A DNA stretch of 64,000 nt from an uncultured Gammaproteobacteria bacterium (GTDB lineage Bacteria > Patescibacteriota > Patescibacteriia > SBBC01 > CAIJZX01): positions 5,701-69,700 of the forward strand of contig CAZFGG010000004.1 of the NCBI GenBank assembly GCA_964518425.1, in the 5' to 3' direction. The notes beneath the pieces were generated by a model. That model made no database searches, was not told the origin of the DNA, and saw only the letters and a program-made list of their open reading frames with translations. A program made the position numbers and the translations under genes. Below are positions 1 to 64,000 of the stretch, piece after piece (positions within the stretch are counted from its first letter, which is position 1; each line of letters opens with the position of its first letter).

Positions 1-199
1 CGGGTGACGGGACCCGCTGATGAAGATTCATCAGAATGATGTTGTATGGGTCCCGGATGGGAGCCCCGACATCGGGGCACAAACATCGTGGACAGACCTT
101 ATCATGGGTCGTCTTTTCTGGCAAGTCCTGGTTCCATTTGTCATTGGTGTCGGGGTAAGGGGTGCCGGAATCGCTCTTTTCCGCTATACTGAGCCTCAG

Positions 200-1411
200 A
201 TGAGCGAAACCCTCTTTATTATTGGCCGAGAACCAGAGCTATCGGTAGCCGAGCTAGAAGCGGTCGCTCCGTCATGGGCGGCAGAGGTGATTGATATTCA
301 ACCTACGGGGGTGTTGCTGTGTCATGACCAACCTTTAGCGAGTCGGGCTATTGATCGGCTCGGCGGAAGCGTTAAACAGGTGGCCGTTGCAGAATGTTAT
401 GATCCGGCCGAAGGATTGCTGAAGCTGGCGGAACGAGTATGCACGGCGGACTGGCTCACTCAGCAGTTCTCAACCGAGCGGATTGAATTCGGTGTCAGCG
501 TCTATGGGTGGTCGAGCAGAGAACGACAGGCCATCCAAAAACATTTTTTGGGCCTAAAGAAAGCCGTCCACGCTAGCGGCCGGCCAGTCCGTCTGGCGAT
601 CTCCAAAGAGCCGCAAATGTCCGCCGTGACCGTTCATCGGAACGGATTAGATAAACGCGGCAAGGAATTTGTGTTTTTTAGGACTAGTGAGAATATCGTG
701 CTCGGGGTGACGACAGCAGTCCAAGACTATCAGGCCTATGCCGTTCGTGATTTCGGCCGCCCGGCCGCCAATCCAAAAAGCGGCATGTTGCCGCCAAAGG
801 TAGCCCAGATGATGCTGAACATCGCTCAGGTCAAATCGGATGACGTTCTGCTTGATCCGTTTTGTGGATCGGGTACGGTTCTGCAAGAAGCCCTCCTGCT
901 CGGCGCCCATGAAGTTCATGGCAGTGACAGCGAAGGGCGGGCCGTTAGGGATAGCCAGGAAAATATCCGCTGGCTGATGAAAGAATATTCGAAGATTCAA
1001 GCCACGGCTGAAATTACCAAGCGTGATGTTCGCGAAGGCGGGGCGAAACCCTCAGTGATCGTGACCGAACCCTACCTCGGTCTAGCTTTGCGCGGCAACG
1101 AAACGCAGAAGGGAATCTTGGCTCAAGCTAAGCAACTTGAGACGCTCTATCGCCAAGCGGCAACGCAGTGGTCAAAGTCTCTCCGCCCGGGGGGACGGTT
1201 GGTGATGATTTGGCCAGAGTTTGTCGTCAACGGTGAATACATTGTCCTTGACCTGGCCGCTGAGTTTCAACGCCTCCGCTTTTCACCCCAACCGGTCCTG
1301 ACTGAAAAAGCGGCCCAGCTGGTTAATAATGGCGATCGTTTTGTTCTGACCTATGGTCGGGATGACGCCAAGGTGCGACGACAGATCAGGAAGTGGACGT
1401 TAGCTAAATAA
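200..1411 (+). CDS. Class I SAM-dependent RNA (m2G/m6A-type) methyltransferase, THUMP/UPF0020-like
   Basis: Motif I 'LLDPFCGSGTVLQEA' typical of the RlmL/Trm11 family. The ORF track starts at 20, but the first ~60 aa are W-rich and non-protein-like. The internal start 'MSETLFIIGREPE' at 200 is preferred. Confidence 0.6.
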   Translation: MSETLFIIGREPELSVAELEAVAPSWAAEVIDIQPTGVLLCHDQPLASRAIDRLGGSVKQVAVAECYDPAEGLLKLAERVCTADWLTQQFSTERIEFGVSVYGWSSRERQAIQKHFLGLKKAVHASGRPVRLAISKEPQMSAVTVHRNGLDKRGKEFVFFRTSENIVLGVTTAVQDYQAYAVRDFGRPAANPKSGMLPPKVAQMMLNIAQVKSDDVLLDPFCGSGTVLQEALLLGAHEVHGSDSEGRAVRDSQENIRWLMKEYSKIQATAEITKRDVREGGAKPSVIVTEPYLGLALRGNETQKGILAQAKQLETLYRQAATQWSKSLRPGGRLVMIWPEFVVNGEYIVLDLAAEFQRLRFSPQPVLTEKAAQLVNNGDRFVLTYGRDDAKVRRQIRKWTLAK

Positions 1412-1920
1412 GACCCCTTCCCGTCGTCCCGTTTCTTGAAGCTCGAACGGGACTTCCTCCATTCCCTCTCAACGAGGGGGACGTATCTATAAAACGACCA
1501 GCCGGGGGAAGCTGGTCGTAGTGCTGCGCAGGGGGATGAGCCCTGCTAGATATGGATCACCTCCTCGCTAACGGTTGTCGTTGACGTGCGTCAGCGGATG
1601 CTGGAACAGCATCGGAGGGCTCCTTCACGGTGAAAGGTCGGTGGTGATCGGCGCCATCGTCACGCCGCGATTCGTTTCAACTCCACCCGGTGTGTGGTGA
1701 CGATCCTCCTCCAGTGAGTGGCGATGAACTTCGCGAGCAGATTGCCGCGATGCTTCGGATGAAGCGGGAACTTCGAGGTGCGGCGATGAGGGAGAGACCG
1801 GCCTGGCTTCACGAACCCTCCTGGCGTGAAGATGAACAAGTCGCCACAGTTCGATCGAACTGTGGATGTAAAAAACTATGGTCAGTATAAACCCGATTGA
1901 GAGTACTCTTCAAGTTCTGG

Positions 1921-3000
1921 TCAAGCGCTGACCCGAAAAAACAAGACGTCTCCGTCCTGAATGACGTATTCTTTGCCTTCAATCCGTAACTTTCCGCTTG
2001 TTTTGGCGTTTTCCCATGAGCCGGCTGCAATCAGATCAGGATAACTGACAACTTCCGCGCGAATGAAATGTTGTTCAAAGTCGCTGTGGATAACCCCGGC
2101 GGCTTGGGGAGCCTTCGTGCCAACGGGGACAGTCCAGGCGCGCGTTTCATCGGGTCCGGTTGTGAGGAACGTCACGAGCCCAAGGAGTCGGTAGGCGGCT
2201 TGAATCAAACGATCGAGGCCAGAAGCCTGTAATCCGAGCTCGGCTAAATAACTTCTGACATCATCCACGGGCAAGTCGACCAGCTCTTGTTCAACTTTGA
2301 CGGCGATGACGACCGTTCGGTCGACTGGTAATCCATACGCAGAGGGTTTGGCACTAGCGACTTGTGATTCGCTGACATTCAGGATATAGAGCAGCGGTTT
2401 GATCGTCAGTAAATTCAGCGTCGTGATGATCAATTGCTCATCGTCAGTTAAGATCATTTCTCGGACTGCGTGACCATCAGACAAATGAAGCTGAATCCGT
2501 TCAACCAGAGCTAATTCTGCTGCCTGTACTTTATCGAGTCCAGCCCTCTTCTGTTTCGTTAGCGATTCGACGCGTTTCCCAATAGTGGCCAAGTCAGCCA
2601 TAGCTAACTCAATATCAATCGTACTCACATCCGACTGGGGGTCTACTTTCCCACCGACATGAATGACGTTCGGATCATCAAAAGCGCGGACGACTTCAGC
2701 GATCGCGTCAACTTCGCGGATATTAGCTAGGAATTTATTTCCCAGGCCCTCGCCCTGGTGAGCGCCTTTGACGAGACCGGCAATGTCAACGAATTCAATG
2801 GTCGTCGCAATAGTTTTGGCCGACTTCTCCATTTTCGTAAGCACATCGAGCCGCTCATCAGGTACGGCCACGACACCAACATTTGGGTCAATCGTGGCGA
2901 AGGGGTAGTTCGATGTGTCGACCTGTTTCTTCGTCAGGACCTGAAACAGGGATGATTTACCGACGTTCGGGAGACCGACAATACCAACGGAAAATGACAT
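1921..3000 (-). CDS. ychF: Ribosome-binding ATPase YchF (Obg-family GTPase)
   Basis: N-terminus '[23 protein letters not shown]', '[14 protein letters not shown]', ~360 aa. Classic YchF G1/G2 motifs and a TGS-like C-terminus. Confidence 0.9.
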
Positions 3001-3120
3001 AGGTCACGATGGTATCACGTCATTGACCTTGAATCAATTCGGGCGTAGTCTAGAAAAATCACGCTCTTCCAGAAAGGAGGATCGCATAGTTCCTTGGTAC
3101 GCTGTTCGCGCCCACCCTCA

Positions 3121-3450
3121 ATGACTGAGGAAGCCATGGACCAATTCCCGTATGATGGGTATCCGTGGTTGACGCTGGGCTTGACTCGGGCGATGCTTCT
3201 GAACTGGCTGCGAAGCATCGAGGATCGCCACCTGCACGACTTCCCTGCCAGCGACAACAAGGCAGCACTCGAGCTCGTCGATCTCCGACGGGCAATCACC
3301 GCGGCCGAGCAGGCCGACATGCCAACGGCGATGGATATCGCCGACCAGCTGTGGTTCTTCTACCGCTCCAAGGACCGCTACGAGCTGTCCTCACTCTGTA
3401 TCAAGGTATCCAACCTGCGATACCACCTTCCCGAGCTGCACGTAGCCTAA
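3121..3450 (+). CDS. Small hypothetical protein (GC-rich ORF with its own terminator)
   Basis: ORF 3094..3450; likely start 'MTEEAMDQ'. Local GC ~60% against ~48% flanks. Followed by the intrinsic terminator at 3438-3467. Confidence 0.4.
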   Translation: MTEEAMDQFPYDGYPWLTLGLTRAMLLNWLRSIEDRHLHDFPASDNKAALELVDLRRAITAAEQADMPTAMDIADQLWFFYRSKDRYELSSLCIKVSNLRYHLPELHVA

Positions 3451-3467
3451 CCGCTACGTGCTTTTTT
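3438..3467 (+). terminator. Rho-independent terminator (GCACGTAGC-ctaacc-GCTACGTGC + T6)
   Basis: Perfect 9-bp stem followed by TTTTTT. The stop codon of the upstream small ORF lies in the loop. Confidence 0.7.
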
Positions 3468-3553
3468 CGCGCCACGAATATTGACATTTTTTCTCTTCAA
3501 GGGTAGGCTCCGTCCGAATCGTTCGTTCATTTCACACCTCGGTGGAGGTCTTC

Positions 3554-4117
3554 ATGCGGCTAACGCGAAAGTTCGCACTCTTCGCCTTGCTGTTCGTCCA
3601 GTTGCTCGTCCAGGCTCACCCTACTGCGGCATCTGATGTCAGAATCGTCAAGGCGCCGGTCAGTCTGAAGGTATTGGACTGGAACGGAAAGCCCATACAA
3701 ACGACTGGCGGTTTCATCCGTTTCGTGTTGAGTGATTTCGGAAGCGCCTGGGATCGGAAGTACTGGGTTACGATGAGCGGTGCGCCTGATGACAGTGGGG
3801 CCATGACGGTGATGGCCGATGTCCCGGTCAGCCCATCCTACATCCGGAAGGCGGTTCAGCACGCCAAAGGCCGAACGCAATTTGAATTGAACCTCGGTTT
3901 CCAAGTTCTCGATGTCAATTCGCAGCCGCTGCATCTTGACAATGGACTACTCCTCATCATCACTGGCATTGGTCAGGATCCATGGCCGGCGGGTACGGAA
4001 GTCCGGGTCAGAACCGTGCTCAATACTCATGGGTACACCCTGACGAAGGTGCAGTTTCCACTCAACCATACCATCATGCATAACTTCTTGCTGATGGCTG
4101 ACGACCGACGACGGTAA
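3554..4117 (+). CDS. Secreted hypothetical protein (signal peptide)
   Basis: N-terminus 'MRLTRKFALFALLFVQLLVQAHPTAASD' is a signal peptide. No recognisable domain. Confidence 0.5.
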   Translation: MRLTRKFALFALLFVQLLVQAHPTAASDVRIVKAPVSLKVLDWNGKPIQTTGGFIRFVLSDFGSAWDRKYWVTMSGAPDDSGAMTVMADVPVSPSYIRKAVQHAKGRTQFELNLGFQVLDVNSQPLHLDNGLLLIITGIGQDPWPAGTEVRVRTVLNTHGYTLTKVQFPLNHTIMHNFLLMADDRRR

Positions 4118-4137
4118 CTGCGTCAGTTCTCTAACTA

Positions 4138-4166
4138 GCCGCGTTGCAAGCAACGCGGCTCTTTTT
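4138..4166 (+). terminator. Rho-independent terminator (GCCGCGTTGC-aa-GCAACGCGGC + TCTTTTTATT)
   Basis: 10-bp GC stem plus a T-tract directly after the 3554..4117 CDS. Confidence 0.7.
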
Positions 4167-4176
4167 ATTGAACGTA

Positions 4177-4527
4177 CTATGCCAACTTGCTCTTAGTGCC
4201 GAAAATAATATTGGCGCCCCAGCCGATAATCGCCAGGACGATTGAGCCGAGTAAAGCCGGTCCGAAGCCAGTAACGGAAAATCCAGGGACAAAGTAGGCC
4301 GTGAGCATGAAGAGCAAGGCGTTGATAACCAGGACGAATAGCCCCAAGCTCAGAATCGTGATCGGTAGGGTCAGAAAAACCAGGATCGGTCGGACGAAGG
4401 CGTTGGCGAAGCCTAAAACGAGGGCCACGAGCAGGGCGGAAATGAAACTCGTAACGGTAATACCTGGGACGAGGTAGGCGACGAGCATGACGGCGAGAGC
4501 GCTGATCAACCAGCGAAGAAGAATCAT
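4177..4527 (-). CDS. DUF360 / phage-holin-family-4-like small membrane protein (YvlD-like)
   Basis: 116 aa with four TM segments and the 'PGITV...ALLVALVLGFANAFVRPIL...LPITILSLGLF' pattern. Its start overlaps the folD stop. Confidence 0.55.
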   Translation of the reverse strand: MILLRWLISALAVMLVAYLVPGITVTSFISALLVALVLGFANAFVRPILVFLTLPITILSLGLFVLVINALLFMLTAYFVPGFSVTGFGPALLGSIVLAIIGWGANIIFGTKSKLA

Positions 4528-5315
4528 CGGCGTGTCGTTAATGCTAAGTATTGGGTATTATACAACAAATAGGCCACGGTCAAAGGCCCGACGCCACCGG
4601 GGACCGGACTGACCGCTTTCGCGACGGTCCAGACGCTCTGGTCAACATCACCAACCGTTTTGCCATACTCATGCCGGATACCAACGTCAACAACGATAGC
4701 ACGAGGCTTGACTTGTGAGCCAAGGAGCTTTGGTCCACGGCCGAGTACGGTCACGATGATATCCGACTTTTTTGTGAAACGAGTCCATTGTACTGACATG
4801 ATGCTCACTGTCCATCCACGACGCTCAAAGACTGAGCGGAGCTGCTTAGTATAGACCGTTTGTTTGCCCAGGATCGCGACCCGTGAATGTTTCGATGGCC
4901 GTCCCAAAGCAATCAACTTCAAGACGGCGGCCACGGGTGGGGGAACAATTCGTGTGTTGTTCGGATGAAACCCATCAACATCTTTTTGAGGGTTGATGGT
5001 TTGAATGGCGCGATTCGCGTGAAGATGGGTTGGCAAGGGTAACTGGAGCAAAATACCGGTGATTGATGGGCGATGATTTAATTGCCTGATCAGGCGCAGT
5101 AATGTTTTTTCACTCGTCCGCTCTGGAAGGTGACGCTGCTCGGTCGCGATGCCGACGCGTTTGGCCGCCGCGACTTTCAGCTTGACGTACAGCTTGGAAT
5201 CAAAGCGCTGACCGACCACAATCGTGGCCAGCTTGGCTTTGTGCTTTCGACGCTGGAGTTGATCTAAGAGTTGGTCAGCCGCTAAGCGACCATCAAGACG
5301 TCGAGCCATCTTCAT
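4524..5315 (-). CDS. folD: Bifunctional methylenetetrahydrofolate dehydrogenase/cyclohydrolase FolD
   Basis: 'GILLQLPLP' and 'PVPGGVGPLTVAYLLYNT' signatures. 263 aa. Overlaps the glyA stop by 4 nt. Confidence 0.85.
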   Translation of the reverse strand: MKMARRLDGRLAADQLLDQLQRRKHKAKLATIVVGQRFDSKLYVKLKVAAAKRVGIATEQRHLPERTSEKTLLRLIRQLNHRPSITGILLQLPLPTHLHANRAIQTINPQKDVDGFHPNNTRIVPPPVAAVLKLIALGRPSKHSRVAILGKQTVYTKQLRSVFERRGWTVSIMSVQWTRFTKKSDIIVTVLGRGPKLLGSQVKPRAIVVDVGIRHEYGKTVGDVDQSVWTVAKAVSPVPGGVGPLTVAYLLYNTQYLALTTRR

Positions 5316-6541
5316 TGGAGATCGGGGTAGAGCGGGAAAGCGCCAGCCAATTGGCGAATACCATCGGTAACTTTGCGTTTCACGGCTTCATCGGCTGGTG
5401 AGCGTAGGCGTTCAAGCAAGAGGTGTGTGAGTTGTTCAACGTCCTTTTCTTTCATCCCGCGTGAGGTGACGGCTGGGGTGCCGACGCGGATGCCGGACGG
5501 ATCAAGCGGTTTACGTGGGTCGTTGGGTATGAGGTTTTTGTTCACATAGATCCCAACCTCTTCGAGTAGTTTTTCCGCTTGCGCGCCAGTTAGGCCAAGC
5601 GGAGTGACGTCAGCGAGAATGAGATGATTATCCGTTCCGCCCGTCGCGACGCTCAGCCCATGAGCCGATAGTGTTGTGGCCATGGTCGTGGCGTTCGCCA
5701 ATGTTTGGGCCTGGTATATTTTGAAATTTGGCTCCAGCGCTTCGGCAAAGGCCTGGGCTTTGCCAGCGATCACATGATCGAGTGGGCCGCCCTGCAGGCC
5801 GGGCATGACCGCTTTATCAATCGCTTCGGCGTGTTGCTGCTTCGTCAAGATAATCGCGCCGCGCGGCCCACGCAAGGTTTTGTGCGTCGTTGTGGTGACA
5901 ATATCGGCGTGCGGGAATGGATTGGGGTGAAGATCGGTGACGATCAAACCAGCGACATGGGCCACGTCAGCCAAGTGAAGTGCGCCGACGTTACGGGCAA
6001 TTTCACCGAAGCGTTGAAAGTCGATTTGACGGGGATAGGCTGAAGCACCGGAAATAATGAGTTTAGGTTTATGCTCCTGCGCTAAGCGTTCGACCTCGTC
6101 GTAATCTATCAGACCATCGGCGTTGACGCCGTAGTGGACAATTGTGTAGAACTGCCCGGAAATGTTTCGTTTGAAACCGTGGGTTAAGTGTCCGCCGGCA
6201 GACAAGCTCATCGACAGGATCGTGTCGTGGGGTTTGAGCAAGGCCAGAAAAACTGCCACGTTGGCGATGGCGCCGGCGTGGGGTTGGACATTGGCGTGGT
6301 CGGCGCCGAAGAGTTTCTTGGCGCGATCAATGGCCAGGTTCTCGATCTGATCGACGATTTGATTACCACCGTAATAGCGCTTGCCCGGATAGCCTTCGGA
6401 ATATTTGTTCGTCAGCACGCTACCAACGGCTTGGAGAACGGCGGGCGAGGCTATGTTTTCTGAAGCGATCAGTGTTAAGCCGTCGCGCTGACGTTTAAGT
6501 TCAGCGGCCAGAAGTTTTTTCAGCAAGGGATCAAGCGACAT
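5312..6541 (-). CDS. glyA: Serine hydroxymethyltransferase
   Basis: 'LIASENIASPAVLQAVGSVLTNKYSEGYPGKRYYGG', 'TTTTHKTLRGPRG'. 409 aa. Confidence 0.95.
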   Translation of the reverse strand: MSLDPLLKKLLAAELKRQRDGLTLIASENIASPAVLQAVGSVLTNKYSEGYPGKRYYGGNQIVDQIENLAIDRAKKLFGADHANVQPHAGAIANVAVFLALLKPHDTILSMSLSAGGHLTHGFKRNISGQFYTIVHYGVNADGLIDYDEVERLAQEHKPKLIISGASAYPRQIDFQRFGEIARNVGALHLADVAHVAGLIVTDLHPNPFPHADIVTTTTHKTLRGPRGAIILTKQQHAEAIDKAVMPGLQGGPLDHVIAGKAQAFAEALEPNFKIYQAQTLANATTMATTLSAHGLSVATGGTDNHLILADVTPLGLTGAQAEKLLEEVGIYVNKNLIPNDPRKPLDPSGIRVGTPAVTSRGMKEKDVEQLTHLLLERLRSPADEAVKRKVTDGIRQLAGAFPLYPDLQ

Positions 6542-7382
6542 AGTCAGGGCGTTGAGCGTGAATGCGTGTCAGCCAGACGATAACGGCTACTGACACAATA
6601 ACGAGGCCAGTGATGATTGGCAAACGGACGCCGTTCACCAGCGGCGTATGATCGACTCGCAGCGACTCGATAGCAATGCGTAACCCAGCGGCCAGAATAA
6701 GGTAGATCATAGCAATCGTGCCAGGCTGACCGGTAGCGAGGATGGGATGATTCGACCAGCGCCGTCGGTGTAACCAGATCATGAAAGCAGAAATCAGGAG
6801 ACTGCCGAGCGATTCGTAGAGAAAGGTCGGATGGAAATAAAGGGAATGAATAAATTGGAAGGGCCGGTGCGCGGTGTCAATTGGAATTCCCCACGGCAAG
6901 CCTGTCGGTCGTCCAAAGAGTTCTTGATTGAAGTAGTTTCCCCAGCGGCCGATAGCTTGCCCAACCGCTAAGCCAGGAGCAAGAATGTCCGTTAACGTCC
7001 AGAAAGGAATTTTCCGCCATCGTGAAAAGGCCAGCAGACCCAGTGTCCCCCCAATCAACCCGCCGTGCCAGGCCAAGCCCCCATTCCAGATTTTGATGAT
7101 GTCACTAAGATGTGCGCGGTAATAGCCCCACTCATTGGAGACATGGTACATGCGGGCCCCAACCAAACCAGTGATCAGAACGACGAGAAAAAGATCGACG
7201 ATGATGGTGTCACCAATCTGATATTTCTGGGCGATCCAGCGAACAACAAAAAATCCGGCCAGCGCGCCGATGGCCAAGGTCAAACCATACCAATGAATCG
7301 TCAGGTGACCGGCGTGGAAGAGAATAGCTTGTGGGTGCCAGGAATGGAGGAACATCGGCTCAAGTATAGCACGCCCGGACAA
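6531..7382 (-). CDS. lgt: Prolipoprotein diacylglyceryl transferase
   Basis: 'WNGGLAWHGGLIGG' and a multi-TM 283-aa protein with an Lgt-like N-terminus. Confidence 0.85.
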   Translation of the reverse strand: MSGRAILEPMFLHSWHPQAILFHAGHLTIHWYGLTLAIGALAGFFVVRWIAQKYQIGDTIIVDLFLVVLITGLVGARMYHVSNEWGYYRAHLSDIIKIWNGGLAWHGGLIGGTLGLLAFSRWRKIPFWTLTDILAPGLAVGQAIGRWGNYFNQELFGRPTGLPWGIPIDTAHRPFQFIHSLYFHPTFLYESLGSLLISAFMIWLHRRRWSNHPILATGQPGTIAMIYLILAAGLRIAIESLRVDHTPLVNGVRLPIITGLVIVSVAVIVWLTRIHAQRPDYVA

Positions 7383-7432
7383 TCCAAAACGAGCTCCCGT
7401 GCTATACTAACCGTGTCAGAAACTACTTCACC

Positions 7433-8779
7433 ATGTCTATCGACCAATCCATTTTCAAATCCTACGACATCCGTGGAACCTCTCCGGATCAGCTGAACGC
7501 GGACGTGGCCTACAAGATTGGGCGGTCGTTCGCGACATTATTACAGGCCAAGAAAGTCATTGTCGGTCGCGATATGCGCTTGTCGGGACCAGAGTTGTTC
7601 GAGGCGGTAACACACGGGCTGATGGAGCAAGGAGCGGATGTCATTAATATCGGCATGGTCAGCACGGACGAATATTACTTTGCCTGCGGGACGCTTGGTT
7701 TACCGGGGATGATGATCACCGCTTCGCATAATCCGCCGCAGTACAACGGTTTCAAGATGGTTCGTCGAATGCCCCAGCTACTCAGCGGTCAAGAGGGGAT
7801 TCAAGAGCTCTACCGTTTATCACAAGCGGCCGCCTGGCCCGCGCCCAAACGCCAAGGAACAATGTCCGAGCAGGATGTCCGAGCGGGGTTTATCGACAAA
7901 GTATTGAGCCTGGTGGATGTCAAGAAAATTGGGACGGGCAAGGTTATCGCTGACACGGCCAACGGCATGGTCGGTCCGAACTTGACCGAAATTTTTTCGA
8001 GATTGCCGAAAATTAAGTTTACGGGAATATATCTCGAACCGGATGGTCGAACACCGAATCACGGACTTGACCCGCTGCAACTAGAAAACCGCGCCGAACT
8101 TCAGCGTCGTGTTGTCGCGGAAAGATGTGATGTCGGCTTAGCCTTCGACGGTGACGGTGACCGATTTTTCGTGATTGATGACCGGGGACAATTCGTCCCC
8201 GGGGACTTCCTGACTGCGTTACTTGGGCAGTACATGCTCAAGAAATACCCAGGGTCAAAAATTATTTATGACGTGCGGGCCTCTTGGGCAGTAGCTGACT
8301 TGATTAGCGCGGCCGGCGGGACACCGCTGATGGAGCGGGTCGGGCATACCTACATTAAGAAGCGAATGTCTCAAGAAGGCGCCGTGTTCGGCGGGGAAGT
8401 AACGGGACATTATTATTTCCGAGACTTCTTCTGCGCCGATTCGGGCGTTCTACCAGCACTACTTGTTCTGGAAATGATCTCGACGAGTGATAAAAAACTG
8501 TCGGAACTCCTTGCTCCGCTCGAAGAAAAATATTTCATTTCGGGAGAAATCAATACGAAGGTCAACGGAGATCCACAAACTCTGCTGAAAAAACTCGAAG
8601 GTAATTACGCGGACGCGAACGTCACCTGGCTCGATGGTATTTCCATTGACTATCCCGACTGGCATTGTAATGTTCGTGCGTCAAATACAGAGCCGTTGGT
8701 TCGATTAAACCTGGAAGCGAAAACTGCTGAGTTAATGGCCGCGAAACGCGATGAAGTCCTGGCAATAATTCGGGATTAA
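7433..8779 (+). CDS. Phosphomannomutase/phosphoglucomutase
   Basis: Active-site 'ITASHNPPQYNGFK', 'GLAFDGDGDR', 'GGEVTGHYYF'. 448 aa. Confidence 0.9.
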   Translation: MSIDQSIFKSYDIRGTSPDQLNADVAYKIGRSFATLLQAKKVIVGRDMRLSGPELFEAVTHGLMEQGADVINIGMVSTDEYYFACGTLGLPGMMITASHNPPQYNGFKMVRRMPQLLSGQEGIQELYRLSQAAAWPAPKRQGTMSEQDVRAGFIDKVLSLVDVKKIGTGKVIADTANGMVGPNLTEIFSRLPKIKFTGIYLEPDGRTPNHGLDPLQLENRAELQRRVVAERCDVGLAFDGDGDRFFVIDDRGQFVPGDFLTALLGQYMLKKYPGSKIIYDVRASWAVADLISAAGGTPLMERVGHTYIKKRMSQEGAVFGGEVTGHYYFRDFFCADSGVLPALLVLEMISTSDKKLSELLAPLEEKYFISGEINTKVNGDPQTLLKKLEGNYADANVTWLDGISIDYPDWHCNVRASNTEPLVRLNLEAKTAELMAAKRDEVLAIIRD

Positions 8780-8845
8780 GGATGATTAGGGGCTAGCCAA
8801 AAGTCCCGAAATGTGCTATTCTAGGTGTAAGACAAAATACTAACT

Positions 8846-10651
8846 ATGAATATGAACACCTTTCGCTCCCTTGCGCTGATTAGCGGCGTGCTCGTTTTGT
8901 TTTGTGGGCGAACGGCGTTGGCCGCTACGAACAAAACATTGGGCTCATATGATACGAGCGGAACGGCTCGGGATGTTGTTGTTCTCAACAATGTCGCCTT
9001 CGTCGCTGACGGGAGTAGCGGAGTTATCGCGTTAGATATCAGCTCACCATCTAGCCCGACACTCATCGGTTCTTATGATACGCCAGGTACGGCAGTTCAA
9101 CTTGACGCGGCCGGGAACTATCTCTTTGTGGCCGACTCGACCTCTTTGACTATATTAAATATCTCCAGTCCGTCAGCAATTTCACTGTCTGGATCGTATA
9201 GCCAAACTGGATTAACGATCAACGATCTGACGACGGATGGTACCTACGCCTATATTCTCGGTTCACTGAATGGCGTGACGACTTTTGAAATCATCAATAT
9301 TTCCAATCCAGCGGCACCCGTTCTGAAAGGGAGCCTAGCGGTTAATGCTGGGTCCGGCCTGACGTTGTCCGGAACCTACGCGTACTTAGCCGGGGCCAAC
9401 TTTGTCGACATCGTCAATATTACTAACGTCAGTAGTCCATCACTGACCGGCGAGTACGTTGGTGGTGTCGGGTTAGCATTCGACAGCGTTCAAGTCATTG
9501 GTTCTTACGCCTATGTCAACGACGCTCAGGCAGGATTACAGGTAGTCAACATCAGCAGCCCCGCAGCTCCGACGTTAACATCGGGCAGCACAGTTCCTGG
9601 CAGTGGTCTGGGCGGAGGGTTAACCACCTCGAATGGCTACTTGTTTCTCAACTCATCAACAGGCAATGTCGTCATCTACGATATTTATTCAACCGGATTG
9701 CCAGTGTTCGTTGATACCTATAGTACTCCAGCTAACGGATATGGGATTGCTGTGGCTGATACGATAGCCGTTGTGGCCAGTGGTGAGGCCGGGGTACAAC
9801 TGATTGACGTTTCGAAGCCCGACACTGTTCCGCCAACAATTACACTCAAAGGCGGAGGCGGCGTCGGTACCGTTCCACCAGTGATCACGGTCGGAGGTAA
9901 ATTCGTTGACCCGGGCGCGATCGGCCTTGATAACGTCGATGGATCATTACTGGTCTCTGTCACCGGTACGGTTGATACCTCGACCGTCGGCAAGTACAAG
10001 CTGACCTACACCCTGACCGATCGAGCTGGCAACACGACCAGTGTTACCCGAACCATTATTATCGCCCCATCCATCACCACCATCACCGGCACAAAGGGTG
10101 TCTATGTCCAAAAAGTGAACGGAAAGAAAATCACCTTCCGCCCATTCTTGTCGTACACCGGGACGATCTATGCTCGAAAGCTGATCGTCCACAAGCTGAC
10201 CGATCCGATGTTCCTGTTCGTGGCCACGAGTCCGTATGGAAAACCAGCCGTTGCGCTCTTCAGTTACCAGGGCAAACTCTTGACGCGCGTTGACCTAACG
10301 AAACTTTCCACCAAAGGTCTCCACCTTGATCTCCTCAGCGATCCCAGCACCTTATCTGTTATCGTGACGCTCAATTCGACGAGTCCGGGCACCATTGTCC
10401 GTGCGTTCACGATTAGCAAGAGCGGGTTGAAAGCGGCTGGTAACCTCACCGTCAGTTCGAAACCGGCGCTGATCATCGAGAAAGTATTAAAATTCTATAC
10501 CAATGAGGTTGGAATCGCGACCATGGTCAAAGGAAAAACAAGCACCATTCGGATCTGGCGCTATAGCACAAAAACAAAAACCTTTCTTCGCGATACGAAG
10601 TACGTCTTGAGTACGTTAGCGCTGACCGGAACGTCGATTAAACTGAAGTAG
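8846..10651 (+). CDS. Secreted LVIVD-repeat (beta-propeller) protein with a C-terminal Ig-like domain
   Basis: Signal peptide. Repeated 'AGLQVVNIS / AGVQLIDVS / LTILNIS' LVIVD-type units. 'DNVDGSL...GKYKLTYTLTDRAGNTTSVTRTI' is a bacterial Ig-like/DUF5011-type module. Confidence 0.6.
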   Translation: MNMNTFRSLALISGVLVLFCGRTALAATNKTLGSYDTSGTARDVVVLNNVAFVADGSSGVIALDISSPSSPTLIGSYDTPGTAVQLDAAGNYLFVADSTSLTILNISSPSAISLSGSYSQTGLTINDLTTDGTYAYILGSLNGVTTFEIINISNPAAPVLKGSLAVNAGSGLTLSGTYAYLAGANFVDIVNITNVSSPSLTGEYVGGVGLAFDSVQVIGSYAYVNDAQAGLQVVNISSPAAPTLTSGSTVPGSGLGGGLTTSNGYLFLNSSTGNVVIYDIYSTGLPVFVDTYSTPANGYGIAVADTIAVVASGEAGVQLIDVSKPDTVPPTITLKGGGGVGTVPPVITVGGKFVDPGAIGLDNVDGSLLVSVTGTVDTSTVGKYKLTYTLTDRAGNTTSVTRTIIIAPSITTITGTKGVYVQKVNGKKITFRPFLSYTGTIYARKLIVHKLTDPMFLFVATSPYGKPAVALFSYQGKLLTRVDLTKLSTKGLHLDLLSDPSTLSVIVTLNSTSPGTIVRAFTISKSGLKAAGNLTVSSKPALIIEKVLKFYTNEVGIATMVKGKTSTIRIWRYSTKTKTFLRDTKYVLSTLALTGTSIKLK

Positions 10652-12074
10652 CGTACTTGTCATCCTTTTCCGGACCAAGGATCTGTTTCAGGTTGACGAA
10701 CGTATAACCGTCAGCTCGTAAACGATCGATAATTTCCGGTAGAGCCTCAATTGTGCCGCGACGATCGTGGAGCTGTTCGGCATGTGGCCCGTCCTGCAGC
10801 CCGTCATGAAGAAGAATAATGCTTCCATGGCGCACGTGGTCGACGATACGGTCGGTAATCAAGCTTGGGTCGCCGGTATTGTAATCTTGCGGATCGACGG
10901 TCCAGTTGATCATGCGCAAGTGAAGATGTTCAGCCTCATACAGCAACTCTGGGCTACGCAAGCCATGCGGCGGCCGGAACATGGTCGGGGATTGACCAGT
11001 GGCGACATTTATTTCCGCGCTGGTGGCGGCCAACTCGTGGTGAATATGTCCGGGGGTCATGTAGGGGAGTCGGAAGGAATGGTCCCAGGAGTGGTTCTCA
11101 ATTGGGAAGCCGGCCTGGCTGACGTAACGGCTGGTCGTCGGATCGGCGGCGATACTCCGACCAACCTCAAAAAAGGTGGCCGGGACATTTTTTGATTTGA
11201 GAATATCGACGATGGCCCTCGTTGCCAAGCCATTCGGCCCGTCGTCAAATGTCAACGCGACCAATTTTTGCTTGGTGTGAACGTGAGTAGTGATTTGCCC
11301 GAAGACCGAAGAGGTAGGCCAGGCGCTCAGGTACACCAGAGCCAAGACGACAGCGAGAGTGAACGACAGTCTATTGCGTCGACGGGTCTGGCGTTCCAAT
11401 TCTTCTGCCGATCGGCGGACGGGAGTGAAGTGCCAAATCAACGGCCGCCGGAAGATGACCATCCAGGCGAAGTTTAGGCCGTAGCGAAGTCCTTCGCGAA
11501 CCGGGGCGGCCTGGAAACGGCGAGCGCTGGTCAACACGCGGAGGCGTCGGATAAACTTGACGCGACCATACCGCTTCATTTGCCAGCTAAAGGCAATATC
11601 ACTGGCTAAATTGTACGTGATGTCGAAACCGCCGGCTTCAAGAGCTACGAGACGCCGAACGGCCATATTACTTCCGACCAGGCAGGTCGAGAAAAAAACA
11701 CGGGACCACCCGATCATGCGCAAACGCTCAAAGTGAATGGGCCCAGTAATCCCGACCACCTCGGGATCAGAAAAACCGGCCATGACCGTAGCCAACCAGT
11801 CGGGTGCCACGACACTATCAGCGTCGGTAAAGGCGACGATATCACCTACCGCTTCCTGTAGGCCACGGTTCATGGCGTAGACGTAGCCTTGGCGAGGTTC
11901 GTGAACGACGCGCGCTCCGACCTGCTGGGCGATGTCAGCCGTTGTGTCGGTCGAATTATTATTAACGACGATAACCTCCGCCCCAAGCAGTCGAGCCTGC
12001 GGTATGAGCGCGGCTAATGCCCGCGGCAGTAATTCAGCCTCGTTATAGGCGGGGATGACGATGGAAACCTTCAT
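10638..12074 (-). CDS. Bifunctional family-2 glycosyltransferase / NodB-type polysaccharide deacetylase fusion
   Basis: N-terminus 'MKVSIVIPAYNEAELLPRAL...DADSV' is GT2 (GT-A). C-terminus 'LTFDDGP', 'HSWDH' and 'LLHDG' are NodB-homology (CE4) deacetylase motifs. A TM segment sits between the two. Confidence 0.75.
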   Translation of the reverse strand: MKVSIVIPAYNEAELLPRALAALIPQARLLGAEVIVVNNNSTDTTADIAQQVGARVVHEPRQGYVYAMNRGLQEAVGDIVAFTDADSVVAPDWLATVMAGFSDPEVVGITGPIHFERLRMIGWSRVFFSTCLVGSNMAVRRLVALEAGGFDITYNLASDIAFSWQMKRYGRVKFIRRLRVLTSARRFQAAPVREGLRYGLNFAWMVIFRRPLIWHFTPVRRSAEELERQTRRRNRLSFTLAVVLALVYLSAWPTSSVFGQITTHVHTKQKLVALTFDDGPNGLATRAIVDILKSKNVPATFFEVGRSIAADPTTSRYVSQAGFPIENHSWDHSFRLPYMTPGHIHHELAATSAEINVATGQSPTMFRPPHGLRSPELLYEAEHLHLRMINWTVDPQDYNTGDPSLITDRIVDHVRHGSIILLHDGLQDGPHAEQLHDRRGTIEALPEIIDRLRADGYTFVNLKQILGPEKDDKYATSV

Positions 12075-12161
12075 CAGGGATATATAGCTAGAATATGAAA
12101 ACGAGGATCAGCGTATCACCAAGAGCCTCGATTGTCAACCCCGAAGAGACGCCCCGAACGC

Positions 12162-13232
12162 TTATCGCAACCCCATCTTGTACTGAGCGTCGAGTAGGGT
12201 TTGTTCCGCCACGGCATTGGCCTTGGTGTTGCCAGTAGCGATGACTTCGTTAACGTAAGCAGTATCTTTCACCAATTCGGCGCGACGTTGGCGGAATGCG
12301 GCAAAGTGATCAGCGATGATTGTGGCCAAGGCCGGCTTGAATTCAGAAAATTTTAACTCGCCGGTTTCAGCCAGGGTATCCCAGTGCATACTATCGGTCG
12401 TTGAGGCTATGGCGAGAAGAATAGTGAAGAGGTTTCGAACGCCTTGGAATTGTTTTTGCAAATTGGCATCGCCTTTCCATTCTCGATTGGCCGCCTTGGC
12501 TCCGGCTTTGGCAGCTTTGAACGCTTCGCGGACCACTCGCGGTTCAGCGCTGGAGACAGCCTTCTTGAGCTTCTGTTCAATGACTGCTGGGGAGTCATTC
12601 AAGAGAATTCCGCCGCCAAGCGACTTACTCATTTTCTGCTCAGGATGAACGAGGTCCATAATCCGTTTGCCGCTGGTATGGAGGGACTGTGGTTCCGGGA
12701 ACGTTGAACCGAAGAGGCGATTGAATTTCTTGGCCAGGTCGCGGGCTAATTCGACGTGCTGATCTTGATCATCGCCAACCGGAACGGACTCAGGTTTGTA
12801 GGCCAGAATATCGGCCGCTTGGAGAATTGGGTAGTTCAGGATGCCGGCGTTTTGGTAATCGTGATGTTGCTCAGTTTTCTCCTTAAACTGGATCATCCGC
12901 TGAAGCTCGCCGATGGGCGTGATGGTATTCAATAACCACATCAGCTGGCTGTGCGCCGGAACTTGGGATTGAATGAAGATGGTCGCCTTGGTCGGATCAA
13001 GTCCGGCGGCGAGATAATCAATGACCGTATCGCGAACAAGTTTCGGTAACTCTTTCGGATCATACGGTGTCGTAATGGCATGCAAATCAGCCACCATGTA
13101 AAAGACCTCGTGGCTGTCTTGAAGCTTGATCCATTGCTGAATCGCGCCGAGGTAATTCCCGAGGTGGAGTGGACCGGAAGGGCGAATGCCGGAAAGAATG
13201 CGTGACATGGGCGGAGTATACAAGACATTCAA
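12162..13232 (-). CDS. trpS: Tryptophanyl-tRNA synthetase
   Basis: 'ILSGIRPSGPLHLGNYLGAI' (HIGH region) and 'KMSKS'. 356 aa with a short C-terminal extension. Confidence 0.92.
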   Translation of the reverse strand: MNVLYTPPMSRILSGIRPSGPLHLGNYLGAIQQWIKLQDSHEVFYMVADLHAITTPYDPKELPKLVRDTVIDYLAAGLDPTKATIFIQSQVPAHSQLMWLLNTITPIGELQRMIQFKEKTEQHHDYQNAGILNYPILQAADILAYKPESVPVGDDQDQHVELARDLAKKFNRLFGSTFPEPQSLHTSGKRIMDLVHPEQKMSKSLGGGILLNDSPAVIEQKLKKAVSSAEPRVVREAFKAAKAGAKAANREWKGDANLQKQFQGVRNLFTILLAIASTTDSMHWDTLAETGELKFSEFKPALATIIADHFAAFRQRRAELVKDTAYVNEVIATGNTKANAVAEQTLLDAQYKMGLR

Positions 13233-13338
13233 AGGTTTTTCAACCCAGTTCTTTTTCTTGACGGGCGGATGTTTTTGGTGCTACGGTGGCCACGATATTT
13301 CTGTATCTCTTGCTCTTTCAACCATGGAGGGAACCATC

Positions 13339-13782
13339 ATGGCTCATTCCCGCATCCAGTTAGACGATATGCGGCGGGCGCTGAACGAACTAGCTGATCG
13401 GCTCCTGAAGGATGAGCAAAAGGTCGGGCTCGACCCATGTGTAGGCAGCACCCTCAAACTGGTCATGGGTGAACTGAAGCGCTACGTTCCCGGACTGGAG
13501 CTACCTACGAACGCCGACATCGCCTGCGCTTTTGCAGCGTCAGCCGAGATGGCTCTTCGCGACGATAACAACCACGATGCACTGTCCTTTGCGCTTCGTG
13601 GTCTGGCCGGCGCGCCCCACAACCCGCGGTTATGGCACTTGGCGGCCTCGGCGAGTGTCAATTGTGGTGCGATCGAGTTGGCCATCCAGATGCTGGATCA
13701 TAGTCTCTGGATTCATCCGGGTTTTGGCGCCGCCCGACAAGATTACCAGGCGTTGACAAGCTTCTTTCACGGCCACGACTAG
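13339..13782 (+). CDS. Hypothetical helical protein (GC-rich small ORF)
   Basis: ORF 13186..13782, but its 5' part overlaps trpS. A GGAGGG SD lies 6 nt before the ATG at 13339 ('MAHSRIQ'). GC ~60%. Confidence 0.4.
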   Translation: MAHSRIQLDDMRRALNELADRLLKDEQKVGLDPCVGSTLKLVMGELKRYVPGLELPTNADIACAFAASAEMALRDDNNHDALSFALRGLAGAPHNPRLWHLAASASVNCGAIELAIQMLDHSLWIHPGFGAARQDYQALTSFFHGHD

Positions 13783-13851
13783 TCAGTGAACAACGATAAT
13801 GCAGCGAGCCAGAAACTTGGCTCGCTGATTTTTTGCCAAGACAACCCGAGA

Positions 13852-15618
13852 TTAGACTTCAATAATGACCGGAATGATCATTGGCTGACGATGGGTCCGC
13901 TGGAAGAGGAATTTCTCTAAGTGGTTGCGGATTTTATCGCGGAGATCCTTGCTCTCAACTTTCAAACGAGGCTCTTTATCAACCAACGCTTTCTTCGTTT
14001 CACGAATCATGTCGCCAATCAAATGGCCCTGTTCTTTCATGTGGGTCATGCCACGGGAAATGACATCGACTTTACCAACCCTTCCGGTCCGTGTATTCAC
14101 TTGAGCGACGACGATGACCATGCCGTCTCCAGCCAGTTGTTTACGATCACGGAGGACTAAGGCGTTCACGTCGCCGATACCCAAGCCATCAACGAAGACA
14201 TAGTTAATCGGCAGACGCGTGTTGGTCACATAGCCTTGGCCATGATCGAATTCAACGACTTGGCCGTTATCGGCGATCAGGACATTTTTTTCGGTGACTC
14301 CAGCTTTGACAGCGTTTTTCCTATTCTCGATTAAGGCCGAGTAACTCCCTTCAATCGGCATGAAGTACCGCGGTCGGACCATCCGGATGAAGTCGACAAT
14401 ATCATCAGCTTTGGCGTGACCACCAGCGTGGATATCCAGCATTTTGTAGTCGATAATCTCAGCGCCTTCACGGAGCAATCCATCTTTCAAGCGTGTGACG
14501 GCCCGTTCATTACCGGGAACAACTGACGATGAGAAGACAATGAGGTCGCCGCGTTCAACGCGTAAATACTTATGCTCGCGGTTAGCGATCCGCATGAGGA
14601 CGGCATTATCTTCGCCTTGGGCGCCGGTGCAAAGCACCAGGTAGCGGTTCGGCGGAAGTTGTTTGATTTCTTCCCAGGGGAGAATGGTCGTCGGTTTGCA
14701 ACGGATGTAGCCGAGTTGTTTACCAATCTCGACGTTTGTTTTCATCGAGTATCCTTCGAGCAGAACCTTGCGGTTGTACTTCTCGGCCAAGGTGATGATT
14801 TGTTGGACGCGGGAGATGAGCGAGGCGAAGGTGGCGAAAATAATTCGGCCGTTCGTCTGGGTGAACATTAAATCAATGTTCTTTTCGATCTCTTCTTCGG
14901 ATAATTGGTGACCAGGAGTCGAGGAGTTCGTCGAATCGCACATCAGGCACATGATATTTTTCTGGCTGAGCCCTTGGACGAAATCAAAGTCAGTCCGGTT
15001 GCTGACGTGGGCATGACGGTCGAGTTTGAAATCGCCCGTATGGACGATTTTACCGGCCGGGGTTTCCACGACGACGCCCATGCTGCCCGGGATGTTATGC
15101 GATAAGCCGAAGAACTCTAGACGGAAGACGCCAAGCTTGACGCGATCGCGGCTCTTGATCGGATTCAAACGTAGTTTTTTACCGGGCGCGATGTCTTCCA
15201 TTTTCTTCTGGAGCATGGCGCAGGTCAAATCGGAACTGTAGATCGGCGGGTTGCCTAAGCGGGGGATCCAGTGCGGCACGCCGCCGGTGTGGTCGTAGTG
15301 GCCGTGGGTGATGACGACGCCCCGAATCATTTTTTCTTTACCTTGAAGATACGATAAATCAGGAATGATGTAATCGACACCGGGCATATCTTCTTCTGGC
15401 CACTGCAAACCAACGTCAATCAGGAGGATTTCCTGACCATACTGAATCAGCATGCAGTTGCGGCCGCCCGTTTCTTCATTCCCACCAATGGGAATAATTT
15501 TCAGGACGTTTTCTTTACCGCTTGGGGCGCGCTCACCGGCTTTTGGTTTTGGCTCTGGCCGACGGGTATAGCGCGGGCCTTCAGGTCGGCGCGGTCGCGC
15601 CTTGGGTCGTTTACCCAT
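13852..15618 (-). CDS. rnj: Ribonuclease J (metallo-beta-lactamase/beta-CASP)
   Basis: 'IIPIGGNEETGGRNCMLIQYGQEILLIDVG', 'VITHGHYDHTGG'. 588 aa, with an unusual R/P/K-rich ~40-aa N-terminal tail. Confidence 0.9.
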   Translation of the reverse strand: MGKRPKARPRRPEGPRYTRRPEPKPKAGERAPSGKENVLKIIPIGGNEETGGRNCMLIQYGQEILLIDVGLQWPEEDMPGVDYIIPDLSYLQGKEKMIRGVVITHGHYDHTGGVPHWIPRLGNPPIYSSDLTCAMLQKKMEDIAPGKKLRLNPIKSRDRVKLGVFRLEFFGLSHNIPGSMGVVVETPAGKIVHTGDFKLDRHAHVSNRTDFDFVQGLSQKNIMCLMCDSTNSSTPGHQLSEEEIEKNIDLMFTQTNGRIIFATFASLISRVQQIITLAEKYNRKVLLEGYSMKTNVEIGKQLGYIRCKPTTILPWEEIKQLPPNRYLVLCTGAQGEDNAVLMRIANREHKYLRVERGDLIVFSSSVVPGNERAVTRLKDGLLREGAEIIDYKMLDIHAGGHAKADDIVDFIRMVRPRYFMPIEGSYSALIENRKNAVKAGVTEKNVLIADNGQVVEFDHGQGYVTNTRLPINYVFVDGLGIGDVNALVLRDRKQLAGDGMVIVVAQVNTRTGRVGKVDVISRGMTHMKEQGHLIGDMIRETKKALVDKEPRLKVESKDLRDKIRNHLEKFLFQRTHRQPMIIPVIIEV

Positions 15619-15838
15619 ATATCTGTATGAGCGCCAATGATGGCGCTGTTCTTTATCTCCGCAACACAGGAACGGCTAACTTTTTCTAAAACTGTGTTCT
15701 GGTCGACCCAATATGGGCGACAGTCATGGGGCGTGTCGAGCTGAGCTCGATCATGCACAATGGCCTACTGGGCAGGCCGCTGGGCGCGATGGAAACGACA
15801 AAGAGGGATACTACACCACTCAGAAGGATTTGTCAAGC

Positions 15839-16216
15839 CTATTGTAACCAATCGCTAATCGGACGCGGGGAACAGTGACAAGCGTTATGACCGTAGATCA
15901 TGCCGAAGATGATGGCGGCTGAGAAGATGAGCAGCGCTGGCCATAAGACGTTCATGACAACTTCTCCGGTATTTTGAGATCTACGGATGGCCCAGCGAAC
16001 CAAGAGGATATACGGTAGAAGGGAAAAAACGATAAACGGAAGAGCACCAGTTCCCCACATACTGCTGTTGTAGTAGATACGTTCTACAATCCAGCCAGCC
16101 AAACCATTAGCCAAAGAAAGCAAGACTAAACTCAAGAAAAAAGCCCATCCTTTGGCCGCTCCCAAGGGATCCTTAGCCCTAATGTTTACTGGTTGGTTAG
16201 ATACTGGGTTGGCCAT
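15839..16216 (-). CDS. Small membrane protein (hypothetical)
   Basis: ORF 15839..16306; the internal start 'MANPVSN' is preferred because the 5' part would overlap the tRNA-Leu. Three to four TM helices. Confidence 0.4.
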   Translation of the reverse strand: MANPVSNQPVNIRAKDPLGAAKGWAFFLSLVLLSLANGLAGWIVERIYYNSSMWGTGALPFIVFSLLPYILLVRWAIRRSQNTGEVVMNVLWPALLIFSAAIIFGMIYGHNACHCSPRPISDWLQ

Positions 16217-16247
16217 GGTTATTGCGGAGGATAATGACTCATGAGAT

Positions 16248-16334
16248 TGGTGCCCAGAAGAGGACTCGAACCTCCAAGACCTTGCGGTCACGTGGCCCTG
16301 AACCACGCGCGTATACCAATTCCGCCATCTGGGC
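16248..16334 (-). tRNA. tRNA-Leu (anticodon CAG), type II with long variable arm, CCA encoded
   Basis: Reverse complement reads GCCCAGA...CGTGG-TTCAGGG-CCACG...GGAGGTTCGAGTCCTCT-TCTGGGC-A-CCA. The acceptor stem pairs 7/7, the anticodon loop gives CAG, and the discriminator is A. Confidence 0.85.
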
Positions 16335-16347
16335 CTGACGAACTAGA

Positions 16348-18057
16348 CTACTTCTTTTTTGACGCCCACGTCAAACTGGTATGCAGGTACCAATGTGAAA
16401 TATCATCGAAGCGATTCGTGGGATCGATCAACAGCCGATCGTTGAATCCGTGAAGACCCTTCGGATGTGCATACGCATAGACTGACTGGTCTGTAATGAC
16501 TGCTGGAACCTCATCAATGAGAATGTTTTGGAAATCAAGATAATCCTTCTGGCGTTGGACGGGATCCAAGGTTTTATGACCATCATCCAAGTCTTTGTCC
16601 AGATTCTTATTGAAGAAGATCGCTAAGGCAAATCCAGGATCACGCTGCTGTGTTGAATGCCAATAGGCATACGGATCGCTGTCGGCCGTTAGGCGCTGAC
16701 CAAAGAGTAGAGCTTCATACTGCCGGGGGCCGATCGTATCAACTTCAATTCTGGTCGGATCAACCGTTTTGACTTCAACTTGGGCGCCAATGGCCTGCCA
16801 GGATTTTGCGACGGCATGAGCGAGCGCAACTAAAGCTGGCTCGTCAACGGTCGTCAACACGAACGTCAGTTGCTGGCTACCCTTTTGTCGGATACCATTG
16901 GCCATCGTCTTCCAGCCAGCTTGATCAAGAAGGGATTTAGCTTGCTCGGCCTGATTGTCATCGTGACGCAAGTTGGGATTGTATCCAATGAAGCCCGGGA
17001 GGATGGGGCCATACGCGACGCGACCCTGGTCATGGAGCGGGCTGTGGACGAGCGCCTGCCGGTCAATAGACATACTCAGTGCCCGCCGGACCTCTTTAAC
17101 CTTGAGTGCGGGATTGGAGCGTTGATTGAAGAAGATACCAGTGATTTGGGCCAGCGGAATATTCGTGACGACGTGATGCTTGGAGATCATGGCGACATCG
17201 TCTTGTTGAAGATTCCCGAGCGTATCAACGGAGTCGCTGGCCAGGGCCTGAACCGCGCTCTCTTGACTTCCGTAGAACTTAAAGACGAGATGATCAATCA
17301 GCGGCGCGCCCGGACGATAATCTTTGTTCTTGATAACCGTCAGACTTTTGATGGCACCGGATCGATCTTTCGTTAAACTAGAGAATTTATAGGGACCATT
17401 GCCAATCGGTTTCAGATTTAACTCAGCTAAAGAAAATGTTGCGCCGGTCTGGTCACCCCAGGCGTGTTGAGGAATCAGGCCAAGGGTCAGCAAGTTCATA
17501 AAACCCGGCGTCGGATGATCGATCCTAAAGATGATCGTCCGGCCATCTTTTTTTTCTACGTTGACCGGTTTCAGGGCGGATTGCCAGGGACTTTTATACT
17601 GTGCATCAGCCATTGTCTGGTAGGTATAGACAACATCATCCGCGGTTAGCGGTTGTCCGTCTGACCAGACGAGGCCTGGCCGGAGCGTCACGGTGTAGGT
17701 TTTGCCATCAGGGCTGACGACGAGGTTGTCGGCCAGCTCGGGAATGTATTTCGGATTTTGACCGACGCGCATCAAGCCTCGAAAAGTAACATTGACCACA
17801 TCCGCGTCAGCGGTATCCGGTCGGGCCAGGACAGGGTTGATGAATTGGGGGCTGCCGACAATTCCCTCAGTCAGGGTTCCGCCGGCCCGAGCGACCCGGC
17901 CTAGATGACCGCTTAGAAAGACCGTCAGTACCACGATGGCCGAAATACTAGCCAGCCAACCAAAGATGATCACCCAGCGACGTTCTGACGGGCTGAGCAC
18001 TGATCCCAGAGACCGCAACTGACGCCAGCCAGGAATGCGTTTGGATGACAAACTCAT
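16348..18057 (-). CDS. Family-5 (peptide/nickel type) extracellular solute-binding protein, TM-anchored
   Basis: Long SBP_bac_5-like sequence. N-terminal TM anchor 'RWVIIFGWLASISAIVVLTVFLSG'. Start taken at 'MSLSSKR'. No ABC permease or ATPase genes nearby. Confidence 0.7.
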   Translation of the reverse strand: MSLSSKRIPGWRQLRSLGSVLSPSERRWVIIFGWLASISAIVVLTVFLSGHLGRVARAGGTLTEGIVGSPQFINPVLARPDTADADVVNVTFRGLMRVGQNPKYIPELADNLVVSPDGKTYTVTLRPGLVWSDGQPLTADDVVYTYQTMADAQYKSPWQSALKPVNVEKKDGRTIIFRIDHPTPGFMNLLTLGLIPQHAWGDQTGATFSLAELNLKPIGNGPYKFSSLTKDRSGAIKSLTVIKNKDYRPGAPLIDHLVFKFYGSQESAVQALASDSVDTLGNLQQDDVAMISKHHVVTNIPLAQITGIFFNQRSNPALKVKEVRRALSMSIDRQALVHSPLHDQGRVAYGPILPGFIGYNPNLRHDDNQAEQAKSLLDQAGWKTMANGIRQKGSQQLTFVLTTVDEPALVALAHAVAKSWQAIGAQVEVKTVDPTRIEVDTIGPRQYEALLFGQRLTADSDPYAYWHSTQQRDPGFALAIFFNKNLDKDLDDGHKTLDPVQRQKDYLDFQNILIDEVPAVITDQSVYAYAHPKGLHGFNDRLLIDPTNRFDDISHWYLHTSLTWASKKK

Positions 18058-18157
18058 GACCAGGTCACGATCAAGGTTGCGAATATTTGGCGTGGCGTCT
18101 GGACTGGCGATGGAACGGGGTCGAATCTTAGCCAGCCAGCGGGTCCACCAGTGGGCG

Positions 18158-18397
18158 CTAGGCGGTACGGTTGACGTAGACATTGGCCAGGGCAACCGCG
18201 AAGAACAAAATCACCACCACGATGGTCGCAATGTAGATCACCCGCTCAGCCCCGCGTTTCGTCCGGAAGACATTTCCCTCGCCACCAAAAACACCTGATA
18301 AGCCCGTGCCCTTGCCTTGAATTAAAATCAAGCCAATCAGCACAACTGACATGACAATCTGGGCGATAGGAATTGCGCGATGAAGCCAGGTCGGCAT
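18158..18397 (-). CDS. secG: Preprotein translocase subunit SecG
   Basis: 'VLIGLILIQGKGTGLSGVFGGEGNVFRTKRGAERVIYIATIVVVILFFAVALA' matches the SecG two-TM pattern (LLQ.GKG...FGG). Start chosen at 'MPTWLHR'. Confidence 0.7.
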   Translation of the reverse strand: MPTWLHRAIPIAQIVMSVVLIGLILIQGKGTGLSGVFGGEGNVFRTKRGAERVIYIATIVVVILFFAVALANVYVNRTA

Positions 18398-18583
18398 AGG
18401 GAGAGGAAACGCCCAAAAAGCTGGGCGACTGATGGACGGTACACCCTTCACGACCGCCTGTCAACGCCATATCTTGACAAAATTCCAAACATGAGCTAGT
18501 CTGCTTGGCACGAACGTTTGAATCCCGGCAAGCGTTTTGGCCACGACGGCCAGCACTTTCACCCCGGGGATTCGGAGGTCAGG

Positions 18584-19024
18584 ATGAGGAAAAACCTCTG
18601 GGCGGCGATCTTCGTGATCGTCGGTATCGCGCTGCTCAACGCGTTTTGCTACGCGGGCAGCGCACGCATGCGGGCCAGTCCTAGGCCGGTCATCGCCGCG
18701 ACGTCCGACGTCACCATGTCGGTCGCGACCAGCAACGACCATTATGCCCTGAGTGGCCACGAAGCGATCGATGCGATCTTCATCGCCCCCGGCGCGAATG
18801 CCCTGATCCAACCCGACGTGGGCACCACGTTCATCACGGCGGCGGCCAGGCAGTCCACCGACACCGGCAATTACTTCAATTCTGGCGTGATGACGGCGAG
18901 TACGTCCATGTACGATCACCTGAACGCGGCGATCTCGGTCTACCTGCGGTCGCGCATCGCGAACACGATGAGGGAACATGCCGCCCGGGTCTGCACGACC
19001 GGCGGCGGAACCAGTACCATCTAG
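18584..19024 (+). CDS. Small secreted hypothetical protein (GC-rich)
   Basis: Signal peptide 'MRKNLWAAIFVIVGIALLNAFCYAGSA'. ~62% GC. Followed by a strong terminator. The overlapping minus-strand ORF 18461..18979 is judged a frame shadow. Confidence 0.45.
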   Translation: MRKNLWAAIFVIVGIALLNAFCYAGSARMRASPRPVIAATSDVTMSVATSNDHYALSGHEAIDAIFIAPGANALIQPDVGTTFITAAARQSTDTGNYFNSGVMTASTSMYDHLNAAISVYLRSRIANTMREHAARVCTTGGGTSTI

Positions 19025-19049
19025 CCCAGCTCAGCTGGGCATGACAACA

Positions 19050-19088
19050 CCCCTGGGTGAGAGCACAGCTCTCCCCAGGGTCTTTTTT
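19050..19088 (+). terminator. Rho-independent terminator (CCCTGGG...CCCAGGG compound hairpin + TCTTTTTT)
   Basis: 7-bp outer stem and 6-bp inner stem (GAGAGC/GCTCTC), then a T-run. Confidence 0.75.
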
Positions 19089-20844
19089 ACAAATGCTCGC
19101 GCAGCAGCTTCGTCTTTTTTTGACCGACGATGTTTTCTAGGTCGAGGTCATCGGCCTGACGAATGGCCTCAACACTTCCAAACTCCCGTAAGAGTTTCTG
19201 CTTTGCTTCCGGCCCGAGACCGGGGATGTCATCCAAGATGGATCGCGTCGTTTCCCGGCGGTGGACTTTTCGGTAGTAGCCGATCGCAAACCGGTGGGCT
19301 TCGTCGCGGATGTGCTGGATCAAGAACAACTCCTGTGAACCTTCTGGGAGGCGAAGAGGAGAGGATCGACCGGGGATAAACAACTCCTCATGTTCTTTTG
19401 CTAACGCAGCTAACCGAACATGTTGAGCCAAGCCCGGAACATTCTTCATCACCACTGACAACTGGGGCTTCCCACCATCGAGGATGAGCAGGTCGGGCAT
19501 CGGCCAACCCGATTCATCATGCCGGGCAAACCGTCGGCGAACAATTTCAGCTAAACGCCGCATGTCGTCGGGAAGAGCAATATCCTTAATGGCAAACTTG
19601 CGATAATCACTTTTTTTCGGCAGGCCGTTTTCGAAGACGACCATTGACCCGACGGCATGCTTTCCTTGAAAATTAGAAATATCATACAATTCAATCCGTT
19701 TCGGTGGGCCAGAAAGATTCAGCGCATGAGCGAGCTCGTCTAAAGCCAATCGGGCTTTCGCTTCAGCTGATAACCAATTCATCTGTTCCCGCTGCAGATA
19801 ATCTTCAGCATTTTCCGTTGACATGGCCAGCAGTTTTCTTTTCAGTCCGCGGCTGGCGCGATGGAAGGACAACTGTAAAGCGTTGCCCACGGCCAAAGGA
19901 AGATCGACGGGCGTGATGACCACGTGGGGGTGGGTCGTGGACTGAGTGTAATACTGCTGCGCAAACGAACGGATCACCTCCTGGTCCAGTTGTCCTTTGA
20001 CGTGTTGGAGCATGAAATGGTCGCGCTGGATGAGTTTGCCTTGACGGATTTGGAATAAATTCACGGCGGCGATATCATCCAGCCGAGCCAGACCAATCAC
20101 ATCGAACGAATCGCGGCGCGGGGTGACAACGGTTTGTTGCTCAATGACATGCTCAAGCGCCATCAGTCGATCTCGGAGCAGGGCAGCCGTTTCGAAATCC
20201 CGCGTAGCGGCCGCTTGCTGCATGTCGGCCCGCAATTGTTTCAGCACCTGGCCAACCTTTCCTTCGAGGAAATTGATTAACCGTTCAACAACCTGGTGAT
20301 AGCGCTCGACGCTTCCCGGTCCGGTATCATGGCCCAGGCAGCGGCCAAGATGGGCATCAAAGCACGGTACCTCTGGTTTATTCTTACAACTTTTATAAGG
20401 AAATAAGCGCTTGAGTAGTCGCATTGTTCGGCGAACAGCTAGCCCCGACGTGTACGGTCCGAAATAGCGGCTGCCGTCCATCGTGATCCGGCGGACGGTA
20501 CTGACCTGTGGAAAGCGATCGCGCAAAGCAATCTTAATGTACTGAAAATATTTATCGTCTTTCAGGATGACATTGTATTTGGGGCGGTATTTTTTTATCA
20601 GCGTTGACTCAAGGAGAAGTGCTTCCGTTTCCGAGCGAACAAGAATGTGCTCAATGCGATGAATCTCACCGATCATGATCTGCTTGGCCGGTGATAAATC
20701 CGCCGATGGGCGGAAATATGACGAGACACGCGAACGGAGGTTATTTGCTTTCCCAACATAAATAACCGTCCCGTCCGTGTCGTGATAGAGGTAGACGCCG
20801 TATTTCTTCGGCAGAGCTTGGGCCAAGGTGAGAAGGCTCGACAT
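19087..20844 (-). CDS. uvrC: Excinuclease ABC subunit C
   Basis: GIY-YIG N-terminus 'GVYLYHDTDGTVIYVGKANNLRSRVSSYF', a UvrBC-interaction region, and C-terminal RNaseH-like and HhH domains. 585 aa. Confidence 0.93.
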   Translation of the reverse strand: MSSLLTLAQALPKKYGVYLYHDTDGTVIYVGKANNLRSRVSSYFRPSADLSPAKQIMIGEIHRIEHILVRSETEALLLESTLIKKYRPKYNVILKDDKYFQYIKIALRDRFPQVSTVRRITMDGSRYFGPYTSGLAVRRTMRLLKRLFPYKSCKNKPEVPCFDAHLGRCLGHDTGPGSVERYHQVVERLINFLEGKVGQVLKQLRADMQQAAATRDFETAALLRDRLMALEHVIEQQTVVTPRRDSFDVIGLARLDDIAAVNLFQIRQGKLIQRDHFMLQHVKGQLDQEVIRSFAQQYYTQSTTHPHVVITPVDLPLAVGNALQLSFHRASRGLKRKLLAMSTENAEDYLQREQMNWLSAEAKARLALDELAHALNLSGPPKRIELYDISNFQGKHAVGSMVVFENGLPKKSDYRKFAIKDIALPDDMRRLAEIVRRRFARHDESGWPMPDLLILDGGKPQLSVVMKNVPGLAQHVRLAALAKEHEELFIPGRSSPLRLPEGSQELFLIQHIRDEAHRFAIGYYRKVHRRETTRSILDDIPGLGPEAKQKLLREFGSVEAIRQADDLDLENIVGQKKTKLLREHL

Positions 20845-21035
20845 AGGGCCAGTATAGCATGGTGGTCAAACAAGTTTTGCCTAATGTTAGCCGAGATACT
20901 ATCAGCCGGGCTTGACTTTTTCGTCATTTTCGACTACGCTACGTCGTTCTTCTCCCGCACTTTATTCTTGGATGACAGCGAGCTCTGCTCTTGGCCATAG
21001 GCAAACGATTCACCACCCCATCAAGGAGGACAAAG

Positions 21036-21563
21036 GTGAGCAAGCGCCTCAAGCAGGTTCTGGTTCGGCTCAATGGAATTTCGGCACCCGACAACATGGG
21101 TGTCGAGATCATCGATCGCGATGACGAACGGCTTCGGCAACAACGCGCAGAGGGTCAGCTCCTACCTGGACAGAAGGTCTTCCAGACCAATCTGGAAGTC
21201 GACAGGCCTTGGCGCATGGGCGGCGTGTTCGGCGACATCCAGCAGGTCGGCTTCTTCATCAGCAATGTCAGTCAGGAAATGCGTGGTGGACAGAAGTCGG
21301 GAAAGAAAACGCCTGTCCTGACACTCTCTTTCGAGCCTGGTGACCAACATCGCTACGCTCCCGGTTTCCTGGCCTGGATGACGCAGTACTTCCAGACAAA
21401 CTCGTTCGAGCTGGCCATGATGCATCGCAACCCGCTGGTTGGTGGGGGGCAGCAACTGGTCATCGACGTCTGCCGGGTCGTGCCTGTCGGGTTCGGGCAG
21501 AAGTTCCTGCCGCTGCGACCTCAGCTGGGAATTCCAAGTCCCAAGCACGCCAGCTCCGTCTAG
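21036..21563 (+). CDS. Hypothetical protein (GC-rich insert between uvrC and uvrA)
   Basis: SD AAGGAGG 6 nt before the GTG at 21036 ('VSKRLKQVL'). ~175 aa with no known motif. Followed by the terminator at 21580-21611. Confidence 0.45.
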   Translation: MSKRLKQVLVRLNGISAPDNMGVEIIDRDDERLRQQRAEGQLLPGQKVFQTNLEVDRPWRMGGVFGDIQQVGFFISNVSQEMRGGQKSGKKTPVLTLSFEPGDQHRYAPGFLAWMTQYFQTNSFELAMMHRNPLVGGGQQLVIDVCRVVPVGFGQKFLPLRPQLGIPSPKHASSV

Positions 21564-21579
21564 CTGCATCCTTTTCCTC

Positions 21580-21611
21580 GCCCCGTCGCGCAACTAGCGA
21601 CGGGGCTTTTT
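21580..21611 (+). terminator. Rho-independent terminator (GCCCCGTCGC-gcaacta-GCGACGGGGC + T5)
   Basis: Perfect 10-bp stem followed by TTTTT. Confidence 0.8.
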
Positions 21612-21630
21612 CTTCAGCAAGGCTTCTGAC

Positions 21631-21659
21631 TTGACCCCTCTTGACAGCGGGTGTATACT
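21631..21659 (+). promoter_or_regulatory. Sigma-70-type promoter TTGACC-N17-TATACT upstream of uvrA
   Basis: Near-consensus -35 (21631-36) and -10 (21654-59) hexamers with a 17-nt spacer, about 30 nt before the uvrA start. Confidence 0.55.
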
Positions 21660-21688
21660 CTCGCCAGCTTTTTGTCCTCTTTTTTACG

Positions 21689-24637
21689 ATGCCTTCTTCT
21701 AAGCCGACCAAGCGGTCAGTCCTCCGTCCCGATCACACCGCCATTCGGGTTCGTGGCGCTCGGGTTCACAACCTGAAGAATATTGACGTCGATATTCCGC
21801 GTGACGCGCTGGTTGTTTTAACCGGCTTGTCGGGCTCAGGAAAATCATCGCTGGCGTTTGATACCATCTACGCTGAGGGACAACGGCGTTATGTTGAATC
21901 CCTGTCGGCCTACGCTCGGCAGTTTTTAGGCTTAATGGATAAGCCAGACGTGGATCAAATTGATGGTTTATCACCGGCCATTTCGATTGACCAAAAAACG
22001 ACCTCCCACAATCCTCGCTCAACCGTCGGCACGGTCACGGAAATTTACGATTACTTACGCTTGCTCTTCGCCCGGGTCGGTTTGCCGCATTGTCCAATCT
22101 GCGGTCGACCGGTGACGAAGCAGACGATTGAACAAATCGTTGATCAAGTTCTAGCCTGGCCGAAGAACACGAAGATCATGATTTTAGCGCCGGTCATTCG
22201 CGATCAAAAAGGCGAACACAAGCACGTGATGACGGACGTTCGGAAGGCGGGTTTCGTCCGACTCCGGATCGATGGACGAGTCTACTCGCTCGATGAAGCT
22301 GAAGATCTCAATATCGATAAACAGAAGAAGCACCGGATTGAGGTCGTCGTTGACCGGCTCACGCTTGGCCAGGATGACCAGGAGAAGAATAGCGAGAACA
22401 AAACGCGACTCTACGATTCTTTGGAAACCGCTTTAGATCTCGGCGACGGCTTGGTCGTTGTCCAGCGACTCGATAATGACGAAGATGTTCTGTTCAGCGA
22501 ACACTTTGCCTGCGCCTATGACAACCTCTCGCTGCCGCCGATTGAACCTCGGACCTTTTCCTTCAACAATCCTCACGGTGCCTGCCCTGACTGCACGGGC
22601 CTGGGCACGAAACTCGAAGTTGATCCGGAGCTGGTTATTCCCAATAAGCGCTTAAGCCTGGCTGAAGGGGCCATCCGCCCATGGTCGCGGACAAGCGCTA
22701 ACCAGGCCTGGTACAACCGCGTTCTAGAAGCGGTCGCCAAGGAGCATGGTTTTTCCACACGCGTTCCGGTCGACAAATTGACCAAGAAACAGCTCGATAT
22801 TATCTTCCACGGTTCTGGAGACGACGTTTTCGACGTCAATAAGTCCTATGCCGGGCAGGGCGGACGCGAATTGAGTACAACCTTTGAAGGTGTCCTGCCG
22901 AATCTCATGCGCCGGTATAAAGAAACTGATTCCGAATACATGCGGGCGGAAATCGAGCGCTACATGCGGACGTTTCCTTGCCCAACCTGTCACGGGAAAC
23001 GCTTGAAGCCGGAAGCCTTGGCCGTCACGGTCAGCGATAAAAACATTGCCGACACGACCAGCCTGAACATCGCTCACGCCAAGAACTTTTTTGATGCCCT
23101 GACGGGTGACGGTCCGGCCAAGGACATCAAAAAACTTAGCCCCCGGGACCTGACGATCGCCCACCAAATTCTGAAAGAAATCCGGGCCCGCCTGACCTTC
23201 TTACAGAATGTTGGTTTAGATTATTTGACGCTTGATCGCGCCGCTTCAACGTTAGCTGGTGGCGAGGCTCAGCGGATTCGCTTGGCGACCCAAATCGGTT
23301 CGTCACTCGTCGGCGTGATTTACATTCTCGATGAGCCGTCAATCGGATTACATCAGCGAGACAATGATAAATTAATTGAAACACTTATCAGGTTGCGTGA
23401 TCTCGGCAACACGGTTTTGGTTGTCGAACACGACGAAGCGACCATGCTCGCGGCCGACTACCTGATTGATATTGGTCCTGGCGCTGGTGACCACGGTGGA
23501 CAAGTTGTTTCCCAAGGCAAGCCATCCGAAGTTATGGCCGACCCGAAATCCTTAACTGGCCAATACCTCTCCGGGAAAAAAACTATTGATCCGCCGTCCA
23601 CCTATCGGCGCGGGAATGGCAAGTCGATCAGTATCCTCGGCGCAGCCGAATTCAACCTGCGCTCGATTGATGTTACCTTGCCGCTCGGAAAATTCGTCTG
23701 TATTACCGGTGTTTCCGGCAGCGGTAAATCAACCCTGATGACCGATATTCTGGCCCGGGCACTGAACCAGTATTTTTACAACGCCAAAGACCTGCCAGGC
23801 AAGCATAAAGCTATCAAAGGCCTCGAACATCTCGATAAGGTTGTGGATATTGACCAGAGTCCGATTGGCCGGACCCCCCGTTCAAACCCGGCGACGTACA
23901 CGGGCGTTTTCACCCAAATCCGCGATATCTTCACTCAGGTTCCGGAAGCAAAGATGCGCGGCTATGGACCTGGCCGATTCTCCTTCAACGTCAAAGGCGG
24001 CCGCTGTGAAGCGTGCGAAGGGGACGGCGTGGTGCGGATTGAAATGCAATTCTTGCCGGATGTCTATGTCGAATGTGAAGAGTGCCATGGCCAACGGTAC
24101 AACCAGCAAGCCTTAGATATCCACTACAAAGGCAAGAACATCGCCCAAATTTTGAACATGACGGTTGAAGAGGCCTTGGCTTTCTTCGAACATATTCCGG
24201 CGATTCACCAAAAGTTAAAAACATTATCCGATGTTGGCCTAGGCTACGTTCACCTTGGCCAATCAGCCACGACGTTGTCTGGCGGTGAAGCCCAGCGCGT
24301 GAAGTTAGCGACCGAGCTGTCCCGCCGCGCCACCGGCCGGACACTGTATATTCTCGATGAACCAACCACCGGTCTCCATGTCGATGACGTCAAGCGCTTG
24401 CTCGGCGTGATTAACCAATTGGTCGACAAGGGCAATACCGTCCTCGTCATTGAACACAATCTTGATGTTATCAAGTCGGCTGATTGGATTGTTGACCTCG
24501 GACCAGAAGGGGGAGACGGTGGTGGGCACATTGTGGCCGAGGGAACGCCCCGTGAGATTGCTCAAGTCAAGGGTAGCCATACTGGGAAATACTTAGCCGA
24601 AATCTTGAGCAAGAAAAAAAACCGCTCCAGCGTGTAA
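21689..24637 (+). CDS. uvrA: Excinuclease ABC subunit A
   Basis: '[21 protein letters not shown]', two ABC ATPase modules (Walker A '[12 protein letters not shown]' and '[10 protein letters not shown]'), zinc fingers. The ORF track starts at 21641; 'MPSSKPTK' at 21689 fits the UvrA N-terminus. Confidence 0.95.
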
Positions 24638-24702
24638 CACTAGAGCGGGTAGAACAGGTAGAACAGAGGCGGTCGGGTTATCGACCAGATAAGGTGCAGC
24701 TG

Positions 24703-24957
24703 CTACTTCCCATTCCCGTCTTTCTTCTTGGCGTCCTGATTGGACGAGTCAGGGAGTGTTCCCGCTTCCGGCTTCCAGCGCTGGGCTCGCTGGCTCTCTT
24801 CCTGAATCCTGGTGTAGATCTCTTCACGGTGGACCTTGACCTCGGGCGGAGCCTCGATGCCAAGTTTGACTTGGCCCGAGCGAACTTCGAGGACAGTGAT
24901 TTTTACGTCATCACCGATCCTGATGTTCTCGCCCAGCTTCCGTGTGAGCACGAGCAC
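24703..24957 (-). CDS. csrA: Carbon storage regulator CsrA-family RNA-binding protein (C-terminally extended)
   Basis: GTG start preceded by AGGAGG at 6 nt. '[52 protein letters not shown]' matches the CsrA consensus. The ORF-track N-terminal extension is rejected. Confidence 0.85.
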
Positions 24958-25074
24958 GTAGTGCCTCCTTGTAGTACCCCGGATGGGGTATGATGAAAGA
25001 GCTAGGGTGGTATACTTGCCCCAGTCCTGAGGTACTGCAGTGAACGCCTCGGACCCTATCATAATCGCTGATTC

Positions 25075-26025
25075 ATGTCAAACCTGAGCCCCCTACAGAC
25101 TGCAATCCTTCGCACTTTAGCCTATTTTGACATCTTTGATTTTCCGCTGACCGAGGAGGAAATTTGGCGCTGGATTTACCCTCAGCAGCCAAAGAGTACC
25201 ATCACGGCCGAAGATGTTTCGGCCGCCCTTCAAGCTGGTCCGCTGGATACGATGATTGAACGGCAAGGAAAGTTTATCGTTGTGAAGGGTCGAAGTGTCA
25301 TTGTCCAAACTCGAGCTGAACGGAAGGTACGGAATGAAAAAAAATGGCGGCGCGCCCTGACCGTAGCGCGTTACGTTGAAATGGTGCCATTTATTAAGAT
25401 GGTGGCGGTGGTCAACACCTTAGCCATTGATAATGCGCGGCCAGAGAGTGACATTGATCTCCTGATCGTGATCGCTCCTGGTCACATCTGGCTAACGCGG
25501 ATGATCGTCACCGGGATCGTGGCCCTGCTTGGATACCGCCGACACGGTACCAACATTACCGACCGCGTCTGTTTAAGTTTCTACATGACGACATCCGAGC
25601 TCGATCTTGAATCGCTGAAACGGGAAGATGACGATCCACACTTTGCGTTCTGGGCCAGCGAGGCTGTGCCATTACTTGATGATGGAACCTATACGAAATT
25701 CGTCCAGGCGAATGCTTGGGTGAACAAGATGTTGCCAAATGCCTGGTCGTGGGATTGGCGACAACGCCTCATTAAGCCAAACAGCGGTCTCCAATCGATC
25801 AAAAATTTCTTTGAAATATTTTTTCAGTCGCCGATTGGCTTGAGCTTGGAAGTCTGGGCCCGGAATTACCAAATGAAGCGGATGGATAAAAACACGACCA
25901 GCCGGTCGAGTGAACCAACGACGGACGTGATTATTTCGGAGGATGTGTTGAAATTCCACGAAGCTGATCGGCGCTTAGTATACCGTCAAAAGTTCTACGA
26001 TCGACTACGATCGCTTGGATTATGA
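25075..26025 (+). CDS. Nucleotidyltransferase-fold domain protein (hypothetical)
   Basis: '[21 protein letters not shown]' hG[GS]...DhDh-type NTase motif. Its stop overlaps the next gene start by 4 nt (ATGA). Confidence 0.45.
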
Positions 26026-27635
26026 CCACTCGTCGAAATATTGCTTGGGTCGTTATTGTCATAACGATCATTTCGACCCTCGTCCTGTTTTTGCGTTTGC
26101 CGCGTACGCCGCTGACGAATTGGGATGAGGGAATTTATGCCGGGGTAACACAAACCATCCACGCCGGGGGATCATGGTGGTTGCCGACGTATCACGGCCA
26201 ATTATTTTTGGAAAAACCACCACTGACGTTCTGGCTGATGAACTTATCATTCGATGTGTTTGGCGTCAATGAGTTGGGCGTGCGGTTCTGGTCCGCACTG
26301 GCTGGAATAGCTACGGCGCTTCTGATCACGGTATGGACATGGCAGGCTACCCCCCCGAACCCCCCCTTATCCAAGGGGGGGAACCACAGGGCCTGGCTAG
26401 CGTTGTTGGCTGGACTTCTTTTTGTCAGCGGTCGGTTCATGTTTTTTCATGCTTTTCGGACCGGCGACACGGACGCGTTGTTGGTGTTCTTTGTGACCGC
26501 CACGCTCTACGCCTATTGGCGGACGAAAGATGACCAACGCTGGTGGTGGGCGGTGGGAATTTTCACTGGCTTGGCTATCATGACGAAATCATTTGTCGGA
26601 CTGTTGCCCCAGTTGATCATCGACCTTGATCTCCTGGTCAGTCGGGGATACCGGCACACTTCCTGGCGCCGGGCGATGCAAGGCCTGGGGCTCTTACTTC
26701 TTGTGGCGGCACCATGGCACATCGTGGTCGGACTGACGCATGGCCGGGAACTCTGGCATCAAGCGGTTGGCTTTAACCTGGTTGAACGCAGCTCAGCGAT
26801 TATCGCCAGCGCCAACGTTCCGGGGTACTGGTATGGCAAGGTATTCTTGGATTTTTTCTTTCCCGCGTCGTTTTTCATCGCCTGGGCAGTCTTGGTTGCT
26901 CTCAACCAGCGAAAGGAACCACTCAACAGACTTCTGTTGATCTGGGCTGGAGTGACAATCATTCTCTTTTCCCTAGCTCGCACGAAATACGATCACTACA
27001 TCCAACCCCTCTATCCGGCAGCCAGCTTGCTGATTGCCCTAGCCTTCATCCATGGTCTGGCCGAGCAACCGCGGCGATGGTTGTGGGTGGTGTTTGAACT
27101 CAGTACGGCGTGGATGATCGCCGCCATGCCCGCCCACTTAGCTCATTCGGGGTTGCTCTGGAACCTCACGCCGTATGGATTCTTACCGGTCGCCTGGGCG
27201 ACTCATGCAATGTTCCGGTGGTTAGTCGCGCTCATCGCGGCTTTGATTGTCGTGACTATCGCTCGAGTTCTTCAACCCCGGTTAGCACCGTTGATCGTTG
27301 GTGCGGCGATGGCGGCATATGTCGTTATTCTCAGCTTTGGCTGGCAGTATTCATATCTGAAACATCTGCCGACAACATCAAACGCGAAAGCGATTGCGGC
27401 CCAGGTCATATCTATCCACCCCCAAGATATTCGGGTAATCGATATTTCACATTTGTCAGAACCGGCGTTGTATTTTTACTTGGCCCGGATCGGCGTGCCG
27501 ATCACGGAAGCAACATCAGCCGCCCGATTTGAGGGTTCAACAATTATCACCACGATAACTTTATCGCCTACCCTCCAACATCAGGGCTATCATCAGGTCT
27601 TCCACCAGGGGCCATACGTGGCGTTGAGACAGTAA
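26022..27635 (+). CDS. GT-C family membrane glycosyltransferase (ArnT / PMT-like, GT39/GT83-type)
   Basis: N-terminus 'PLTNWDEGIYAGVTQ...GSWWLPTYHGQLFLEKPPLTFWLM' and at least 10 TM helices typical of ArnT/dolichyl-phosphate-mannose transferases. Translationally coupled to the upstream NTase-like gene. Confidence 0.7.
   Translation: MTTRRNIAWVVIVITIISTLVLFLRLPRTPLTNWDEGIYAGVTQTIHAGGSWWLPTYHGQLFLEKPPLTFWLMNLSFDVFGVNELGVRFWSALAGIATALLITVWTWQATPPNPPLSKGGNHRAWLALLAGLLFVSGRFMFFHAFRTGDTDALLVFFVTATLYAYWRTKDDQRWWWAVGIFTGLAIMTKSFVGLLPQLIIDLDLLVSRGYRHTSWRRAMQGLGLLLLVAAPWHIVVGLTHGRELWHQAVGFNLVERSSAIIASANVPGYWYGKVFLDFFFPASFFIAWAVLVALNQRKEPLNRLLLIWAGVTIILFSLARTKYDHYIQPLYPAASLLIALAFIHGLAEQPRRWLWVVFELSTAWMIAAMPAHLAHSGLLWNLTPYGFLPVAWATHAMFRWLVALIAALIVVTIARVLQPRLAPLIVGAAMAAYVVILSFGWQYSYLKHLPTTSNAKAIAAQVISIHPQDIRVIDISHLSEPALYFYLARIGVPITEATSAARFEGSTIITTITLSPTLQHQGYHQVFHQGPYVALRQ
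26350..26381 (+). repeat. Homopolymeric tracts C7-GAA-C7-TTATCCAA-G7 inside the GT-C glycosyltransferase CDS
   Basis: Read directly: acCCCCCCCgaaCCCCCCCttatccaaGGGGGGGaac. It encodes 'TPPNPPLSKGGN' in a predicted loop. Confidence 0.9.
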
Positions 27636-27746
27636 GAAAAGGCGCTCTTGACCGATTGGCAGTCTCACTGGTAGACTGCTAATTGCCTGAGTTTTTCGAG
27701 ATTCTGGCCAATTCGATATCAATCATTCACTAAGCACAGCAGACGT

Positions 27747-28037
27747 ATGGTCAAACTGAAACCGATGCGGGGCAAGGCCCTGATTAAGCCGGTCAAGGAA
27801 GAGAAAATGACGAAGTCGGGCATCGTTCTCCCGGACACGGTCGAGAAAGAAGAGTTAGAACAAGGCGAGATTATCGCTGTGGGCGACCCGAAGATGGAAG
27901 AAGGAAAAGAAGTGCCGATGCAAGTCAAGGTCGGCGACCGGGTCATTTTAAAAAAGTACGGACCGGACAAGGTCAAAATCGACGGCGAAGAGTACATGAT
28001 TGCCGACGAGGATGACTTGGTCGGGAAGTTGATGTAA
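27747..28037 (+). CDS. groES: Co-chaperonin GroES
   Basis: 'MVKLKPMRGKALIKPVKEEKMTKSGIVLPDT...GEIIAVG'. 96 aa. Confidence 0.95.
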   Translation: MVKLKPMRGKALIKPVKEEKMTKSGIVLPDTVEKEELEQGEIIAVGDPKMEEGKEVPMQVKVGDRVILKKYGPDKVKIDGEEYMIADEDDLVGKLM

Positions 28038-28041
28038 TTGA

Positions 28042-29712
<1,671 letters not shown>

Positions 29713-29729
29713 ACGTCGATATTTTCTAC

Positions 29730-29760
29730 AGCGCGGCCCGGAAGGGCCGCGCTGTTTGTT
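29730..29760 (+). terminator. Rho-independent terminator after groEL (GCGCGGCCC-ggaa-GGGCCGCGC + TGTTTGTT)
   Basis: 9-bp GC stem with a U-rich tail. Confidence 0.75.
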
Positions 29761-29805
29761 ATACGAGGGATTGATTTTTTCATAAAAATATGCTAGAATA
29801 TATTC

Positions 29806-30219
29806 ATGGCAGAATTGCCCGCACCGTTACCGAGTCGGGCGACGATCGGTCAGTGGAGCACTGACCAGTATTTTACCCTTCTCCGACGCCCAGTCATTAT
29901 CATGTCGGTGATTATCCTGGGCTTAGTTGTAACCGAGCAATCACAGACCCTGGTTCTTGTGGCTGAGCTGGCTGGAGCAGTCGGGGTGGCCTGGATAATC
30001 TCTCGTCATCGCGGTCGACGCATAGAAAGTATAACCTCGGGGGCGGCGATCGGATTAGCCATGGGCCTGGCGGCGAGTGTCGGTCGGTTTGTCCTTCACC
30101 CGACGGTGACCGATGTCTTCAGCGGCATATCCGAGACACTCATCACCGGTATCATCGTCAGCCTTCTAACGATCAGCGCGACTATTTTCTTTTCACTTCG
30201 ACGAACATCAACACCATAA
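29806..30219 (+). CDS. Hypothetical membrane protein
   Basis: 137 aa with four hydrophobic helices. No motif recognised. Confidence 0.4.
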   Translation: MAELPAPLPSRATIGQWSTDQYFTLLRRPVIIMSVIILGLVVTEQSQTLVLVAELAGAVGVAWIISRHRGRRIESITSGAAIGLAMGLAASVGRFVLHPTVTDVFSGISETLITGIIVSLLTISATIFFSLRRTSTP

Positions 30220-30230
30220 CCAACTTTCTC

Positions 30231-32627
30231 ATGGACACGCCGCGCGACCAGAAATTTATCCTGTGGTTTAACGAGCTTCGGAACACCGACGTCAAGCTGG
30301 TGGGCGGGAAAAACGCCTCACTGGGCGAAATGTATTCCTTGTTAACACCAAAAGGTGTTCGTATTCCGAATGGCTTTGCGGTGACGGCGGCAGCCTATTT
30401 TTACTTTCTGGAAAAAGCCGGCATTCGTGATGATATTAAGAAAATTTTGAGCGACCTGAATACGTCGAACATCAAGAATCTGCAGACGCGCGGAGCAAAG
30501 GTTCGCCAGACGATTCTCAACGCCACGTTGCCGCAAGACCTTCAAGACGCCATAGTCAAAAACTATCGGAAACTGGAAAAAGAGTTCACCAAGAATGTTG
30601 ATGTCGCTGTTCGATCATCGGCCACGGCGGAAGATTTGCCTGACGCCTCGTTCGCCGGCCAACAGGAAACGTACTTAGATATCCGCGGTGAGCAAGAGGT
30701 CGTGTCCGCGGTCAAACGCTGCTTCGCTTCTTTGTTTACTGATCGAGCCATCTCCTATCGTCATGACAAGGGCTTCGATCATTTTTCCATTGGGTTATCG
30801 GCGGCCGTACAAAAAATGGTACGGTCGGACAAAGCCTGTTCGGGGGTCATGTTCTCGATTGATACCGAGTCGGGTTTTTCTAATGCGGTCCTGGTGACCG
30901 GCTCGTGGGGCTTAGGGGAAAACATTGTTCTCGGTCGGGTCAATCCAGATGAATTCTATGTCTTTAAGCCAAGCCTGGCTCAGGGTAAGCCGGCAATTTT
31001 GACGCATACGATGGGCGATAAGCTAATCAAAATGGTGTATACGGCGAGCCCGAAGCAGCCAACGAAGAACATCAGCGTTCCGTCAGCCGACCGCACGAAA
31101 TTCATTTTGACTGATCCGGAAATTGAGCAACTGGCCCGTTGGGCGGTTGCCATCGAGCAGCACTACGGTAAGGCCATGGACATGGAGTGGGCCAAAGATG
31201 GCATGGCCAATCAGCTGTACATCGTTCAGGCCCGCCCGGAGACCGTTCACTCACAAGCGAAGAAAGACGTTCTTGAAGAATATATCCTCAAGCCGAACCA
31301 GCCCAAAAAGATTCTGACCAGCGGCTCACCGGTCGGAACAAAGATCGGCGTCGGTAAGGCTCGGGTCATCATGGATGCGAAGCACATCAGTCAGTTCAAA
31401 GCCGGTGAAGTCTTAGTGACGGATATGACAGATCCGGACTGGGAGCCGATCATGAAAATTGCTTCAGCTATCGTCACCAACCGCGGCGGCCGGACAGCAC
31501 ATGCCGCCATTATTTCCCGTGAACTTGGTATTCCGGCGATTGTCGGCACAAAAGATGCGACTAAGGCCATCCATACCGGCCAAGACGTATCCGTTGTTTG
31601 CTCCGAAGGTTCAGTCGGGAATGTGTACGCTGGTCGTTTGAAATTTGATGTCGTCACGCACGACCTCAAGAGCCTCAAACGGCCGCCAGTCAAAATTATG
31701 ATGAACATTGGCAATCCGGAGCAGGCCTTCGGCCAAAGCTTCATTCCCAATGATGGCGTTGGTTTGGCCCGCGAAGAATTCATTACGGCTTCCTGGATTG
31801 GTATCCATCCGATGGCGCTCATCCGTTACCCGAAACTGAAGGACGCGAAGGCAAAACGAATTATTGCCAAACGGACCGCCGGCTACAAAGACAAAAAACA
31901 GTTCTACGTTGATACTATGGCTTCGGGCGTGGCCATGATCGCCGCGGCCTTCTATCCAAAAGATGTGATCTTGCGCTTAGCCGACTTCAAGTCGAACGAG
32001 TACGCGACGCTGACCGGCGGACGAGAATTCGAGCCGAAAGAAGATAATCCGATGATGGGCTGGCGCGGCGCGGCGCGGTACTACAGTGATGCCTACCGTG
32101 AAGCCTTTGTGCTTGAGTTAAAAGCGATGGTCAAGGTTCGGGAGACGATGGGTTTGAATAACCTCAAGTTGATGGTGCCAATGTGCCGGACGATCGATGA
32201 GGCCAAAAAAGTTATCAAACTCATGGCCGACAACGGACTTGTCCAGGGCAAAAATGGATTGCAAATCTACTGCATGGTTGAAGTCCCCTCGAATGTTATC
32301 CTGATCGACGAGTTTGCTAAGTACTTTGATGGCTTCTCCATCGGTTCGAATGATCTGACCCAGTTCACCCTGGCTGCTGACCGAGACTCTGAGCTGGTCA
32401 ACCATATTTACGACGAGCACAACCCCGCGGCGAAATGGATGTTCTCCCGGGCGATCAACGGTGCCCGGACTGCCAAAAAGAAAATTGGATTCTGTGGCCA
32501 GGCCCCATCGGACTACCCGGATATTGCCCTCTTCTTGGCCCAAGAAGGCATTGACTCTATTTCCCTCAATCCCGATACCGTCATTAAAACGACGCTCATG
32601 CTGAATCAGAAATTAGCTCCACGATAG
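30231..32627 (+). CDS. ppsA: Phosphoenolpyruvate synthase (pyruvate, water dikinase)
   Basis: 'NELRNTDVKLVGGKNASLGEM', phosphohistidine domain 'GGRTAHAAIISRELGIPAIVG', C-terminal PEP-utilising TIM barrel. 798 aa. Confidence 0.93.
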   Translation: MDTPRDQKFILWFNELRNTDVKLVGGKNASLGEMYSLLTPKGVRIPNGFAVTAAAYFYFLEKAGIRDDIKKILSDLNTSNIKNLQTRGAKVRQTILNATLPQDLQDAIVKNYRKLEKEFTKNVDVAVRSSATAEDLPDASFAGQQETYLDIRGEQEVVSAVKRCFASLFTDRAISYRHDKGFDHFSIGLSAAVQKMVRSDKACSGVMFSIDTESGFSNAVLVTGSWGLGENIVLGRVNPDEFYVFKPSLAQGKPAILTHTMGDKLIKMVYTASPKQPTKNISVPSADRTKFILTDPEIEQLARWAVAIEQHYGKAMDMEWAKDGMANQLYIVQARPETVHSQAKKDVLEEYILKPNQPKKILTSGSPVGTKIGVGKARVIMDAKHISQFKAGEVLVTDMTDPDWEPIMKIASAIVTNRGGRTAHAAIISRELGIPAIVGTKDATKAIHTGQDVSVVCSEGSVGNVYAGRLKFDVVTHDLKSLKRPPVKIMMNIGNPEQAFGQSFIPNDGVGLAREEFITASWIGIHPMALIRYPKLKDAKAKRIIAKRTAGYKDKKQFYVDTMASGVAMIAAAFYPKDVILRLADFKSNEYATLTGGREFEPKEDNPMMGWRGAARYYSDAYREAFVLELKAMVKVRETMGLNNLKLMVPMCRTIDEAKKVIKLMADNGLVQGKNGLQIYCMVEVPSNVILIDEFAKYFDGFSIGSNDLTQFTLAADRDSELVNHIYDEHNPAAKWMFSRAINGARTAKKKIGFCGQAPSDYPDIALFLAQEGIDSISLNPDTVIKTTLMLNQKLAPR

Positions 32628-32628
32628 T

Positions 32629-34563
32629 ATGCGTGCTCACCGTAGCCACGTGGCGGTGGCCGGTTTCATTTTTCTGTTGGCGGTAGCGACACAAATCAAC
32701 CCGCAGCATCGCGTCGATGCTGCGCCGACGGGCCTGCCGGGTACGAGCGCAATCAACTATCCCCACTTTGCCTTATACGACGGCAATCGAAGCTGGGGGT
32801 ACCCGACGATCAATGATGACGGTACGTTGAGCACCTCAACGATTGATCAACTGGCCAAATACTCGTTCATTACCCTCGAGCCAACGCCGTTTACCGACGT
32901 CCGGACGGATGTTATCGACCAGCTCCGTCAGCGGAACGCCAATATGAAAATCTTGGGCTACATTCTGCCCTTCTATGCCCTACGATCGTACAGCGATCCG
33001 AATTATTATTATCAGAAAATATGGGCCCTCGCGAATGACTCATCCGTCAGCGATCCGAATGCTGCCGCCGGTCCAAACAATAGCTGGCTCTACAAACAAA
33101 GCGGTTCGCTGTTCGCTGAATACTTCACCAACATCAACTTGGCTAAACGAACGTCCAACGGGGATGGGACCTATACGTATACCACCGCTGAAGCCATCGC
33201 TAACCTGATCATTCAAAATATTATTTCCAAACATGATTCCAATGGGCGCGTCTTGCTTGACGGAATGTTTTTTGACGGCATGACCTACGATATTGGATTT
33301 CTGGACGACGCCTATCATCTCGACTACGTTCGAGCCGGATATAGCGACGACCAAAGTTTTCGCGATGGATGGAAAACAGCGGTAGGTATTTTAGCCGATC
33401 GCTTACGCCAAGCGGCCGGCCCAGACTTTATTCTATCGGCCAATAGTGGAAACGGGACGTCAGCCCTCTACTCAAATTTCAATGGCTGGATGTACGAAAA
33501 TTTCCCGGCCCAAGAGGGTGGAACGTGGCAGAACAACATGTTCTGGTACGCCGGCGGATATATGTTCAATGAAAGCCTGTACCGACAACCGCCCTACAAC
33601 TTCCTCAATACCTGGACGAATGCGGATACCCCGACGGATCCAACCACGATGCGCCGTGAGCGCCTCGGTCTAGGTTCAGCTTCGCTCGGCTCAGGCTGGG
33701 CAATTTTCGGCGACGGGTCGCGAGGAACCGATTCACGAGCCGGCGGATATCGCTATGACCTGTGGTGGTTTGATGAATACGCGGTTGACCTGACCACGGG
33801 ACAGAGCAGTACGAGCGGCCAAAAAACCGGCTGGCGCGGACAACCAACGGCTGATATGTATCAAATGAGCCGCCCGAACGCAATGGCGGATTTGGTCCCC
33901 CTCCCGGGGCTCGAAACGAACGCGACGGGGTGGAACATTGGCTCGAACTCATATGGGTCGGTCAGTCGAGATACAACGGTCAGCCAAGTCGGTAACGCTT
34001 CGATCAAAACGCACGTGACCACCGGCGACAGCGTCGTCTGGTACCAAGTCAGCGCGGCCACGGCTTTACCATCACCGGTGACTTCGGGGTTGACCTATGC
34101 CCTGACGTTTTGGGCCAACTCTTCAACAGCGCGACGCATCAACGTAGTCTTGGCGCCGACCGGTCAACCGGCTCTGGCTGAGCAGTTAGTCCCGCTGTCT
34201 GTCGGCTGGAAACAGTATCAAATTGTTTTAACACCGAATTCGAGTGGCTTGGTCAATCTCCGTTTCGATGTCTCGGAGACGGCTGGGGACATCTGGTTTG
34301 ATGATATTCATGTCCAGCGAGGGGCGACAAGCGTCTATCGGCGGGACTTTGATCATGGTACCGTTTTGGTCAATCCTGATACGTCGGCTCAGTCGGTGAC
34401 TCTTGAGAAACCATATAAAAAAATTACCGGAATAACAGATCCTACGACGAACGATGGTTCAACGGTCACGTCGCTGAATGTGCCCGCTCAAGACGCCATT
34501 TTTTTACTGAACCTGGATATTACTCCGCCCAGCCCAGTGGCGGATTTGCAAGTCCGATCTTGA
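32629..34563 (+). CDS. Secreted putative glycoside-hydrolase-like (TIM-barrel GHL-type) protein with a C-terminal CBM4/9-like beta-sandwich
   Basis: Signal peptide. The central region resembles hypothetical GHL/GH114-like exopolysaccharide hydrolases. The C-terminal 'NIGSNSYGSVSRDTTV...IWFDDIHVQ' looks like a carbohydrate-binding module. Assignment is tentative. Confidence 0.35.
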   Translation: MRAHRSHVAVAGFIFLLAVATQINPQHRVDAAPTGLPGTSAINYPHFALYDGNRSWGYPTINDDGTLSTSTIDQLAKYSFITLEPTPFTDVRTDVIDQLRQRNANMKILGYILPFYALRSYSDPNYYYQKIWALANDSSVSDPNAAAGPNNSWLYKQSGSLFAEYFTNINLAKRTSNGDGTYTYTTAEAIANLIIQNIISKHDSNGRVLLDGMFFDGMTYDIGFLDDAYHLDYVRAGYSDDQSFRDGWKTAVGILADRLRQAAGPDFILSANSGNGTSALYSNFNGWMYENFPAQEGGTWQNNMFWYAGGYMFNESLYRQPPYNFLNTWTNADTPTDPTTMRRERLGLGSASLGSGWAIFGDGSRGTDSRAGGYRYDLWWFDEYAVDLTTGQSSTSGQKTGWRGQPTADMYQMSRPNAMADLVPLPGLETNATGWNIGSNSYGSVSRDTTVSQVGNASIKTHVTTGDSVVWYQVSAATALPSPVTSGLTYALTFWANSSTARRINVVLAPTGQPALAEQLVPLSVGWKQYQIVLTPNSSGLVNLRFDVSETAGDIWFDDIHVQRGATSVYRRDFDHGTVLVNPDTSAQSVTLEKPYKKITGITDPTTNDGSTVTSLNVPAQDAIFLLNLDITPPSPVADLQVRS

Positions 34564-34691
34564 GATTGAACAGCTCCGTTCCTGATGATTTCGATATCCT
34601 AGGTTTTTGACAAGCATGTCGGTTTCCGATAATCTCGGAACGGCTCGTTGAGGTTGTCAAAAGGGAAAGCTCCATGACTTTTTGCCCACGG

Positions 34692-34776
34692 CGGAGGGTT
34701 CGCATAGTGGTCTAGTGCACACGCTTGGAAAGCGTGCATACCGAAAGGTATCGAGAGTTCGAATCTCTCACCCTCC
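34692..34776 (+). tRNA. tRNA-Ser (anticodon GGA), type II
   Basis: GGAGGGT...CACGC-TTGGAAA-GCGTG, long variable arm, GAGAG-TTCGAAT-CTCTC, acceptor ACCCTCC, discriminator G. CCA not encoded. Confidence 0.85.
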
Positions 34777-34850
34777 GCTGTGGGCAGAATGTTGATGAAT
34801 TCGGGAAGAAACCCAGTGCGGTTTTTCTTCGGTCGTGGTAAGGTACGAAC

Positions 34851-36656
34851 ATGCTGACGCCAGTTGAAGAAATCAAACAACGGCTTGACATCGTTGATCT
34901 GATTAACGAGTATGTTCAGTTGCGCCCGGCCGGAACGAGCTTTAAGGCCAAGTGCCCTTTCCATAACGAAAAAACGCCGTCGTTTATGGTCTCGCGCGAT
35001 CGGGGAACCTGGCACTGTTTTGGCTGCGGCCGGGGAGGAGATATGTTTTCATTCGTGCAAGAAATTGAAAGCATGGATTTTCCCGAGACATTGCGGTTAT
35101 TAGCTAAACGAGCCGGAGTCCAACTCAAGGATTTTGACCCTCAGGCGCAGACCCAGAAAACCCGCATGCTCGACCTCATGCGTTGGGTCAGTCGGTATTA
35201 CCAGGAAGTTTTGCGAAAAAGTAGTGAAGCATCCGTGGCCCGGGATTACCTCAAGCAACGTGGACTTACTCCTGATACAATTGAGGATTTCGGGATTGGT
35301 TATGCGCCGGCCCAATGGGATGCCACCTTCCAAGCTCTGCGAAAAAAAGGTTTTTCCGATGATGATATTTTTCAAGCGGGGCTGACGATCAAGAAAGATC
35401 GAGGCGCCGGATTTTATGATCGCTTCCGTGGCCGGATTATGTTTCCCGTCGCTGATCTTCACGGAACGGTTGTTGGATTCAGTGGACGCATTCTTGACGT
35501 GACCGTTGATCCGCACGGCCCACCCCCGGCGAAGTATATCAACTCGCCGCAGACGATTGTCTACAACAAGAGTGGTGTCCTATATGGTCTCGATAAAGCC
35601 AAGCAAGCGATCAAGAAATCTGACCGGGCGGTCTTGGTCGAAGGCCAAATGGACTGCGTCACGTCCCACCAAGCCGGGATGACGAATGTCGTAGCGAGTT
35701 CAGGCACCGCCTTGACAGCCGAACAAGTCGGTTTGATTAAAAGATTTTCATCGAATATTGTTTTATCCTTCGATCGAGACGCGGCCGGCGCCCAAGCCGC
35801 TCTGCGTGGCGTCGATCAAGCCCTAATAGCTCAAATGAATGTCTTCATTGTCCGCTTACCGGCCGGAAAAGATCCGGACGAGCTCATCCGTCATGACGCG
35901 CCGGCCTGGACGGCGGCCATTACCGGGGCCCAACCCTACCTCGATTATATGTTTGATGAAGCGGTGCAGAACCGCGATCTGAGCAAAGTCCAGGAGAAAA
36001 AGGCCGTGGCCAAATTCCTCTTGCCCATCCTGAGCAAGGTGGCCGATCCTGTTGAACAGGCCCATTACCTTCAGCGTTTAGGCGAATTAGTTCACGTTGA
36101 ACCAGCCGCCCTCCGCCGGTCTCTGCCGAGTGAACGCCGACCGGCGAACAGTCGAAAAAACCAGCCGGCTGCCGTGGCGGCCGCGCCAGTCATGGTGGAC
36201 CGATGGCGAGCAATCTCGGAACGGTTATTAGCCTGCCTCATCCGTCAGCCATCATTGATCGGATTGGTTGAAACCCGCTTTAAACCAGAGTATCTCGTGG
36301 GCGACGACCTGGAGCGACTGTACAAAACGTTAGTCATCTGGTATAGTCAGGACCACTTTTCACAGCCGAGTGATCTCAGCCGACTAGCGACAGCCCTCGA
36401 TCCAGACCAGCAAGAACGGTTAACCGTTCTGACGCTGCTGGGCGATAAGGAATTAGCGACTGAGACGTCAGCTGTGCTGGAGCAGGATGTCTTGACGATG
36501 ACGGTTGACTTACAGCGTCACGCCCTGACCGAAGAGCTCCGCCATATCGAAGTTGATCTACGTCAGCTTGAACAACGGTCCGGTTCCGGACCAGAGCTGT
36601 CGGCGGTCTTAGCGCGGTTTCAGTCAGTCACGAATGAATTACGTCAGCTCTCATAA
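34851..36656 (+). CDS. dnaG: DNA primase
   Basis: CHC2 zinc finger '[30 protein letters not shown]', TOPRIM '[10 protein letters not shown]'. 601 aa. Confidence 0.93.
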
Positions 36657-36664
36657 TTTTTTCC

Positions 36665-37882
36665 ATGCCGAAGAAAATAACGAAGAAGAAAGCGACGCGA
36701 GTTGTCAAAGCGAAGTCAGTCCGCAAGGCAACGAAATCATCCCTCAAACGCAACCTCAAGGCAGCTCCTGAGCGCCGGTCAGCAGGTCGACTCCAGCAAG
36801 CCGAGCTGGACGAGCTCATTAAGAAGGGCCGCCAGCGTGGCTTCATGACGGAAACCGAGCTGTTGTACGCCTTGCCGGAATTAGAGGAATACGTTGATCA
36901 GTACGAAGACCTCCTTGACGCGTTCGAGAAAAACGGAATTACGGTTGTTGAATCTGGACCGAGCCTGCTTGAGCCGGCCACCAAGCCGAGCTTCCTCGAG
37001 CCGGCGCATTCGAAGAAACACCTACCCCACGATGAGCGACATTTTGATTTAGGCGATATCTCGAATGATTCCATCCAGATGTACTTGCGGGAAATTGGTA
37101 AAGTTCCGCTGCTAACGGCTGAAGAGGAAGTTTCTCTCGCTAAGCGCAAGGATGCTGGAGACGCTGAAGCTTCAAAACGGTTGGTCGAAGCCAACCTTCG
37201 TCTGGTCGTCTCCATTGCCAAAAAGTTTACTGGCCGGTCGCTGTCCTTACTTGACCTCATCCAAGAGGGGAACATCGGCCTCTTCCGGGCCGTTGAAAAA
37301 TTTGATTATCGTAAAGGCTACAAGTTCTCAACATACGCGACGTGGTGGATCCGGCAAGCAATTACCCGGGCCCTGGCCGACCAATCGCGAACCATTCGCA
37401 TTCCCGTCCACATGGTTGAGACGATCAATAAATTCCAGCAAATTGAACGCCAATTGATTCAAGACCTCGGTCGTGAGCCATTGCCGGAAGAAATCGCCGC
37501 GGAAATGGGGGAACCAGTTGACAAAATTCGTCATATCATGAAAATCTCCCAGGACACAGTCTCGCTGGAAACCTCTGTCGGTGAAGACGATGAAGACTCA
37601 ACACTCGGAGACTTCATTGAAGACGTCAAATCTATTTCACCGGACAAAGTAGCCGCTTTACAGCTTCTGCGTGACGATGTCCGTCGGATTATTGAAACCT
37701 TGTCGCCCCGCGAACAGAAAATTCTCGAGATGCGCTTCGGTCTAACGGATGGCGTGGCCCATACCCTCGAAGAAGTTGGCCAGGAATTTGGCGTGACGCG
37801 CGAACGTATCCGTCAGATTGAATCAAAAGCCTTGGAGAAAATTCAGCAGCATCATCACATGAAAAAGTTGCGAGATTACTAA
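36665..37882 (+). CDS. rpoD: RNA polymerase primary sigma factor (sigma-70)
   Basis: Regions 1.2-4.2 are recognisable ('[40 protein letters not shown]', '[20 protein letters not shown]'). Lys-rich N-terminal tail. Lies directly after dnaG. Confidence 0.95.
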
Positions 37883-37895
37883 TACCGCAATGTAC

Positions 37896-37920
37896 AAAAA
37901 CGCCCAAGCGGGCGTTTTTG
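37896..37920 (+). terminator. Rho-independent terminator after rpoD (AAAAACGCCC-aagc-GGGCGTTTTTG)
   Basis: Symmetric A5/T5 flanks; could act bidirectionally. Confidence 0.8.
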
Positions 37921-38024
37921 TTTACCCAGGAGATCTTGACAGAAAGGATATACCGTGCTAGATTGAGACGTTTTTTCCGGCACATAACGCACCTTGTTAG
38001 CTCACCCCATAGAGAGGTTCAGTC

Positions 38025-38594
38025 ATGAAACGCCTACTCGCGCTGCTGGTTGTTAGCGGCGCCCTTATGGCCACGTCGGCCATGGCCGCATCATTGGTCG
38101 ACATCGACCTGGTCAGCTCGCCTGACGATCCGATTACTCAGGCCCAGACTATTCATCTGGACTCGGTCCGGGATTCGATTCAGGTCTTTACGAATCACTG
38201 GCTCGGTCTCAGCTTCTACGCTCGTGGGCGTGGGGCGGACAGTACGAGTTGGTTCGAACTGGACTTCGCGGCCGATTCCACCCTGCTTCAAGTTCAGGAC
38301 TACGGAAACGCCGCTCGTTTCCCAGCCGTCCCAGCCAAGGTGTTCAGCCTGCAAGTCTCCAGTTTTCATCAGATCTGTCCGTCGCTGCATGGCGACTTCA
38401 GCATCTCCGAGCTGGAGCAACATCCTAGCCAGCCAGGAAATGATCTGGAGACGACGAAATTGAAGCTGACCTTCAACCAGTATGAAGATGGAATGCCCTT
38501 CCCTTTGCAGGGCGTCATCACCATATCGCCGGTCTCGAGTACGTCGGCGGGGCCCATGTCGTGGGGAGAGTTGAAAATCTTGTACAACCGTTGA
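38025..38594 (+). CDS. Secreted hypothetical protein
   Basis: Signal peptide 'MKRLLALLVVSGALMATSAMA'. Confidence 0.45.
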   Translation: MKRLLALLVVSGALMATSAMAASLVDIDLVSSPDDPITQAQTIHLDSVRDSIQVFTNHWLGLSFYARGRGADSTSWFELDFAADSTLLQVQDYGNAARFPAVPAKVFSLQVSSFHQICPSLHGDFSISELEQHPSQPGNDLETTKLKLTFNQYEDGMPFPLQGVITISPVSSTSAGPMSWGELKILYNR

Positions 38595-38650
38595 CTTTCG
38601 TCAACACACCGCGCGTGACCTTCTGGCCACGCGCGTTTCTTTTTGTTTGT

Positions 38651-40774
38651 TTATCCGCCGGCGCAGGTCGACTTGCCGGTGTTACTGGTGATGATCAGAA
38701 CGGTTGGCGTCAGGAACGTGTTGCCGGCCGTATCGGTGACCGTCGTATTTAAGCGATGATGCCCATTGCAGTACAGGGCGGAGTTGAAGACAGCGGAATA
38801 GGGGGCAGCGGTTGAAACGAAGCCGGATTGATTATCGTCAACGTGAAATTGGACCGAGGCAATGCCGATGTTATCCGAGGCAGTCGCGGTCATAGTCGCA
38901 TCGCCCGTCATGGTTGTTTCGGCTGGCGTGCTGATCGATCCGGTTGGTAGGGTATCATCGACCACAAAGCTCAAGGTCGGCAGGGTCGTTGTTTGACCGA
39001 AGGTGTCTGTGGCTTTAACGATGAGGGTGTGACTAGCTAGGTTCGCTAAAGTGACATTCCGCAAGGACAGCCCCCAGCTATACGTTCCGAGAGCCGCATA
39101 CCACTGACCATCAATCTGTACTTCGACCTTTTGAAGGTCACCATTATCATCTGCCCGCCCGGCGATTAAGCACGTTGAGCAGAGATAGCGGCCAGCCGGA
39201 GATGAGTGACTGTTATCACTCGGCAGAACAAGCGAGAGAGTCGGTGGTGTTGTGTCCTGGCTCGTGTCTTTTGGAAACTCGAATTTCCCCATGTCAATAC
39301 GCGATCCGCCAACTGGCGGCGGCGGGGAAACTGGATCACCCCGGTCGATCGCTGGGCTACCATCTGATAGATTATACGATCCTCCGTCAAACAAGGGGTC
39401 AACGCCCGTTGAATGGACATCCTGACCGGTTCGCGCGATGAACGTCGTGATCGGCATAGACGAGGCGCCACAACACGAAGCCCAGTAGGTAATCGGCGTG
39501 GTTGAGCCGACACGCCAGAAGTTATTGTAGTCACCAAGGTACGTGCCCAAACCATTATCATTGAAATACATGGCCGGGGCGTCGTAGCTATAAAAAATAT
39601 TATTCCGGACATTCAATCTGCCCTTGCCATCAATAAGTAAGGCCCGGCCATGCAGGGCCACGACCGTGTTATTGGTGACGGTGGTCGTGGTCGTATTGTC
39701 TCCCACGCCGATAATCAGCGCCCCGCCATCGCTCGCGCTATTGGACGCGTAAATTGTGTTGTGGTCAAAGACGTCATTGCCGGTCGTCGTATCGTGCAAG
39801 ACGATACCACGTGTGGCGCCGGGCGGACCGCCAGAGCCACCGGAGAAGTAATTGTTTTTGATCAGGTTATCATGGCCCCAGGGTAACGTTTCATTGCCGG
39901 GACCATTGAAGCGTGCGGCATACTCGTTGGTTTTTTCGGTGTTCCCAATGAAGGTGTTATATGACGAGCCGTCACGGACGTACCACCCATATCGCTCCGA
40001 ACCATCGTTGAAACTCGGATAGGTGACGTTAAATGTGTTGTTCTTGAAGGTGTTGAAGAACGAGTAGTGGACTTGAATAGCGTTGCCCGTTCCGACAAAC
40101 TTGACTGGATTATTGTCAAAAACATTATTCCGGGCGAAGAAGAGCTGGATGTACCGGCTGTCTGACGTCGGGGCGGGTGTGGTTAGGCCGGTTTGAGCGA
40201 TAGAATTGTGAATAAAGGAATTGCCTTCAACATAGTTCAGATCAGTTCCTTTGAGTTGAATAGCCGCGAAGGCGTCGGCTGGAGTATAAATGAAGTTGTC
40301 CTGAAAAAGATTATCATCACTTGAAACTCCAAGATAGTTGAAGTGTGAGTTGATCACCTGATTGTGTCCGCCCCCGCCGAGGGAAATGCCACCGGGGATC
40401 GTTAAGTTTTTAATGACCACGCCCCTTCGATCAGTCAGGGTAATACTGTTGCTTCCCGTGACCTTGTGGGATTGTCCATCAAGCGTGACGTTATCAGCGG
40501 AAAAAGTGAAATTTCCGTTCCCGGCGATATCGCCTCCCAGGCAATACGTTTTTCCGCTTGATCCAAGCGTGTAGGGCAGGCTGTTGATAGTATAGTTACA
40601 AGCCACCGGTGTATTCGTATTGCCACTCCCTTCATTTCCACCAGAAATGAAAAAAATGATGGCGCTGGAAATAACAGATAGTCCACCAATGGCAATTGAT
40701 GCGACCAGAAAGACGCGGGTGAGAGAAATCACCTTACCTAGCGTGCTGGTTTTTTCTTGAGTCGTCATGGGCAT
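38651..40774 (-). CDS. Large secreted right-handed beta-helix (pectate-lyase-like repeat) protein with C-terminal Ig-like domains
   Basis: N-terminal TM/signal. Many 'NN.I..N' parallel beta-helix repeat units. C-terminal Big-like modules ('ASVQFHVDDNQSGFVSTAAPYSAVFNS'). Confidence 0.55.
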   Translation of the reverse strand: MPMTTQEKTSTLGKVISLTRVFLVASIAIGGLSVISSAIIFFISGGNEGSGNTNTPVACNYTINSLPYTLGSSGKTYCLGGDIAGNGNFTFSADNVTLDGQSHKVTGSNSITLTDRRGVVIKNLTIPGGISLGGGGHNQVINSHFNYLGVSSDDNLFQDNFIYTPADAFAAIQLKGTDLNYVEGNSFIHNSIAQTGLTTPAPTSDSRYIQLFFARNNVFDNNPVKFVGTGNAIQVHYSFFNTFKNNTFNVTYPSFNDGSERYGWYVRDGSSYNTFIGNTEKTNEYAARFNGPGNETLPWGHDNLIKNNYFSGGSGGPPGATRGIVLHDTTTGNDVFDHNTIYASNSASDGGALIIGVGDNTTTTTVTNNTVVALHGRALLIDGKGRLNVRNNIFYSYDAPAMYFNDNGLGTYLGDYNNFWRVGSTTPITYWASCCGASSMPITTFIARTGQDVHSTGVDPLFDGGSYNLSDGSPAIDRGDPVSPPPPVGGSRIDMGKFEFPKDTSQDTTPPTLSLVLPSDNSHSSPAGRYLCSTCLIAGRADDNGDLQKVEVQIDGQWYAALGTYSWGLSLRNVTLANLASHTLIVKATDTFGQTTTLPTLSFVVDDTLPTGSISTPAETTMTGDATMTATASDNIGIASVQFHVDDNQSGFVSTAAPYSAVFNSALYCNGHHRLNTTVTDTAGNTFLTPTVLIITSNTGKSTCAGG

Positions 40775-40877
40775 TGGTACGAGTTTCTCCTTAAGGAGTG
40801 TAGTCTATTTGGAGCTATATTGGCAACAAAGCCTAGGTTAGTAGTCCAAGCAGTTCTGACGTTCAGAAGAATCTAAA

Positions 40878-40900
40878 GCGCCCCCGAAAAACGGGGGCGC
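40878..40900 (-). terminator. Hairpin GCGCCCCCG-aaaaa-CGGGGGCGC downstream of the 40925..42256 gene
   Basis: Perfect 9-bp GC stem. The T-tract on the minus strand is short (TTT), so strength is uncertain. Confidence 0.5.
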
Positions 40901-40924
40901 TGGCTTGAAATTTTCCTCTTCAGT

Positions 40925-42256
40925 TTACGCCTTCACGAATATCAGCTTGAGGGTTTTTAGCAGTCGGCCTTTTGAAGTAACAGTGATAGTTTTCGTTCCA
41001 GCGCGTCTGGCTGAAAGCTTGAATGTCCAAATATTCGACTTAAAGGTTGGCTTACCGATGGTAATGAGTGGCGAGCTGATCAAGATAGGTTGGACCTTAA
41101 TGATCGTGCCGAATTTATTGCGGGTTCTGATTTGCACCGTGTACACCCCGGTACCATTGGCTTTGATACTCTTGCCGATAATCTTGTAGGTCGTCTTGTA
41201 TTTACTAATGGTCTTGAGGTTGGCCTGCTGGAGCTTCAGGCCGGCGGCCGTCATTTTGATGGTGTATTTCGGCGAGGAGAAGGTAATCGTTGAGACAGAC
41301 AAGGTTATTCCACCGGTAACGGCGTGAATGGTGAACGGTACGTCGCTGGTCGTGGTCGTGTCGCTGGTACGGGTGACATCAAGGGTGGATGTATCAACGT
41401 CGCCGCTCGCCAAACCGAATAGCGAATTGAGTACGGCTGTGGGAATAAAGGCCTCCATGCTACCGGTGTTGAGCGTCGTTCCATCCGCGAGGAAGTGTGG
41501 CGCGCCGAGACTGGCGACCAAACGCTTTGATCCGTCAGCAGCCGTCGAGGACGTAACCCAGCCGCCCATGGCTCCGGTGAGAGCGAAGTATGACCCGGCC
41601 ATATTGATTCCGACACCTGGTTCGAAGCTGAGGACGAATGACGCGCCGAGCACGTCTTCGCCGGATTTGTTGGCGTGGCAATCTGGTGGGACGGCCGTAC
41701 ATCCGCCAAAGTCGTCACCACTTCCGTGCGGCGTTCGTACGGGCGAGATCGTCGCATCGACTGAAGCCGCGGTGGTCCCAAGGTTAGCGGTCGTCCAGCT
41801 GCTGACCGAACCGTAAACCAAGGTGAACGTAAAGTTGGCGGCATTATCACCGAGGTTGGTCATGGTGATGGCGATTTTTGTGTCAGTCGTAACCGGGTCG
41901 CCCGTAGGAGTTGTGGCAATTGACAAATCGGAGGTGTTGCCTTGGTCGGTGTGCCAAATGACCGACACGCTCGTACGATTTCCTTTGGTCGTGTTTGGGC
42001 AAACCACGGCACCAAGAGAATTGAGCTCAGGATTAGCCGGGTCAGCAATAGCTGTTCCATCAACGGTCATGGAAGAAATTTGTGGCCGAACGACGCCTTC
42101 GCCGACCCAGGTCAGGGTCGTACTGCCATTGTCGCAGCTCGACTGGTCAGGCATGTTGAAGGTGGCTGCCTGGGCGTGAGCGTGAAGCCCAAAAATGCCG
42201 ATGATGGTGATCACGGCTGACGCGACGAATGTTCGTCGAAATGTATGTACCTGCAT
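40925..42256 (-). CDS. Secreted hypothetical protein with Ig-like/adhesin-like domains
   Basis: Signal peptide 'MQVHTFRRTFVASAVITIIGIFGLHAHAQA'. T/S/G-rich beta-sandwich-like repeats. Confidence 0.45.
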   Translation of the reverse strand: MQVHTFRRTFVASAVITIIGIFGLHAHAQAATFNMPDQSSCDNGSTTLTWVGEGVVRPQISSMTVDGTAIADPANPELNSLGAVVCPNTTKGNRTSVSVIWHTDQGNTSDLSIATTPTGDPVTTDTKIAITMTNLGDNAANFTFTLVYGSVSSWTTANLGTTAASVDATISPVRTPHGSGDDFGGCTAVPPDCHANKSGEDVLGASFVLSFEPGVGINMAGSYFALTGAMGGWVTSSTAADGSKRLVASLGAPHFLADGTTLNTGSMEAFIPTAVLNSLFGLASGDVDTSTLDVTRTSDTTTTSDVPFTIHAVTGGITLSVSTITFSSPKYTIKMTAAGLKLQQANLKTISKYKTTYKIIGKSIKANGTGVYTVQIRTRNKFGTIIKVQPILISSPLITIGKPTFKSNIWTFKLSARRAGTKTITVTSKGRLLKTLKLIFVKA

Positions 42257-42357
42257 TTGTTTTTTTCTTAATGATGAATGTTATGAATAGGCTAGCATGT
42301 TCACGCTAAAATGTCACGCCCGAAACAACCCCCGTTGGTGAGGGTTTGAATGACATG

Positions 42358-42525
42358 TGGCTCCGGGGGTCGGATTTACGACCCTGGGCAGCGGCGACTT
42401 GCCACTGGCAACTCGCCGGCCGCTCGAACTTCGCTTCGCTCGTTCTTGCTTCTGCCCTTCGAATCCGCCCAATCCAGATTGCGAAGACGGACGACACAAG
42501 GTCGTCCGCTTTCGCAATGGCTCCG
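42358..42525. other. GC-rich, stop-codon-free structured intergenic element (three strong hairpins, flanking 8-nt direct repeat) at the left edge of the GC-rich island
   Basis: Hairpins: 42367-42384 (GGGTCG-gattta-CGACCC); 42393-42417 (GGCGACTTGCCA-c-TGGCAACTCGCC); 42479-42517 (17-bp imperfect stem, loop acaag). 'tggctccg' occurs at 42358-65 and 42518-25. Six overlapping non-coding ORFs in the track reflect the absence of stop codons. Confidence 0.5.
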
Positions 42526-42649
42526 CCTCGTGGACGACGTCAGAACTTGGTTCCTGACGACCACAAAATATTTCAAGATTCCGGAGCTGGATCAGGTCAG
42601 TGCTCCACGCGATGCGCAGGCTGCCTAGGGGCCGAGCCGACGCTACGTG

Positions 42650-43081
42650 TCAGCCGTTGATCAGCGTGGACAACCAGACGAGGACGACCACGGTGATGAC
42701 GATGATGACGATGTTCGTCCGCATCTGACGGACGGCGAGCTTGTCGGTCTTCTTCGGATCGAGGAATTGCTCGAACTTGGCGATCGCCTCCGGGTCGCCA
42801 GTTGGGGCCAGTGTCCCGTCCGACCTGAGCGCAACCGTCAGCCTGAGGTTCCGGGCTGGTCGGCGGGGAAAGGCAAGGTAGATCAGCCCAGGGATCACGC
42901 CGAGGAGGAGCAGGATCGCAGCGACGAGGCAGCTCGCGCCGTCGGCGGGCACGGACCGCTCGTAGCGGATGAGGTCCGGCCGACGGTCGAGTAGGACCCA
43001 GCCCCTACCCCACTTCTCAGTGTTCATGAACTCTTCGAACTCGGCGAGGGCGTGGTTGGTGGCTGGTGGTGCGGTGGACAT
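42650..43081 (-). CDS. Hypothetical membrane protein
   Basis: Two TM segments ('LVAAILLLLGVIPGLIYLAF' and 'IVIIVITVVVLVWL'). GC-rich. Confidence 0.4.
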   Translation of the reverse strand: MSTAPPATNHALAEFEEFMNTEKWGRGWVLLDRRPDLIRYERSVPADGASCLVAAILLLLGVIPGLIYLAFPRRPARNLRLTVALRSDGTLAPTGDPEAIAKFEQFLDPKKTDKLAVRQMRTNIVIIVITVVVLVWLSTLING

Positions 43082-43133
43082 GCTGCAGGTGGTTAGTTGC
43101 ACCCGGCCAGCGAGGAGCTGGCGGGTTGAACAA

Positions 43134-43352
43134 TTAGAAGGCTCTCCTTCGAGCCCGCCGGCGGTTCAGGCGGGTCAGCTGGTCGACCTGCCACAGCCGC
43201 ACGGCGCGCTGGCGATCGCGGGTCTGGAGGTAGAAGCGGATCAGGCGGCCGGCCGAAATAATCTCGGGGAGAAGAAACACCTGGATGGTCAGGCCGGCAC
43301 CAGCACCCATGCCGGCCACGAAGAGCAGGAGCGCTGAGGTGTCGAGTGTCAT
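43134..43352 (-). CDS. Small hypothetical membrane protein
   Basis: 72 aa with one TM helix and an Arg-rich C-terminus. Confidence 0.35.
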   Translation of the reverse strand: MTLDTSALLLFVAGMGAGAGLTIQVFLLPEIISAGRLIRFYLQTRDRQRAVRLWQVDQLTRLNRRRARRRAF

Positions 43353-43372
43353 GGTACGTGGATCTGGCGAAA

Positions 43373-43930
43373 CTAGGTCTCGTGGCGGACTGGAGGCGTT
43401 GGTGGTGCCGCCCGGCGTGCCAGCTGCTCATCGAGCCACTCATCCCCCGCGCGCTTGATCGCCTCCATCTCGATCACCTCGCGCAGCACCTCCAAGCCCC
43501 GCGCGAGAAAGTCGGCCTTGCGCCGCTCGTGCAGTCCCTCTTTCACCACGGCACCCGCCAGGTCTTCCCGGGGCGCCGGCCACAGCATACGCAGGTCCGT
43601 GTGGTCGACGAGCTCCAGCACGTCACGCTTGTCGATTTGGGCGGTGTGAGGGAGAAGGTCGTACAGATCGCCGAGGCCACGGGTGTATTCGCGCAACACT
43701 TCGGTTCTCTTTCCTTCGGTGTCCCACTCGTCCTCTGGGCGATGCTCGCCCTCCCGCAAGCCGCGATCATCCGAACGGCCACCATGCTTGATCGCTTCGA
43801 CCTGATCGGCAGAGGGAACAACCTCGGCTTCCGGGCTCAGAGGCCTATCTGGGACAGCTTCAAGACCGGGTGATTCCGCGGTCGGGGGAATTATGGCTTC
43901 AGGAGGTGGGAACCCTTCACGTTCGGGCAT
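43373..43930 (-). CDS. Hypothetical protein
   Basis: 185 aa, acidic, no motif recognised. Confidence 0.35.
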   Translation of the reverse strand: MPEREGFPPPEAIIPPTAESPGLEAVPDRPLSPEAEVVPSADQVEAIKHGGRSDDRGLREGEHRPEDEWDTEGKRTEVLREYTRGLGDLYDLLPHTAQIDKRDVLELVDHTDLRMLWPAPREDLAGAVVKEGLHERRKADFLARGLEVLREVIEMEAIKRAGDEWLDEQLARRAAPPTPPVRHET

Positions 43931-44061
43931 AGCTGAAGTGTGCCACGATTATGGAAGGTTGCCTAGATCGGGCCCGTGCTCACTCAGCAGAGACCAAGGA
44001 GATCCGTCGCACCAACGAGCGCTACAGCCTTGAACTCATCGACCTGCCGGTCCGTCATCCC

Positions 44062-44592
44062 CTACTCATCGTCCAAGTACGCCTCCCCGGTCTGAATGCC
44101 CGAGATCGGCCCAGAGATGTCGAGCATCAGTTGGCCATCCGGCTGTCGCTTCCAACTCTTGATATAATCCGGCTTGAGCAAGTCGACCAGGCGTTCCATC
44201 TCGCGGTGATCAATGGCTCCCACCTCGCCCTGAATCGCCGGGTCACTTGGGTTGATGGGAGAACGCGATCCGCGGCGCATGACTCGCGTGATGTATTCCC
44301 AGAGCCGATCACGCTTCTTCTCCTCAGGTTCGGGAGAGAACGATGTGACTAGTCCTTCAAGCACCTCCTGCGTATATTTCATCTCTCGCGTTCGATAATG
44401 GATGATGAATGCGGCCAGCTGCTCCTTCGTCAAGTTCCTCGCAACGCTTCTGCCCGACGCGTCAATTTCCGCCGCGTGGCCGCGGCCAGTGCAGCGCGGG
44501 CACTCGAACTTCATCCACCCCGGGTTTGTTCCTCGGGACACCACAGCCTGATCTCCGCAAAGAGGGCACATTGGCACGCTTGACGCAGTCAC
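44062..44592 (-). CDS. Hypothetical zinc-ribbon protein
   Basis: N-terminal 'CPLCG...CPRC' four-Cys ribbon. Confidence 0.4.
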   Translation of the reverse strand: MTASSVPMCPLCGDQAVVSRGTNPGWMKFECPRCTGRGHAAEIDASGRSVARNLTKEQLAAFIIHYRTREMKYTQEVLEGLVTSFSPEPEEKKRDRLWEYITRVMRRGSRSPINPSDPAIQGEVGAIDHREMERLVDLLKPDYIKSWKRQPDGQLMLDISGPISGIQTGEAYLDDE

Positions 44593-44652
44593 TTCATGAC
44601 CTCCGCGTGTGAGCGCCGTTCTGGCAATGTACTCGATTGCTGAACAGGCTTT

Positions 44653-44919
44653 CTAAGTACGGAATCGCTGCGAACGCTTCCAACCCTCAAGCTTCCGCTT
44701 TAGCTGCCGCAAGTGCACCGGAAAAAGTATCATGATCTGAGCGAGACGCGCTCGGAGAGATCTTTCCGTGAGAGCCCACCGCCCGCGCCTAAGAAATGCC
44801 CTGAGAGCGTAAACGGTCGGGGCGCCGTCGACCAGGCCGTGCTCTCGCATGAACGATGTCAGATCTCGAGCAAAGGACTCAGCCTCGGCTTCTTCGACGA
44901 GCTGATGAGAGAGCGGCAT
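44653..44919 (-). CDS. Hypothetical small protein
   Basis: 88 aa, no motif. Confidence 0.3.
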   Translation of the reverse strand: MPLSHQLVEEAEAESFARDLTSFMREHGLVDGAPTVYALRAFLRRGRWALTERSLRARLAQIMILFPVHLRQLKRKLEGWKRSQRFRT

Positions 44920-44989
44920 CTCTTCTAGCAGGGGGCCTTCACAGCATTCGCCAGCCTGCTATACTGGCAGGCCCGATTATCCCCCCGCC

Positions 44990-45976
44990 ATGCCCCTCAC
45001 CACACCCCCCTTAGTGACCGTGCTGGTTCTGAATTGGAACGGCCTCTCGCATACATCCGAGTGCCTGCGCTCGCTCGAGCGATGCACGTACACAAATTTG
45101 CGAGTGGTCGTGGTCGACAACGGCTCAGCGAACAACGAGGCCGATCAATTGAGGAGTCTGTTCGCTGGCCGGATCAGCGTCTTTGCGGCTGGCCACAACC
45201 TCGGGTACGCCGGCGGCTGCAATTTCGGCCTCAAGAACATTGCTGTAACCGAATTGCCCGATTACCTGCTTGCCATCAACAATGATGTGGTCATCAGTCC
45301 CGATGCCATCGAGCACCTCGTTGCCGAGGCGGAGACCGATTCACGGTGCGCGATGGTGGCTCCCAGGCTCATGAATTATGTTCACCGAGAACGTGTGGAC
45401 AATCTCGGCCTAGCCCTCACGGTCACTGGCCTTGGGTTTGATCGCAAGACTGACCGCTACCCCTTATTCTGCCCAAATGGAGCCATGGCTCTGTATCGCT
45501 TTTCCGCGCTCTGGCAACTGCTAGGCATTCAAGGCGAGGTCTGGGATTCTGATTTTTTTGCTTACACTGAGGACCTCGACCTCGGTTTTCGACTGCGACT
45601 CCTCGGCTTCACCGCCAAGGCGTGCCCGAACGCCGTCGGCTACCACAAAGGCGGGGCTACCTCCGGTGGCGCCACCTCAGACTTCTCTCTGTACCAAGGT
45701 CACCGAAACAACCTGTGGTTTGTCGCGAAGGATTTCCCCAGCAGTATGCTGGCGAAACACAGCCTGGGAATCCTCGCTACGCAGCTCGGTACGTTCCTGC
45801 TCTACGCTCGCCGGCGTCGCCTCGGCCTCCTTCTCCGGGCCAAGTGGAGCGCGCTTCGGGGTATCCCTAGGATGATCATGAAACGCCGCCGCGTCCTCCG
45901 TCTCCGGCTACTCACCGATCAGCAACTCGCGGCAGTGATGATCCCGCGAGCTTACGTCTCTCCGTCGAGCACCTAG
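44990..45976 (+). CDS. Family-2 glycosyltransferase (rhamnosyl/galactofuranosyl-transferase-like)
   Basis: 'LVTVLVLNWNGLSHTSECLRSL...VVVVDNGSANNE', 'INNDVVISPD'. GT-A fold motifs. Confidence 0.75.
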   Translation: MPLTTPPLVTVLVLNWNGLSHTSECLRSLERCTYTNLRVVVVDNGSANNEADQLRSLFAGRISVFAAGHNLGYAGGCNFGLKNIAVTELPDYLLAINNDVVISPDAIEHLVAEAETDSRCAMVAPRLMNYVHRERVDNLGLALTVTGLGFDRKTDRYPLFCPNGAMALYRFSALWQLLGIQGEVWDSDFFAYTEDLDLGFRLRLLGFTAKACPNAVGYHKGGATSGGATSDFSLYQGHRNNLWFVAKDFPSSMLAKHSLGILATQLGTFLLYARRRRLGLLLRAKWSALRGIPRMIMKRRRVLRLRLLTDQQLAAVMIPRAYVSPSST

Positions 45977-46216
45977 GCGCGCCCGCCATTGACAACCCCC
46001 ACGTCTTGTTGTAGACCACATACGTATCACTAGTAACCACCGACGTTTCTGACTACCCGCAACACCATTCTCCTCAGCACTGCCGCCCTCGTCATCCTCC
46101 TCAGCGCTTGGTACGCCCTCCTTGGCGTTTCCCAGTCTTCCCGCGCAAACCGGAACCCAGCGTTCGCGCCAGCGAACAGCGGCCTCGCGAACGCCACGTC
46201 AAACACGGACACCTCC

Positions 46217-46738
46217 GTGAACCAGAACGCGTCGGGTAGCACGGCCACGGTGCCAGCGGGCTGGATGACGTATAACTCCGCCAATGCCGACTTCGCTCAC
46301 ATACGCGCTTACGACCCTTCCATCACCGTGTCGTACCCAGCCGACTGGAAGGTTACGGAGGAGCTTGGTGGCATCTACCTGGCCGAGGATGGCATTGGCA
46401 ACTTAGAGCCGCAGGTCAACATCACCCGCTCGACCACAGTGATTCATGGGGACCCTCTCGAAGCCTGCAAGTCGCAAGTAAGGGGCATCATCGGCCGGAC
46501 TCCGGTGTTTGACGTCGCGAAGCCGATGACCGTTGACGGCATTGTAAGTGCCTACATCGATTATCACCTACCGTCAGACGTGGAGACGCACTCGTCCGAT
46601 CGCGACGGCGTGTTTGTGTGCGTCCCTCTCCCGAACGCCACCGATTCGCTCTGGGGTCGCCCCCTCTCCTCGGAGCTCGTGCGCCAGAACTTCGACACCA
46701 TCCTTTCCACGTACCGGCTACACGCCAAGGGTACGTAG
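46217..46738 (+). CDS. Hypothetical protein, probably membrane-anchored (N-terminus unresolved)
   Basis: GTG start at 46217. The in-frame upstream segment 46052-46216 encodes a TM-like 'SALAALVILLSAWYALLGV' but contains no canonical start codon. Confidence 0.35.
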   Translation: MNQNASGSTATVPAGWMTYNSANADFAHIRAYDPSITVSYPADWKVTEELGGIYLAEDGIGNLEPQVNITRSTTVIHGDPLEACKSQVRGIIGRTPVFDVAKPMTVDGIVSAYIDYHLPSDVETHSSDRDGVFVCVPLPNATDSLWGRPLSSELVRQNFDTILSTYRLHAKGT

Positions 46739-46873
46739 GCGGGGTGGTTTGGCCGACGTTGTCTACCTAAGACACGGCTGCACGTCTTCACCGCAGCAAC
46801 CCTCGGCCGCTCTTTGACAATTGGACGTGCGGATCCGTCCGTGCGCCCAAACACAACCCAAAGGAGGGTCGTC

Positions 46874-49189
46874 GTGAGACGGATGTGCTGTCTGTTTGTC
46901 GTGGGCGCGTCACTTTTCCTCAGTGTGCCGCGGTCCGCGCAGGCTACGTGCCCTGGAAACTGGGGTGATTCGCTCGCCACCTACCGCAGCGTGGTGGCCA
47001 ACTCGAACGGCACGGACGTTGGCTGTTCGAATGGCAGCAGCTCGTACGGGTACAAGTATCAGTGCGTTGAGTTCGTGAAGCGCTTCTACGGAGAGGCGAT
47101 GCACTTCTCGTCAACGCCCTGGTCAGGTGACGGTGTCGACTACTATGGCTCCGCTGCCACCAAGGGATTGCGGCAGTTTGCTGACGGCGGGTCGGTGAAG
47201 CCCAAGGAGAACGATATCCTCTGCTTCTCCGGCAACACCTTCGGGCATGTCGGCATCATCACCGAGGTAGGCTCCAACTACGTCAAGATGATCGACCAAA
47301 ATCGCACCACCTCTGGGGGATCAAACAATCCGAAGCAATTGACCCTGAGCGGCCCGAGCGGTGGGTGGTCTATCTCGAGTTTCAGTGGCTCGTACCCCGT
47401 CCAAGGCTGGCTCCGAGGCTACACTTCGGACTACAAGGATCAGACACCCAGCGGCACCGCAACCCTCACACCAGGGCAGGCGCTGTACTTCAAGGTCCGG
47501 TACACGAACACGAGTCACGCCAACGCGCCGCATTGGAAGAACGACGGCGGGAGTCAGTCCGTCGAGCTGCGGTCATGCACGAGCACGGGAGTCGAGACGA
47601 GTTCTTTCCTGTACCCCGTGAGCGGTCAGACCACATGGCTTGATCCAACCGATCGCAAGCGCATCGTGCACATGACGGAATCGGACGTAGGAGGAAACAC
47701 GGGAGTCGCCACGTTTGAGTTCTGGGCCAAGGTCCCTGAGTCCGCGACGCTGGGGACGCACAACGTCTACTTCCGCCCCTACCATCAGTCTGGTCAATGG
47801 ATTGAGGAATGGGACGGGATGTACTTCTCAATCAATGTTGTTGCCCCAATACCCGATCCGGCGTACGGATTGATCCTTCGGAATCCCTCAACCGCCGAGT
47901 GGTGGACGAGGGTGTCGAACGGCTTGGCCTTCGCCTACCCGCCTGGAGCCAACACGCCAGCTGACCTTTGGATCTCCGGATGGGCTCTTGACGACGGCAG
48001 CTACACCTTCACTCCTTACGTCGGTGACTTAAACGGCGACACCTACGACGACCTGGTCGTCGAACGCAGTGACTGCAAGTGGTACGTAGCTTGGAACAAC
48101 CAAGACGGATCATTCACCTCGCAAGGATCACCGATTCTTAACCCGTGGGCCACGTCGCCGTCCCCTGGCAAATATTTCTTCTGGTTCACCAACGTGACCG
48201 GAGATGCCAAGGACGAGCTCCTGACCTACGATGCCTCTAACGGCAACTGGTACGTCTGTACGTTCAACACCAGCACGAATACCTTCGACAACTGCAGCAC
48301 CTGGTTGACGTGGGGTGGTGGTGTCGGAACGTTTCAGCCACTCGCCGGAGATTGGAATGGCGACGGCAAGAGCGATATCTGCCTGCGCAATCCATCCACC
48401 GGCAACCACTACGTCCGGTTATCCTCTGGCACTGGCTTCTACCAGGGCACGAACGACAACTGGATCGGCTGGGGCGCGGGCAGCGAGTTCATCCCGATCG
48501 TCGGAGACTGGAACGGCGACGGCAAGGACGACCTGATGCTATGGAAAACGTCCACCGGCGAGTGGTTCGTCCGAACGTCAGATGGCACGGCCTTCGTCTA
48601 CCCCTCGGGAAGCAACTCTCCGGCCGACCGCTGGATGGTCTGGGGCGATCCGAGCTACACGCTCTTTACGGGCGACTTCAATGATGACGGCAAGGTCGAC
48701 GTTGGATTACGGAATCCAAGCACTGGCGACCACTGGGTTCGCACCTCGACTGGCCTCGCCTTCACCCAACCCTCACCAGACAACTGGTTGGCAGGGTGGG
48801 GCGGTAGTTCCTACCAGCTGCTGACCGGACGGTTTGGCAACGGGGAGCTGGGCGGTGGGTTCTCGTTGCAGCCAGCGCCTCCTGAAGATGATCAGCCACC
48901 TCCGGCGGTGCCTCTGTCGTTCAGGATTTGGGTGGCACCAAATCCAACCACGTCGAATGCTACAGTCAACTTCGCCTTGCCGACGTCTGATCGGGCCAGC
49001 ATCTCGATCTACGACGTCAGTGGTCGTGAGGTAGCTCAGTTCCCCGAGGAACCCTATGGCGTCGGCCAGCACACGCTTACGTGGAGCAGGACCAGCCCCC
49101 GTGGAGGACGGGTGGCGGACGGCATCTACTTCCTGACGTTTCGGTCGACACTTCACACGATCAGCAAGAAGATCATTGTTCTCAACTGA
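46874..49189 (+). CDS. Secreted CHAP-domain amidase/peptidase with FG-GAP repeats and a T9SS-type C-terminal sorting domain
   Basis: SD AAGGAGG 6 nt before the GTG at 46874. Signal peptide 'MRRMCCLFVVGASLFLSVPRSAQA'. CHAP domain 'YQCVEFVKRFY...FGHVGII'. At least 5 FG-GAP units ('GDWNGDGKSD', 'GDFNDDGKVD'). C-terminus 'VAPNPTTSNATVNFALP...ISIYDVSGREVAQ...ADGIYFLTF...KKIIVLN' matches the Por_Secre_tail pattern. Confidence 0.7.
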   Translation: MRRMCCLFVVGASLFLSVPRSAQATCPGNWGDSLATYRSVVANSNGTDVGCSNGSSSYGYKYQCVEFVKRFYGEAMHFSSTPWSGDGVDYYGSAATKGLRQFADGGSVKPKENDILCFSGNTFGHVGIITEVGSNYVKMIDQNRTTSGGSNNPKQLTLSGPSGGWSISSFSGSYPVQGWLRGYTSDYKDQTPSGTATLTPGQALYFKVRYTNTSHANAPHWKNDGGSQSVELRSCTSTGVETSSFLYPVSGQTTWLDPTDRKRIVHMTESDVGGNTGVATFEFWAKVPESATLGTHNVYFRPYHQSGQWIEEWDGMYFSINVVAPIPDPAYGLILRNPSTAEWWTRVSNGLAFAYPPGANTPADLWISGWALDDGSYTFTPYVGDLNGDTYDDLVVERSDCKWYVAWNNQDGSFTSQGSPILNPWATSPSPGKYFFWFTNVTGDAKDELLTYDASNGNWYVCTFNTSTNTFDNCSTWLTWGGGVGTFQPLAGDWNGDGKSDICLRNPSTGNHYVRLSSGTGFYQGTNDNWIGWGAGSEFIPIVGDWNGDGKDDLMLWKTSTGEWFVRTSDGTAFVYPSGSNSPADRWMVWGDPSYTLFTGDFNDDGKVDVGLRNPSTGDHWVRTSTGLAFTQPSPDNWLAGWGGSSYQLLTGRFGNGELGGGFSLQPAPPEDDQPPPAVPLSFRIWVAPNPTTSNATVNFALPTSDRASISIYDVSGREVAQFPEEPYGVGQHTLTWSRTSPRGGRVADGIYFLTFRSTLHTISKKIIVLN

Positions 49190-49196
49190 ACCAAGT

Positions 49197-49235
49197 CCTC
49201 CCCCCCTCTGTTTAAGAGGTGGGGGAGTTTTTTTT
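49197..49235 (+). terminator. Rho-independent terminator (CCTCCCCCCCTCT-gtttaa-GAGGTGGGGGAG + T8)
   Basis: Long GC stem then TTTTTTTT. It separates the plus-strand CHAP gene from the convergent minus-strand array. Confidence 0.8.
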
Positions 49236-49319
49236 GGCGGCTTCGTTTCCGGAACTGTGGGCCGGTTAGCGATAAGCGACGCTCTCAACCAGCTGCGCTC
49301 GAAGCATCGTTGAGCGGCT

Positions 49320-50222
49320 TCAGATCGAGTGATGAACGACCAAGAGGATCGCGGCAGAGGTGGCGTTGATCGCATACTCGGCCTGCGCGGCAGTCACGCT
49401 GCGCGGCTGCGTGCCACCACCGTGGGAGGTGCTCAGGCGATTTCTCATCGTCGCGACCAAGAGCAGCGGCTGCTCGAAAAAGGTTTCCAGGCCAGAGTTC
49501 TTGATCACAGCGTCGAGAAGAGGCTTCGCGGTATCGGTCGGCTGAAAGGGCAAACCCTTGATCGTGCAGACAATTTTGAGCACGCTCTCAAACGCGCTGC
49601 CACACTTGGTCAGGCAGTCGCCGTAGTCGCCCTTGCGAAAATCTTCCAGGGCCTGCAGAAATTCTTTGTTCGCCGCCCCGAACCGCCCATCAGCGAGTAG
49701 TTCAAGCGTGGGACCGACAGCCATGGCGTGGACCACCTGGGAGTCTTTCCGGATCACCCGGGGAAACTCCGCGACCCGCTGCGCCTTTCCGCCTGGCCAA
49801 TCAGACGGTACCTCTTCCCACACATGCTGGGTAAGGGCGTAGGGCAGGTCGTCACGCTGAAGGAATACGTTGATGCTCTCGATCAGCGGCTCGAGCGCAT
49901 GGACCCACCTACCCTCGCCGTGGCGGAAGATCATCTCCAGTGCATCGAGAAACTGTGGGTCAGAGCATTGCATGAGCCAGCGACCCGCTTCATCGCGAGG
50001 ATCACTGCCCCTCACTCCGAGGGTCATCGTGCCTTGGAGGTACGCCAGTCGCTTCCACAGGTCCGTCCACGCGGCACCTTCGATGCCGGCTTGGGCAACG
50101 ACCTCCTGGAAGCGCATCAGGACGCGGGTGCGAAACTCCGTGGTCAATGGCTTCAGCGTCACGTTGGTCGGCGCGTGGGTGGGTCGTCGCGAGAACACAT
50201 CGAAGAGCTTAGAGAACTCCAC
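49320..50222 (-). CDS. AbiJ-like abortive-infection protein with C-terminal Abi_C/HEPN domain (gene D of the four-gene operon)
   Basis: C-terminus 'LLLVATMRNRLSTSHGGG...AAQAEYAINATSAAILLV': Rx6H HEPN motif in the RN..(S/A)HG context typical of Abi_C. Confidence 0.6.
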   Translation of the reverse strand: MEFSKLFDVFSRRPTHAPTNVTLKPLTTEFRTRVLMRFQEVVAQAGIEGAAWTDLWKRLAYLQGTMTLGVRGSDPRDEAGRWLMQCSDPQFLDALEMIFRHGEGRWVHALEPLIESINVFLQRDDLPYALTQHVWEEVPSDWPGGKAQRVAEFPRVIRKDSQVVHAMAVGPTLELLADGRFGAANKEFLQALEDFRKGDYGDCLTKCGSAFESVLKIVCTIKGLPFQPTDTAKPLLDAVIKNSGLETFFEQPLLLVATMRNRLSTSHGGGTQPRSVTAAQAEYAINATSAAILLVVHHSI

Positions 50223-50254
50223 GAGTTGCCCCTTCTGTCAGGGAAGGGCCGACG

Positions 50255-51259
50255 TCACCCCGTCTGGACAAGCTCGGCGTCAAACTCGGCACGAACCTCG
50301 GCCAGCGTGAGTGGCTCGCCCCAAAGGTTCCGCCGCGCCTCTTCGGGCAAGGACCAGAAAGCACCAAGCGTCTGATCGTCCCTGAAATGTTCGCGAAGCA
50401 CCCCGTCGGAGAAGATACGCCGCAGGCAGAAGCGAGCGACGGCCTGCACTTCGTGGGCGAGCTGCAGGATTCTGATGATCGCCTCTTGACGAACCGGCAT
50501 CGCAACCGATTCGAGGCGATCGTTCAAGTGCTCCACGGCGCTTCGAACGTTGAACAGCGCGCGTGCCCATTCGTGCTCCCTCGGACCCACAAATAATTCT
50601 GTGCGGCTTGCGAACTGCGCTTCCGTCTTACCTCGCTCCGGAAGGATGCAGCCTTCGATGGCACGCACAAACTCATGGATGCGCTCGGCAGGATCCTCGG
50701 CCTGCAGCCCGGCATAGAAGCACTTGACGGTCGCCCGCAGTCGACGAAAACCTTGAAGGTCTTGAACAGCTCCAAGCGCGTTGCCAAGCGTGGCCGCTTC
50801 TTCTAGCTCGGCCTGACGGATCGGATCCCAAAGCACACCTTGGTTCCGAAGGAGTACCGGGACCCAGCCGTGCTGCCGCACATCGACATCTGTTCCGTGT
50901 GCGCCAGTCAGCACAATGCCCCGGCCACCGGTTGCAATGCGTGGCGCCGCCAGCATGAGTCCGTAGTAGAGCATGAACGCCCGCGTTTGGAGCGCGGCGT
51001 TTTCTCCGTCCAGAAGATCCGGGGCGCTCGTCGGAGCTACTGCCCAGAGAAAAAGGCTCGCCTTGTGAAGCTCATCCCACCCGAGCGACCCAAGCCAGCC
51101 CTTCCAGTGGTCAGGCACACTCAGAGTGATGGCACGGGTCGCATGCAACCCATCGCCGAGCGCCAAGACCTCCGGCACCGACTCATCAACTCCAACCGCG
51201 AGCGCGATGAGCGCGTACTTATGTGCGGGTGGCGGTAGGTCAGGGGGTTTGTTGCTCAT
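50255..51259 (-). CDS. Hypothetical protein, possible HEPN-like (gene C)
   Basis: 'ALFNVRSAVEHLND' has Rx4H in a helical context. Otherwise unrecognised. Its start overlaps the gene B stop (ATGA). Confidence 0.35.
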   Translation of the reverse strand: MSNKPPDLPPPAHKYALIALAVGVDESVPEVLALGDGLHATRAITLSVPDHWKGWLGSLGWDELHKASLFLWAVAPTSAPDLLDGENAALQTRAFMLYYGLMLAAPRIATGGRGIVLTGAHGTDVDVRQHGWVPVLLRNQGVLWDPIRQAELEEAATLGNALGAVQDLQGFRRLRATVKCFYAGLQAEDPAERIHEFVRAIEGCILPERGKTEAQFASRTELFVGPREHEWARALFNVRSAVEHLNDRLESVAMPVRQEAIIRILQLAHEVQAVARFCLRRIFSDGVLREHFRDDQTLGAFWSLPEEARRNLWGEPLTLAEVRAEFDAELVQTG

Positions 51260-52437
51260 GCTTCAGATCGGAGCAGGCCTGAATCCGTGTCCCACGCCGT
51301 CCCGAGGTCCTTGGTCACGCCGACCACGTAGCTGATTGCATGTTTTCGGCCGACTTCTCGCCGCGAGGTGTAGTGATCGACGACATGGGGCAGCGTTCTC
51401 AAGCCAGCCGCGAAGAGCGCCAAAGCTGATGGCAGATTGAGCAGCGTCACTGCCGCAAGAGACAACGTCGGCAGCTTCCAATCCAAGAGATCCTTGAGGA
51501 CACCGGCAAAGAGCCGATCACGCGCTGACCGGAGCTCGTTTCGATACGCCAACACTCGTGGCGCGATCTCAGTCGCCAAGATTCGCGGGACGGCGTCTGC
51601 CACTTGGTCCGGTCGCAGCTCATCGAGTCGAGCGGCCAGCGCGTTAAGTTCCACCAACCAGGCCTCGTAGGCGTCTTTGGTGGCGGCGCGGTAATCGAGG
51701 GTGTCCTTGACGCTCAACCGTTCGAGCGCGCCATCCGGAATCACGGCTCGCATGATCTCCAGCCCCAAGTACGGCGTGATCGATGAGGTTGTCTGAACGT
51801 AGCGTGGTGACCCAAGCCGAAGCGCGAGCAGTCGTCCAAAATATGCCTCGTCGCTAACCGGGATCGCCCCGATTCCCTCGGCGACCACCATCGCTGCCGT
51901 GACATGTACCGACGCCGTCATCAGCTCCCGTGCCAGAATGTCCCGCCGCGCCCTTTGCTCGCGCGCGTCAAACGCTGCGTCATGATCAGCCATGTCCCAC
52001 TGCGGCTCCAGTGGGCCGTCTCTGAGAGATCGATCTTCGGCCAATGCTCGGACGATGTCGCGGCCCTTGAGGGTCGTACCCCGAACAACAAAGTCGCCGT
52101 CGAGCGCGATAAATTTTCGCGCGAAGCGATCGTCGTTCAGCCCATCCAGGAATGTCGCGCGGAACTCTGGATTCGTCACGTCCGGCTCGAGATAGCGGTT
52201 CAAGAGCTCCCCAGGCGGGCCACCTGGGGCTGGGTGCACTGCGATGCGAACGGGGTCGCTCGCCCCGCTGACGACGCGACGAAAGAAGGAATCATGGCCG
52301 ACCATCCCCCAGTTACCGAACTTGACGGCCGGGTAGTCCATGAAATTGATCTCATCGGCGATCAGGTTCAGCCGTTTGAGCGTGGCGATGTCGCAGCCGC
52401 TCTCGCCGACATAGAGAAGCTTCATCTGCGGAGTCAT
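51256..52437 (-). CDS. Hypothetical protein (gene B)
   Basis: 393 aa with no recognisable motif. 4-nt overlaps with both neighbours indicate translational coupling. Confidence 0.4.
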   Translation of the reverse strand: MTPQMKLLYVGESGCDIATLKRLNLIADEINFMDYPAVKFGNWGMVGHDSFFRRVVSGASDPVRIAVHPAPGGPPGELLNRYLEPDVTNPEFRATFLDGLNDDRFARKFIALDGDFVVRGTTLKGRDIVRALAEDRSLRDGPLEPQWDMADHDAAFDAREQRARRDILARELMTASVHVTAAMVVAEGIGAIPVSDEAYFGRLLALRLGSPRYVQTTSSITPYLGLEIMRAVIPDGALERLSVKDTLDYRAATKDAYEAWLVELNALAARLDELRPDQVADAVPRILATEIAPRVLAYRNELRSARDRLFAGVLKDLLDWKLPTLSLAAVTLLNLPSALALFAAGLRTLPHVVDHYTSRREVGRKHAISYVVGVTKDLGTAWDTDSGLLRSEA

Positions 52438-53690
52438 ACGCGGTCCGGTTGATTGGGCGCAGGCACTTCAAACACGAGAACGGTCAGTAACACCTCACGG
52501 GCGGGATCGTCACGATGGTGGAGGGAGTAACGAAAACTGGTCTCCGCGAGCTTGGCGTGTTCGCGAACGAACTCGGGCCGAGCTCGAACGACCTCGGGGA
52601 CCTTTTCGAGGACTGTAGAAAGTTTTCGTCCTCGGTTGAAAAGCAGGATGGCGGTTTTTGTGTCGCGCCACGTCGTGTACCCCATGAGTTGGGTGATGGC
52701 AGCATCAAACGCCTTCGGCCCTTCCCAGAACTTGCACTCGCCGATGAAAATATTTCTTCCGCGGATGCGGATAAGAATGTCCGTCTTGCCTTCGAAGTTG
52801 AAGGTTTCGCCTGTCGCCTGACCCTCGAATTGGCCGTTGAGCTGAACCAGAAAGTGCTGCCGGATGGCTTCCTCATCCATGGTCCGAAAGGCTTCCGGAC
52901 TTTGCTCCATGACAGCCACCATGTTGCTCATGATCCGAAGGATTTGCTCGTAGGTCTCCATGTCGAGCATCGGCTCGAGCTGCCCCGCAGCCGTGAGATT
53001 CGGAGTGGGCGGCATCGGCAACTTGCGCTTCACCTCCGGCACGGCGAACGTTTGAGGTGCTCCCTCACGCCGGCGAACCGGGAATCCGAGGCCTGCCACC
53101 ACGTCCTGGCTTTTGATCAGCCGCTCGCGACGGGCGTCAATCCGCGCTTGGGCTTTCCCAGGGAGGCTCTCGTTGAACGGCGCCACGTCGGTCGCGATCG
53201 TCGCGACATATCCCTTGATGTTCGCGAGGTCGCGATCGAATTCACCCTTGACTGCCGCTGGATCGTGGTCGGTTCGCAGGTAGGTGAAGTGGAGCTCGCT
53301 GCCCTGAACCGCAGCCCGTGGTGGGTTGTAGGTGTAGCTCGAAGGCCGGCACGTGAGGAGCGGCGCATCGCCTGAGAACGGTAGGTAGTAGGTGATTTGC
53401 GTTGCATTGGCGTAGACCGGGCCTTCGCGGTCTCTGTAGAACGCGAAATTGTTCGGATCGCGGCTGACGTCCTTCCGGCTTTCGGTCTGGTCGACCTGGA
53501 TCCTGTCCTCGTGGAGGACAATCGGGTTGATTCGGTACTTTTCGGCGAAGTAGGCGGCCAACTTGTCGGGCGGCGTACCGAGGAGTTGCTTGGCGTCCAT
53601 CGCGTCGACCTCCTGGTTCATGGAGGCCTCCTGCGCCCGCATCGCGCCACCAAGGTCGTTCTTGCTGAAGAGGAAATCTTCGCGAGGCAT
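52434..53690 (-). CDS. PD-(D/E)xK nuclease-fold protein (gene A)
   Basis: C-terminal 'GETFNFEGKTDILIRIRGRNIFIGECKFW' reads as E...D...ExK. The ORF track extends to 53768 but would overlap the recombinase stop by 26 nt, so an internal Met (e.g. 'MPREDF') is preferred. Start uncertain. Confidence 0.5.
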   Translation of the reverse strand: MPREDFLFSKNDLGGAMRAQEASMNQEVDAMDAKQLLGTPPDKLAAYFAEKYRINPIVLHEDRIQVDQTESRKDVSRDPNNFAFYRDREGPVYANATQITYYLPFSGDAPLLTCRPSSYTYNPPRAAVQGSELHFTYLRTDHDPAAVKGEFDRDLANIKGYVATIATDVAPFNESLPGKAQARIDARRERLIKSQDVVAGLGFPVRRREGAPQTFAVPEVKRKLPMPPTPNLTAAGQLEPMLDMETYEQILRIMSNMVAVMEQSPEAFRTMDEEAIRQHFLVQLNGQFEGQATGETFNFEGKTDILIRIRGRNIFIGECKFWEGPKAFDAAITQLMGYTTWRDTKTAILLFNRGRKLSTVLEKVPEVVRARPEFVREHAKLAETSFRYSLHHRDDPAREVLLTVLVFEVPAPNQPDRV

Positions 53691-53742
53691 GCCGTCCTGA
53701 ATAATTTCGTAAGAGGTTGAGCAGTCGATCCTGAGATTCAAA

Positions 53743-55734
53743 CTATGCCGATGTGGTTGACCCGTCAAGAGTTACACCAACGGTCAGGGTTGTGTCCGTC
53801 GGGCCGAGGACGCCTTCAAGCTTGAGCAGCGTGAGTCGGGACGGCGTGTAGGTTCCTAGCTCCGTGTTTCGGATGGTCCTGACGTGGATCCTTGCCCGGC
53901 TTGCCAGGTCATCCTGAGTTAGCCCGAGGCGGAGCCTAGCCGCTCGGATCCGTCCGGGCAGCCCGTCTCGCTCAGGGACGAGTCCTGAGCCAAGGACCGA
54001 TTCGATTGCTGGCCAGCGGCGAGACAGGGGCACGTTGAGGCCACGTTCCCAGCCGGCCACGGTCTGATACCAGCACCCGAGTTTCTTGGCGAGGGTTTGT
54101 TGCGTCAGGCCGACATCCATCCGCCGCTGGCGAATCCGGTCGCCCAAGGTGACGGGGCAGTGCGGATAACCCCTTGGGAACACACGCGGTCTGGCAGCGG
54201 TCAGTCTGAGAGCGGTAAAAGGCAACGCAACAGTGAAGTTGTGTTGCCTTTTACCTACGTCTTCGGCGGAGCAGGGAAAGGGGCTAAGGTCAATCTCGAC
54301 AACCTCCTTTCCCACCTGGATCTTCTCGACGATGGCTTCGATGATGGCCTGCTTTTCCTCGGCGGTGAGGGTCGGCCAGCGGGCATAGAGGTCGCGGGTT
54401 TCGGAGAGGATCTCATCCCGGCCGAGGAACTGAACCTTCAGGAAGTCCAGCTCCCCCTGAAGCCTGGGCAGCTCCTCTTCCAAGCCCTTCAGCCGCTCTT
54501 CGAGCGGGCGATAGGTCCGGCCGAATCCTTCGGGTGAAATCTGGTCGGTCACGTAGAGCCGATAGATCTTCTCCATCTCCTGCCGGACTTTGGTCAGGTC
54601 CCCATCCAGGCTGACGAGCCGCTCCTCCTTGGCTTTGATCTCCTCGTCAGCTTGCCCGAGGTGCCGAGCCACATCGTCGGGTGAAAGGAAGAAGTCCCGC
54701 AGCTGTTCATGGAAGACGGCTTCAAGATCGCCGACCGCGATCTTGTTCCGGCACCTTCGGCAGATGTATTTCCCGGCTTGGTAGCTGGCGTCGACGTACA
54801 TCTTGCCGCCACAGTGACAGTGGGCCACGCCAGCAAAGAGGTGGAGCGGCTTGCGCGCCGGTCGCTTCAGACGCTCTCGCTGCTGGTCGAGGATCGCCAG
54901 GCACGCCGCCCACGTCTCGGCCGGGATGATCGGTTCGACGGATGAGAGCACCCACTCATCCTGCGGCTTGAGCTTCCAGGCCTTCTTCTCTCCGAGCGAC
55001 TTCGTGTAGTTGGCCCGACGCGTGCCCTTGGCAATGGGATCACGCAGCAGCCGATCGATCGAGGTGTCAGAAAACTTTCCGCCACCCCGCGTGCGGTAGC
55101 CCTTCTCATTGAGTAGCCGGGCCACCGCTTTCTTGCGGCGGTGCTCGAGGAACAGCTCGTAGATGAGCTTGCGGATCGGCGCTTCCTGCGGGTCCGGCCG
55201 GAGCTGGCGGTCTTTCCACTGATAACCGAAGGGTGCAGCACCGCCGGTTGACTTGCCGAGCTTGGCGCGGATCGACACCGACGCGGCCACGCGCTCGCCG
55301 ATTTCCTCCCGCTCCCACTGCGCCATGGCCGCAATCATCGTGTAGAAGAGCCGGCCAGCCGGCGTCGAGGTGTCGATGGCCTCTTGGAGCGAGATGAGAT
55401 CGGCCCCGTCTCGCCGAAAAATATCCGCAAAGTCCAGCAGCTCTTTGGTGTTTCGCGCCAGCCGAGCCAGCTTTGAAAAAATCAGGCCTGTGATGTGGCC
55501 GCTGGCGATGTCCTGGAGCATCCGTTTCGCTTCTGGATGCCCCATCACGGATTTCCCGCTCACCGCTTCGAGGTGATAGACCTCGCGGATCTTCCAGCCC
55601 TTTGACTCGGCGTAGGCGCGGGCACGCCGTTCGTGATGCTCCGGGCTTTCGCCCCTGGCTTGGTCTTCGGTCGAGACGCGGATCCAGATCCCGACAGGCT
55701 TCGCCTGCTCGTGTGCCCCAGTCTTGGTGCCCAT
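53743..55734 (-). CDS. Large serine recombinase with two C-terminal XRE-family HTH domains
   Basis: Resolvase catalytic 'IWIRVSTEDQ', recombinase domain, zinc ribbon 'CHCGGKMYVDASYQAGKYICRRCRNK', coiled coil. Then 'LTQQTLAKKLGCWYQTVAGWERG' and 'LTQDDLASRARIHVRTIRNTELG' HTH_XRE-like units. Confidence 0.8.
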   Translation of the reverse strand: MGTKTGAHEQAKPVGIWIRVSTEDQARGESPEHHERRARAYAESKGWKIREVYHLEAVSGKSVMGHPEAKRMLQDIASGHITGLIFSKLARLARNTKELLDFADIFRRDGADLISLQEAIDTSTPAGRLFYTMIAAMAQWEREEIGERVAASVSIRAKLGKSTGGAAPFGYQWKDRQLRPDPQEAPIRKLIYELFLEHRRKKAVARLLNEKGYRTRGGGKFSDTSIDRLLRDPIAKGTRRANYTKSLGEKKAWKLKPQDEWVLSSVEPIIPAETWAACLAILDQQRERLKRPARKPLHLFAGVAHCHCGGKMYVDASYQAGKYICRRCRNKIAVGDLEAVFHEQLRDFFLSPDDVARHLGQADEEIKAKEERLVSLDGDLTKVRQEMEKIYRLYVTDQISPEGFGRTYRPLEERLKGLEEELPRLQGELDFLKVQFLGRDEILSETRDLYARWPTLTAEEKQAIIEAIVEKIQVGKEVVEIDLSPFPCSAEDVGKRQHNFTVALPFTALRLTAARPRVFPRGYPHCPVTLGDRIRQRRMDVGLTQQTLAKKLGCWYQTVAGWERGLNVPLSRRWPAIESVLGSGLVPERDGLPGRIRAARLRLGLTQDDLASRARIHVRTIRNTELGTYTPSRLTLLKLEGVLGPTDTTLTVGVTLDGSTTSA

Positions 55735-55740
55735 GGTTCC

Positions 55741-57003
55741 TTACACGCGGGGGCGTGCTTGTTTGCGCACTAGCTTCCGACCGTGAATCCGGTCGCGGCG
55801 GAACTTGAGTGCAGTCTGACGCACGGCGATCTCTGACTTCAACTTCGCTGCATCACGAGCCATTGAGAGAAATTGTCCGAGTTCTTCAAGATTTTCGAAC
55901 TTCCCGGAGAGCTGCATGGAAAACGTTAGGAGTTCGGCCACAAACCGATGGAGCTGCAAGGCAGCCTTGCGGGCATCGACACCACCCGTCCCGGAGTGCG
56001 CGGTGCCATTTCTCCGGTCACGAAGCATTTCCAAGACGTACCAGATCAGGGGTTCGTCCTCGTAAAGAAACCGGACTCGCTGGATCGTGGCGTCATAGCG
56101 ATCGCCGCCAGTAGCGGTCAGTGTTTCCAGCAGCGACCACAGCTGCAGAACCGTGACTTCGTGATCGACGCCATCCAAAGCCCGACAGTATCGGACCATG
56201 ATCCTTCGCAACTCTCGTCCGAGCGTTGTTTCCTTGATGGCGGCCCGGATGGCCGCGACCTGCTCAGCCATCCCCTGCCACTTTCCACTTAGATCGACAG
56301 AGAAGGAGTCCTTCACTGGGAAGAGCTCGTACCACCACACCTCTCCCGCTGGCTTTCCGTTCGGGAGATGCAGCGTGTGAATCGGGCCGATCCGGACTTG
56401 ATTGATCGGGACATTTTCGCGAGGGCCGAACTGACTCCACACCCGCCGGTTGAGAACGAAGTTCCAGATCCCTCGGACAAAATCTAGTCGCTCCAAACCG
56501 GCATCGAGCGCTTCGTTAATTGTCCGCGCGCGACCACTTACTCTGACGTGCGCCAGTCGAAGATGCTGCTCGCCGTACTCAGCCCACACATGCTCTGGCA
56601 CGTAGCTTCGATCGAAGCCCTTGGGCGGACCATCAGAAAAGGTCATGGTCCAACCGTCGAAGACCTGGCGAGTGAGTTTCGGGAAGTACCGGCACGATAG
56701 CGATGCCACGAGCACGAATGGCAGCTGTGGCTGAGCAAGGAAGCGGCGTGATCGACGGTCAAGCTCAGCCAGCAGGCGTGCTTTCGTAATGGCACCGGAC
56801 CCGGCGACCGTGGAAATAGCTTCCTGACAGAGGCCGAGCCGATCACGTTCCGACGTGGCCTCATCAAGCGGAGCGTGCACACTGAGTGAAGCGACGAGTT
56901 CATCGAACCAGGTTGAGTCAAACCCACCTGACGGCTTCTTGGCTCGCTCGAGTTCCTTGGCCACAATCTCCACGTCAACGATGCTCTTCAAATCGCGAGG
57001 CAT
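55741..57003 (-). CDS. HEPN (Abi_C / Swt1-like, RNxxAH) domain protein
   Basis: C-terminal 'YVLEMLRDRRNGTAHSGTGG' has R-N-x-x-A-H. The N-terminal ~300 aa are unrecognised. It lies 10 nt downstream of the HerA-like NTPase gene. Confidence 0.55.
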   Translation of the reverse strand: MPRDLKSIVDVEIVAKELERAKKPSGGFDSTWFDELVASLSVHAPLDEATSERDRLGLCQEAISTVAGSGAITKARLLAELDRRSRRFLAQPQLPFVLVASLSCRYFPKLTRQVFDGWTMTFSDGPPKGFDRSYVPEHVWAEYGEQHLRLAHVRVSGRARTINEALDAGLERLDFVRGIWNFVLNRRVWSQFGPRENVPINQVRIGPIHTLHLPNGKPAGEVWWYELFPVKDSFSVDLSGKWQGMAEQVAAIRAAIKETTLGRELRRIMVRYCRALDGVDHEVTVLQLWSLLETLTATGGDRYDATIQRVRFLYEDEPLIWYVLEMLRDRRNGTAHSGTGGVDARKAALQLHRFVAELLTFSMQLSGKFENLEELGQFLSMARDAAKLKSEIAVRQTALKFRRDRIHGRKLVRKQARPRV

Positions 57004-57013
57004 GCTACTTGGG

Positions 57014-60000
57014 TCATCCCTTCTTCTTTAGGCGGCGAAGGGCCTTAGCAATCACGGCCGACACCGCTCCATGCTTGGCTTCCTGTTCCTCGGCTTGCCC
57101 GGGACGGCGACGGACGCGGACGCGGTAACCGCGCACCGTCGACTCCTCGGCTGGTTGGAGCGAGTGCAGTCCACCGAGAAGATCAAGGACTTCCTCCGGG
57201 CTGACGAGGTGCACGCGCTCAAACTGTTCCGGGGTGAGCGCAGCCTTGGCCAGGGTGCGGATATGCCCGAGGCGACGCTTTTCCCCAGAAACTATCACCA
57301 CGAAGGAGAATCCTGCGGCCACACACTTCTGAAGATTTTGCGCCTCGTGCTCAGCCGGGGAGCTGACGACAATTTCGCAGGCGACCGACGTTCCATTCTT
57401 TCGAAGCGCAACATCCACACTCCCCAACCCATCGAGTACCGCTTCCTCGATCGTTGCGCCCCAGCCGTTCGCGAGTGCCCAGCGTCGAATGAGGTCTTGG
57501 AGGTACTTGTGCTGCGCACCGCCTCGTCCGGCCGTGGACGGAAGTGTCGCCGAATCGACGACCGAAGTGGTTGCCGCCACCGGTGGCAACGGTGAGCTGA
57601 CCGGAACGGGCCTCGCGTGTCGCGGTGAGGACGCTGGTGTCGGTTCCTCGACAGCTGCCGCCGGTGCATCTGCCTCCCGCCCGGACCGGATGATCGCTTC
57701 AATCTCGGCTCTGGGCCGGGCGTACTGCTCCCGTGATGCGGCAACAACCTTCGCCCGATTAGTTTCGGCGACTGCCTCGTCGAGAGCCGACAAGAGCGGA
57801 GTGCGAAGGTTGAAATCCCAATCGGCTCGTTCCACCCGGGCAATAGCTTCACCGGTGCCGAGATTCTGGAGGTCGTCAGCGTTGAAGCTGGAGAAGCCCT
57901 TCGCCAGAAGCCGAGCATCCTCGTCACCGACTCTGAAGGAGACACGCGTGGCTGGATTGGCGAGGACGGAGGCCAGCACGTCGCCACTGCGACTCTGGAG
58001 CTGTCGCAAGTCCTGGTGAGCAAGCACCAGTGCCAAGCCATACTTTCGAGCGCCGGAGAGAATCTGCGCCATCGAGGGGGTAACGAAGTGGTGGAATTCG
58101 TCGATGTAAAGGTAGAAGGGCCGGCGCTTCCCTTCGGCTACGTCTTGTCGGCTCATCGCCACCTGATGGAGCTTGGAGACGAGCAACGTCCCAAGCAGAT
58201 GTGCGTTTTCCTCGCCAATCGCCCCGTGCGAGAGCCGACAAAGAAGGATCTTTCCCTCGTCCATGACTCGCCGCAGGTCAAGCCGGCTATCTTGCTGGGC
58301 CACCATGTACCGGATCGGCTTTGGGCGAAGGAAGGAGTCGAGGCGCGTCAGAATCGGGGCCTGCGGTCGGCCACGCAGCAGCGGAAATTCTCGCTCCCAA
58401 AAATAAATGACGTCCGGGTCGCGAACGGTCTTGAGGAATTCCTTCCGGAATCGATCTTCGACCAGGAACCGCCGCAGGTCCACCAGCGTGCCGCCCTGCT
58501 CGCTTTCAACGAAGGCCAGCACGGCGTTCCCGAGCACGGACGTCATCTGGTCGCCCCAGCTCATGGACATGCGCTGGAACACCATCACGAGGTCTGATGA
58601 CAGGAGCGTTTTCTCGAGATCCGAGGCGGCCGAGAGGATGTTGAAGCCGATCGGGAACTCGGCATCTGCCGGGTCGAGCAAGATGACGTCTTGAAGACGG
58701 CCCTCAGGAACAAGGCCCAGAACGCGATCAATCAGATCGCCGTGAGGATCGAAGACGGCGAGGCCTTCGCCGTTCTCAAGGTCTTGTCGGATGAGATTCA
58801 GCAAGAGCGTAGACTTCCCAGTGCCGGATGCTCCGATGACGTACATGTGTCGCGATCGGTGATCGGCGGAGAGCCTGACCTCGTCCACCTGATCATCGTG
58901 GACGTTCTGTCCAAGGCAAACACCTTGGCTCAGGACGGACGGGGGTGCGGCCTTTGTCTTGTGTCCATGCCGCAGCAACCGCGGGTCGCGAACGCCACTG
59001 GTCGGCAGGTGCACGAGCGAGGCGAGCTCCTCGACACTCAGGAGCATGCCGCTGCGATGTGAGCGCCGGCCGAGGAGATCATCCTCGTGCTGCTGGGACG
59101 AGTAGTCACCGTCTGGCTGCAGCGGGATGAGTTCATTTGCGAGTGGATCGCTCAGGGCTCCCATGGCACCGGCCACCTGGCGTGCCACCGCTATCGCCCG
59201 CCCACGCGTTGGGCTCTTGATCCCGACCCGAATGACGCTGGCGAACAGCGGGCGCGCCACCTTCGCCTTGGCGAGGGCGGAGATCTCCGGCGCATCGATA
59301 AAAAACGGAGACCCCTGTTCGTCCAGAACCGCGCGCAATATTTCGCGTGCCCAAGGCTGGCGCGCTCGGCAGGCTAGTACCTGGAAGAGCCCTGCCTCAC
59401 CAGCCCGCAGATTGGAGAGTGCACCCACCACCCCAGCCAGCGGATCGACGTCAAATTTTCTTACCGCACGGAGGGGTACCATGAACTCGTGGGCCAAGCC
59501 GAAGTCCACTACGACGGCTTCACCGCCGAGCGCGTCCCACCTCGGGGCCACGGCTTCACGTCCCCGAGAAACGAGGATTTCGGGAAAGTAGGCCTTCAGG
59601 CATTGCGACAGAACCGGCTCGTCTTCGGCTGAACACGTGAACAACAGCCGGGTCGATTCTTCGGCTCCGAACAGCTCAAAGGCAATCGGGCCAATGGCGG
59701 TAGGAAGAGCGAGAAGGAACTGCTCGGCGGCCTCGCGAGAAACATCGAGATCCGGCGGCACAGCAACAAGCAGCTGTGCGATCTCTTCGTGCCCGCGCCA
59801 CCGACCAGGTGTCGGCTCGTCGAAACTGCTGTCTTCACTCGCCTCGGTCGGCCTGCCTCCAGATGTGCCGACGAGCCGATCCGTCAGACGACTTAAGAGT
59901 GTCGGGCGGCGACCATCATCGAGTCTGTCCGGTGACGTCGCGATCTGCGGAAAATAAAATGGCCTGAACGGCGGCTCAAGTTCGACCGGCTCTGGCCATA

Positions 60001-60067
60001 GCTGCCAACCGCGGCCTCGTCTTTCCCAGGCGTAGAAGTGATCAGTCAGCGACTCGATCGAAGACAC
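57014..60067 (-). CDS. HerA/FtsK-superfamily P-loop NTPase (DUF87/TraD-like core) with large N-terminal and C-terminal extensions
   Basis: Walker A 'VIGASGTGKSTLL', 'LAVFDPHGDLID', Walker B 'FYLYIDEFHHF', 'LALVLAHQDLRQL' (TraG-D_C-like). C-terminal 'SVDVALRKNGTSVACEIVVS' is restriction-endonuclease-like. 1017 aa. Confidence 0.65.
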   Translation of the reverse strand: MSSIESLTDHFYAWERRGRGWQLWPEPVELEPPFRPFYFPQIATSPDRLDDGRRPTLLSRLTDRLVGTSGGRPTEASEDSSFDEPTPGRWRGHEEIAQLLVAVPPDLDVSREAAEQFLLALPTAIGPIAFELFGAEESTRLLFTCSAEDEPVLSQCLKAYFPEILVSRGREAVAPRWDALGGEAVVVDFGLAHEFMVPLRAVRKFDVDPLAGVVGALSNLRAGEAGLFQVLACRARQPWAREILRAVLDEQGSPFFIDAPEISALAKAKVARPLFASVIRVGIKSPTRGRAIAVARQVAGAMGALSDPLANELIPLQPDGDYSSQQHEDDLLGRRSHRSGMLLSVEELASLVHLPTSGVRDPRLLRHGHKTKAAPPSVLSQGVCLGQNVHDDQVDEVRLSADHRSRHMYVIGASGTGKSTLLLNLIRQDLENGEGLAVFDPHGDLIDRVLGLVPEGRLQDVILLDPADAEFPIGFNILSAASDLEKTLLSSDLVMVFQRMSMSWGDQMTSVLGNAVLAFVESEQGGTLVDLRRFLVEDRFRKEFLKTVRDPDVIYFWEREFPLLRGRPQAPILTRLDSFLRPKPIRYMVAQQDSRLDLRRVMDEGKILLCRLSHGAIGEENAHLLGTLLVSKLHQVAMSRQDVAEGKRRPFYLYIDEFHHFVTPSMAQILSGARKYGLALVLAHQDLRQLQSRSGDVLASVLANPATRVSFRVGDEDARLLAKGFSSFNADDLQNLGTGEAIARVERADWDFNLRTPLLSALDEAVAETNRAKVVAASREQYARPRAEIEAIIRSGREADAPAAAVEEPTPASSPRHARPVPVSSPLPPVAATTSVVDSATLPSTAGRGGAQHKYLQDLIRRWALANGWGATIEEAVLDGLGSVDVALRKNGTSVACEIVVSSPAEHEAQNLQKCVAAGFSFVVIVSGEKRRLGHIRTLAKAALTPEQFERVHLVSPEEVLDLLGGLHSLQPAEESTVRGYRVRVRRRPGQAEEQEAKHGAVSAVIAKALRRLKKKG

Positions 60068-60082
60068 GGGCGTCCCTTGCTT

Positions 60083-60772
60083 TCAGCACGGCTTGAGGCC
60101 AAGAGCACAAACTACCTTCCAAGGATCCGGTTCGATCCTGGCGGTGCGCTTGAACCCACCACCCCTCCACCAGAGACATTTGTCGAGCGCCCGGATCGGA
60201 GACTTCGGTTCGACCTCGCCCATCCAGCGTGGATCCTCATCGCTGAGTTTTCTTGTGTTCCGAAACTCATGCCTCACAATTTCGCGATAGGCCGAGTCGG
60301 CGGGGCGTGTGTCGACGATCCCCAGCGCCGTACGTACGTAACTGTCGTAGACGGGAATTCGCCAAGGCATGAGCCAATGAAGCGTCTTCGAAGCCAGGGA
60401 CAGTTCGTATCGTCCCGCTCCACCTTCGAGCAGGTTGTCAGCGAACTGCTCGACTTGCTCGACGGCAAAACGCTCGCCCGCAGGATCAAATCGGTCGGCG
60501 AAGTGGGCCTCGGTCCACGACTGGCGAACGAGTGCGCTGGCTCCGACGGTGTCAATGTCAGCTCGGGAATACTGGATGCCCCACCACTCCTTGATCGTGC
60601 GGATAAGCGCAACGACTACAGGGGTGTCCTTGCCGAGCAAGAGATCCGATCGAGCGTATCGGGCGAGACACCACAACACGCGGTCCATCTCGCCCCATAG
60701 CCCATTAAACGTCTCGACATCCTTTTGGATTTCGGGAGCGCTGAGGATCGCGGCCAAAGGACCCCTCGCCAT
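60083..60772 (-). CDS. Hypothetical protein
   Basis: 229 aa, no motif. Confidence 0.35.
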   Translation of the reverse strand: MARGPLAAILSAPEIQKDVETFNGLWGEMDRVLWCLARYARSDLLLGKDTPVVVALIRTIKEWWGIQYSRADIDTVGASALVRQSWTEAHFADRFDPAGERFAVEQVEQFADNLLEGGAGRYELSLASKTLHWLMPWRIPVYDSYVRTALGIVDTRPADSAYREIVRHEFRNTRKLSDEDPRWMGEVEPKSPIRALDKCLWWRGGGFKRTARIEPDPWKVVCALGLKPC

Positions 60773-60858
60773 TGCGGTAGTTCTTTGAGGCCGGGAGGCG
60801 CCAACACCTGATCGCCCGCTTGGGCGTAATCAGAGCAGCGATTCGTTCGAGCCGCGGC

Positions 60859-61221
60859 TTATGGGCTCCACGCGACCGATCGCGGGTGCTTGGCTCCTGC
60901 GCCAATGAACCAGCCCTTGCGCTTCAGGGCGCGGCGAACTCGTCTGAGCCACGGCGACCATAGGCCGACGACAAGCAGCACGATTCCCAGTCCGGCGAGG
61001 ACCCAAGTCAGCACCCAGCGCACATCCGGCGTGAGCGCGGCCTGAGAAAGCTGCGCCGCAAGTGGGTTCGGCATGCTCAACGCGACCGCTAAGCCGCCGA
61101 GCATCAGGACGCGTTCGACTCGCGCCACCGCTGCCCGCAGACCAACCCAAAGGAGCATCACCAACCCCGTGAGGGGCACGAGGACGCACCATAGGAGCGT
61201 CCCAAGGAGTCGTCGTCTCAT
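60859..61221 (-). CDS. Small hypothetical membrane protein
   Basis: Three TM helices. Preferred over the overlapping frame 60830..61240, which has a low-complexity R/G/A-rich translation. Confidence 0.4.
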   Translation of the reverse strand: MRRRLLGTLLWCVLVPLTGLVMLLWVGLRAAVARVERVLMLGGLAVALSMPNPLAAQLSQAALTPDVRWVLTWVLAGLGIVLLVVGLWSPWLRRVRRALKRKGWFIGAGAKHPRSVAWSP

Positions 61222-61272
61222 ACGTTTGACGGTTAATCATGAGCTAACGCTCCCGGCCACATTCTTGAACGT

Positions 61273-62082
61273 TTAGGTCGACTGCGCCGTCGCACCGACC
61301 ATCATGGGTTCCAGCTTCCGAGTCGTCCGGCCGTCAAGCAACTCACGCATGATCGGCTTCCGCTCGTCTTCCTGCAGGGCGCGCATACCCTTGGCGGTCA
61401 TCAGCCCATCGATGCATTCCTGTACCGCCGCGTGGATTGCCGAGCGGAACATGATGGCCGTGTCGAGTCGGTAGTAGGTCACCGGGGCAAACAGCCACCG
61501 ATAGATCCCGCCAACGATCGGAATGGCGAGCATCGCGTTTTCAGCGTTTACACGCCCGAGACGAGCAGCCAGCGCGACCAAAGCCATGACAGCCCAGGGC
61601 GACAGGCCCCAGACAATCAGGAAGAACGGAAGCGACGTGGAAGGGCTGTTGAAGAGGTGTACTCCGAACATCGACGGCCTCCACCAGAGCACGCGAATGT
61701 TCGACAATGCAGACGGGAACATCTTCAACACGAACCAGATGGACTTGGCGAGCAGCCAGGTGGCTGCTACGAAGACGGCTGCCCACGCCGGTACCCACGA
61801 AGCCGGTTTTTTCACGAGCCACCAAGAGAAGAAGAAGCCGGTCCCGAATGGCGCTGCGCACAGGTCAAAAGCGACACGCCCGTCGGTCATGCGGAGGTAC
61901 TCACGCTTTGGCGAGAGCGCACCACCCTCGTTCCAAATGATTCGATGGGTCTTCAGGCCGGGAATGCGGCGGTGAGCGAGGGCGGATTGGACCGAGGAGT
62001 AAAACTCTTTCGACGAGGTTTCAAAATTTTCGATCAGCTTGTTCCAGTTCGACAGGACATCATCCAGCGGGTGCTTTGCCAT
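61273..62082 (-). CDS. Hypothetical membrane protein
   Basis: 269 aa with several TM helices ('FFFSWWLVKKPASWVPAWAAVFVAATWLLAKSIWFVL'). Confidence 0.4.
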   Translation of the reverse strand: MAKHPLDDVLSNWNKLIENFETSSKEFYSSVQSALAHRRIPGLKTHRIIWNEGGALSPKREYLRMTDGRVAFDLCAAPFGTGFFFSWWLVKKPASWVPAWAAVFVAATWLLAKSIWFVLKMFPSALSNIRVLWWRPSMFGVHLFNSPSTSLPFFLIVWGLSPWAVMALVALAARLGRVNAENAMLAIPIVGGIYRWLFAPVTYYRLDTAIMFRSAIHAAVQECIDGLMTAKGMRALQEDERKPIMRELLDGRTTRKLEPMMVGATAQST

Positions 62083-62231
62083 GACTGCCTCCTGCTGACG
62101 GTTCGTCCTGTCCTTTCGTCCGGACCGTCACGGCCAAGCAGGGCCCCGTCATGGGGCTGAGGTGTCCGACAACGCCGCCGAAGCTACCGCAAGTTGGCGA
62201 CAAATGAAATGGCCTGAAGCGATGGGCGCTG

Positions 62232-64000
62232 TTACGCCGCCGGCTGATAGAGGAACTTCTGGAACCCGGCGAAAACTCGGCCAATTTCCTCCGGTTCGCC
62301 GAGGTCGGTCACCGCGTCATTGATGGAGTCGTGGTACTTGAGCCGCAGCAGCGGCGTCAACTTCGACTGGTCAAGCTCCTCCACGCCCACGGTCACGTAG
62401 TGCGAGAGCACGAAGTCCAGAAACGCCTGCTGCTTCGCGGTGAAGTGAGCCGCGATCTCCACCTTGGCTTTCAGTGCTCGCGCTTCGCGCGTGACGGGAG
62501 CGAACGCGTAGGCGACATAAGCCAACACGTCGAACAGGTCGCTTTTCTCCGCGTCGATAATTTTCTGCATCTCCGCGAGCTGTTCCCGTCCAAAACCACG
62601 TTCGGCCAAGCCCTGTAGCAGTCTTGCGCGCGTATCCGGCGCGCTCCAGATGGCTCGCAGTTCGGCTTCATCCCTGAAGAACTCAGGTAGTTTACCGAAG
62701 AGCGTTTCCATGAACTGCTGTGCTGACATCGGCGTGCCGTCTGGATGCCAGAACGTCGTGACCATCATGTGCTGGATGTTGCGCGCCTTGCCGTCAGCGA
62801 GCTTGACCTTGACCTTCGTGCGCGGCGGCACTGGATCCGGCGCTGGTCCTGGCGTGGGCGGAGGCGATAGCGGACCCGGCCCGGGCGAGACAGGTTTCGG
62901 TTCCGGCTCGACAGGCTCGCCATCCCACTCTCGATCACTGAAGTGGTGGTACGCCTTCACGAAATCGTAAATCGTGAAGTAGTCCTTTCCATCGTAGAGG
63001 CGCGTGCCTCGCCCGATGATCTGCTTGAACTCGATCATCGAGTTGATTGGACGCATCAGGACGATGTTGCGAACGTTGCGCGCGTCCACACCGGTCGAGA
63101 GTTTCTGGGAGGTCGTGAGGATGGTTGGCACGAGCTTCTCGTTGTCCTGGAAGTCGCGCAGGTGCTGGTCACCGAGCGCTCCGTCATTGGCCGTGACCCG
63201 GTGGCAGTAGTTCGGGTCCTTGCTCGACTTTATCTGGTTGATCAGATCACGAACCGCAAGGGCGTGATCCTGAGTGGCGCAAAACACGAGCGTTTTGTCG
63301 TTCTGGTTGATCTGGTCCATAAATATTTTGACCCGATGCGCCTCGCGCTCCTTGATCTCGATGATCTTGTTGAACTCGGTCTCCGTGTACACCTTGCCGC
63401 TCTCGACCTCTCCTTCCACGAGCTGGTCATCCGGCGTGTAGACGTACTCGTCGAGCGTGGTCGAGATCTGCTTCACTTTGAACGGGGTCAGGAAACCGTC
63501 GTTGATCCCGTCCTTGAGCGAGTAGATGTAGACCGGGTCGCCGAAGTAGGCGTAGGTGTCGACGTTGTCCTGTCGCTTCGGTGTGGCGGTCATGCCGAGC
63601 TGCACGGCGGGCGCGAAGTAGGTCAGGATGTCGCGCCAGTTGCTTTCGTCGTTGGCGCCTCCGCGGTGGCACTCGTCGATGACGATGAAGTCGAAGAAGT
63701 CCGGTGGGTACTCGCCGAAGTACGGACTGGGCTTGCCGTCCTTGGGCGGCCCGCTCATGAAGGTCTGAAAGATCGTGAAGAAGATGCTGCCGTTCTTCGG
63801 GACCCTGCCCTTCTTCCGGATGTCGCTCGGAGCTATGCGCACGAGCGCATCCTCAGGAAATGATGAGAAGGCGTTGTATGCCTGGTCGGCGAGGATGTTG
63901 CGATCCGCCAGGAAAAGAATGCGCGGACGCCGCGTCGGCTCGCCACTCAGGTTCCATCGCGAGTGAAACAGTTTCCACGCGATCTGAAACGCAATGAAGG
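62232..64000 (-). CDS. hsdR: Type I restriction enzyme R subunit (HsdR), C-terminal ~590 aa; N-terminal part beyond the window edge
   Basis: Helicase motif II 'FVIDECHRG', motif III 'GMTATP', 'YFGDPVYIYSLKDGINDGFLTPF', and an HsdR-specific C-terminal domain ('LFDVLAYVAYAFAPVTREARA'). The reading frame stays open to position 64000. Confidence 0.85.
   Translation of the reverse strand, partial: FIAFQIAWKLFHSRWNLSGEPTRRPRILFLADRNILADQAYNAFSSFPEDALVRIAPSDIRKKGRVPKNGSIFFTIFQTFMSGPPKDGKPSPYFGEYPPDFFDFIVIDECHRGGANDESNWRDILTYFAPAVQLGMTATPKRQDNVDTYAYFGDPVYIYSLKDGINDGFLTPFKVKQISTTLDEYVYTPDDQLVEGEVESGKVYTETEFNKIIEIKEREAHRVKIFMDQINQNDKTLVFCATQDHALAVRDLINQIKSSKDPNYCHRVTANDGALGDQHLRDFQDNEKLVPTILTTSQKLSTGVDARNVRNIVLMRPINSMIEFKQIIGRGTRLYDGKDYFTIYDFVKAYHHFSDREWDGEPVEPEPKPVSPGPGPLSPPPTPGPAPDPVPPRTKVKVKLADGKARNIQHMMVTTFWHPDGTPMSAQQFMETLFGKLPEFFRDEAELRAIWSAPDTRARLLQGLAERGFGREQLAEMQKIIDAEKSDLFDVLAYVAYAFAPVTREARALKAKVEIAAHFTAKQQAFLDFVLSHYVTVGVEELDQSKLTPLLRLKYHDSINDAVTDLGEPEEIGRVFAGFQKFLYQPAA

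Follow-up and report, generated by a model that had tools for sequence, protein, structure and literature searches.

Three 7-nt homopolymer runs in a membrane glycosyltransferase gene of a Kerfeldbacteria-like (Patescibacteria) genome appear to form part of a genuine in-frame insertion, 33 nt long and self-complementary. The full account that we tentatively favour, short of calling it probable, is that of a genuine palindromic in-frame insertion whose arms have been homogenised and which has not evolved into a contingency switch. Throughout, the window is the whole 64-kb stretch of DNA that we analysed. The runs (C7, C7 and G7, all on the plus strand) lie within 32 bp, and both direct reading of the sequence and a count of runs confirmed them where the first-pass annotation had placed them, inside 26346-26392. 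The coordinates of all features are given in Table 1.

Table 1 Features of the glycosyltransferase locus, in window coordinates.
Feature	Position	Strand	Basis
Upstream gene, 316 aa; stop overlaps the GT-C start (ATGA)	25075..26025	+	ORF
GT-C (PMT_2 / ArnT-fold) membrane glycosyltransferase gene, intact, ON frame, 537 aa	26022..27635	+	ORF, Pfam, profile, fold
C7 tract a (aCC CCC CCg; T-P-P)	26350..26356	+	sequence, run count, alignment
G-quadruplex-capable GGGGGGGTTCGGGGGGG (G3-N1-G3-N3-G3-N1-G3), lineage-specific	26350..26366	- (template)	motif scan
11-codon (33-nt) insertion, residues about P111-N121, TM2-TM3 loop	26352..26384	+	21-homolog alignment
Perfect 9-bp inverted repeat CCCCCCCTT / AAGGGGGGG, 4-nt loop ATCC, centre 26370.5	26360..26381	.	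folds, alignment
C7 tract b (aaC CCC CCC; N-P-P); left arm extends to 26368 (CCCCCCCTT)	26360..26366	+	
G7 tract (aaG GGG GGG; K-G-G); right arm starts at 26373 (AAGGGGGGG)	26375..26381	+	

The runs lie in a gene for a GT-C membrane glycosyltransferase

The 537-aa product gave a Pfam PMT_2 match of 51.3 bits (cut-off 26.1) and a profile match to CmArnT of Cupriavidus metallidurans (5ezm) with E=7e-65. Its AlphaFold model (pLDDT 89.5, pTM 0.91) has a multi-pass GT-C fold, for which Foldseek returned 5f15 as the top match (E=1.6e-17, TM 0.72), followed by PglB, AglB, OST and Pmt. The PMT_2 match, the CmArnT profile and the predicted fold thus bear out the earlier identification of the protein as a membrane GT-C glycosyltransferase. 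The fold is common to ArnT (PDB 5EZM/5F15) and the window protein, with a matching helix order of TM1, JM1, JM2, TM2 and TM3, whereas ArnT and most homologs lack the 11-residue insertion that the window protein bears between TM2 and TM3. For the GT-C motif, we looked for three elements: the acidic D-E/D-D pair of extracytoplasmic loop 1, the K within EKPP and the D that precedes TM4. D35, E36, K65 and D151 are invariant across 21 homologs, with D35/E36, K65 and D151 aligning with CmArnT D55/E56, K85 and D158; the roles of motif residues of the CmArnT type have been described previously (PMC7801869). Since the protein scored 80.7 bits against the ArnT equivalog NCBIfam PRK13279 (lipid A Ara4N transferase), compared with a cut-off of 567, it is a relative of ArnT but not an ArnT ortholog. 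Lipid A is itself unlikely to occur in this organism.

The upstream gene matched no Pfam or NCBIfam family, and a homologous neighbour also stands beside the GT-C gene at two related loci, L001 and L002. Its overlap with the start of the GT-C gene makes co-expression of the pair probable.

An 11-codon insertion extends the loop between TM2 and TM3

In an alignment of 21 homologs, the 11 extra residues are borne only by the query (P0001) and its closest homolog (P0002), with gap placement ambiguous by one or two codons, so the description of the segment as an insert holds. Translation likewise confirmed the loop peptide given in the earlier annotation: the runs encode T110-P-P-N-P-P-L-S-K-G-G-N121, which makes up most of the insertion. 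In the AlphaFold model the insertion forms a coil between helices 84-109 and 122-146, with a pLDDT of 69 for the block 111-120. Profile alignment maps it to about residues 133-136 of CmArnT, and the TM2-TM3 loop aligns with the corresponding inter-helix segment of CmArnT, which is rich in R and has been described as cytoplasmic (PMC7801869). Taking that report together with the helix pattern of the AlphaFold model, we infer that the loop of the window protein is cytoplasmic and not surface-exposed.

The closest ortholog (56% identity) carries an insertion of equal length, 33 nt, but without homopolymers. The comparison of orthologs proposed in the first-pass annotation gave a divided answer, in that the insert recurs in the closest ortholog while the tracts do not. 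Only 2 of the 11 insert residues (L116 and K118) are identical between the two proteins, as against 56% over the whole protein, which indicates a weak constraint on the inserted peptide. In the tree, P0001, P0002 and P0003 are close to a trichotomy, and one gain of the insert, with or without one loss, fits it.

Long G/C runs are scarce and are not explained by codon choice

G/C runs of at least 7 nt are depleted in this lineage. Four were seen in the window, which has a GC content of 0.556, compared with 11.9 expected under independent bases, and 16 related Patescibacteria loci contained 6 compared with 32.8 expected, an approximately 5-fold depletion. Three of the four runs in the window fall within 32 bp of the 64 kb, for which our own arithmetic gives a chance of roughly 1e-6; the fourth, a C7 at 49200, forms the stem of a terminator-like hairpin. 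The 64-kb window has no further G/C run of at least 7 nt inside a gene, nor any other simple-sequence repeat of note.

An alternative raised earlier is that of a sequencing or assembly artefact. Consensus errors would then have produced either the tract lengths or the segment in its entirety. Several sequencing chemistries are prone to errors in homopolymers, and the source is a metagenome-assembled genome, both of which speak for this possibility. However, the reading frame continues uninterrupted through 537 codons, and the two halves of the gene each align in frame with homologs. The independently assembled ortholog likewise has an insertion of exactly 33 nt, and its palindrome is centred identically. 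Moreover, all 17 homopolymers of at least 7 nt inside ORFs of the window are compatible with long open frames, at a coding density of 92.5%. Given the open frame, the equal insert length in the ortholog and these 17 runs, we consider an assembly artefact unlikely, and consensus error as the source of the runs or of the whole segment hardly credible.

The runs are also poorly predicted from the peptide. In local usage CCC makes up 21% of Pro codons and GGG 16% of Gly codons, and the joint probability of the three runs given the peptide and this usage, calculated analytically, is 2.9e-5. When the gene was resampled 20,000 times with synonymous codons, at least three runs appeared in only 3 cases, and the PP dipeptide at the insertion is the only one of 28 in the 1-42 kb region that is coded CCCCCC. 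Codon choice by itself is an insufficient explanation of the runs (P about 3e-5 for this peptide). These figures bear on selection at the peptide level, according to which a Pro/Gly-rich turn (PPNPP...GG) between TM helices was favoured, possibly with an EF-P-dependent translational pause, and the runs are a by-product of CCN/GGN codons. Pro and Gly are helix breakers, in keeping with the coil predicted by AlphaFold between two long helices, and PP-containing motifs are known ribosome-stalling sequences. Yet the codons used are minority codons and improbable given the peptide, the CCCCCC coding of PP is exceptional, the sister insert LSRHTLLAKSEK is devoid of both Pro and Gly, and the insert is missing from most homologs. 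We thus regard peptide selection as a very improbable origin of the runs.

The insertion is palindromic in two lineages

The arms of the inverted repeat consist of C7b plus TT and of AA plus G7, and two of the three runs are thus paired. The 9-bp stem is part of the MFE structure as well as of the centroid structure, in RNA and DNA folds alike. Fold z-scores carry no information for this hairpin, because dinucleotide shuffles retain the runs. The 64-kb window contains seven stems of at least 9 bp, four of which are intergenic.

At L001, the locus of the closest ortholog, a 7-bp palindrome (CTTTTGG/CCAAAAG) has the identical codon-aligned centre, a coincidence that was noticed post hoc; the background of such stems at L001 is 1.8e-4 per centre. 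Synonymous resampling given each peptide reaches the observed stem with P=0.0068 for the window and P=0.0079 for L001. When the two stems are compared, 16 of 18 pair cells are paired and 3 of 9 pairs are altered on both sides, from C-G to T-A; the covariation controls, which involve two sequences only, are weak, the observed values being attained by 31/500 and 64/500 shuffles. Orthologs without the insert have no stem of at least 6 bp in the loop itself, and two of them (L008 and L014) have one 6-bp stem each, upstream in the part coding for TM2. Since the L001 palindrome shares the codon-aligned centre and differs by three double changes, the sequences suggest that the insertion is a conserved self-complementary element, the homopolymers being its arms in the window lineage.

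Several other identities of the segment were considered and rejected. The stem is not followed by a T-run, which rejects an intrinsic terminator. Programmed -1 frameshifting at C_CCC_CCG plus the hairpin was rejected because the spacer is just 2 nt and both alternative frames give short truncated products. The flanking repeats TGGCAGGC and TGGCTAGC stand 54 nt apart, compared with an insertion of 33 nt, so that a target-site duplication or mobile element was rejected as well. A tandem 10-nt duplication (ACCCCCCC twice) was not retained as the origin, as the insert has the length of that in the ortholog; the second C7 must therefore have arisen by substitution.

The insertion also invites comparison with Rickettsia palindromic elements, which sit in frame inside protein-coding genes. 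It is similarly a palindromic segment in frame within a tolerated loop of a conserved protein, but those elements measure roughly 100-150 nt compared with 33 nt here. There was no further copy of the palindromic element within the window, where this is the only C7/G7 hairpin besides a terminator, and this single copy gives no evidence that the insertion belongs to a mobile repeat family.

Nucleic-acid structure and templated evolution of the arms

A conserved palindrome could reflect a functional nucleic-acid structure, namely a hairpin acting in mRNA, a DNA cruciform, or a G-quadruplex on the template strand. Such a structure might pause transcription or translation after TM2, serve as a site of RNA processing or stability, or be recognised by a protein, with C7a as an alternative pairing partner for G7. 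The palindromes of different sequence at one centre in two orthologs, with three compensatory double changes, are in line with this explanation, as are the improbability of each palindrome given its own peptide (P=0.007-0.008), the dominance of the hairpin in the predicted RNA and DNA folds, and the rarity of stems this strong in the window. In addition, of the three G-quadruplex (G4) motifs found on scanning both strands of the window, the one on the minus strand at the insertion is the sole motif with tight loops. On the other hand, only two sequences carry the insert, no Rfam family matched at the hairpin site (none at E up to 1 and none at the gathering score), the missing T-run leaves no role as an intrinsic terminator, and the fold z-scores are uninformative. 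The G4 motif and C7a are both absent from L001, where the stem alone is conserved, and the insert-less orthologs function without a comparable stem. Templated mutation with concerted evolution of the arms yields the identical pattern without any function. We accordingly judge a functional structure to be distinctly unlikely.

The quadruplex motif itself has a counterpart in the Neisseria pilE G-quadruplex, which is reportedly G3TG3TTG3TG3. The template strand of the window fits a comparable G3 spacing, but the window motif lies within a coding region and is missing from the ortholog. Its surroundings showed neither a recombination system nor silent cassettes.

Quasi-palindrome (template-switch) mutagenesis, described in E. 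coli and phage T4, perfects imperfect inverted repeats. The perfect repeat of the window resembles its products, and the arms differ from those of the ortholog by paired complementary changes. However, the mechanism in the window is reconstructed from two endpoints, and selection on the hairpin gives the same pattern.

In the account that we favour, the insertion would be older than the split of the window lineage from the closest known ortholog and would have stayed palindromic in both lineages since, within a TM2-TM3 loop that appears structurally permissive and is probably cytoplasmic. Both arms would have been homogenised to C7TT / AAG7 in the window lineage, and a further C7 (C7a), 3 nt upstream, can also pair with G7. 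The runs would then be a DNA-level feature resulting from concerted evolution of the hairpin arms and not from peptide selection, with quasi-palindrome (template-switch) correction plus slippage as the simplest route, and they would be tolerated because both the length and the sequence of the loop seem weakly constrained. With the gene in its ON frame, the runs would form a frameshift-prone spot at which any ±1 change gives a truncated, presumably inactive product. Pairing accounts directly for C7b and G7, while C7a can be accommodated only if one assumes, in addition, either alternative pairing with G7 or templated copying. Selection for mutability, or for nucleic-acid structure, might explain three runs in a run-avoiding lineage just as well.

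The runs could switch the gene, with little sign of an evolved switch

The first-pass annotation had viewed the tracts as a classic substrate for phase variation. In such a contingency locus, selected mutable repeats would toggle the glycosyltransferase, and hence the surface glycan, by slipped-strand mispairing, with the three tracts offering three routes to OFF and a second slip elsewhere restoring the frame. All six single ±1 slips lead to a stop at codon 125 or 170, and all six compensating pairs of slips restore the 537-aa frame while altering 2-6 loop residues. Because any ±1 slip truncates the protein in this way, an ON/OFF switch is, judging from the reading frames, mechanically possible. 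The tracts lie within the first 22% of the gene, their number is far above the codon-usage prediction in a lineage depleted in such runs, and glycosyltransferases are a typical class of phase-variable genes, all of which would fit a contingency locus.

The length of the tracts also deserves attention. An analysis of Campylobacter used G/C runs of at least 7 nt as the cut-off for phase-variable tracts, the lowest published, and a G7 in meningococcal siaD has been reported to switch, both of which favour a switch here. Seven nucleotides is nevertheless borderline, in that the authors of PhasomeIt note that mutability at their cut-offs may be <1e-5 and that variability is documented for tracts of at least 8, and an analysis of Neisseria set the cut-off at no fewer than 9. 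Furthermore, one longer tract would be expected to mutate much more readily than three short tracts.

The comparative evidence also weighs against a contingency locus. The sister insert is free of tracts, and the GT-C genes of the 16 related Patescibacteria loci contain no G/C tract of at least 7 nt. We did not find a repeat recurring with varying length in orthologs or in other genes (a 'phasome') in the 64 kb of the genome covered, nor any other simple-sequence-repeat candidate there. Among 5.8 billion protein clusters there was no frameshifted or fragmentary close homolog; the clusters of the GT-C protein and of its neighbour have one member each, on one contig, and the best match in the genome collection is 56% identical. 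A contig look-up gave no record for the window protein, and neither a second genome nor a second contig of the species turned up in the collections searched. In the full-text literature, none of the top-ranked matches dealt with phase variation together with Patescibacteria/CPR. Scanning metagenome contigs for the flank pattern gave a single match, rejected as a chance hit because the sequence was unrelated, high in GC and interrupted by a gap of 49 nt. We also rejected a G8 at L001 position 4678 as a 5'-end phase-variation tract of the gene upstream of the ortholog. This tract is intergenic, because the 449-aa call containing it lies antisense to csrA and was extended too far, the true start of the gene being at L001 position 5052.

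Among known phase-variable glycosyltransferases, soluble GT-A/GT-B enzymes from host-adapted pathogens predominate, while the window enzyme is a GT-C membrane protein of an environmental Patescibacteria genome. It resembles the phase-variable glycosyltransferases of Campylobacter, Neisseria, Haemophilus and Helicobacter in having G/C runs in the 5' fifth of the gene, in being truncated by ±1 changes and in exceeding the codon-usage prediction, but it has three 7-nt tracts instead of one long tract, and its orthologs have none. The phase-variation claim thus stands as far as the truncation at codon 125 or 170 is concerned, and is weakened by the borderline length of 7 nt and by the absence of the tracts from the ortholog and the 16 loci. 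In our view the evidence does not support an evolved contingency switch, and we infer that adaptive switching is absent, a contingency locus being unlikely. A combined reading, in which a functional hairpin has been kept by compensatory change over genus-level divergence and its arms together with the spare C7 double as a three-tract ON/OFF slippage switch, strikes us as quite improbable.

Implications

Were the combined reading true, Patescibacteria/CPR would gain their first described simple-sequence contingency locus. Switching of the tracts, if it occurs, would mean that phase variation mediated by repeats and affecting surface glycosylation extends to ultrasmall episymbiotic CPR bacteria, and the resulting variation of the cell surface could affect host attachment and phage escape. 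If instead the palindrome is functional or self-perpetuating, the locus would be a small, clean example of a hairpin in a coding loop that survives via paired changes of its arms. The outcome that we consider most likely is that it is neither a switch nor a functional palindrome. Clusters of homopolymers in genes of metagenome-assembled genomes would then, taken alone, prove neither phase variation nor assembly error, and the glycosyltransferase of this organism would simply carry an ordinary permissive-loop insertion of unusual sequence.

Homopolymer runs in a GT-C glycosyltransferase gene

The first-pass annotation described three 7-nt runs (C7, C7, G7) inside a membrane GT-C glycosyltransferase, and sequence reading together with a run count bears this out. 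Across the tracts the plus strand reads GCTA-C7-GAA-C7-TTATCCAA-G7-AACC, the two C runs being termed C7a and C7b. At a GC content of 0.556 and assuming independent bases, about 12 G/C runs of at least 7 nt are expected in the 64-kb window versus 4 observed, and three of these four fall inside 32 bp at the GT-C gene, a clustering that is far from chance. Sixteen related loci (164 kb) hold 6 such runs versus 33 expected, none of them in a GT-C gene. The window's fourth run, a C7 at 49200, lies in the stem of a terminator-like hairpin (49198-49235; CCTCCCCCCCTCTGTTTAAGAGGTGGGGGAG then T8) just past the CHAP/FG-GAP/Por_Secre_tail gene.

The encoded protein scores 51.3 bits against Pfam PMT_2 (cut-off 26.1), a profile of 21 homologs matches Cupriavidus ArnT (5ezm, E=7e-65), and a confident AlphaFold model (pLDDT 89.5, pTM 0.91) fits onto 5f15/5ezm with a TM of about 0.7. 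Residues invariant in the homolog alignment, D35/E36, K65 and D151, have D55/E56, K85 and D158 as counterparts in ArnT. These matches mark the protein as a true GT-C enzyme, as originally annotated, and place it with the ArnT/PMT type; it shares the GT-C/PMT_2 family with ArnT yet is not ArnT proper, its ArnT equivalog score (80.7 bits) being well under the 567-bit threshold. Its homologs carry Candidatus Kerfeldbacteria or Patescibacteria annotation. Three related loci with a GT-C gene (L004, L013, L039) come from third-party MAG records whose title reads 'uncultured Gammaproteobacteria bacterium'; the other close matches of these genes are Kerfeldbacteria/Patescibacteria records, and the labels look wrong.

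Features of the window
Feature	Position	Strand	Basis
C7a	26350-26356	+	sequence reading, run count
C7b	26360-26366	+	sequence reading, run count
G7	26375-26381	+	sequence reading, run count
316-aa gene upstream of GT-C	25075-26025	+	ORF; conserved upstream neighbour in L001 and L002
GT-C gene holding runs	26022-27635	+	ORF, 537 aa
GT2 gene	44990-45976	+	
CHAP/FG-GAP/Por_Secre_tail protein	46814-49189	+	
Large serine recombinase	53743-55734	-	
TrwB/TraG-like coupling ATPase	57014-60067	-	
Type I restriction R-subunit-like gene	62232-63842	-	

Gene neighbourhood

The order uvrA-csrA-unknown-GT-C-groES-groEL is kept in the two closest relatives; L004, on the same contig as L001 (the locus of the closest homolog, P0002), also has uvrA-GT-C-groES-groEL synteny. 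The 316-aa gene ends within the ATGA at which the GT-C gene begins, so the two are probably co-expressed; the 316-aa product, which gave no match in Pfam and NCBIfam searches, probably partners the glycosyltransferase. An A8 run lies within this gene at 25337. In L001 a recorded 449-aa gene (4655-6004) is an over-extended ORF running antisense through csrA; the real upstream gene, orthologous to the 316-aa gene, begins at ATG 5052, so a G8 at 4678, considered as an intragenic run, was rejected as intergenic. The window's csrA ORF (24703-25062, minus strand) encodes 119 aa with the CsrA domain spanning residues 37-88 only, its L002 homolog is annotated with 84 aa, and the true start probably lies after the first ATG.

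Farther along, at 42000-64000, GC climbs from a level near 0.52 to one near 0.60, where it remains. This stretch carries the last five genes of the table. It resembles a mobile element or island that has integrated; it may instead reflect a chimeric contig.

A self-complementary insert in a predicted cytoplasmic loop

The runs encode T110-PPNPPLSKGG-N121, modelled as coil (block pLDDT 69) between helices 84-109 and 122-146; helix 68-80, at 13 residues, is too short for a membrane crossing. For ArnT, PMC7801869 places JM1 and JM2 in periplasmic loop 1, D158 in the external TM3-TM4 loop, and the TM2-TM3 loop on the cytoplasmic side. Given this topology, the model helices and the alignment of the insert with an R-rich ArnT segment (residues ~133-136), we infer that the runs fall in the TM2-TM3 loop on the cytoplasmic side and not in one exposed at the surface.

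As first proposed, the runs do fall within an inserted loop: 11 extra residues occur in only 2 of 21 aligned homologs, the window protein (P0001) and P0002 (56% identity). The P0002 insert, LSRHTLLAKSEK, matches at 2 of 11 residues, and its DNA holds no G/C run. The insert is absent from P0003 (54%), P0004 and all remaining aligned homologs. By pairwise identities P0001, P0002 and P0003 are close to a trichotomy, which would be compatible with a single gain, possibly with one loss. P0002 and P0003 have a common C-terminal tail and local motifs (alignment columns ~600-675) that the window protein lacks, which hints at loss of the insert in P0003 or at intragenic recombination.

C7b+TT is fully complementary to AA+G7; the two make up a 9-bp inverted repeat (loop ATCC, centre 26370.5), whose stem is found in MFE and centroid folds of RNA as well as DNA. 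The window holds 7 stems of this strength, 4 of them intergenic. Further perfect 9-10 bp inverted repeats lie within long ORFs at centres 32713 and 36421 (GCAGCATCGCGTCGATGCTGC, AGAACGGTTAACCGTTCT). After codon alignment, the insert of L001 shows a 7-bp palindrome, CTTTTGG/CCAAAAG, whose centre coincides exactly with that of the C7b-G7 stem (background of stems of at least 7 bp in L001, 1.8e-4 per centre). When both sequences are scored against the 9-pair structure, pairing holds in 16 of 18 cells: 4 pairs are invariant, 3 have both partners changed (C-G to T-A), and 2 are broken in L001, shuffling controls of this covariation being weak with two sequences only. Under synonymous resampling given each peptide, the observed stem at that centre is reached with P=0.0068 (window) and 0.0079 (L001). 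Orthologs without the insert have no stem of at least 6 bp within the loop; in both L008 and L014 a 6-bp stem lies upstream, where TM2 is encoded. Together, the shared centre, the resampling and the stemless orthologs suggest that the insert is a self-complementary element, kept so in both lineages, of which the homopolymers appear to be the arms in the window lineage.

Explanations for the runs

With the peptide fixed and codons following local usage (CCC for 21% of Pro, GGG for 16% of Gly), the three runs together have P = 2.9e-5, and 3 of 20,000 synonymous resamplings reached at least three runs in the gene. With codon choice so improbable, the runs are not a by-product of the peptide, which makes Pro/Gly selection at the peptide level very unlikely. 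A sequencing or assembly artefact, raised in the first-pass annotation, is highly improbable: the GT-C frame is open and both its halves align to homologs, an independently assembled ortholog has an insert of the same length, 33 nt, with a palindrome at the same centre, and frames stay open at 17 of 17 in-ORF homopolymers of at least 7 nt (coding density 92.5%).

A functional hairpin or G4 element seems a doubtful account. The minus strand, GGGGGGGTTCGGGGGGG, is the window's only tight-loop G-quadruplex motif; judged from the related sequences, this motif and C7a are lineage-specific, and the palindrome matched no Rfam counterpart.

All six possible ±1 slips bring in a stop at codon 125 or 170 and so truncate the product, and all compensating slip pairs restore the frame with 2-6 loop residues altered, so an ON/OFF slippage switch is mechanically possible. 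In form the locus resembles phase-variable, homopolymer-bearing glycosyltransferase genes, which are defined by polymorphism and recurrence of their tracts, but it lacks the recurrence: orthologs are without them, and no other simple-sequence-repeat candidates were found in the window. Moreover, at 7 nt the tracts sit at the lowest of the published cut-offs. At PhasomeIt's cut-offs mutability may be <1e-5, and variability is documented for tracts of at least 8; a Neisseria analysis took at least 9 because G7 is too common, yet a G7 in siaD is reported to switch. Because the loop is probably cytoplasmic, in-frame variants would not be antigenic. In the collections searched, the species had no other genome or contig and no fragmentary ORF, and the top matches of a full-text literature search contained nothing linking Patescibacteria to phase variation. 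An evolved contingency switch of the glycosyltransferase is unlikely, though worth entertaining.

The best explanation, which we hold tentatively, is a self-complementary insertion in a permissive loop whose arms may evolve in concert, through slippage together with templated quasi-palindrome correction. On this reading the runs would be a frameshift liability for the gene, not an evolved switch.

Follow-up and report, generated by a model that had tools for sequence, protein, structure and literature searches.

A probable composite genomic island at a tRNA-Asn site of a Patescibacteria contig, with a nested serine recombinase element

The asn tRNA genes of enterobacteria harbour genomic islands. 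Islands at tRNA genes and defence islands show a sharp composition shift, defence cargo, a copy of the tRNA 3′ end at the boundary, and variability of the locus between relatives, and all of these also apply to the 64,000-nt stretch of DNA analysed here (the window). The window differs from tRNA-gene islands in that only one end lies within it, without the expected integrase or intact tRNA there, that the host belongs to the CPR, and that the tRNA fragment has the opposite orientation to the usual rpoD–tRNA-Asn layout of the clade. Our preferred explanation is that the DNA that starts at ~42,358 and reaches base 64,000 or beyond is probably a composite, horizontally acquired island at a CPR tRNA-Asn site, carrying a nested passenger element.

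Two described systems resemble the inner element. The sr1WO prophages of Wolbachia phage WO use a large serine recombinase (LSR) that targets the host magnesium-chelatase(-like) gene; one prophage end carries the recombinase and the opposite end the HTH_XRE regulator genes (PMC9203015). The family described here is alike both in the LSR target and in the proposed placement of recombinase and HTH at opposite ends, and the HTH part of the window recombinase weakly matches the Wmk family of WO in NCBIfam; however, the inner element is not a phage (it lacks structural genes, IMG/VR contained no relatives, and no full-length relatives of its ATPase were found in phage records), and its HTH domains are in frame with the recombinase across the putative attP. 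In mycobacteriophage BPs and its relatives, which show integration-dependent immunity, attP lies inside an HTH regulatory gene, and, as proposed here, integration changes the product of the attP-bearing gene and couples the state of the element to integration (PMC4557955). BPs uses a tyrosine recombinase as its integrase, and integration there interrupts a distinct repressor gene (PMC4557955), whereas the interrupted part here would be the C-terminal HTH extension of the serine recombinase itself.

Composition shift and the tRNA-Asn boundary

The original prediction described a rise in GC after about 42.3 kb, and recalculation of sliding GC and tetranucleotides showed it to be real and sharp; maximum likelihood gave a single GC change point at 42,360 for the 64-kb window, and third-order Markov segmentation placed the boundary at 42,378. 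GC is 53.0% left of the change point and 60.7% right of it, the Markov score assigns each 1-kb block to the side on which it lies, and tetranucleotide profiles correlate with r = 0.70 between the sides, as compared to 0.86–0.97 for 4-kb chunks with their own side. Gene GC3 values are almost without overlap (left 0.54–0.64, mean 0.589; right 0.63–0.84, mean 0.721). Of the predicted enrichment in Arg and Ala, the Arg part stands (5.7% to 8.2%, with lower Lys, Ile, and Asn on the right) and Ala barely changes (8.6% to 9.4%). The DNA left of the boundary is Patescibacteria housekeeping DNA (i.e., uvrA, groEL, dnaG, and rpoD), as had been claimed; GC stays high up to base 64,000 and the far end of the island lies outside the window, also as claimed.

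Both change points coincide with a 19-nt tRNA-Asn 3′-end fragment (Table 1), the proposed att-type repeat at the left edge of the island. This 19-mer matches 31 of 62 tRNA-Asn genes of the clade at 16 or more of its 19 positions, other tRNAs reaching at most 15/19; it is present in a single copy, and the chance expectation is 0.04 even with three mismatches allowed. Neither a second copy of the repeat, nor an intact tRNA-Asn (the fragment is without its 5′ half), nor a tRNA-type integrase was found within the window, so that the att reading is based on one end only. The fragment lies on the minus strand and the tRNA-Asn of relatives on the rpoD strand; an inversion must thus be assumed. Next to the fragment is a conserved noncoding block of 85 nt with no match in Rfam, in all probability the end of an element that integrates at tRNA genes. 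Its copy in locus L082 is bounded by a tRNA-Gln on one side and, on the other, by 19 nt that repeat the 3′ end of that tRNA exactly, and this scar is 740 bp from a homologue of the left-flank gene of the window; the tRNA partner of the block differs (tRNA-Gln in L082, tRNA-Asn in the window).

Among 80 related rpoD loci, 56 contain tRNA-Asn; it is located on the plus strand downstream of rpoD in 50 (within 1.5 kb in 42 of these). In the closest relative (L002), a type I RM island of foreign composition comes after tRNA-Asn, serine recombinases adjoin tRNA-Asn in L052 and L016, and short direct repeats of its 3′ end are found in six loci; no clean empty site was found among relatives with conserved synteny. 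These comparisons mark the tRNA-Asn downstream of rpoD as an insertion hotspot throughout the clade of related Patescibacteria. Because the boundary fragment lies at a hotspot with restriction systems, recombinases, and att-like scars, the join is likely to be a true edge of the island and not a misassembly; the boundary fragment, together with the recurrence of the adjoining 85 nt in the L082 scar, supports the horizontally acquired island of the original prediction. The insertion point would be the tRNA-Asn site normally found in the clade just downstream of dnaG–rpoD, the island would have been inserted by an integrase targeting the tRNA 3′ end, and this integrase and an intact tRNA-Asn would be expected at the far island end, beyond the window; the source contig is 90.7 kb long.

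A chimeric assembly, in which a CPR fragment (1–42.4 kb) is joined to DNA of another organism with higher GC or to a recombinase element present as a free circle in the same sample, is unlikely and now a minority view. It would account for a shift in GC, GC3, and tetranucleotides that is abrupt and lasting, for the lack of a second att copy and an integrase in the window, and for the intact attP of the recombinase, the state expected of an excised free circle; a search for an independent assembly of the 42.36-kb junction found none, and the nearest named relatives of the recombinase (short forms, 65–76% identity) and of the ATPase (53–56% identity) belong to Eisenbacteria, Acidobacteriota, or Bryobacteraceae, not to the CPR. 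However, what lies at the junction is a bare 19-nt tRNA-Asn 3′ fragment, at the clade hotspot, and no complete tRNA or repeat common to both sides, the 85 nt that follow are common to another CPR-like contig beside a homologous flank gene, and the window contains no N's. Homologous recombinase–HTH elements with an unbroken palindrome are also found in long contigs that bear a Kerfeldbacteria or Patescibacteria label (L084, 302 kb; L166, 206 kb, with a GC-richer island within a lower-GC flank; and L091/L168). Such elements inside long Patescibacteria-labelled contigs are GC-richer than their flanks, and for one of these contigs a JGI and a Logan record with different run accessions show the same gene arrangement. 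The best argument for a chimera, that a T9SS-type tail would be unexpected in the CPR, falls, since related CPR contigs themselves encode such tails.

The recombinase gene and its attP-like palindrome

The predicted serine recombinase was confirmed by Pfam and NCBIfam, and also matches the phrog_95 integrase (3.5e-113); over residues 1–505, its identity to short recombinases that are integrated in comM reaches 91%. Recombinases of this family integrate into comM (Mg-chelatase-like) at ..AAMNP|C.. codons in other bacteria, with a ~40-bp palindrome inside the recombinase reading frame as attP. In the window, the palindrome arms show 0 mismatches to the degenerate pattern and differ from each other at the R position (A/G), ...AACGCAAC versus ...AACACAAC; the comM site for recombination with this palindrome would be ..ATGAAYCCNTGYCC.. 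The comparison with integrated relatives carries this proposal: in 48 related loci, the 5′ part of comM, always ending at AAMNP, abuts the recombinase 3′ end, and comM homology starts exactly at the dyad centre with the left arm kept as a half-site, which places the crossover in the middle of the 18+18-bp palindrome. The homology shared with relatives integrated in comM breaks off after ...AACTTCA, and for the nearest recombinase (L165, 91% aa identity), itself integrated in comM, it stops at the palindrome centre; as judged from these alignments, the crossover dinucleotide would be CA, at the dyad centre. The arms covary across 14 loci (77.9% paired, as compared to 35–48% in slid controls), with 13 pairs carrying double changes versus 0/500 shuffles. 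Contigs end ≤260 bp after the site in 30/80 cases and start ≤260 bp before the gene in 8 (p = 5e-4).

With attP inside the recombinase ORF, integration would cut off the C-terminal HTH domains and excision would rejoin them. One direct example of this split was found, the integrated element L107, in which a separate HTH ORF starts in the P′ half-site (right arm) at the opposite end; the model does not account for the outer flank there. Since the palindrome in the window is intact and the recombinase–HTH ORF fused, the inner element is not integrated by its own recombinase and would be an unintegrated passenger of the island. The recombinase gene lies mid-operon, not at the island edge, its attachment site is intact, and no further half-site of the palindrome was found elsewhere in the window; thus, this recombinase did not make the 42.36-kb boundary. 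The notable part of the locus is the attP-inside-gene arrangement, the island itself being ordinary.

Less probable than a chimera, and in our view quite doubtful, is that the palindrome is no attachment site in this copy and represents an operator or RNA hairpin regulating a normal recombinase–HTH fusion, the GC-rich region having been inserted by the recombinase through a different site. An unbroken palindrome is indeed kept in fifteen recombinase–HTH loci within long contigs, elements of only 52–61% identity maintain the reading frame across the fusion, and a dyad of this kind could be bound by the HTH domains; however, an operator does not fit the 48 comM junctions at the dyad centre with the left arm as half-site, nor the right arm and HTH ORF of L107, and the 42.36-kb boundary carries a tRNA-type repeat instead of another half-site.

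Gene content of the island

Table 1. Features identified at and to the right of the composition boundary (positions in the window).
Feature	Position	Strand	Basis
19-nt tRNA-Asn(GTT) 3′-end fragment, AATCCGACCCCCGGAGCCA	42358..42376	-	exact match to last 19 nt of L040 tRNA-Asn
Conserved 85-nt noncoding block, 11-bp hairpin	42383..42466	.	89% identity to L082 9177-9261, E 5e-23
150-aa protein, hydrophobic segments	42650..43102	-	no Pfam match; GC3 0.84
185-aa hypothetical protein	43373..43930	-	exact match to the collection's gene call; no Pfam match
176-aa protein, N-terminal zinc-ribbon-like CxxC pair	44062..44592	-	weak Pfam hits below cut-off
88-aa hypothetical protein	44653..44919	-	matches the collection's gene call; no Pfam match
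Family 2 glycosyltransferase, 328 aa	44990..45976	+	Pfam Glycos_transf_2, E 4.4e-17
173-aa hypothetical protein	46217..46738	+	no Pfam match
CHAP + FG-GAP + T9SS-type tail protein, secreted, 791 aa	46814..49189	+	Pfam
AbiJ-like/STM4504-family HEPN protein, 300 aa	49320..50222	-	Pfam, NCBIfam, PADLOC, PHROG
334-aa candidate HEPN protein, RSAVEH (Rx4H) motif	50255..51259	-	motif read from translation
393-aa protein	51256..52437	-	start/stop overlaps of 4 bp with neighbours
PDC-S54 candidate defence protein, 444 aa	52434..53768	-	PADLOC PDLC05036, E 1.8e-150, 407/410 of profile
Large serine recombinase with two HTH_3 in frame, 663 aa	53743..55734	-	Pfam Resolvase 3.7e-32, Recombinase 5e-19, HTH_3 x2
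Intact attP-like palindrome, spacer TTCACT	54214..54255	.	18-nt arms, inside recombinase ORF
420-aa candidate HEPN cargo, RNGTAH (Rx4H) motif	55741..57003	-	motif only
1017-aa ATPase, TrwB/VirD4-like core	57014..60067	-	Pfam TrwB_AAD_bind 4e-14; PADLOC mad8 7.5e-24; phrog_5156 1.3e-55
229-aa DUF6308-like protein	60083..60772	-	Pfam DUF6308 6.7e-4, below cut-off
269-aa membrane protein, first core gene	61273..62082	-	homologues 39-47% identity
EcoAI-family type I restriction subunit HsdR	62232..64000	-	NCBIfam restrict_EcoAI 1e-163; PADLOC REase_I 1.9e-88

The gene content makes it very improbable that the region is native CPR core DNA with a composition set by function (gene content, expression level) and not by transfer: although the left-flank surface-protein gene has a local stretch of 60% GC (41.3–41.8 kb) and relatives have Gly-rich, GC-rich NHL and FG-GAP repeat proteins, raised GC3 is common to all 17 right-side genes, whose functions are unrelated, homologues of these genes in the 80 related rpoD loci are limited to generic recombinase and hsdR hits, and the content is that of a mobile element plus defence genes.

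A second mobile element is nested inside the island, with a conserved core that includes the LSR. The core genes encode the 269-aa membrane protein, the 229-aa protein, the TrwB-like ATPase, and the recombinase; the defence cargo between and after them varies. In L083, L084, L103, L163, L166, L091, and L172, a homologue of the membrane protein immediately precedes the ATPase, and L172 also encodes a 64% identical homologue of the 229-aa protein at the same position, this protein being a core member in the closest subclade. The HerA-like NTPase of the original prediction is indeed an ATPase, for which TrwB/VirD4-like is a better description. Its N-terminal domain corresponds to DUF8128 in homologues; the hexameric translocase core follows, and a disordered linker connects this core to a PD-(D/E)xK-like domain at the C-terminus. 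Residues E874, D885, and E898 are invariant. The best Foldseek hit for its AlphaFold2 model (pLDDT 82) is TrwB (E 1.6e-11, TM 0.63), which phmmer also matches (5.5e-7). According to the model, the ATPase shares the core fold and Walker motifs with TrwB of R388 (PDB 1gl6/1e9r; HerA/VirB4 clade), but is without the N-terminal transmembrane helices and has an extra ~370-aa N-terminal part and a C-terminal nuclease-like domain. It most likely pumps or processes DNA of the element, as its modelled fold suggests; no relaxase, VirB4, or other T4SS genes were found near it by Pfam and NCBIfam. The ATPase core also matches mad8, a MADS component; no other MADS genes are present, and a MADS system was therefore rejected.

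The cargo of the island is largely anti-phage defence genes. The predicted PD-(D/E)xK protein has a C-terminal PD-(D/E)xK-like motif (D...ExK) and is matched end to end by PDC-S54, which is itself only a predicted defence candidate. One of the three predicted HEPN proteins (300 aa, encoded by the last gene of the minus-strand operon) was borne out, with matches to Pfam DUF7014 (5.6e-12) and Abi_C (5e-4), phrog_20794 (1.5e-24), NCBIfam STM4504_CBY0614 (4e-29, below its cut-off), and PADLOC AbiJ (1e-4); the other two are candidates by RxxxxH motifs only. Neither of these, nor the 393-aa protein, has a family match in Pfam, PADLOC, NCBIfam, or PHROG; in PDB, the 334-aa protein has no match and the 420-aa protein a marginal hit only. 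In relatives, other genes occupy the slot of the 420-aa protein between ATPase and recombinase. The hsdR gene, predicted to be partial, is not truncated; its C-terminal ~590 residues lie in the window, and the ORF runs open past base 64,000 without a stop or frameshift.

The T9SS-tailed CHAP protein was found as predicted, with a CHAP peptidoglycan-hydrolase domain (1.3e-11), FG-GAP_3 (1.9e-14), and a C-terminal T9SS-type sorting domain (Por_Secre_tail, 32.3 bits; cut-off 27) that resembles the tails in L166, L004, and L172. For the 176-aa protein, the weak Pfam hits include Lar_restr_allev (17.8 bits, below cut-off); the start of the 150-aa ORF is uncertain, and this ORF as delimited here has no exact match in the protein collection. 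A promoter-like site (44938–44965) precedes the glycosyltransferase gene, and a terminator-like hairpin (49205–49225) follows the CHAP gene.

Compositional boundary and gene content of the two sides

GC content in a 2-kb sliding profile was 50–57% until ~42 kb and 59–62% from there to the window end. The best single break by a likelihood change-point analysis was placed at 42,360 (GC of 0.530 to the left vs. 0.607 to the right), and a third-order Markov model, trained on sequence taken away from the junction, switched at 42,378. Tetranucleotide frequencies correlated between the two sides with r = 0.70, as compared to 0.86–0.97 for 4-kb chunks and their own side; GC3 per gene was 0.54–0.64 (mean 0.589) on the left and 0.63–0.84 (mean 0.721) on the right. 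The GC profile, change points, tetranucleotides, and GC3 therefore confirm the shift originally predicted near 42.3 kb, and the right side deviates from its host in composition and codon usage in the way of a genomic island. The accompanying prediction of Arg/Ala-rich proteins held for arginine (5.7% on the left, 8.2% on the right) but hardly for alanine (merely 8.6% to 9.4%). A short GC-rich stretch within the left-flank surface-protein gene, located before the true boundary, was weakly right-like in the Markov test.

The left 42 kb encode YchF, FolD, GlyA, Lgt, a GlmM-like mutase, a TyrS/TrpS-type synthetase, RNase J, UvrC, UvrA, GroEL, PpsA, DnaG, and RpoD. The best RpoD matches in a scan of 185,579 species genomes were Patescibacteria/Kerfeldbacteria MAGs, with an identity of 82% in the scan (best segment) and ~90% across 356–360 residues by tblastn. 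Many of the top matches were TPA MAGs titled "uncultured Gammaproteobacteria bacterium", yet these group with records from Patescibacteria, and their titles appear to be placeholders or mislabelled.

Features of the junction and of the right side (window positions)
Feature	Position	Strand	Remarks
rpoD region	36665–37882
Left-flank surface-protein gene	40925–42256
GC-rich stretch in left-flank gene	41300–41800		58–63% GC
tRNA-Asn 3′-end fragment	42358–42376	minus	19 nt
Conserved block	42383–42466		directly after the tRNA-Asn fragment
Hairpin in conserved block	42396–42420		11-bp stem
Four small ORFs			right side, before the GT2 gene
GT2 glycosyltransferase			right side
CHAP/FG-GAP protein with Por_Secre_tail	46814–49189		Pfam
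Tightly packed operon	60772 to 49320	minus
AbiJ/STM4504-like HEPN protein	49320–50222		Abi_C/AbiJ/STM4504 models
Protein with Rx4H motif only	50255–51259		no family model or PDB match
Recombinase-HTH ORF	53743–55734	minus	663 aa
Left arm of palindrome	54214–54231		18 nt
Right arm of palindrome	54238–54255		18 nt
Protein with Rx4H motif only	55741–57003		no family model or PDB match
PDC-S54			island cargo; E = 1.8e-150
Membrane-protein gene and EcoAI-family hsdR			precede the operon

On the right side, one of the three HEPN-bearing proteins of the original prediction is supported by family models; the other two, possible HEPN proteins, carry the motif only, and a PDB sequence search used as a further HEPN check returned no match for either. 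The hsdR gene (EcoAI family, 1e-163) had been described as partial; its ORF is open to base 64000 and is therefore cut by the window edge and not by mutation. Neither hsdM nor hsdS was found within 42.3–64 kb, where the hsdR ORF runs off the window, and both may be located past its end; no island protein matched a relaxase, VirB4, or Rep.

A tRNA-Asn fragment at the junction and the rpoD locus of relatives

The minus strand at 42358–42376 reads AATCCGACCCCCGGAGCCA, which is identical to the final 19 nt of tRNA-Asn(GTT) in L040, one of 80 related rpoD loci (L002–L081). This 19-mer occurs once in the window, lies <20 nt from both change points, and is matched at ≥16/19 positions by 31 of 62 tRNA-Asn genes of the clade, as compared to ≤15/19 for other tRNAs. 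The fragment is recognizable by comparison with relatives only; ARAGORN and Rfam (gathering threshold or E ≤ 10, 400 nt) found the junction free of tRNA, tmRNA, and other known RNAs. One end of the island thus carries an exact copy of a tRNA-Asn 3′ end, with no partner or intact tRNA in the window. Generic searches for direct and inverted att repeats over 41.8–64 kb yielded chance-level families only, except for a palindrome in the recombinase gene, and no att repeat pair flanking the GC-rich region was present inside the window.

When the right side was aligned at the nucleotide level with every locus compared, a single unexpected match emerged: the block that follows the tRNA-Asn fragment showed 89% identity to positions 9177–9261 of L082, a 507-kb JGI contig. 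In L082, the block is flanked on one side by tRNA-Gln(ttg) and on the other by a direct repeat, exact over 19 nt, of the tRNA-Gln 3′ end, the classic scar left by an element that integrates at tRNA genes; a gene homologous (66%) to the left-flank gene of the window is located 740 bp from the block. L082 and L173, both with homologues of the left-flank gene, were rejected as empty sites because they are not syntenic, although L082 still yielded the conserved block. The block contains a hairpin (GGCGACTTGCC ACT GGCAACTCGCC) without an Rfam family; the window and L082 versions are distinguished by a single base-pair change, which is compensatory (C-G to T-A). Possible identities of the hairpin are small RNA, terminator, and protein-binding site.

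A tRNA-Asn gene was found in 56 of the 80 related rpoD loci and lies downstream on the rpoD strand in 50, at ≤500 bp from rpoD in 27 and ≤1.5 kb in 42 of these; dnaG-rpoD-tRNA-Asn(GTT) is the conserved order. Five loci contain two tRNA-Asn copies and six contain short direct repeats of the tRNA-Asn 3′ end. No intact tRNA-Asn follows rpoD in the window, and the fragment is on the strand opposite to that of the relatives' tRNA-Asn, so that an inversion would have to be assumed; the far island end is predicted to carry an intact tRNA-Asn. L002, the closest relative, has a type I RM island of foreign composition (42–50% GC vs. ~60% in the core) after tRNA-Asn, and in L052 and L016 serine recombinase genes lie directly after tRNA-Asn. 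The low-GC (36–50%) island of L002 (11900–21203), whose GC shift is opposite in direction to that of the window island, encodes an ImmA/IrrE-like peptidase, an EcoAI-type HsdR (38% identical to the window HsdR), HsdM, two uncharacterized proteins, and HsdS.

None of the window's island genes was found downstream of rpoD in the 80 related loci, where other islands are present at tRNA-Asn, as anticipated for relatives lacking the island; a strictly syntenic empty site was not found among the compared loci. The window island is most likely a genuine defence island at a tRNA hotspot, of an ordinary kind in an unusual host. To our knowledge, little is known of gene flow in Patescibacteria, and their defence systems are considered sparse; the rpoD-tRNA-Asn site represents a concrete, testable insertion hotspot for mobile DNA in these bacteria.

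We consider it improbable that the junction is a chimeric assembly. The T9SS-type tail of the CHAP protein, which was recovered as predicted (Por_Secre_tail, 32.3 bits vs. a Pfam cut-off of 27), had been the strongest point for a foreign organism; an outer membrane or T9SS is not expected in Patescibacteria. However, similar tails occur in related CPR contigs: L004, with an RpoD 77% identical to that of the window, encodes an NHL protein with a like tail 4 kb from rpoD, and a T9SS-type tail adjoins a homologous element in the Patescibacteria-labelled L166/L167. With tails of this type in L004, L166, and L168, the tail was rejected as a sign of non-CPR origin, and it is an unsafe contamination marker in CPR bins. 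Moreover, had a chimera been joined through a tRNA, the expected product would be a hybrid tRNA of full length, whereas a bare 19-nt 3′ fragment is found here. An exact-protein look-up retrieved no independent assembly of the junction (a 1.3-kb Logan contig was retrieved for RpoD only); all window proteins are on a single 90,694-bp NCBI contig and nowhere else. Besides the window protein, Por_Secre_tail/FlgD_ig-like proteins are located at 14920–16965 in L004, 14546–15796 in L166, and 17908–20421 in L168; a T9SS-tailed protein adjoins the recombinase element in four annotated loci.

A probable attachment site within the recombinase gene

The serine recombinase of the original prediction was verified by Pfam (Resolvase, 3.7e-32; Recombinase, 5e-19) and phrog_95 (3.5e-113) and has the domains of a large serine recombinase. 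Inside its ORF, just ahead of two HTH_3 domains, is a palindrome (54214–54255) with arms that differ at one position (A vs. G); it has the form of an attP, i.e., an imperfect palindrome of ~40–50 bp with a central crossover dinucleotide. Among the tblastn matches of 80 metagenomic homologues, nearly all end at residue 498–505, which corresponds to the palindrome. Past this site, 48 loci contain the 5′ part of comM, a Mg-chelatase-like gene, on the opposite strand (Mg_chelatase and ChlI, E = 1e-74), always ending in ..AAMNP. The locus with the closest recombinase (L165, 91% aa identity) shows the same pattern, and its identity with the window stops at ..AACTTCA, which places a shared CA at the exact dyad centre; the comM sequence that would recombine with attP is putatively ..ATGAAYCCNTGYCCNTGYGG...

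Contigs end ≤260 bp past the site in 30 of the 80 loci, as compared to eight that start ≤260 bp before the gene (p = 5e-4). Such an excess arises where a population is heterogeneous at an insertion boundary. Approximately 23 contigs (L085–L164) end 40–120 bp past the att site, near typical assembler k-mer lengths, which suggests that many samples contain a mixture of strains that carry the element and strains that lack it.

Both arms are kept, with in-frame read-through into the HTH domains, in 15 loci including the window. Across 14 such sites the arms covary, with 77.9% paired positions vs. 35–48% in slid controls and 13 pairs changed on both sides (vs. 0/500 shuffles). In L107, the right arm and a 142-aa HTH ORF share the strand of the recombinase and are located 6.8 kb upstream of it, a layout that would be expected if integration splits a recombinase-HTH fusion. 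The element ends in L107 (3140–3195 and 11440–11500) are ~60-bp inverted copies of a comM fragment plus P half-site, and its left end and outer flank carry an inverted degenerate comM-like piece (RFMLIAVA) where the comM 3′ half is expected; these ends are not accounted for by a simple single integration. Within 10-kb flanks of the integrated relatives, neither the comM 3′ part, sought with a C-terminus motif that may be wrong, nor a second att site was found.

The window contains neither other half-sites (attL/attR) nor comM; the copy found here has the unintegrated (attP) form. The recombinase was rejected as island edge and as maker of the 42.3-kb boundary because no half-site is present there; it is the sole recombinase in 42.3–64 kb and lies mid-operon with attP intact, and no integrase is found at the island edge within the window.

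The nested element, its relatives, and a possible switch

The island is routine as a type of feature, and the nested element is of more interest. Its ATPase (1017 aa) has >4,000 homologues of ~1,030 aa and its recombinase >5,600; the order membrane protein, (small protein), ATPase, (variable cargo), recombinase is kept in L083, L084, L103, L112, L163, L166, and L172. This element family is thus very large and uncharacterized, with a fixed core, varied defence cargo, and comM as target. An AlphaFold2 model of the ATPase (pLDDT of 82) best matched TrwB (E = 1.6e-11, TM = 0.63), followed by HerA and VirB4; the predicted HerA-like NTPase has HerA among its fold matches, with TrwB as the better one. 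Residues 850–970 of the model fold into an alpha-beta-beta-beta-alpha-beta unit in which E874, D885, and E898 are invariant; we infer this unit to be PD-(D/E)xK-like. The nested element contains no relaxase or other T4SS gene, the TrwB-like ATPase standing alone where a conjugative or mobilizable T4SS-dependent element was sought. Among ten neighbouring proteins, only the mad8-like ATPase core matched MADS, and no mad1–mad8 locus was found. A phage origin was rejected, as IMG/VR held no relatives of the nested element and plasmid and phage records were similar to the ATPase core only.

Among named records, short comM-integrated forms occur in Eisenbacteria, Acidobacteriota, or Bryobacteraceae, and long recombinase-HTH forms in Patescibacteria, with examples in 143–302-kb contigs. 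The window recombinase is mixed, with a catalytic part nearest to short forms (up to 91%), yet fused and with intact attP. This mixed state, together with the tRNA-type boundary, fits an element that was not integrated by its own recombinase and may be a passenger in a composite island.

Because attP separates the recombinase from the HTH domains in frame, comM integration would separate regulator from enzyme and excision would re-fuse them, tying two protein states to the location of the element. Intact-palindrome recombinase-HTH copies sit stably in long contigs, of which several carry a Patescibacteria (CPR) label; this suggests a lineage without a usable comM site that is carried as a passenger in tRNA-targeted islands; such a lineage would bring defence genes and secreted wall-active proteins to tiny episymbiotic bacteria. 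We hold this reading, an integration sensor with a Patescibacteria passenger lineage, to be tentative and rather doubtful.

For phage WO sr1WO, serine-recombinase integration targets a Mg-chelatase gene, and HTH_XRE genes occupy the other end of the prophage (PMC9203015); in mycobacteriophage BPs, integration-dependent immunity relies on an attP located within a regulator gene (PMC4557955). Unlike in BPs, attP here divides a serine recombinase, in frame, from its own HTH extension, and is linked to a TrwB-like ATPase; a limited literature search found no description of this arrangement. By analogy with mycobacteriophage immunity, it may constitute a simple built-in switch, which the defined attP and attB sequences make directly testable and possibly usable as a recombinase tool.

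In L084, a Kerfeldbacteria contig, three consecutive tyrosine-recombinase genes (305–3464) lie beside an hsdR-hsdM-element cluster and may be the vehicle carrying the intact-attP element there. A Sulfitobacter plasmid from a cultured organism (L170, NZ_CP081110) encodes, at 4125–8179, a 395-aa TrwB-like "T4SS DNA-binding" protein 1.3 kb from a 515-aa recombinase-family protein; these two proteins may be related, in reduced form, to the ATPase-recombinase pair.

Follow-up and report, generated by a model that had tools for sequence, protein, structure and literature searches.

What is the element at positions 42358-42525 of the window (the whole 64-kb stretch of DNA analysed here)? In the original prediction it was described as a highly structured, stop-free stretch at the boundary of an island, and an ncRNA, a cluster of protein-binding palindromes, or the remnant of an attachment or target site were offered as explanations. 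The descriptive part of that prediction has been borne out. Three strong hairpins are present: one with 18-nt arms retrieved by an inverted-repeat search (42478-42495 and 42501-42518; 89% complementary, 5-nt loop), one with 13-nt arms around a 1-nt loop (42392-42404 and 42406-42418; 92% complementary), and GGGTCG..CGACCC at 42366-42386, which recurs in the folds of both strands. Compared with dinucleotide shuffles, folding gives z = -3.5 to -4.6 for the minus strand and -4.1 for the plus strand, and native stability was matched by 0/200 and 1/200 shuffles, respectively. The 8-nt direct repeat said to bracket the element, TGGCTCCG, is exact (42358-42365 and 42518-42525); as a bare 8-mer it is not significant, with several chance 8-9-mer copies elsewhere in the window. 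The CT-rich tract at 42427-42461 is likewise confirmed (77% C+T), as is the openness of the six frames, each of which holds one of the six ORFs overlapping the element. Moreover, the 165 nt from 42377 to 42541 carry no stop triplet on either strand, which makes this the longest such run in the 64-kb window, and its length was reached by 0/1000 local dinucleotide shuffles. The GC content rises from ~53% on the left to ~60-66% from 42600 to the window end, and the element does lie between two minus-strand genes (40925-42256 and 42650-43102).

The Rfam/Infernal check suggested for the element failed to match any family: Rfam 15 gave no match within 42340-42600, even at E<=10, and a scan of the whole window at gathering thresholds returned two tRNAs and nothing else. 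No terminator-like or promoter-like sites were called at the element. An intrinsic (Rho-independent) terminator was rejected because no hairpin followed by a U-run was found on either strand of 42150-42750; inspection of the sequence showed no U-run 3' of any of the three hairpins.

The host is a Patescibacteria (CPR) bacterium, and the RpoD encoded in the window is 82% identical to that of Kerfeldbacteria-like MAGs. A survey of 80 loci of relatives (designated L001 and so on) revealed that parts of the gene order tRNA-Ser(GGA)-dnaG-rpoD-tRNA-Asn are present in most of them. The window keeps tRNA-Ser(GGA), dnaG, and rpoD, but tRNA-Asn is missing according to ARAGORN and Rfam, and no synteny with the relatives was found past rpoD. 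In the entire window ARAGORN recognizes only a tRNA-Leu and a tRNA-Ser; there is no complete cloverleaf at the element, and the Rfam models for tRNAs and group I introns have no match there.

Nevertheless, the 3' end of a tRNA-Asn can be read at the left edge of the element. On the minus strand, 42376 to 42358 spell AAUCCGACCCCCGGAGCCA, an exact copy of nt 58-76 of tRNA-Asn(GUU), with 19/19 identities to the genes of L056 and L039 (blast E 1.5e-5 against their 3' ends). This tail comprises the 3' nucleotides of the T-loop, the 3' strand of the T-stem, the 3' strand of the acceptor stem, the discriminator G73, and the CCA, so that all the 3'-terminal parts of a tRNA-Asn are found in order, and it includes the left copy of TGGCTCCG. 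It is the sole tRNA-Asn-like piece in the window, as judged by blast with seven tRNA-Asn sequences, ARAGORN, and Rfam. Both the tRNA origin and the relevance of the minus strand had been missed in the original prediction. Since the repeat, in reverse complement, spells the 3' terminus of tRNA-Asn, a remnant of an attachment or target site comes closest among the three explanations initially offered, although the two copies enclose a trailer of ~140 nt and not an island. The same qualification affects the proposal that the repeat marks an insertion junction: the left copy does lie within the 19-nt tRNA-Asn tail, but the island begins to the right of the right-hand copy.

The remaining parts of the element, followed along the minus strand, begin with this right-hand copy, CGGAGCCA (42518-42525). 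Its context suggests that it represents the final 8 nt of a tRNA-Asn gene of which ~68 nt of the body would be missing; no tRNA was found upstream of it by Rfam or ARAGORN. The order of CGGAGCCA, a U or A, and a hairpin matches that of L011 and L037, in which CGGAGCCA ends an intact tRNA-Asn. The hairpin, with 18 bp and no U-tract, starts one base 3' of the CCA (42478-42518; inverted repeat and alignment with L011 and L037) and by position would be the counterpart of the hairpin or terminator found directly 3' of the tRNA CCA in relatives. A spacer, CUGGAUU (42471-42477), defined by sequence and alignment with relatives, leads to GGGCGG AUUCGAA (42458-42470), a degenerate T-stem 5' strand with the 5' half of a T-loop, which was recognized by inverted repeat and MFE fold and has a possible pairing partner in AAUCCG(A)CCC of the 19-nt copy. 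The resulting pseudo-T-loop holds a GC-rich structured insert of 81 nt (42377-42457), delimited by inverted repeats and folding. The insert is closed by an outer helix, GGGCAG/CUGCCC (42452-42457 with 42386-42391), inside which lie a small hairpin and the 13-1-13 palindrome (42392-42418). The CT-rich tract is the plus-strand view of this insert. At the end of the insert, GGGUCG UAAAUC CGACCC (42366-42386) pairs the insert with the start of the tRNA-derived copy, and in the folds this hairpin is an alternative to the long-range pseudo-T-stem; analogous hairpins of G-runs and C-runs are found at the same junction in L056, L037, and L078. The hairpins, the GC richness, and the lack of stops would be due to the combination of a structured insert and tRNA-derived sequence.

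Between the tRNA remnant and the first ORF of the island, an AT-richer stretch holds a 35-nt imperfect palindrome, GTGGACGACGTCAGAAC TTGG TTCCTGACGACCAC (42530-42564; folds and sequence), for which a recombination site, another hairpin insert, and a 3' stem-loop are candidate readings. An analogue is found in L029, where a 42-nt hairpin insertion immediately precedes a degenerate CCGGGGCCA. A crossover CCCC|CGGAGCCA common to L029 and the window was considered and dismissed, because the break in L029 consists of that 42-nt insertion followed by the degenerate CCGGGGCCA.

Several other candidates were discarded. An intron-containing tRNA-Asn hidden under a 150-aa ORF is contradicted by the absence of a T-arm upstream of CGGAGCCA and of a group I intron match. 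A tmRNA or permuted tmRNA, hinted at by GGAUUCGA and the CCA end, would need a tag reading frame with a stop codon; the element stretch contains none, and ARAGORN and Rfam, including its tmRNA and permuted tmRNA models, were negative. The core CCUGYCCC-GAG..UCGA-GGGG was compared on inspection with hammerhead, twister, pistol, and K-turn motifs, which it does not fit, and Rfam reported none of them. T-box-like antisense pairing by the plus strand is not supported, as element and tRNA have the same sense in relatives. Finally, the 19-nt copy was evaluated as a guide RNA (a homing spacer of the TnpB/Cas12k type), and this was rejected because no such protein is encoded nearby and the model would target the tRNA itself.

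The element aligns over its full length with its counterparts in L011 and L037, where the tRNA-Asn gene that they follow is intact, and in L011 the orientation relative to rpoD is the same as in the window. Such trailers are found 3' of many intact tRNA genes of seven specificities (Asn, Ser, Leu, Arg, Glu, Gln, and Gly). In them, the CCA is followed by a hairpin, a T-stem 5'-like copy with UUCGAA, a GC-rich hairpin insert, and nt 58-76 of the tRNA itself, and the 3' copy in each unit is tailored to its own adjacent tRNA. When copies were defined as the last 15 nt of a tRNA with at most 1 mismatch and outside any tRNA, 18 of the 149 tRNAs identified by ARAGORN in the 80 loci had their own end recopied 47-324 nt downstream. 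A downstream tail copy is present for the intron-containing tRNA-Asn of L029, L030, L040, and L056 and for two of the three tRNAs of L082. In most units the copy starts directly 3' of the T-loop UUCG (nt 57/58), whereas the anticodon loop is its starting point in L004 and L016. Units occur in tandem in L028, L029, and L030, and at some loci the identity runs past the CCA into the flank. The repeat-insert array of L029 was also considered as CRISPR-like or integron-like, a reading set aside as an analogy only, with a repeat of 85 nt. The window, with GGGCGG-AUUCGAA-insert-AAUCCGACCCCCGGAGCCA, has the same architecture of block, insert, and copy. This order, with a block formed by a T-stem 5'-like strand and A(U)UCGAAG or AYGAGAAG, is common to L011, L024, L029, L037, L059, L068, L069, and L082.

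The membership of the window in this family follows from its architecture and from a single strong match to L082, in which positions 9177-9261, an insert behind a tRNA-Gln, are 89% identical to 42383-42466 of the window over 85 nt (E 4e-25). Six of the nine substitutions between both inserts form three compensatory pairs. The neighbouring orthologous gene shows 70% DNA identity between L082 and the window, and the tRNA-derived flanks differ. The inserts of L029 (I2) and of the L011 tRNA-Asn are clearly homologous (z = 13.5), and the latter shares the hairpin UGCCAGYGGCA..GUCGC with the window insert, to which its similarity is weak (7/200 shuffles). Against other long forms, similarity of the window insert in the insert alone is mostly not significant. 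The strand of the insert could not be assigned from its G.U pairs, which are uninformative because the pairs are symmetric. A covariance model of the compact form of these units (R1) gave a non-significant 14.2 bits (E 1.3) for 42358-42427 of the minus strand, and the window element belongs to the long forms instead.

The location of the element ~100 nt upstream of the start of a 443-aa gene, together with the homologous insert upstream of a homologue of that gene in L082, might instead indicate a cis-regulatory leader, riboswitch, or terminator cluster that would form the 5' UTR of 40925-42256 or the 3' end of 42650-43102. This is hardly credible. In L082, insert and homologue are separated by an omdA-like gene (9433-9774), and the homologues in L084 and L085 lack an upstream element, so the linkage to this gene family is not conserved and a riboswitch or leader of the downstream gene was rejected. 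Across relatives the element tracks tRNA genes and no particular protein gene, and the Rfam, terminator, and promoter searches described above were negative.

According to these data, it is on balance probable that the region, instead of being one dedicated gene, consists of layers of mobile-element debris left where a tRNA-Asn(GUU) gene ends. The trailer unit would be a small non-autonomous mobile element. Its insertion point would be the T-loop of a tRNA gene (TTCG|AA), and the gene would receive a new 3' end from it, in many cases together with a terminator, while the displaced original 3' end stays downstream. The hairpin insert would be the part recognized by an enzyme acting in trans, for which the small GIY-YIG nucleases encoded at tRNA genes of the same genomes are candidates. 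In a later event, the functional tRNA-Asn copy would have been hit at or within its acceptor-stem end by an ICE-like island, which encodes a large serine recombinase and a TraG-like coupling protein, leaving CGGAGCCA alone here; the remainder of the gene would be expected at the far end of the island, beyond the window.

The link between inserts and GIY-YIG nucleases is their co-occurrence in relatives, which makes these proteins candidates for acting on the inserts. The loci contain 21 small GIY-YIG ORFs (PF01541), of which 17 are no more than 181 nt away from a tRNA, and in L017, L068, and L074 the ORF lies between a loop-cut 5' tRNA pseudo-copy and a full tRNA. The GIY-YIG proteins at the tRNA genes of relatives have 73-85 aa. 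A tblastn search with four of these proteins found no such gene in the window. In addition, simple cut-and-paste or integrase schemes do not explain how the T-stem 5'-like block as well as the 3' copy come to be tailored to each tRNA.

The trailer could alternatively be a functional ncRNA that mimics the T-arm, the acceptor 3' strand, and the CCA of a tRNA, resembling a half-minihelix whose T-loop is expanded. Its transcription would accompany or follow that of the tRNA, and its possible roles include those of a decoy or competitor for enzymes that process or modify tRNA 3' ends or for tRNA-targeting nucleases, and the control of the maturation of the upstream tRNA. The significant folding of the minus strand agrees with it, and so do the compensatory substitutions by which helices of the insert are preserved, both in the compact family and in the comparison of the window with L082, a kind of evolution that fits a functional RNA equally well as a mobile insert. 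With these substitutions the ncRNA initially suggested keeps some probability, even though it has no support from Rfam. In the compact subfamily, helix P1 is 97% paired with four of its five pairs changed on both sides, the tandem G.A/A.G mismatches next to it are conserved instead of drifting to Watson-Crick pairs, and a T-loop-like pentanucleotide (UUCGA or UGAGA) is retained 3' of the pseudo-T-stem. The compact forms of L059 and L069 have no terminator between tRNA and element, and the only terminator-like hairpin with a U-run follows the second CCA; both parts are likely co-transcribed there. In the long forms of L029, L030, L040, L067, and L082, however, the hairpin after the tRNA resembles a strong terminator with a U-run and leaves no room for a promoter, and in the window the upstream tRNA has been lost together with its promoter. 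In the pseudo-T-stem, most mismatches are A.C when read on the sense strand and reflect G->A decay of its G-rich strand, a pattern that a neutral relic would show and a selected helix would not, and both the identity beyond the CCA and the tandem units are features of DNA. The canonical relatives of the element in L059 likewise matched no Rfam family besides tRNA. Weighing both sides, an RNA function is regarded as unlikely.

Returning to the mobile-element reading, the second layer of the debris is the island that occupies 42526-64000, to the window end, with a GC content of ~60% and a left boundary somewhere in 42526-42650. Composition and Pfam domains define it. Its products include a GT2 glycosyltransferase (44990-45976), a CHAP/FG-GAP protein with a Por tail (46814-49189), an Abi-like protein (49320-50222), a large serine recombinase with C-terminal HTH domains (53743-55734), a TraG/TrwB-like coupling protein (57014-60067), and an HsdR-like protein (62232-63842). 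Recombinase and mobile-element genes thus coincide with the shift in GC (~60% vs ~53%), as in islands located at tRNA genes, with the recombinase gene 11 kb from the tRNA-remnant junction. Homologues of the serine recombinase are encoded directly beside tRNA-Asn in L015 and L051, and homologues of the recombinase and of HsdR adjoin tRNA-Asn in other Patescibacteria (L015, L051, and L001). The two repeats of the CGGAGCCA type bracket only the ~140-nt trailer, and one end of the island lies within the window, so it is from this one junction that insertion into tRNA-Asn is inferred.

An abrupt GC shift that persists to the window end, the lack of synteny of the right side with relatives, and a Por_Secre_tail domain in the right part, unusual in CPR bacteria, would also be produced by an assembly chimera in which two genomes were joined at a tRNA-like repeat during metagenome assembly. 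Such an artefact is very improbable, given that the tRNA-shared sequence at the junction amounts to 8 nt only, far below assembler k-mer sizes, that island-type genes (recombinase, coupling protein, Abi, and restriction subunit) explain the change in composition, and that relatives carry the recombinase and HsdR homologues next to tRNA-Asn.

A further alternative, with which the genuine island next to the element agrees, is that the pieces are ordinary attL/attR remnants of large prophages or ICEs that recombined in the T-loop; their interiors would have been deleted in these streamlined genomes, with the hairpins left over as arms that now have neither function nor mobility. Attachment sites in tRNA genes have reportedly been classified by sublocation, including the T-loop (Williams, 2002), and recombination in the T-loop is what we take to be class II of that scheme. 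As in such sites, the trailers show direct repeats of a tRNA 3' segment from the T-loop to the CCA or a few nucleotides past it, tandem units beside the tRNA, and, in the window, a recombinase-bearing island adjoining the site, with serine recombinase genes beside the tRNA-Asn of L015 and L051. In contrast to them, the trailer repeats enclose only ~90-190 nt without genes, a constrained hairpin insert separates the T-stem-5'-like block from the repeat, near-identical units occur at several tRNAs of one genome, and no integrase-bearing full-length version was seen within the 10-kb flanks. In none of 57 tRNA-Asn loci was a tail copy found kilobases away with an intervening integrase; all copies lie 31-324 nt away. 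Independent deletions would not yield an identical order of parts across more than 20 loci and seven types of tRNA, nor would they account for the four near-identical compact units at four different tRNAs within 2 kb of L059 or for the 89%-identical insert, with its compensatory changes, at both tRNA-Gln and tRNA-Asn sites. Pattern scans of IMG/VR and searches of phage and plasmid collections found nothing related to the trailers, and a metagenome pattern scan retrieved L056 again and nothing else. This origin is therefore judged improbable, and layered mobile-element debris is retained as the favoured explanation.

Other known systems share some of these features. In fungal mitochondria, free-standing GIY-YIG genes are found at gene 3' ends with partial duplication of the target (Allomyces atp6; DHEs), and GC-rich double-hairpin elements or GC clusters are mobile. 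The trailers resemble these systems in that an interrupted essential gene would be rescued by a duplicate and the displaced part left as a pseudo-fragment, in the small GIY-YIG ORFs at the same genes in relatives, and in the GC-rich hairpins at the junctions. They differ in their bacterial hosts, in their tRNA-loop targets, and in the lack of an ORF in most units, that of the window included. Non-autonomous hairpin elements such as REP/BIME, IS200/IS605-derived PATEs, and MITEs are, like the trailers, short, GC-rich, strongly folding, and intergenic, with several related copies per genome (as in L059) and compensatory conservation of structure; unlike them, trailer units are strictly tied to tRNA 3' ends and carry a long target copy (at least 19 nt) tailored to each tRNA. 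As in tRNA-like and minihelix RNAs (the tRNA-like domain of tmRNA, YrlA-type Y RNA-like RNAs, and viral 3' tRNA-like structures), a T-arm-like helix and an acceptor 3' strand with GCCA lie at the 3' end of a structured unit, but the window element lacks the 5' acceptor strand and, unlike tmRNA, any tag reading frame. A precedent from the same phylum concerns the same tRNA gene: in Patescibacteria, introns of tRNA-Asn cause the gene to be missed by standard finders (2026, PMC13011429), and here too loop insertions defeat them. Trailer units are present at the intron-bearing genes of L029, L030, L040, and L056 as well. The window element, in contrast, lacks a group I intron signature, and its insert of ~80 nt sits in the pseudo-T-loop of a partial copy, outside a functional tRNA. 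A search for the terms showed that duplications, pseudogenes, and the T-loop are unmentioned in that report (PMC13011429), and the literature searched contains no description of tRNA-end duplicates in Patescibacteria.

The trailer inserts are thus of a kind absent from Rfam and from the literature searched. It is tentatively proposed, as a possibility short of an even chance, that the units constitute an undescribed class specific to Patescibacteria, either miniature mobile elements that home into tRNA loops or a family of RNAs that mimic tRNA ends. The mobile version would target the T-loop and apparently also the D-loop and the anticodon loop, with a tailored end that rescues the invaded tRNA and GIY-YIG nucleases possibly driving the process; the RNA version would be encoded behind a sizeable fraction of the tRNA genes of the phylum.

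The quality of CPR genomes is judged by the completeness of their tRNA sets. Truncated or duplicated tRNA ends with hairpin inserts are a second source of annotation errors besides the introns of tRNA-Asn (PMC13011429), and they indicate places where rearrangements and the insertion of islands are concentrated. Should the units be mobile, they illustrate a way for an element to invade essential tRNA genes of a minimal genome that the host survives, and a testable role would be available for the numerous small GIY-YIG genes located at tRNA loci. To our knowledge, there is almost no characterized regulatory RNA in Patescibacteria; if the units are RNAs, they would represent an abundant new family of tRNA mimics. 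At this locus of a CPR bacterium, a conjugative-type island that encodes a large serine recombinase has probably targeted tRNA-Asn.

Read on the minus strand, the hairpin-rich element at 42358-42525 is a tRNA-Asn locus reduced to its truncated 3' end, bearing one member of a family of tRNA trailer units and abutting a conjugative-type island. The features described in the original prediction are real and beyond chance. The strong hairpins correspond to two long inverted repeats (42478-42495/42501-42518 and 42392-42404/42406-42418) and to a third hairpin (42366-42386) present in the folds of both strands, while the 8-nt direct repeat, TGGCTCCG, is exact (42358-42365 and 42518-42525). Folding of the element against shuffled sequences gave z = -4.6 and -4.1 for the two strands. 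The six open frames appear as six overlapping ORFs, and 165 nt (42377-42541) lack a stop triplet on either strand, which is the longest such stretch of the 64-kb window and a length reached by 0 of 1000 shuffles. The GC content rises, as had been described, from ~53% to 60-66% at ~42600 and stays high up to the window end. Rfam returned no family match for the element, even at E<=10, and no promoter-like or terminator-like sites were called at it. A known ncRNA, a terminator and a riboswitch were all rejected.

The host belongs to the Patescibacteria (CPR); its RpoD shares 82% identity with that of Kerfeldbacteria-like MAGs. Parts of the gene order tRNA-Ser(GGA)-dnaG-rpoD-tRNA-Asn(GUU) are present in most of 80 related loci; in the window, tRNA-Ser(GGA), dnaG and rpoD are present and tRNA-Asn is absent. 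When the element was compared by blast with these loci, it matched the 3' ends of their tRNA-Asn genes. The segment 42376->42358 of the minus strand (AAUCCGACCCCCGGAGCCA) is identical (19/19, E 1.5e-5) to nt 58-76 of the tRNA-Asn of two of them (L056 and L039), which makes the direct repeat a tRNA 3' end (CGGAGCCA) in reverse complement. On the minus strand, the right-hand repeat copy is followed by one base and an 18-bp hairpin, an order matching that of the relatives L011 and L037, in which an intact tRNA-Asn, its CCA, one base and a long hairpin succeed each other. Nothing tRNA-like was found upstream of the right-hand CGGAGCCA in the window, and this copy would be the sole remainder (the last 8 nt) of the tRNA-Asn gene, a reading that rests on context because other parts of the window hold chance copies of this 8-mer. 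Between rpoD and the element (38025-42256) lie three genes for proteins of 189 aa, 707 aa (with Big_7 domains) and 443 aa, without counterpart in the 80 rpoD loci. This region includes a low-GC stretch (~46% at 40000-41200), and the 443-aa protein has homologues at 66-71% identity on other contigs, in differing contexts.

Trailer units were surveyed in 87 related loci picked through two marker proteins. In these relatives, an intact tRNA gene ending in CCA is followed by a hairpin, often with a U-run, and a short spacer; then come the 5' strand of the T-stem in a degenerate copy (pseudo-T-stem), the sequence A(U)UCGAAG or AYGAGAAG, and a hairpin insert that is GC-rich and 15-110 nt long. The unit closes with an exact copy of the 3' end of the same tRNA, which starts right after the UUCG of the T-loop in most units, and in the anticodon loop in L004 and L016. 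A non-tRNA 3' copy was found 47-324 nt downstream of 18 of the 149 tRNAs called by ARAGORN in 80 loci, and also behind the intron-containing tRNA-Asn genes of L029, L030, L040 and L056 and behind tRNA-Gln and tRNA-Gly of L082. The specificities involved are Asn, Ser, Leu, Arg, Glu, Gln and Gly. L059 has four compact units behind four different tRNAs within 2 kb; their hairpin and core are nearly the same, and each pseudo-T-stem and 3' copy match their own tRNA. Units also occur in tandem: in L029, tRNA-Asn is followed by an 85-nt repeat, a first insert, the same repeat, a second insert and a truncated third copy, and similar arrays are found in L030 and L028. In the latter (1460-1783), a full 162-nt unit behind tRNA-Ser(UGA) appears twice, almost identical, each time with an additional piece ending in ...CCGCCA. 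The units had no match in Rfam and the literature search found no paper describing them, and the family is apparently undescribed.

Mirror-image layouts are also found on the upstream side of tRNAs: a 5' pseudo-copy, broken off in the D-loop, anticodon loop or T-loop, is accompanied by a GC hairpin. In L042 (~12010-12150), L079 (~12370-12460) and L029 (3428-3470), a 5' pseudo-copy of tRNA-Asn, made of its first 11-16 nt plus a few upstream bases, precedes a hairpin; the reverse complement of that of L042 resembles the T-loop insert of L078 (UCCCCCGAAGC...GCGAAGGGGGA), a likeness which suggests one module inserting in either orientation. L001 (11297-11566) holds two extra tRNA-Asn-like copies between rpoD and the canonical tRNA-Asn, one of which looks like an orthologue of the L002 tRNA-Asn with GC-rich inserts in the D-loop and T-loop, both beginning with CCGCCUCCGCA. 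In L051 (11120-11280), ~160 nt of tandem heptamers (CGTAACT/CGTAACC) separate rpoD from tRNA-Asn. In seven loci, inserts of ~210-540 nt split the anticodon loop of tRNA-Asn (L056 3564-3849, L010 ~11600-11915, L053 ~9800-10123, L063 ~6900-7183, L029 3471-4065, L030 and L040), and these genes were missed by ARAGORN. Several inserts have an ORF with CxxC...H motifs, putatively HNH-like as judged by eye. They are putative group I introns, matching those reported at position 35/36 for Patescibacteria (PMC13011429).

By its architecture, the window element belongs to the trailer family, as a long, GC-rich form. Against a covariance model built for the compact subfamily (R1), which finds 14 members at E<0.05, the window element scores just 14.2 bits (E 1.3). 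The decisive link is L082, a locus reached through the 443-aa protein neighbouring the element (66% protein and 70% DNA identity between the homologues). There, tRNA-Gln(UUG) and a terminator-like hairpin with a U-run are followed by a trailer unit whose insert is 89% identical to window positions 42383-42466 over 85 nt (E 4e-25), while its flanks are fitted to tRNA-Gln (pseudo-T-stem CAGGG, 3' copy AAUCCCUGUCCCCGAGCCA). Six of the nine substitutions in the shared 76 nt form three compensatory pairs. The insert is therefore a module found behind different tRNAs, with its hairpin structure under selection. Clear homology (z = 13.5) also links the second L029 insert to that of the L011 tRNA-Asn unit; for most other pairs compared, no similarity was detectable.

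The trailer units may function as RNA. This is favoured by the compensatory evolution of the insert helices, by conserved tandem G.A pairs and by the probable co-transcription of compact forms, in whose P1 helix 97% of positions are paired and both sides have changed in 4/5 pairs. Events at the DNA level are argued for by the terminator-like hairpins with U-runs which, in long forms, separate tRNA and unit, by identity that sometimes runs past the CCA, and by the tandem units.

On the island side of the element there is no synteny with relatives. From ~42600 to the window end, the genes encode a large serine recombinase that carries two HTH domains at its C-terminus and a coupling protein resembling TraG/TrwB. 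Further products are a CHAP/FG-GAP protein, an Abi-like protein, a GT2 glycosyltransferase and an HsdR-like protein. In L015 and L051, tRNA-Asn has a homologue of the recombinase (~30% identity) as its immediate neighbour. We infer that the functional tRNA-Asn copy was the insertion site of an ICE-like or IME-like island, which entered at or within its acceptor end; one island end lies within the window. The junction falls within 42526-42650. This interval contains a 35-nt imperfect palindrome (42530-42564; GTGGACGACGTCAGAAC TTGG TTCCTGACGACCAC), separated from the tRNA remnant by 4 nt and set in AT-richer sequence ahead of the first island ORF; it may represent a recombinase site, a further hairpin insert or a 3' stem-loop. 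Inside the serine recombinase ORF, an 18-nt inverted repeat that is near-perfect (54214-54255; 94% complementary, 6-nt loop) stands where the recombinase part gives way to the HTH domains, and may be either a site or the scar of a fusion. The CHAP and FG-GAP protein (46814-49189) has a terminal Por_Secre_tail domain (type IX secretion sorting), which is unusual in CPR bacteria and may point to the donor lineage of the island.

The make-up of the units and the order of their parts, the fit of each unit to its tRNA, a copy that consistently starts in the T-loop and the tandem arrays are established features of the family, and sequence comparison shows an insert that is structure-constrained and apparently mobile. 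Trailer units would be small non-autonomous elements with a tRNA-gene loop as their point of entry; the entering unit would supply the displaced tRNA part, and the old end would remain as a pseudo-fragment. The tailoring of both pseudo-T-stem and 3' copy to each tRNA has no explanation in this mechanism. A candidate autonomous partner is a small GIY-YIG nuclease (PF01541), of which no gene was found in the 64-kb window. The 80 loci contain 21 such ORFs, 17 of them no more than 181 nt from a tRNA; most of these directly precede the tRNA in the same orientation. They occur immediately 5' of tRNA-Asn, tRNA-Ser and tRNA-Met genes (L016 12184-12417; L017 1724-1978; L018 6541-6801 and 12282-12515; L037 437-673 and 7040-7264; L067 11360-11587; L068 3670-3936; L071; L074 10005-10534; L084 638-895), and the four proteins tested have 73-85 aa. 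At some loci, such an ORF has a 5' pseudo-copy of the tRNA on one side and the full gene on the other. In L068, nt 1-69 of the resident tRNA-Ser (through the T-loop UUCG) are followed by a hairpin insert, AAUCC and the GIY-YIG gene, and then by a full tRNA-Ser, a hairpin, a pseudo-T-stem, an insert and the last 19 nt of the tRNA, an arrangement that reads as a cassette which would have split the resident gene in its T-loop.

Follow-up and report, generated by a model that had tools for sequence, protein, structure and literature searches.

The window, by which we mean the whole 64-kb stretch of DNA that was analysed, contains a two-gene cassette that we read, with moderate confidence, as encoding a bacteriolysin-like effector and its probable immunity partner, acquired across phyla. 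The proposed effector is a modular hydrolase, which would be exported by the Sec pathway and cut the cell wall with a CHAP Cys-His amidase/endopeptidase head, targeted to a cell-wall glycopolymer by a seven-bladed FG-GAP propeller. At its carboxy-terminus, a type-A type IX secretion system (T9SS) C-terminal domain (CTD) would have served as the outer-membrane export tag in those lineages in which the family arose. With the product of the upstream gene, a protein with a Mog1/PsbP fold, the hydrolase would make up a bacteriolysin-immunity pair, and the cassette would travel on recombinase-bearing mobile or defence islands. The features of the window are the following:

1–42256, no strand: host backbone, Kerfeldbacteria-like CPR chromosome (GroEL identity; synteny with CPR contig L081)
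42320–64000, no strand: GC-rich foreign island, about 60% GC (composition and gene content), running past the window end
46037–46738, plus strand: partner gene, encoding a transmembrane (TM) helix, an Asn/Ser/Thr-rich linker and a 150-residue Mog1/PsbP-fold domain
46862–46867, plus strand: Shine-Dalgarno sequence AGGAGG, 6 nucleotides 5' of GTG 46874 (direct reading)
46874/46883–49189, plus strand: hydrolase gene (signal peptide, CHAP, Ig-like domain, FG-GAP propeller, type-A T9SS CTD)
46874–46945, plus strand: predicted Sec-type signal peptide V/M-RRMCCLFVVGASLFLSVPRSAQA, followed by TC... (sequence inspection)
47042–47302, plus strand: CHAP amidase/peptidase domain (PF05257, 45.3 bits, cut-off 26)
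47423–47848, plus strand: Ig-like beta-sandwich spacer (conserved block in homologue alignment A1; all-beta in the AF2 model, pLDDT 77–91)
47849–48847, plus strand: FG-GAP/VCBS beta-propeller of about 7 blades (PF13517, PF01839; AF2 pLDDT about 85–95)
48848–48922, plus strand: Pro-rich disordered linker (residues 654–678, AF2 pLDDT < 50)
48923–49189, plus strand: type-A T9SS C-terminal sorting domain (beta-sandwich) with the stop codon (TIGR04183, PF18962, AF2)
49197–49235, plus strand: intrinsic terminator, a 13-bp G+C stem (49197–49209 and 49215–49227) followed by T8 (direct reading)
53743–55740, minus strand: large serine recombinase with two C-terminal HTH_3 domains (PF00239, 111.8 bits; PF07508, 68.9 bits; HTH_3)
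57014–60082, minus strand: TrwB/TraD/HerA-like ATPase (mad8-like), 1022 residues (PF10412, 52.7 bits)

The hydrolase and its domains

At its full extent, the open reading frame of the hydrolase begins with TTG 46814 and ends at 49189. Translation probably starts at GTG 46874, while the NCBI call (P0001, 768 residues) begins at ATG 46883. The terminator separates the hydrolase gene from the minus-strand operon that converges on it; a preliminary description of this DNA had credited the gene with a strong Shine-Dalgarno sequence and a terminator of its own, and both are in place. By inspection only, the amino-terminus reads as a predicted Sec signal, with an RR n-region, a hydrophobic core and an AQA/T cleavage site. 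Amino-termini of the same type are present in all hydrolase homologues.

The predicted catalytic residues of the CHAP domain are a cysteine (in YQCVEF), a histidine (in GHVGII) and an aspartate/asparagine (in IDQNR), which align with those of trypanothione synthetase-amidase (PDB entry 2vob). Residues C61, H122, D138 and N140 of the head are invariant in homologue alignment A2. The head is followed by the Ig-like spacer, which is common to the CHAP and M23 variants of the family and for which no Pfam model exceeds its cut-off (DUF4232 gives E 0.035). The exchange of CHAP for M23 peptidases on the same scaffold argues for a peptidoglycan target; from this exchange and from the predicted export, we infer that the CHAP head hydrolyses peptidoglycan.

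The propeller carries five DxNGDGxxD loops and is matched by FG-GAP_3 (PF13517) in five stretches (54.4 bits, cut-off 26.9) and by FG-GAP (PF01839, 33.4 bits, cut-off 22.1); with the CHAP score, these matches agree with the CHAP and FG-GAP content proposed in the preliminary description. In the AF2 model, residues 323–655 are confidently predicted and all-beta. A Foldseek search with the propeller returned UmbA4 (9oee_A) at E 1e-15 and the PVL and AAL2 GlcNAc lectins at about 1e-8, and integrin propellers are also among the matches. The model suggests a lectin-like propeller.

After the disordered linker, the chain ends in a domain that its profile and fold matches identify as a true type-A T9SS CTD. 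TIGR04183 matches the extreme carboxy-terminus (residues 707–789 of 791) with 41.8 bits (cut-off 23, E 7.9e-11) and Por_Secre_tail (PF18962) with 32.3 bits (cut-off 27), which bears out the sorting domain noticed at the outset. In the AF2 model, beta-strands are present over residues 681–766. A profile made from the CTDs of the family matches the solved T9SS CTDs of PorU (4.9e-6), of the F. johnsoniae T9SS substrates 8glj_D and 8glk_D and of RgpB (5hfs), and the similarity to the FlgD Ig-like domain is about equal to that with the solved CTDs. It had also been stated that no other protein of the window has such a tail and that no T9SS component is in view. Accordingly, no second CTD-tailed reading frame was found when the 47 large ORFs of the window were all scanned with Pfam, nor by a custom CTD HMM, with filters off, among all window ORFs of at least 50 residues, and the T9SS component families (PorK/L/M/N, SprA/Sov, PorU/V) gave zero matches within the 64-kb window. 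The T9SS is restricted to the FCB superphylum (PMC12398890), and the outer membrane has been proposed to be absent from Patescibacteria (PMC12102498). As the backbone of the window belongs to CPR/Patescibacteria, a T9SS is not expected in the host group at all. A literature search for T9SS CTDs in Patescibacteria/CPR or Zixibacteria gave nothing relevant.

The partner gene and the mosaic family

Gene order and domain content define the cassette as a membrane-anchored Mog1/PsbP-fold partner followed by a hydrolase with either a CHAP or an M23 head, the partner gene being upstream of the hydrolase in 10 of the 10 contexts examined. Of the cell-wall-targeting surface enzyme of the preliminary description, a modular, wall-targeting enzyme is retained as a prediction, but "surface enzyme" alone falls short of what is probably one half of a partner and hydrolase cassette. 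The Mog1/PsbP-fold domain of the partner contains two invariant cysteines, which fit an extracytoplasmic location. [quoted passage not shown] Because the fold is generic, and also present in LpqN, PsbP and DcrB, the immunity role is only suggested. In the window copy there is no ATG, GTG or TTG 5' of the transmembrane segment (a TAA stop is located at 46034–46036); the first canonical starts of the gene are GTG 46217 and ATG 46265, so the putative immunity function may be defective here. Partner type appears to follow the type of catalytic head: the CHAP-type partners form one family, while other proteins with a transmembrane segment and an Asn-rich stretch are present at the M23 loci. Relatives of the partner amount to 19 clusters among 1.84 billion representatives in an exhaustive HMMER search. 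A word-index search with the partner returned the partner itself alone, and a Logan contig that carries it has a length of only 1.7 kb, which does not suffice to bridge the island junction.

About 15 full-length hydrolases make up the family, which is rare and patchy. When its members are aligned, the catalytic heads and the propeller/CTD tails are seen to be shuffled between them. The head and Ig-like domain of the window protein are 65–69% identical to those of P0005 and P0006, with a propeller only 27–33% identical to theirs, whereas the same propeller is 69–73% identical to those of P0002, P0003 and P0004, all of which have M23 heads. The cassette was found on recombinase-bearing islands in Zixibacteria, a phylum of the FCB group, in genomes of high GC content and in one further CPR genome. 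In the Zixibacteria locus L085, of which the housekeeping proteins are named Zixibacteria, two tandem, divergent cassettes adjoin a related ATPase, which directly follows the cassette and is 38% identical to that of the window. Gene order in locus L001 is the same as in L085, the match statistics are nearly so, and the "Planctomycetales" label of L001 is therefore doubted. A scan of GTDB genomes with the hydrolase gave matches mostly at the level of the CHAP domain. A prophage or endolysin origin was considered and rejected, PHROGs giving one weak match of unknown function and IMG/VR matches at CHAP level only; nor did PLSDB contain a full-length match that would make a plasmid-borne relative.

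The island, its host and the origin of the cassette

The backbone encodes YchF, FolD, GlyA, Lgt, GlmM, TrpS, RNase J, UvrC and UvrA, as well as GroES/EL, PPDK, DnaG, RpoD and secreted proteins. A taxonomic check of this backbone showed GroEL to be 85–90% identical to proteins of Kerfeldbacteria/Patescibacteria, with the best named matches, at 85–88%, from Kerfeldbacteria; by this measure the host is a Kerfeldbacteria-like member of the Patescibacteria (CPR). At 42.3–42.65 kb there is a sharp step in composition, from 51–55% GC over 1–41 kb to 59–62% over 42–64 kb and from a GC3 of 0.54–0.65 to one of 0.64–0.84, which confirms that the hydrolase gene is located on a GC-rich island. The island, with only its left junction inside the window, is at least 21.5 kb long and contains, in this order, small ORFs, a GT2 gene (44990–45976), the cassette and the minus-strand operon.

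Either acquisition from another phylum or an assembly join had been put forward to explain the gene, and the former is the best reading, given the Kerfeldbacteria-like backbone and the presence of the same cassette in FCB-group Zixibacteria. As the cassette is carried by a foreign island joined to a CPR chromosome, and as a CPR host should lack the machine that exports CTD-tagged proteins, horizontal acquisition is most probable, in the direction of FCB-type donor to CPR. Integration is not proven, because only the left junction is in the window and neither att repeats nor a recombinase are located there. Where a cell lacks an outer membrane, the signal peptide would by itself suffice to place the enzyme outside, and the CTD would be either a relic that stays uncleaved or an additional beta-sandwich put to a new use. 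The enzyme might then attack neighbours or a host bacterium, or do nothing at all for the CPR cell.

An assembly or binning chimera is unlikely but deserves real weight. If it were one, the DNA from about 42.3 kb onwards would come from another member of the sampled community, an FCB-type bacterium with a GC content of about 60%, the protein would be an ordinary T9SS cargo there and its linkage to CPR an artefact. In favour of this reading, the compositional step is sharp, the CPR backbone does not return to the right of it within the window, and the junction is devoid of att repeats, tRNA, recombinase and shared sequence. The closest relatives of the tail, P0002 and P0004, are located on contigs of 58–61% GC, and the closest relative of the island ATPase and recombinase (L168, 65% GC) is surrounded by CTD-bearing ORFs. 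The un-ameliorated GC content of the island would also fit a chimeric contig. However, a second Kerfeldbacteria-like genome carries a CTD-bearing member, the M23-type P0003 (TIGR04183 at 26.4 bits, above the cut-off), on a 441-kb contig (L081, Ga0183872_10955635), in an island that separates YchF from FolD. Both junctions of that island are in the one contig, with flanks on either side that consist of CPR genes syntenic with the window backbone, and this weakens the assembly-join alternative. P0003 also has the CTD closest to that of the window protein (44%) and a propeller 71% identical to the propeller of the window protein. The junction in the window is unique sequence and not of the repeat type usual in mis-joins, the deposited contig is 90.7 kb long, with 26.7 kb of it outside the window, and the window is free of Ns. 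Identical sequence is present in the read set SRR9179560.

Acquisition across phyla can be extended to a more general and doubtful proposal, in which CPR episymbionts would capture FCB bacteriolysin cassettes and deploy them by Sec alone to breach the walls of neighbours or hosts, with the orphan CTD retained and repurposed, perhaps to anchor the enzyme to the surface or S-layer or to serve as an additional binding module. If this were true, the lineage that donated the island would indicate the bacterium with which the Kerfeldbacteria-like organism is physically associated.

It is quite improbable that the hydrolase is a VirB1-like wall-breaching enzyme of a conjugative element, with the TraD/TrwB-like ATPase as the motor of DNA transfer through the opened wall. 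The island of the hydrolase does encode a serine recombinase and a TrwB_AAD_bind/TraG-D_C ATPase, a related ATPase follows the cassette in L085, and the homologue contexts include DUF932, RadC, SSB and PDDEXK_1 genes, typical of transfer leading regions. Genes of the T4CP-like type are, moreover, common in Patescibacteria (PMC12102498). VirB4, relaxase and VirB6-like genes were, however, not found in the window. The ATPase falls far below the cut-offs of all conjugation families, including the NCBIfam TraD-type models, and matches the defence-type model mad8 of PADLOC (7.5e-24), while a gene of the same operon (52434–53771) matches the defence-type model PDC-S54. In 80 of 80 metagenomic loci with the island ATPase the cassette is absent, and the predicted free, secreted enzyme with its lectin-like propeller, T9SS tail and shuffled parts does not resemble the membrane-tethered VirB1-like hydrolases.

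CHAP and M23 enzymes often serve cell separation, the partner is anchored in the membrane and its gene is a constant neighbour of that of the hydrolase, and sensor kinase and response-regulator genes adjoin the cassette in two homologue loci (L083 and L089), but a housekeeping role for the hydrolase in autolysis or wall remodelling in the encoding cell, with the partner as its membrane regulator or anchor, is very improbable, as the rarity of the family, its location on islands, its mosaicism and the divergent tandem copies of L085 are features of an accessory weapon and not of core wall metabolism.

If the linkage to the CPR chromosome is real, the bacteriolysin-like cassette would be a clean case of a secretion-system-specific cargo gene passing from the FCB group to an ultra-small CPR bacterium unable to use its tag. 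It would bear on the reliability of CTD matches as taxonomic and secretion markers in metagenomes, on the extent to which CPR genomes acquire DNA from the bacteria around them and on the lytic enzymes that CPR cells may use on other bacteria. The question of the host aside, a small family is defined by shuffled CHAP or M23 hydrolases, lectin-like propellers and PsbP-fold partners, the members of which are candidate narrow-spectrum bacteriolytic enzymes.

Comparison with known systems

Like the type-A T9SS cargo proteins (RgpB and PorU of P. gingivalis, the substrates of F. johnsoniae), the hydrolase combines a predicted Sec signal with a carboxy-terminal beta-sandwich of about 85 residues. Unlike them, it adjoins a CPR chromosome, in a window with neither a T9SS gene nor another CTD protein. 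The peptidoglycan-hydrolase pairs of the T6SS (Tse3-Tsi3, Tae-Tai, TplE-TplEi) differ in export, the cassette having a Sec signal and a T9SS tag and no T6SS; the partner comes first in the cassette, and the match in fold is only to the generic Mog1/PsbP superfold. With the VirB1-like CHAP hydrolases (PrgK, TraG of pIP501, CwlT), the hydrolase shares a CHAP domain on a mobile island with a coupling-protein-like ATPase. It differs from them in the absence of VirB4 and relaxase genes from the window, in having no membrane tether, in its additional propeller and CTD and in an ATPase module that usually occurs without the cassette.

The solved CHAP structure nearest in sequence is that of the glutathionylspermidine/trypanothione synthetase-amidases (2vob, NF007801; E 2.3e-7), with which the YQCVEF...GHVG...DQN catalytic motifs are shared. 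Enzymes of this type are cytoplasmic and act on polyamine-glutathione amides, whereas the hydrolase is predicted to be exported, and M23 peptidases of the peptidoglycan type can take the place of its head. That this nearest structure is not of a peptidoglycan hydrolase counts against the bacteriolysin-like reading.

Class III bacteriocins or bacteriolysins, such as lysostaphin, zoocin A and enterolysin A, consist of an M23 or other peptidoglycan hydrolase head and a cell-wall-binding domain, and are encoded on mobile DNA next to an immunity gene. The cassette resembles them in its predicted secreted CHAP or M23 head, predicted wall-binding module, neighbouring partner gene, mobile island and modular shuffling. 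Where they have an SH3b binding module and a FemABX-type wall modifier for immunity, the cassette has an FG-GAP propeller and a PsbP-fold membrane protein. The T9SS tail is a further difference, and the lytic role of the hydrolase is a prediction.

The best structural matches of the propeller are the Streptomyces umbrella-toxin protein UmbA (9oee) and the fungal PVL-type GlcNAc lectins, at a sequence identity of only 13–16%. Umbrella-toxin propellers bind species-specific wall glycopolymers and thereby set the target range (PMC13274773, PMC11062931); UmbA4 is a teichuronic-acid-binding lectin, its role being described in PMC13274773. The UmbA lectins are part of a multi-subunit particle, while the propeller of the hydrolase is in one chain with the enzyme.

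Domain structure of the hydrolase and its sorting tail

The hydrolase is encoded by an intact open reading frame on the plus strand (46814–49189), and its domain matches were judged against curated HMM cut-offs:

46862–46867, plus strand: AGGAGG, ahead of GTG 46874
CHAP, PF05257: 45.3 bits (cut-off 26)
FG-GAP_3, PF13517, five stretches: 54.4 bits (cut-off 26.9)
FG-GAP, PF01839: 33.4 bits (cut-off 22.1)
Por_Secre_tail, PF18962: 32.3 bits (cut-off 27)
TIGR04183, residues 707–789 of 791: 41.8 bits, E 7.9e-11 (cut-off 23)
Immediately 3′ of the stop codon: terminator-type structure, a 13-bp G+C stem followed by T8

The preliminary description had proposed a CHAP domain fused to FG-GAP repeats and ending in a T9SS-type sorting domain (CTD), in a gene with its own Shine-Dalgarno sequence and terminator; each element is present, and the suggested searches with TIGR04183, Por_Secre_tail and CHAP all score over their cut-offs. 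The database version (P0001, 768 residues, 100% identical) begins at ATG 46883. On inspection, the amino-terminus follows the Sec signal-peptide pattern (RR, then a hydrophobic core, then AQA-T). The catalytic Cys, His and Asp/Asn are invariant across the CHAP members of the family and align with those of trypanothione synthetase-amidase, the nearest solved CHAP. In the AlphaFold model (mean pLDDT 75.7), the Ig-like domain, propeller and CTD are confident and the proline-rich linker is disordered. The top structural match of the propeller is the teichuronic-acid-bound lectin UmbA4 of the Streptomyces umbrella toxins (E 1e-15), the next-best matches of the model being the fungal GlcNAc lectins PVL and AAL2. 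Umbrella-toxin propellers of this kind determine the target species (PMC13274773).

On the stretch matched by TIGR04183, FlgD_ig scores slightly under its cut-off. A profile made from ten CTDs of the family matches solved T9SS CTDs, namely those of PorU (4.9e-6), two F. johnsoniae substrates, RgpB, PorZ and mirolase, and also FlgD Ig domains. Given the HMM scores and these matches, the tail genuinely belongs to the type-A CTD family and is no chance resemblance. As had been noted, it is the only one in the window: Pfam scans of all 47 large open reading frames, and an unfiltered search of every frame of at least 50 residues with our own CTD HMM, revealed no second CTD, and the Pfam scans found no T9SS component in the 64 kb.

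A CPR chromosome and a compositionally foreign island

Ordinary chromosome genes occupy 1–38 kb (YchF, FolD, GlyA, Lgt, GlmM, TrpS, RNase J, UvrC, UvrA, GroES/EL, PPDK, DnaG and RpoD). GroEL is 85–90% identical to its best relatives, of which the named top-ranked ones are 'Candidatus Kerfeldbacteria' or 'Patescibacteria group', so the backbone (1–42256) belongs to a Kerfeldbacteria-like CPR bacterium. The 100% matches of GroEL and the hydrolase are each recorded on an NCBI contig of 90,694 nt. Patescibacteria are proposed to be without an outer membrane (PMC12102498) and the literature presents the T9SS as confined to the FCB superphylum (PMC12398890); with a CPR host, the T9SS tag is more out of place than could be known initially. 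Every part of the original observation holds up. The finding is genuine, and its host makes it more unusual than first stated.

Between RpoD and the island (38025–42256), three genes encode secreted or surface proteins that match no known family (189 residues; 707 residues with Big_7 domains; 443 residues); none of these proteins has relatives in the fetched loci. The window shares the gene order UPF0020 methylase, YchF, FolD, GlyA, Lgt, GlmM with L081, a 441-kb JGI contig of a CPR bacterium. Its YchF–FolD interval (3049–4557) holds three small genes, including one for a Phage_holin_4_2 protein (4177–4557), and its counterpart in L081 (2953–17945) is occupied by a 15-kb island encoding two serine recombinases; the interval may be a recurrent insertion site.

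Near 42.3–42.65 kb, GC content steps from 51–55% to 59–62% and GC3 from 0.54–0.65 to 0.64–0.84. The rest of the window, starting at about 42.3 kb, has a foreign composition, and the location of the hydrolase on a GC-rich island is upheld. The island contains:

46037–46738, plus strand: partner gene, forming a cassette with the hydrolase gene
Also in the island: small open reading frames and a GT2 glycosyltransferase
49320–62160, minus strand: tightly packed operon of defence-type genes, convergent to the cassette, with:
DUF7014/Abi_C (AbiJ-like) protein
Three unknown proteins, one (52434–53771) a full-length match to defence candidate PDC-S54 (E 1.8e-150)
Large serine recombinase with two HTH_3 domains
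Unknown protein of 428 residues
TrwB/TraD/HerA-like ATPase of 1022 residues, mad8-like (7.5e-24)
Three further small open reading frames (60083–62160)
After these, type I restriction R subunit, continuing past the window end

Full-length relatives of the ATPase (38–68% identity) are present in 80 metagenomic contigs, many from soil or peat judging by their names. A serine recombinase adjoins the ATPase in 37 of these, spanning 37–67% GC, and the hydrolase cassette in none of the 80; the ATPase-recombinase module is thus separate from the cassette and widespread. Its closest relative, L168 (66–77% amino-acid and about 69% nucleotide identity, 61–71% GC), is adjoined by two CTD-bearing frames, which hints that the island donor uses CTDs.

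The preliminary description had suggested cross-phylum acquisition or an assembly join. The most economical explanation is that a known kind of cargo was transferred horizontally on a mobile island. In L081, to which a GroEL 82% identical to that of the window is attributed, the M23-headed family member P0003, whose CTD passes TIGR04183 (26.4 bits), is carried by an island of about 15 kb that also encodes two serine recombinases and ParB. This island is inserted between YchF and FolD, and both its CPR flanks are syntenic with window 8–8779 (43–71% protein identity). L081 is solid evidence for the uptake of this family by Kerfeldbacteria-like CPR genomes. A chimeric contig, the main rival, is improbable but keeps some weight: only one island junction is visible in the window, att features were looked for there and none found, and the GC content of the island matches that of the high-GC relatives.

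The hydrolase family and its partner

The whole architecture occurs in only about 15 proteins of a 5.8-billion-sequence collection. Behind either a CHAP or an M23 head, all have a common scaffold: an Ig-like domain, then the propeller, a linker and the CTD. Judged by its regional identities, the window hydrolase is a mosaic.

Identity of the window hydrolase to P0005/P0006 and to the M23-headed P0002/P0003/P0004
Head and Ig-like domain: 65–69% to P0005/P0006; 23–41% to P0002/P0003/P0004 (heads not homologous)
Propeller: 27–33% to P0005/P0006; 69–73% to P0002/P0003/P0004
CTD: 27–30% to P0005/P0006; 28–44% to P0002/P0003/P0004 (closest P0003, 44%)

In all ten retrieved contexts, the gene 5′ of the hydrolase codes for a protein of about 210–280 residues with an amino-terminal transmembrane helix and an Asn/Ser/Thr-rich linker. 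The window partner is 34–45% identical to the partners of CHAP-type members, and M23-head loci have other proteins of the same layout, with grouping by head type. Two cysteines are invariant, and an exhaustive HMMER search found only 19 partner clusters in 1.84 billion representatives. This conservation would fit an immunity or handling role; the fold itself is generic. The family is uncharacterised: its CHAP or M23 heads are shuffled, its propeller is lectin-like, and it has a T9SS CTD and a partner of PsbP fold.

In the window partner (46034–46265), the part coding for the transmembrane helix directly follows a TAA, with no ATG, GTG or TTG upstream. Translation from the nearest canonical starts (GTG 46217, ATG 46265) would yield a product without membrane anchor, as does the database call (157 residues). 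Assembly error is ruled out as the cause by an independent Logan contig (SRR9179560), 100% identical across 45368–47080. Lacking a canonical start before the helix, the window partner may be crippled or use a non-canonical one.

Locus L085/L086 is Zixibacteria, named from its GlnRS and acyl-CoA carboxylase, and P0013 is likewise named. L085 (5660–12397) contains two divergent partner and CHAP-hydrolase pairs in tandem (hydrolases 29% and 35% identical to ours), an arrangement that resembles arrays of polymorphic toxins. After the pairs comes an ATPase with 38% identity to that of the window, and DUF932, AbiEii and HsdR genes are nearby. L001 (CAZTQK010000001.1), labelled 'uncultured Planctomycetales', has the gene order of L085 and near-identical match statistics; its label is probably wrong, as the L085 housekeeping proteins are named Zixibacteria. 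In L082, L083, L088 and L089 (58–66% GC), the cassette neighbours genes for a serine recombinase and an HTH protein together with two RuvC-like genes; in L083 and L089 a HisKA_7TM kinase and two response regulators also adjoin it. The block of recombinase, HTH, two unknown and two RuvC-like genes has opposite orientations in L083 (13030–17689) and L089 (12540–17213), and might be a module that inverts or inserts independently. The Patescibacteria contig L005 (2053–5390) encodes a transmembrane protein with the PsbP-type motif PAGW..Y..YPEGW, then a secreted CHAP protein (855 residues). The latter belongs to the same YQCVE subfamily; its CHAP is joined to Cys-rich repeats and to another kind of repeat domain, and it has no CTD.

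Proposed function

The best-supported interpretation of the hydrolase is a bacteriolysin-like effector. It would leave the cell via Sec, the propeller would steer it to a wall glycopolymer and the CHAP head would cleave peptidoglycan, while the membrane-anchored partner probably protects the producer. The CTD would carry it over the outer membrane in FCB hosts; in a CPR cell the CTD, as a tag without machine, would remain attached. Epibiotic growth of Ca. S. epibionticum requires homologues of peptidases and lysozyme (PMC12102498), which by analogy makes use against neighbouring or host cells plausible. That the hydrolase serves conjugation is highly doubtful, VirB4 and relaxase being absent from the window and the ATPase module defence-like in character. 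A housekeeping autolysin is unlikely because the family is rare, mobile and mosaic.
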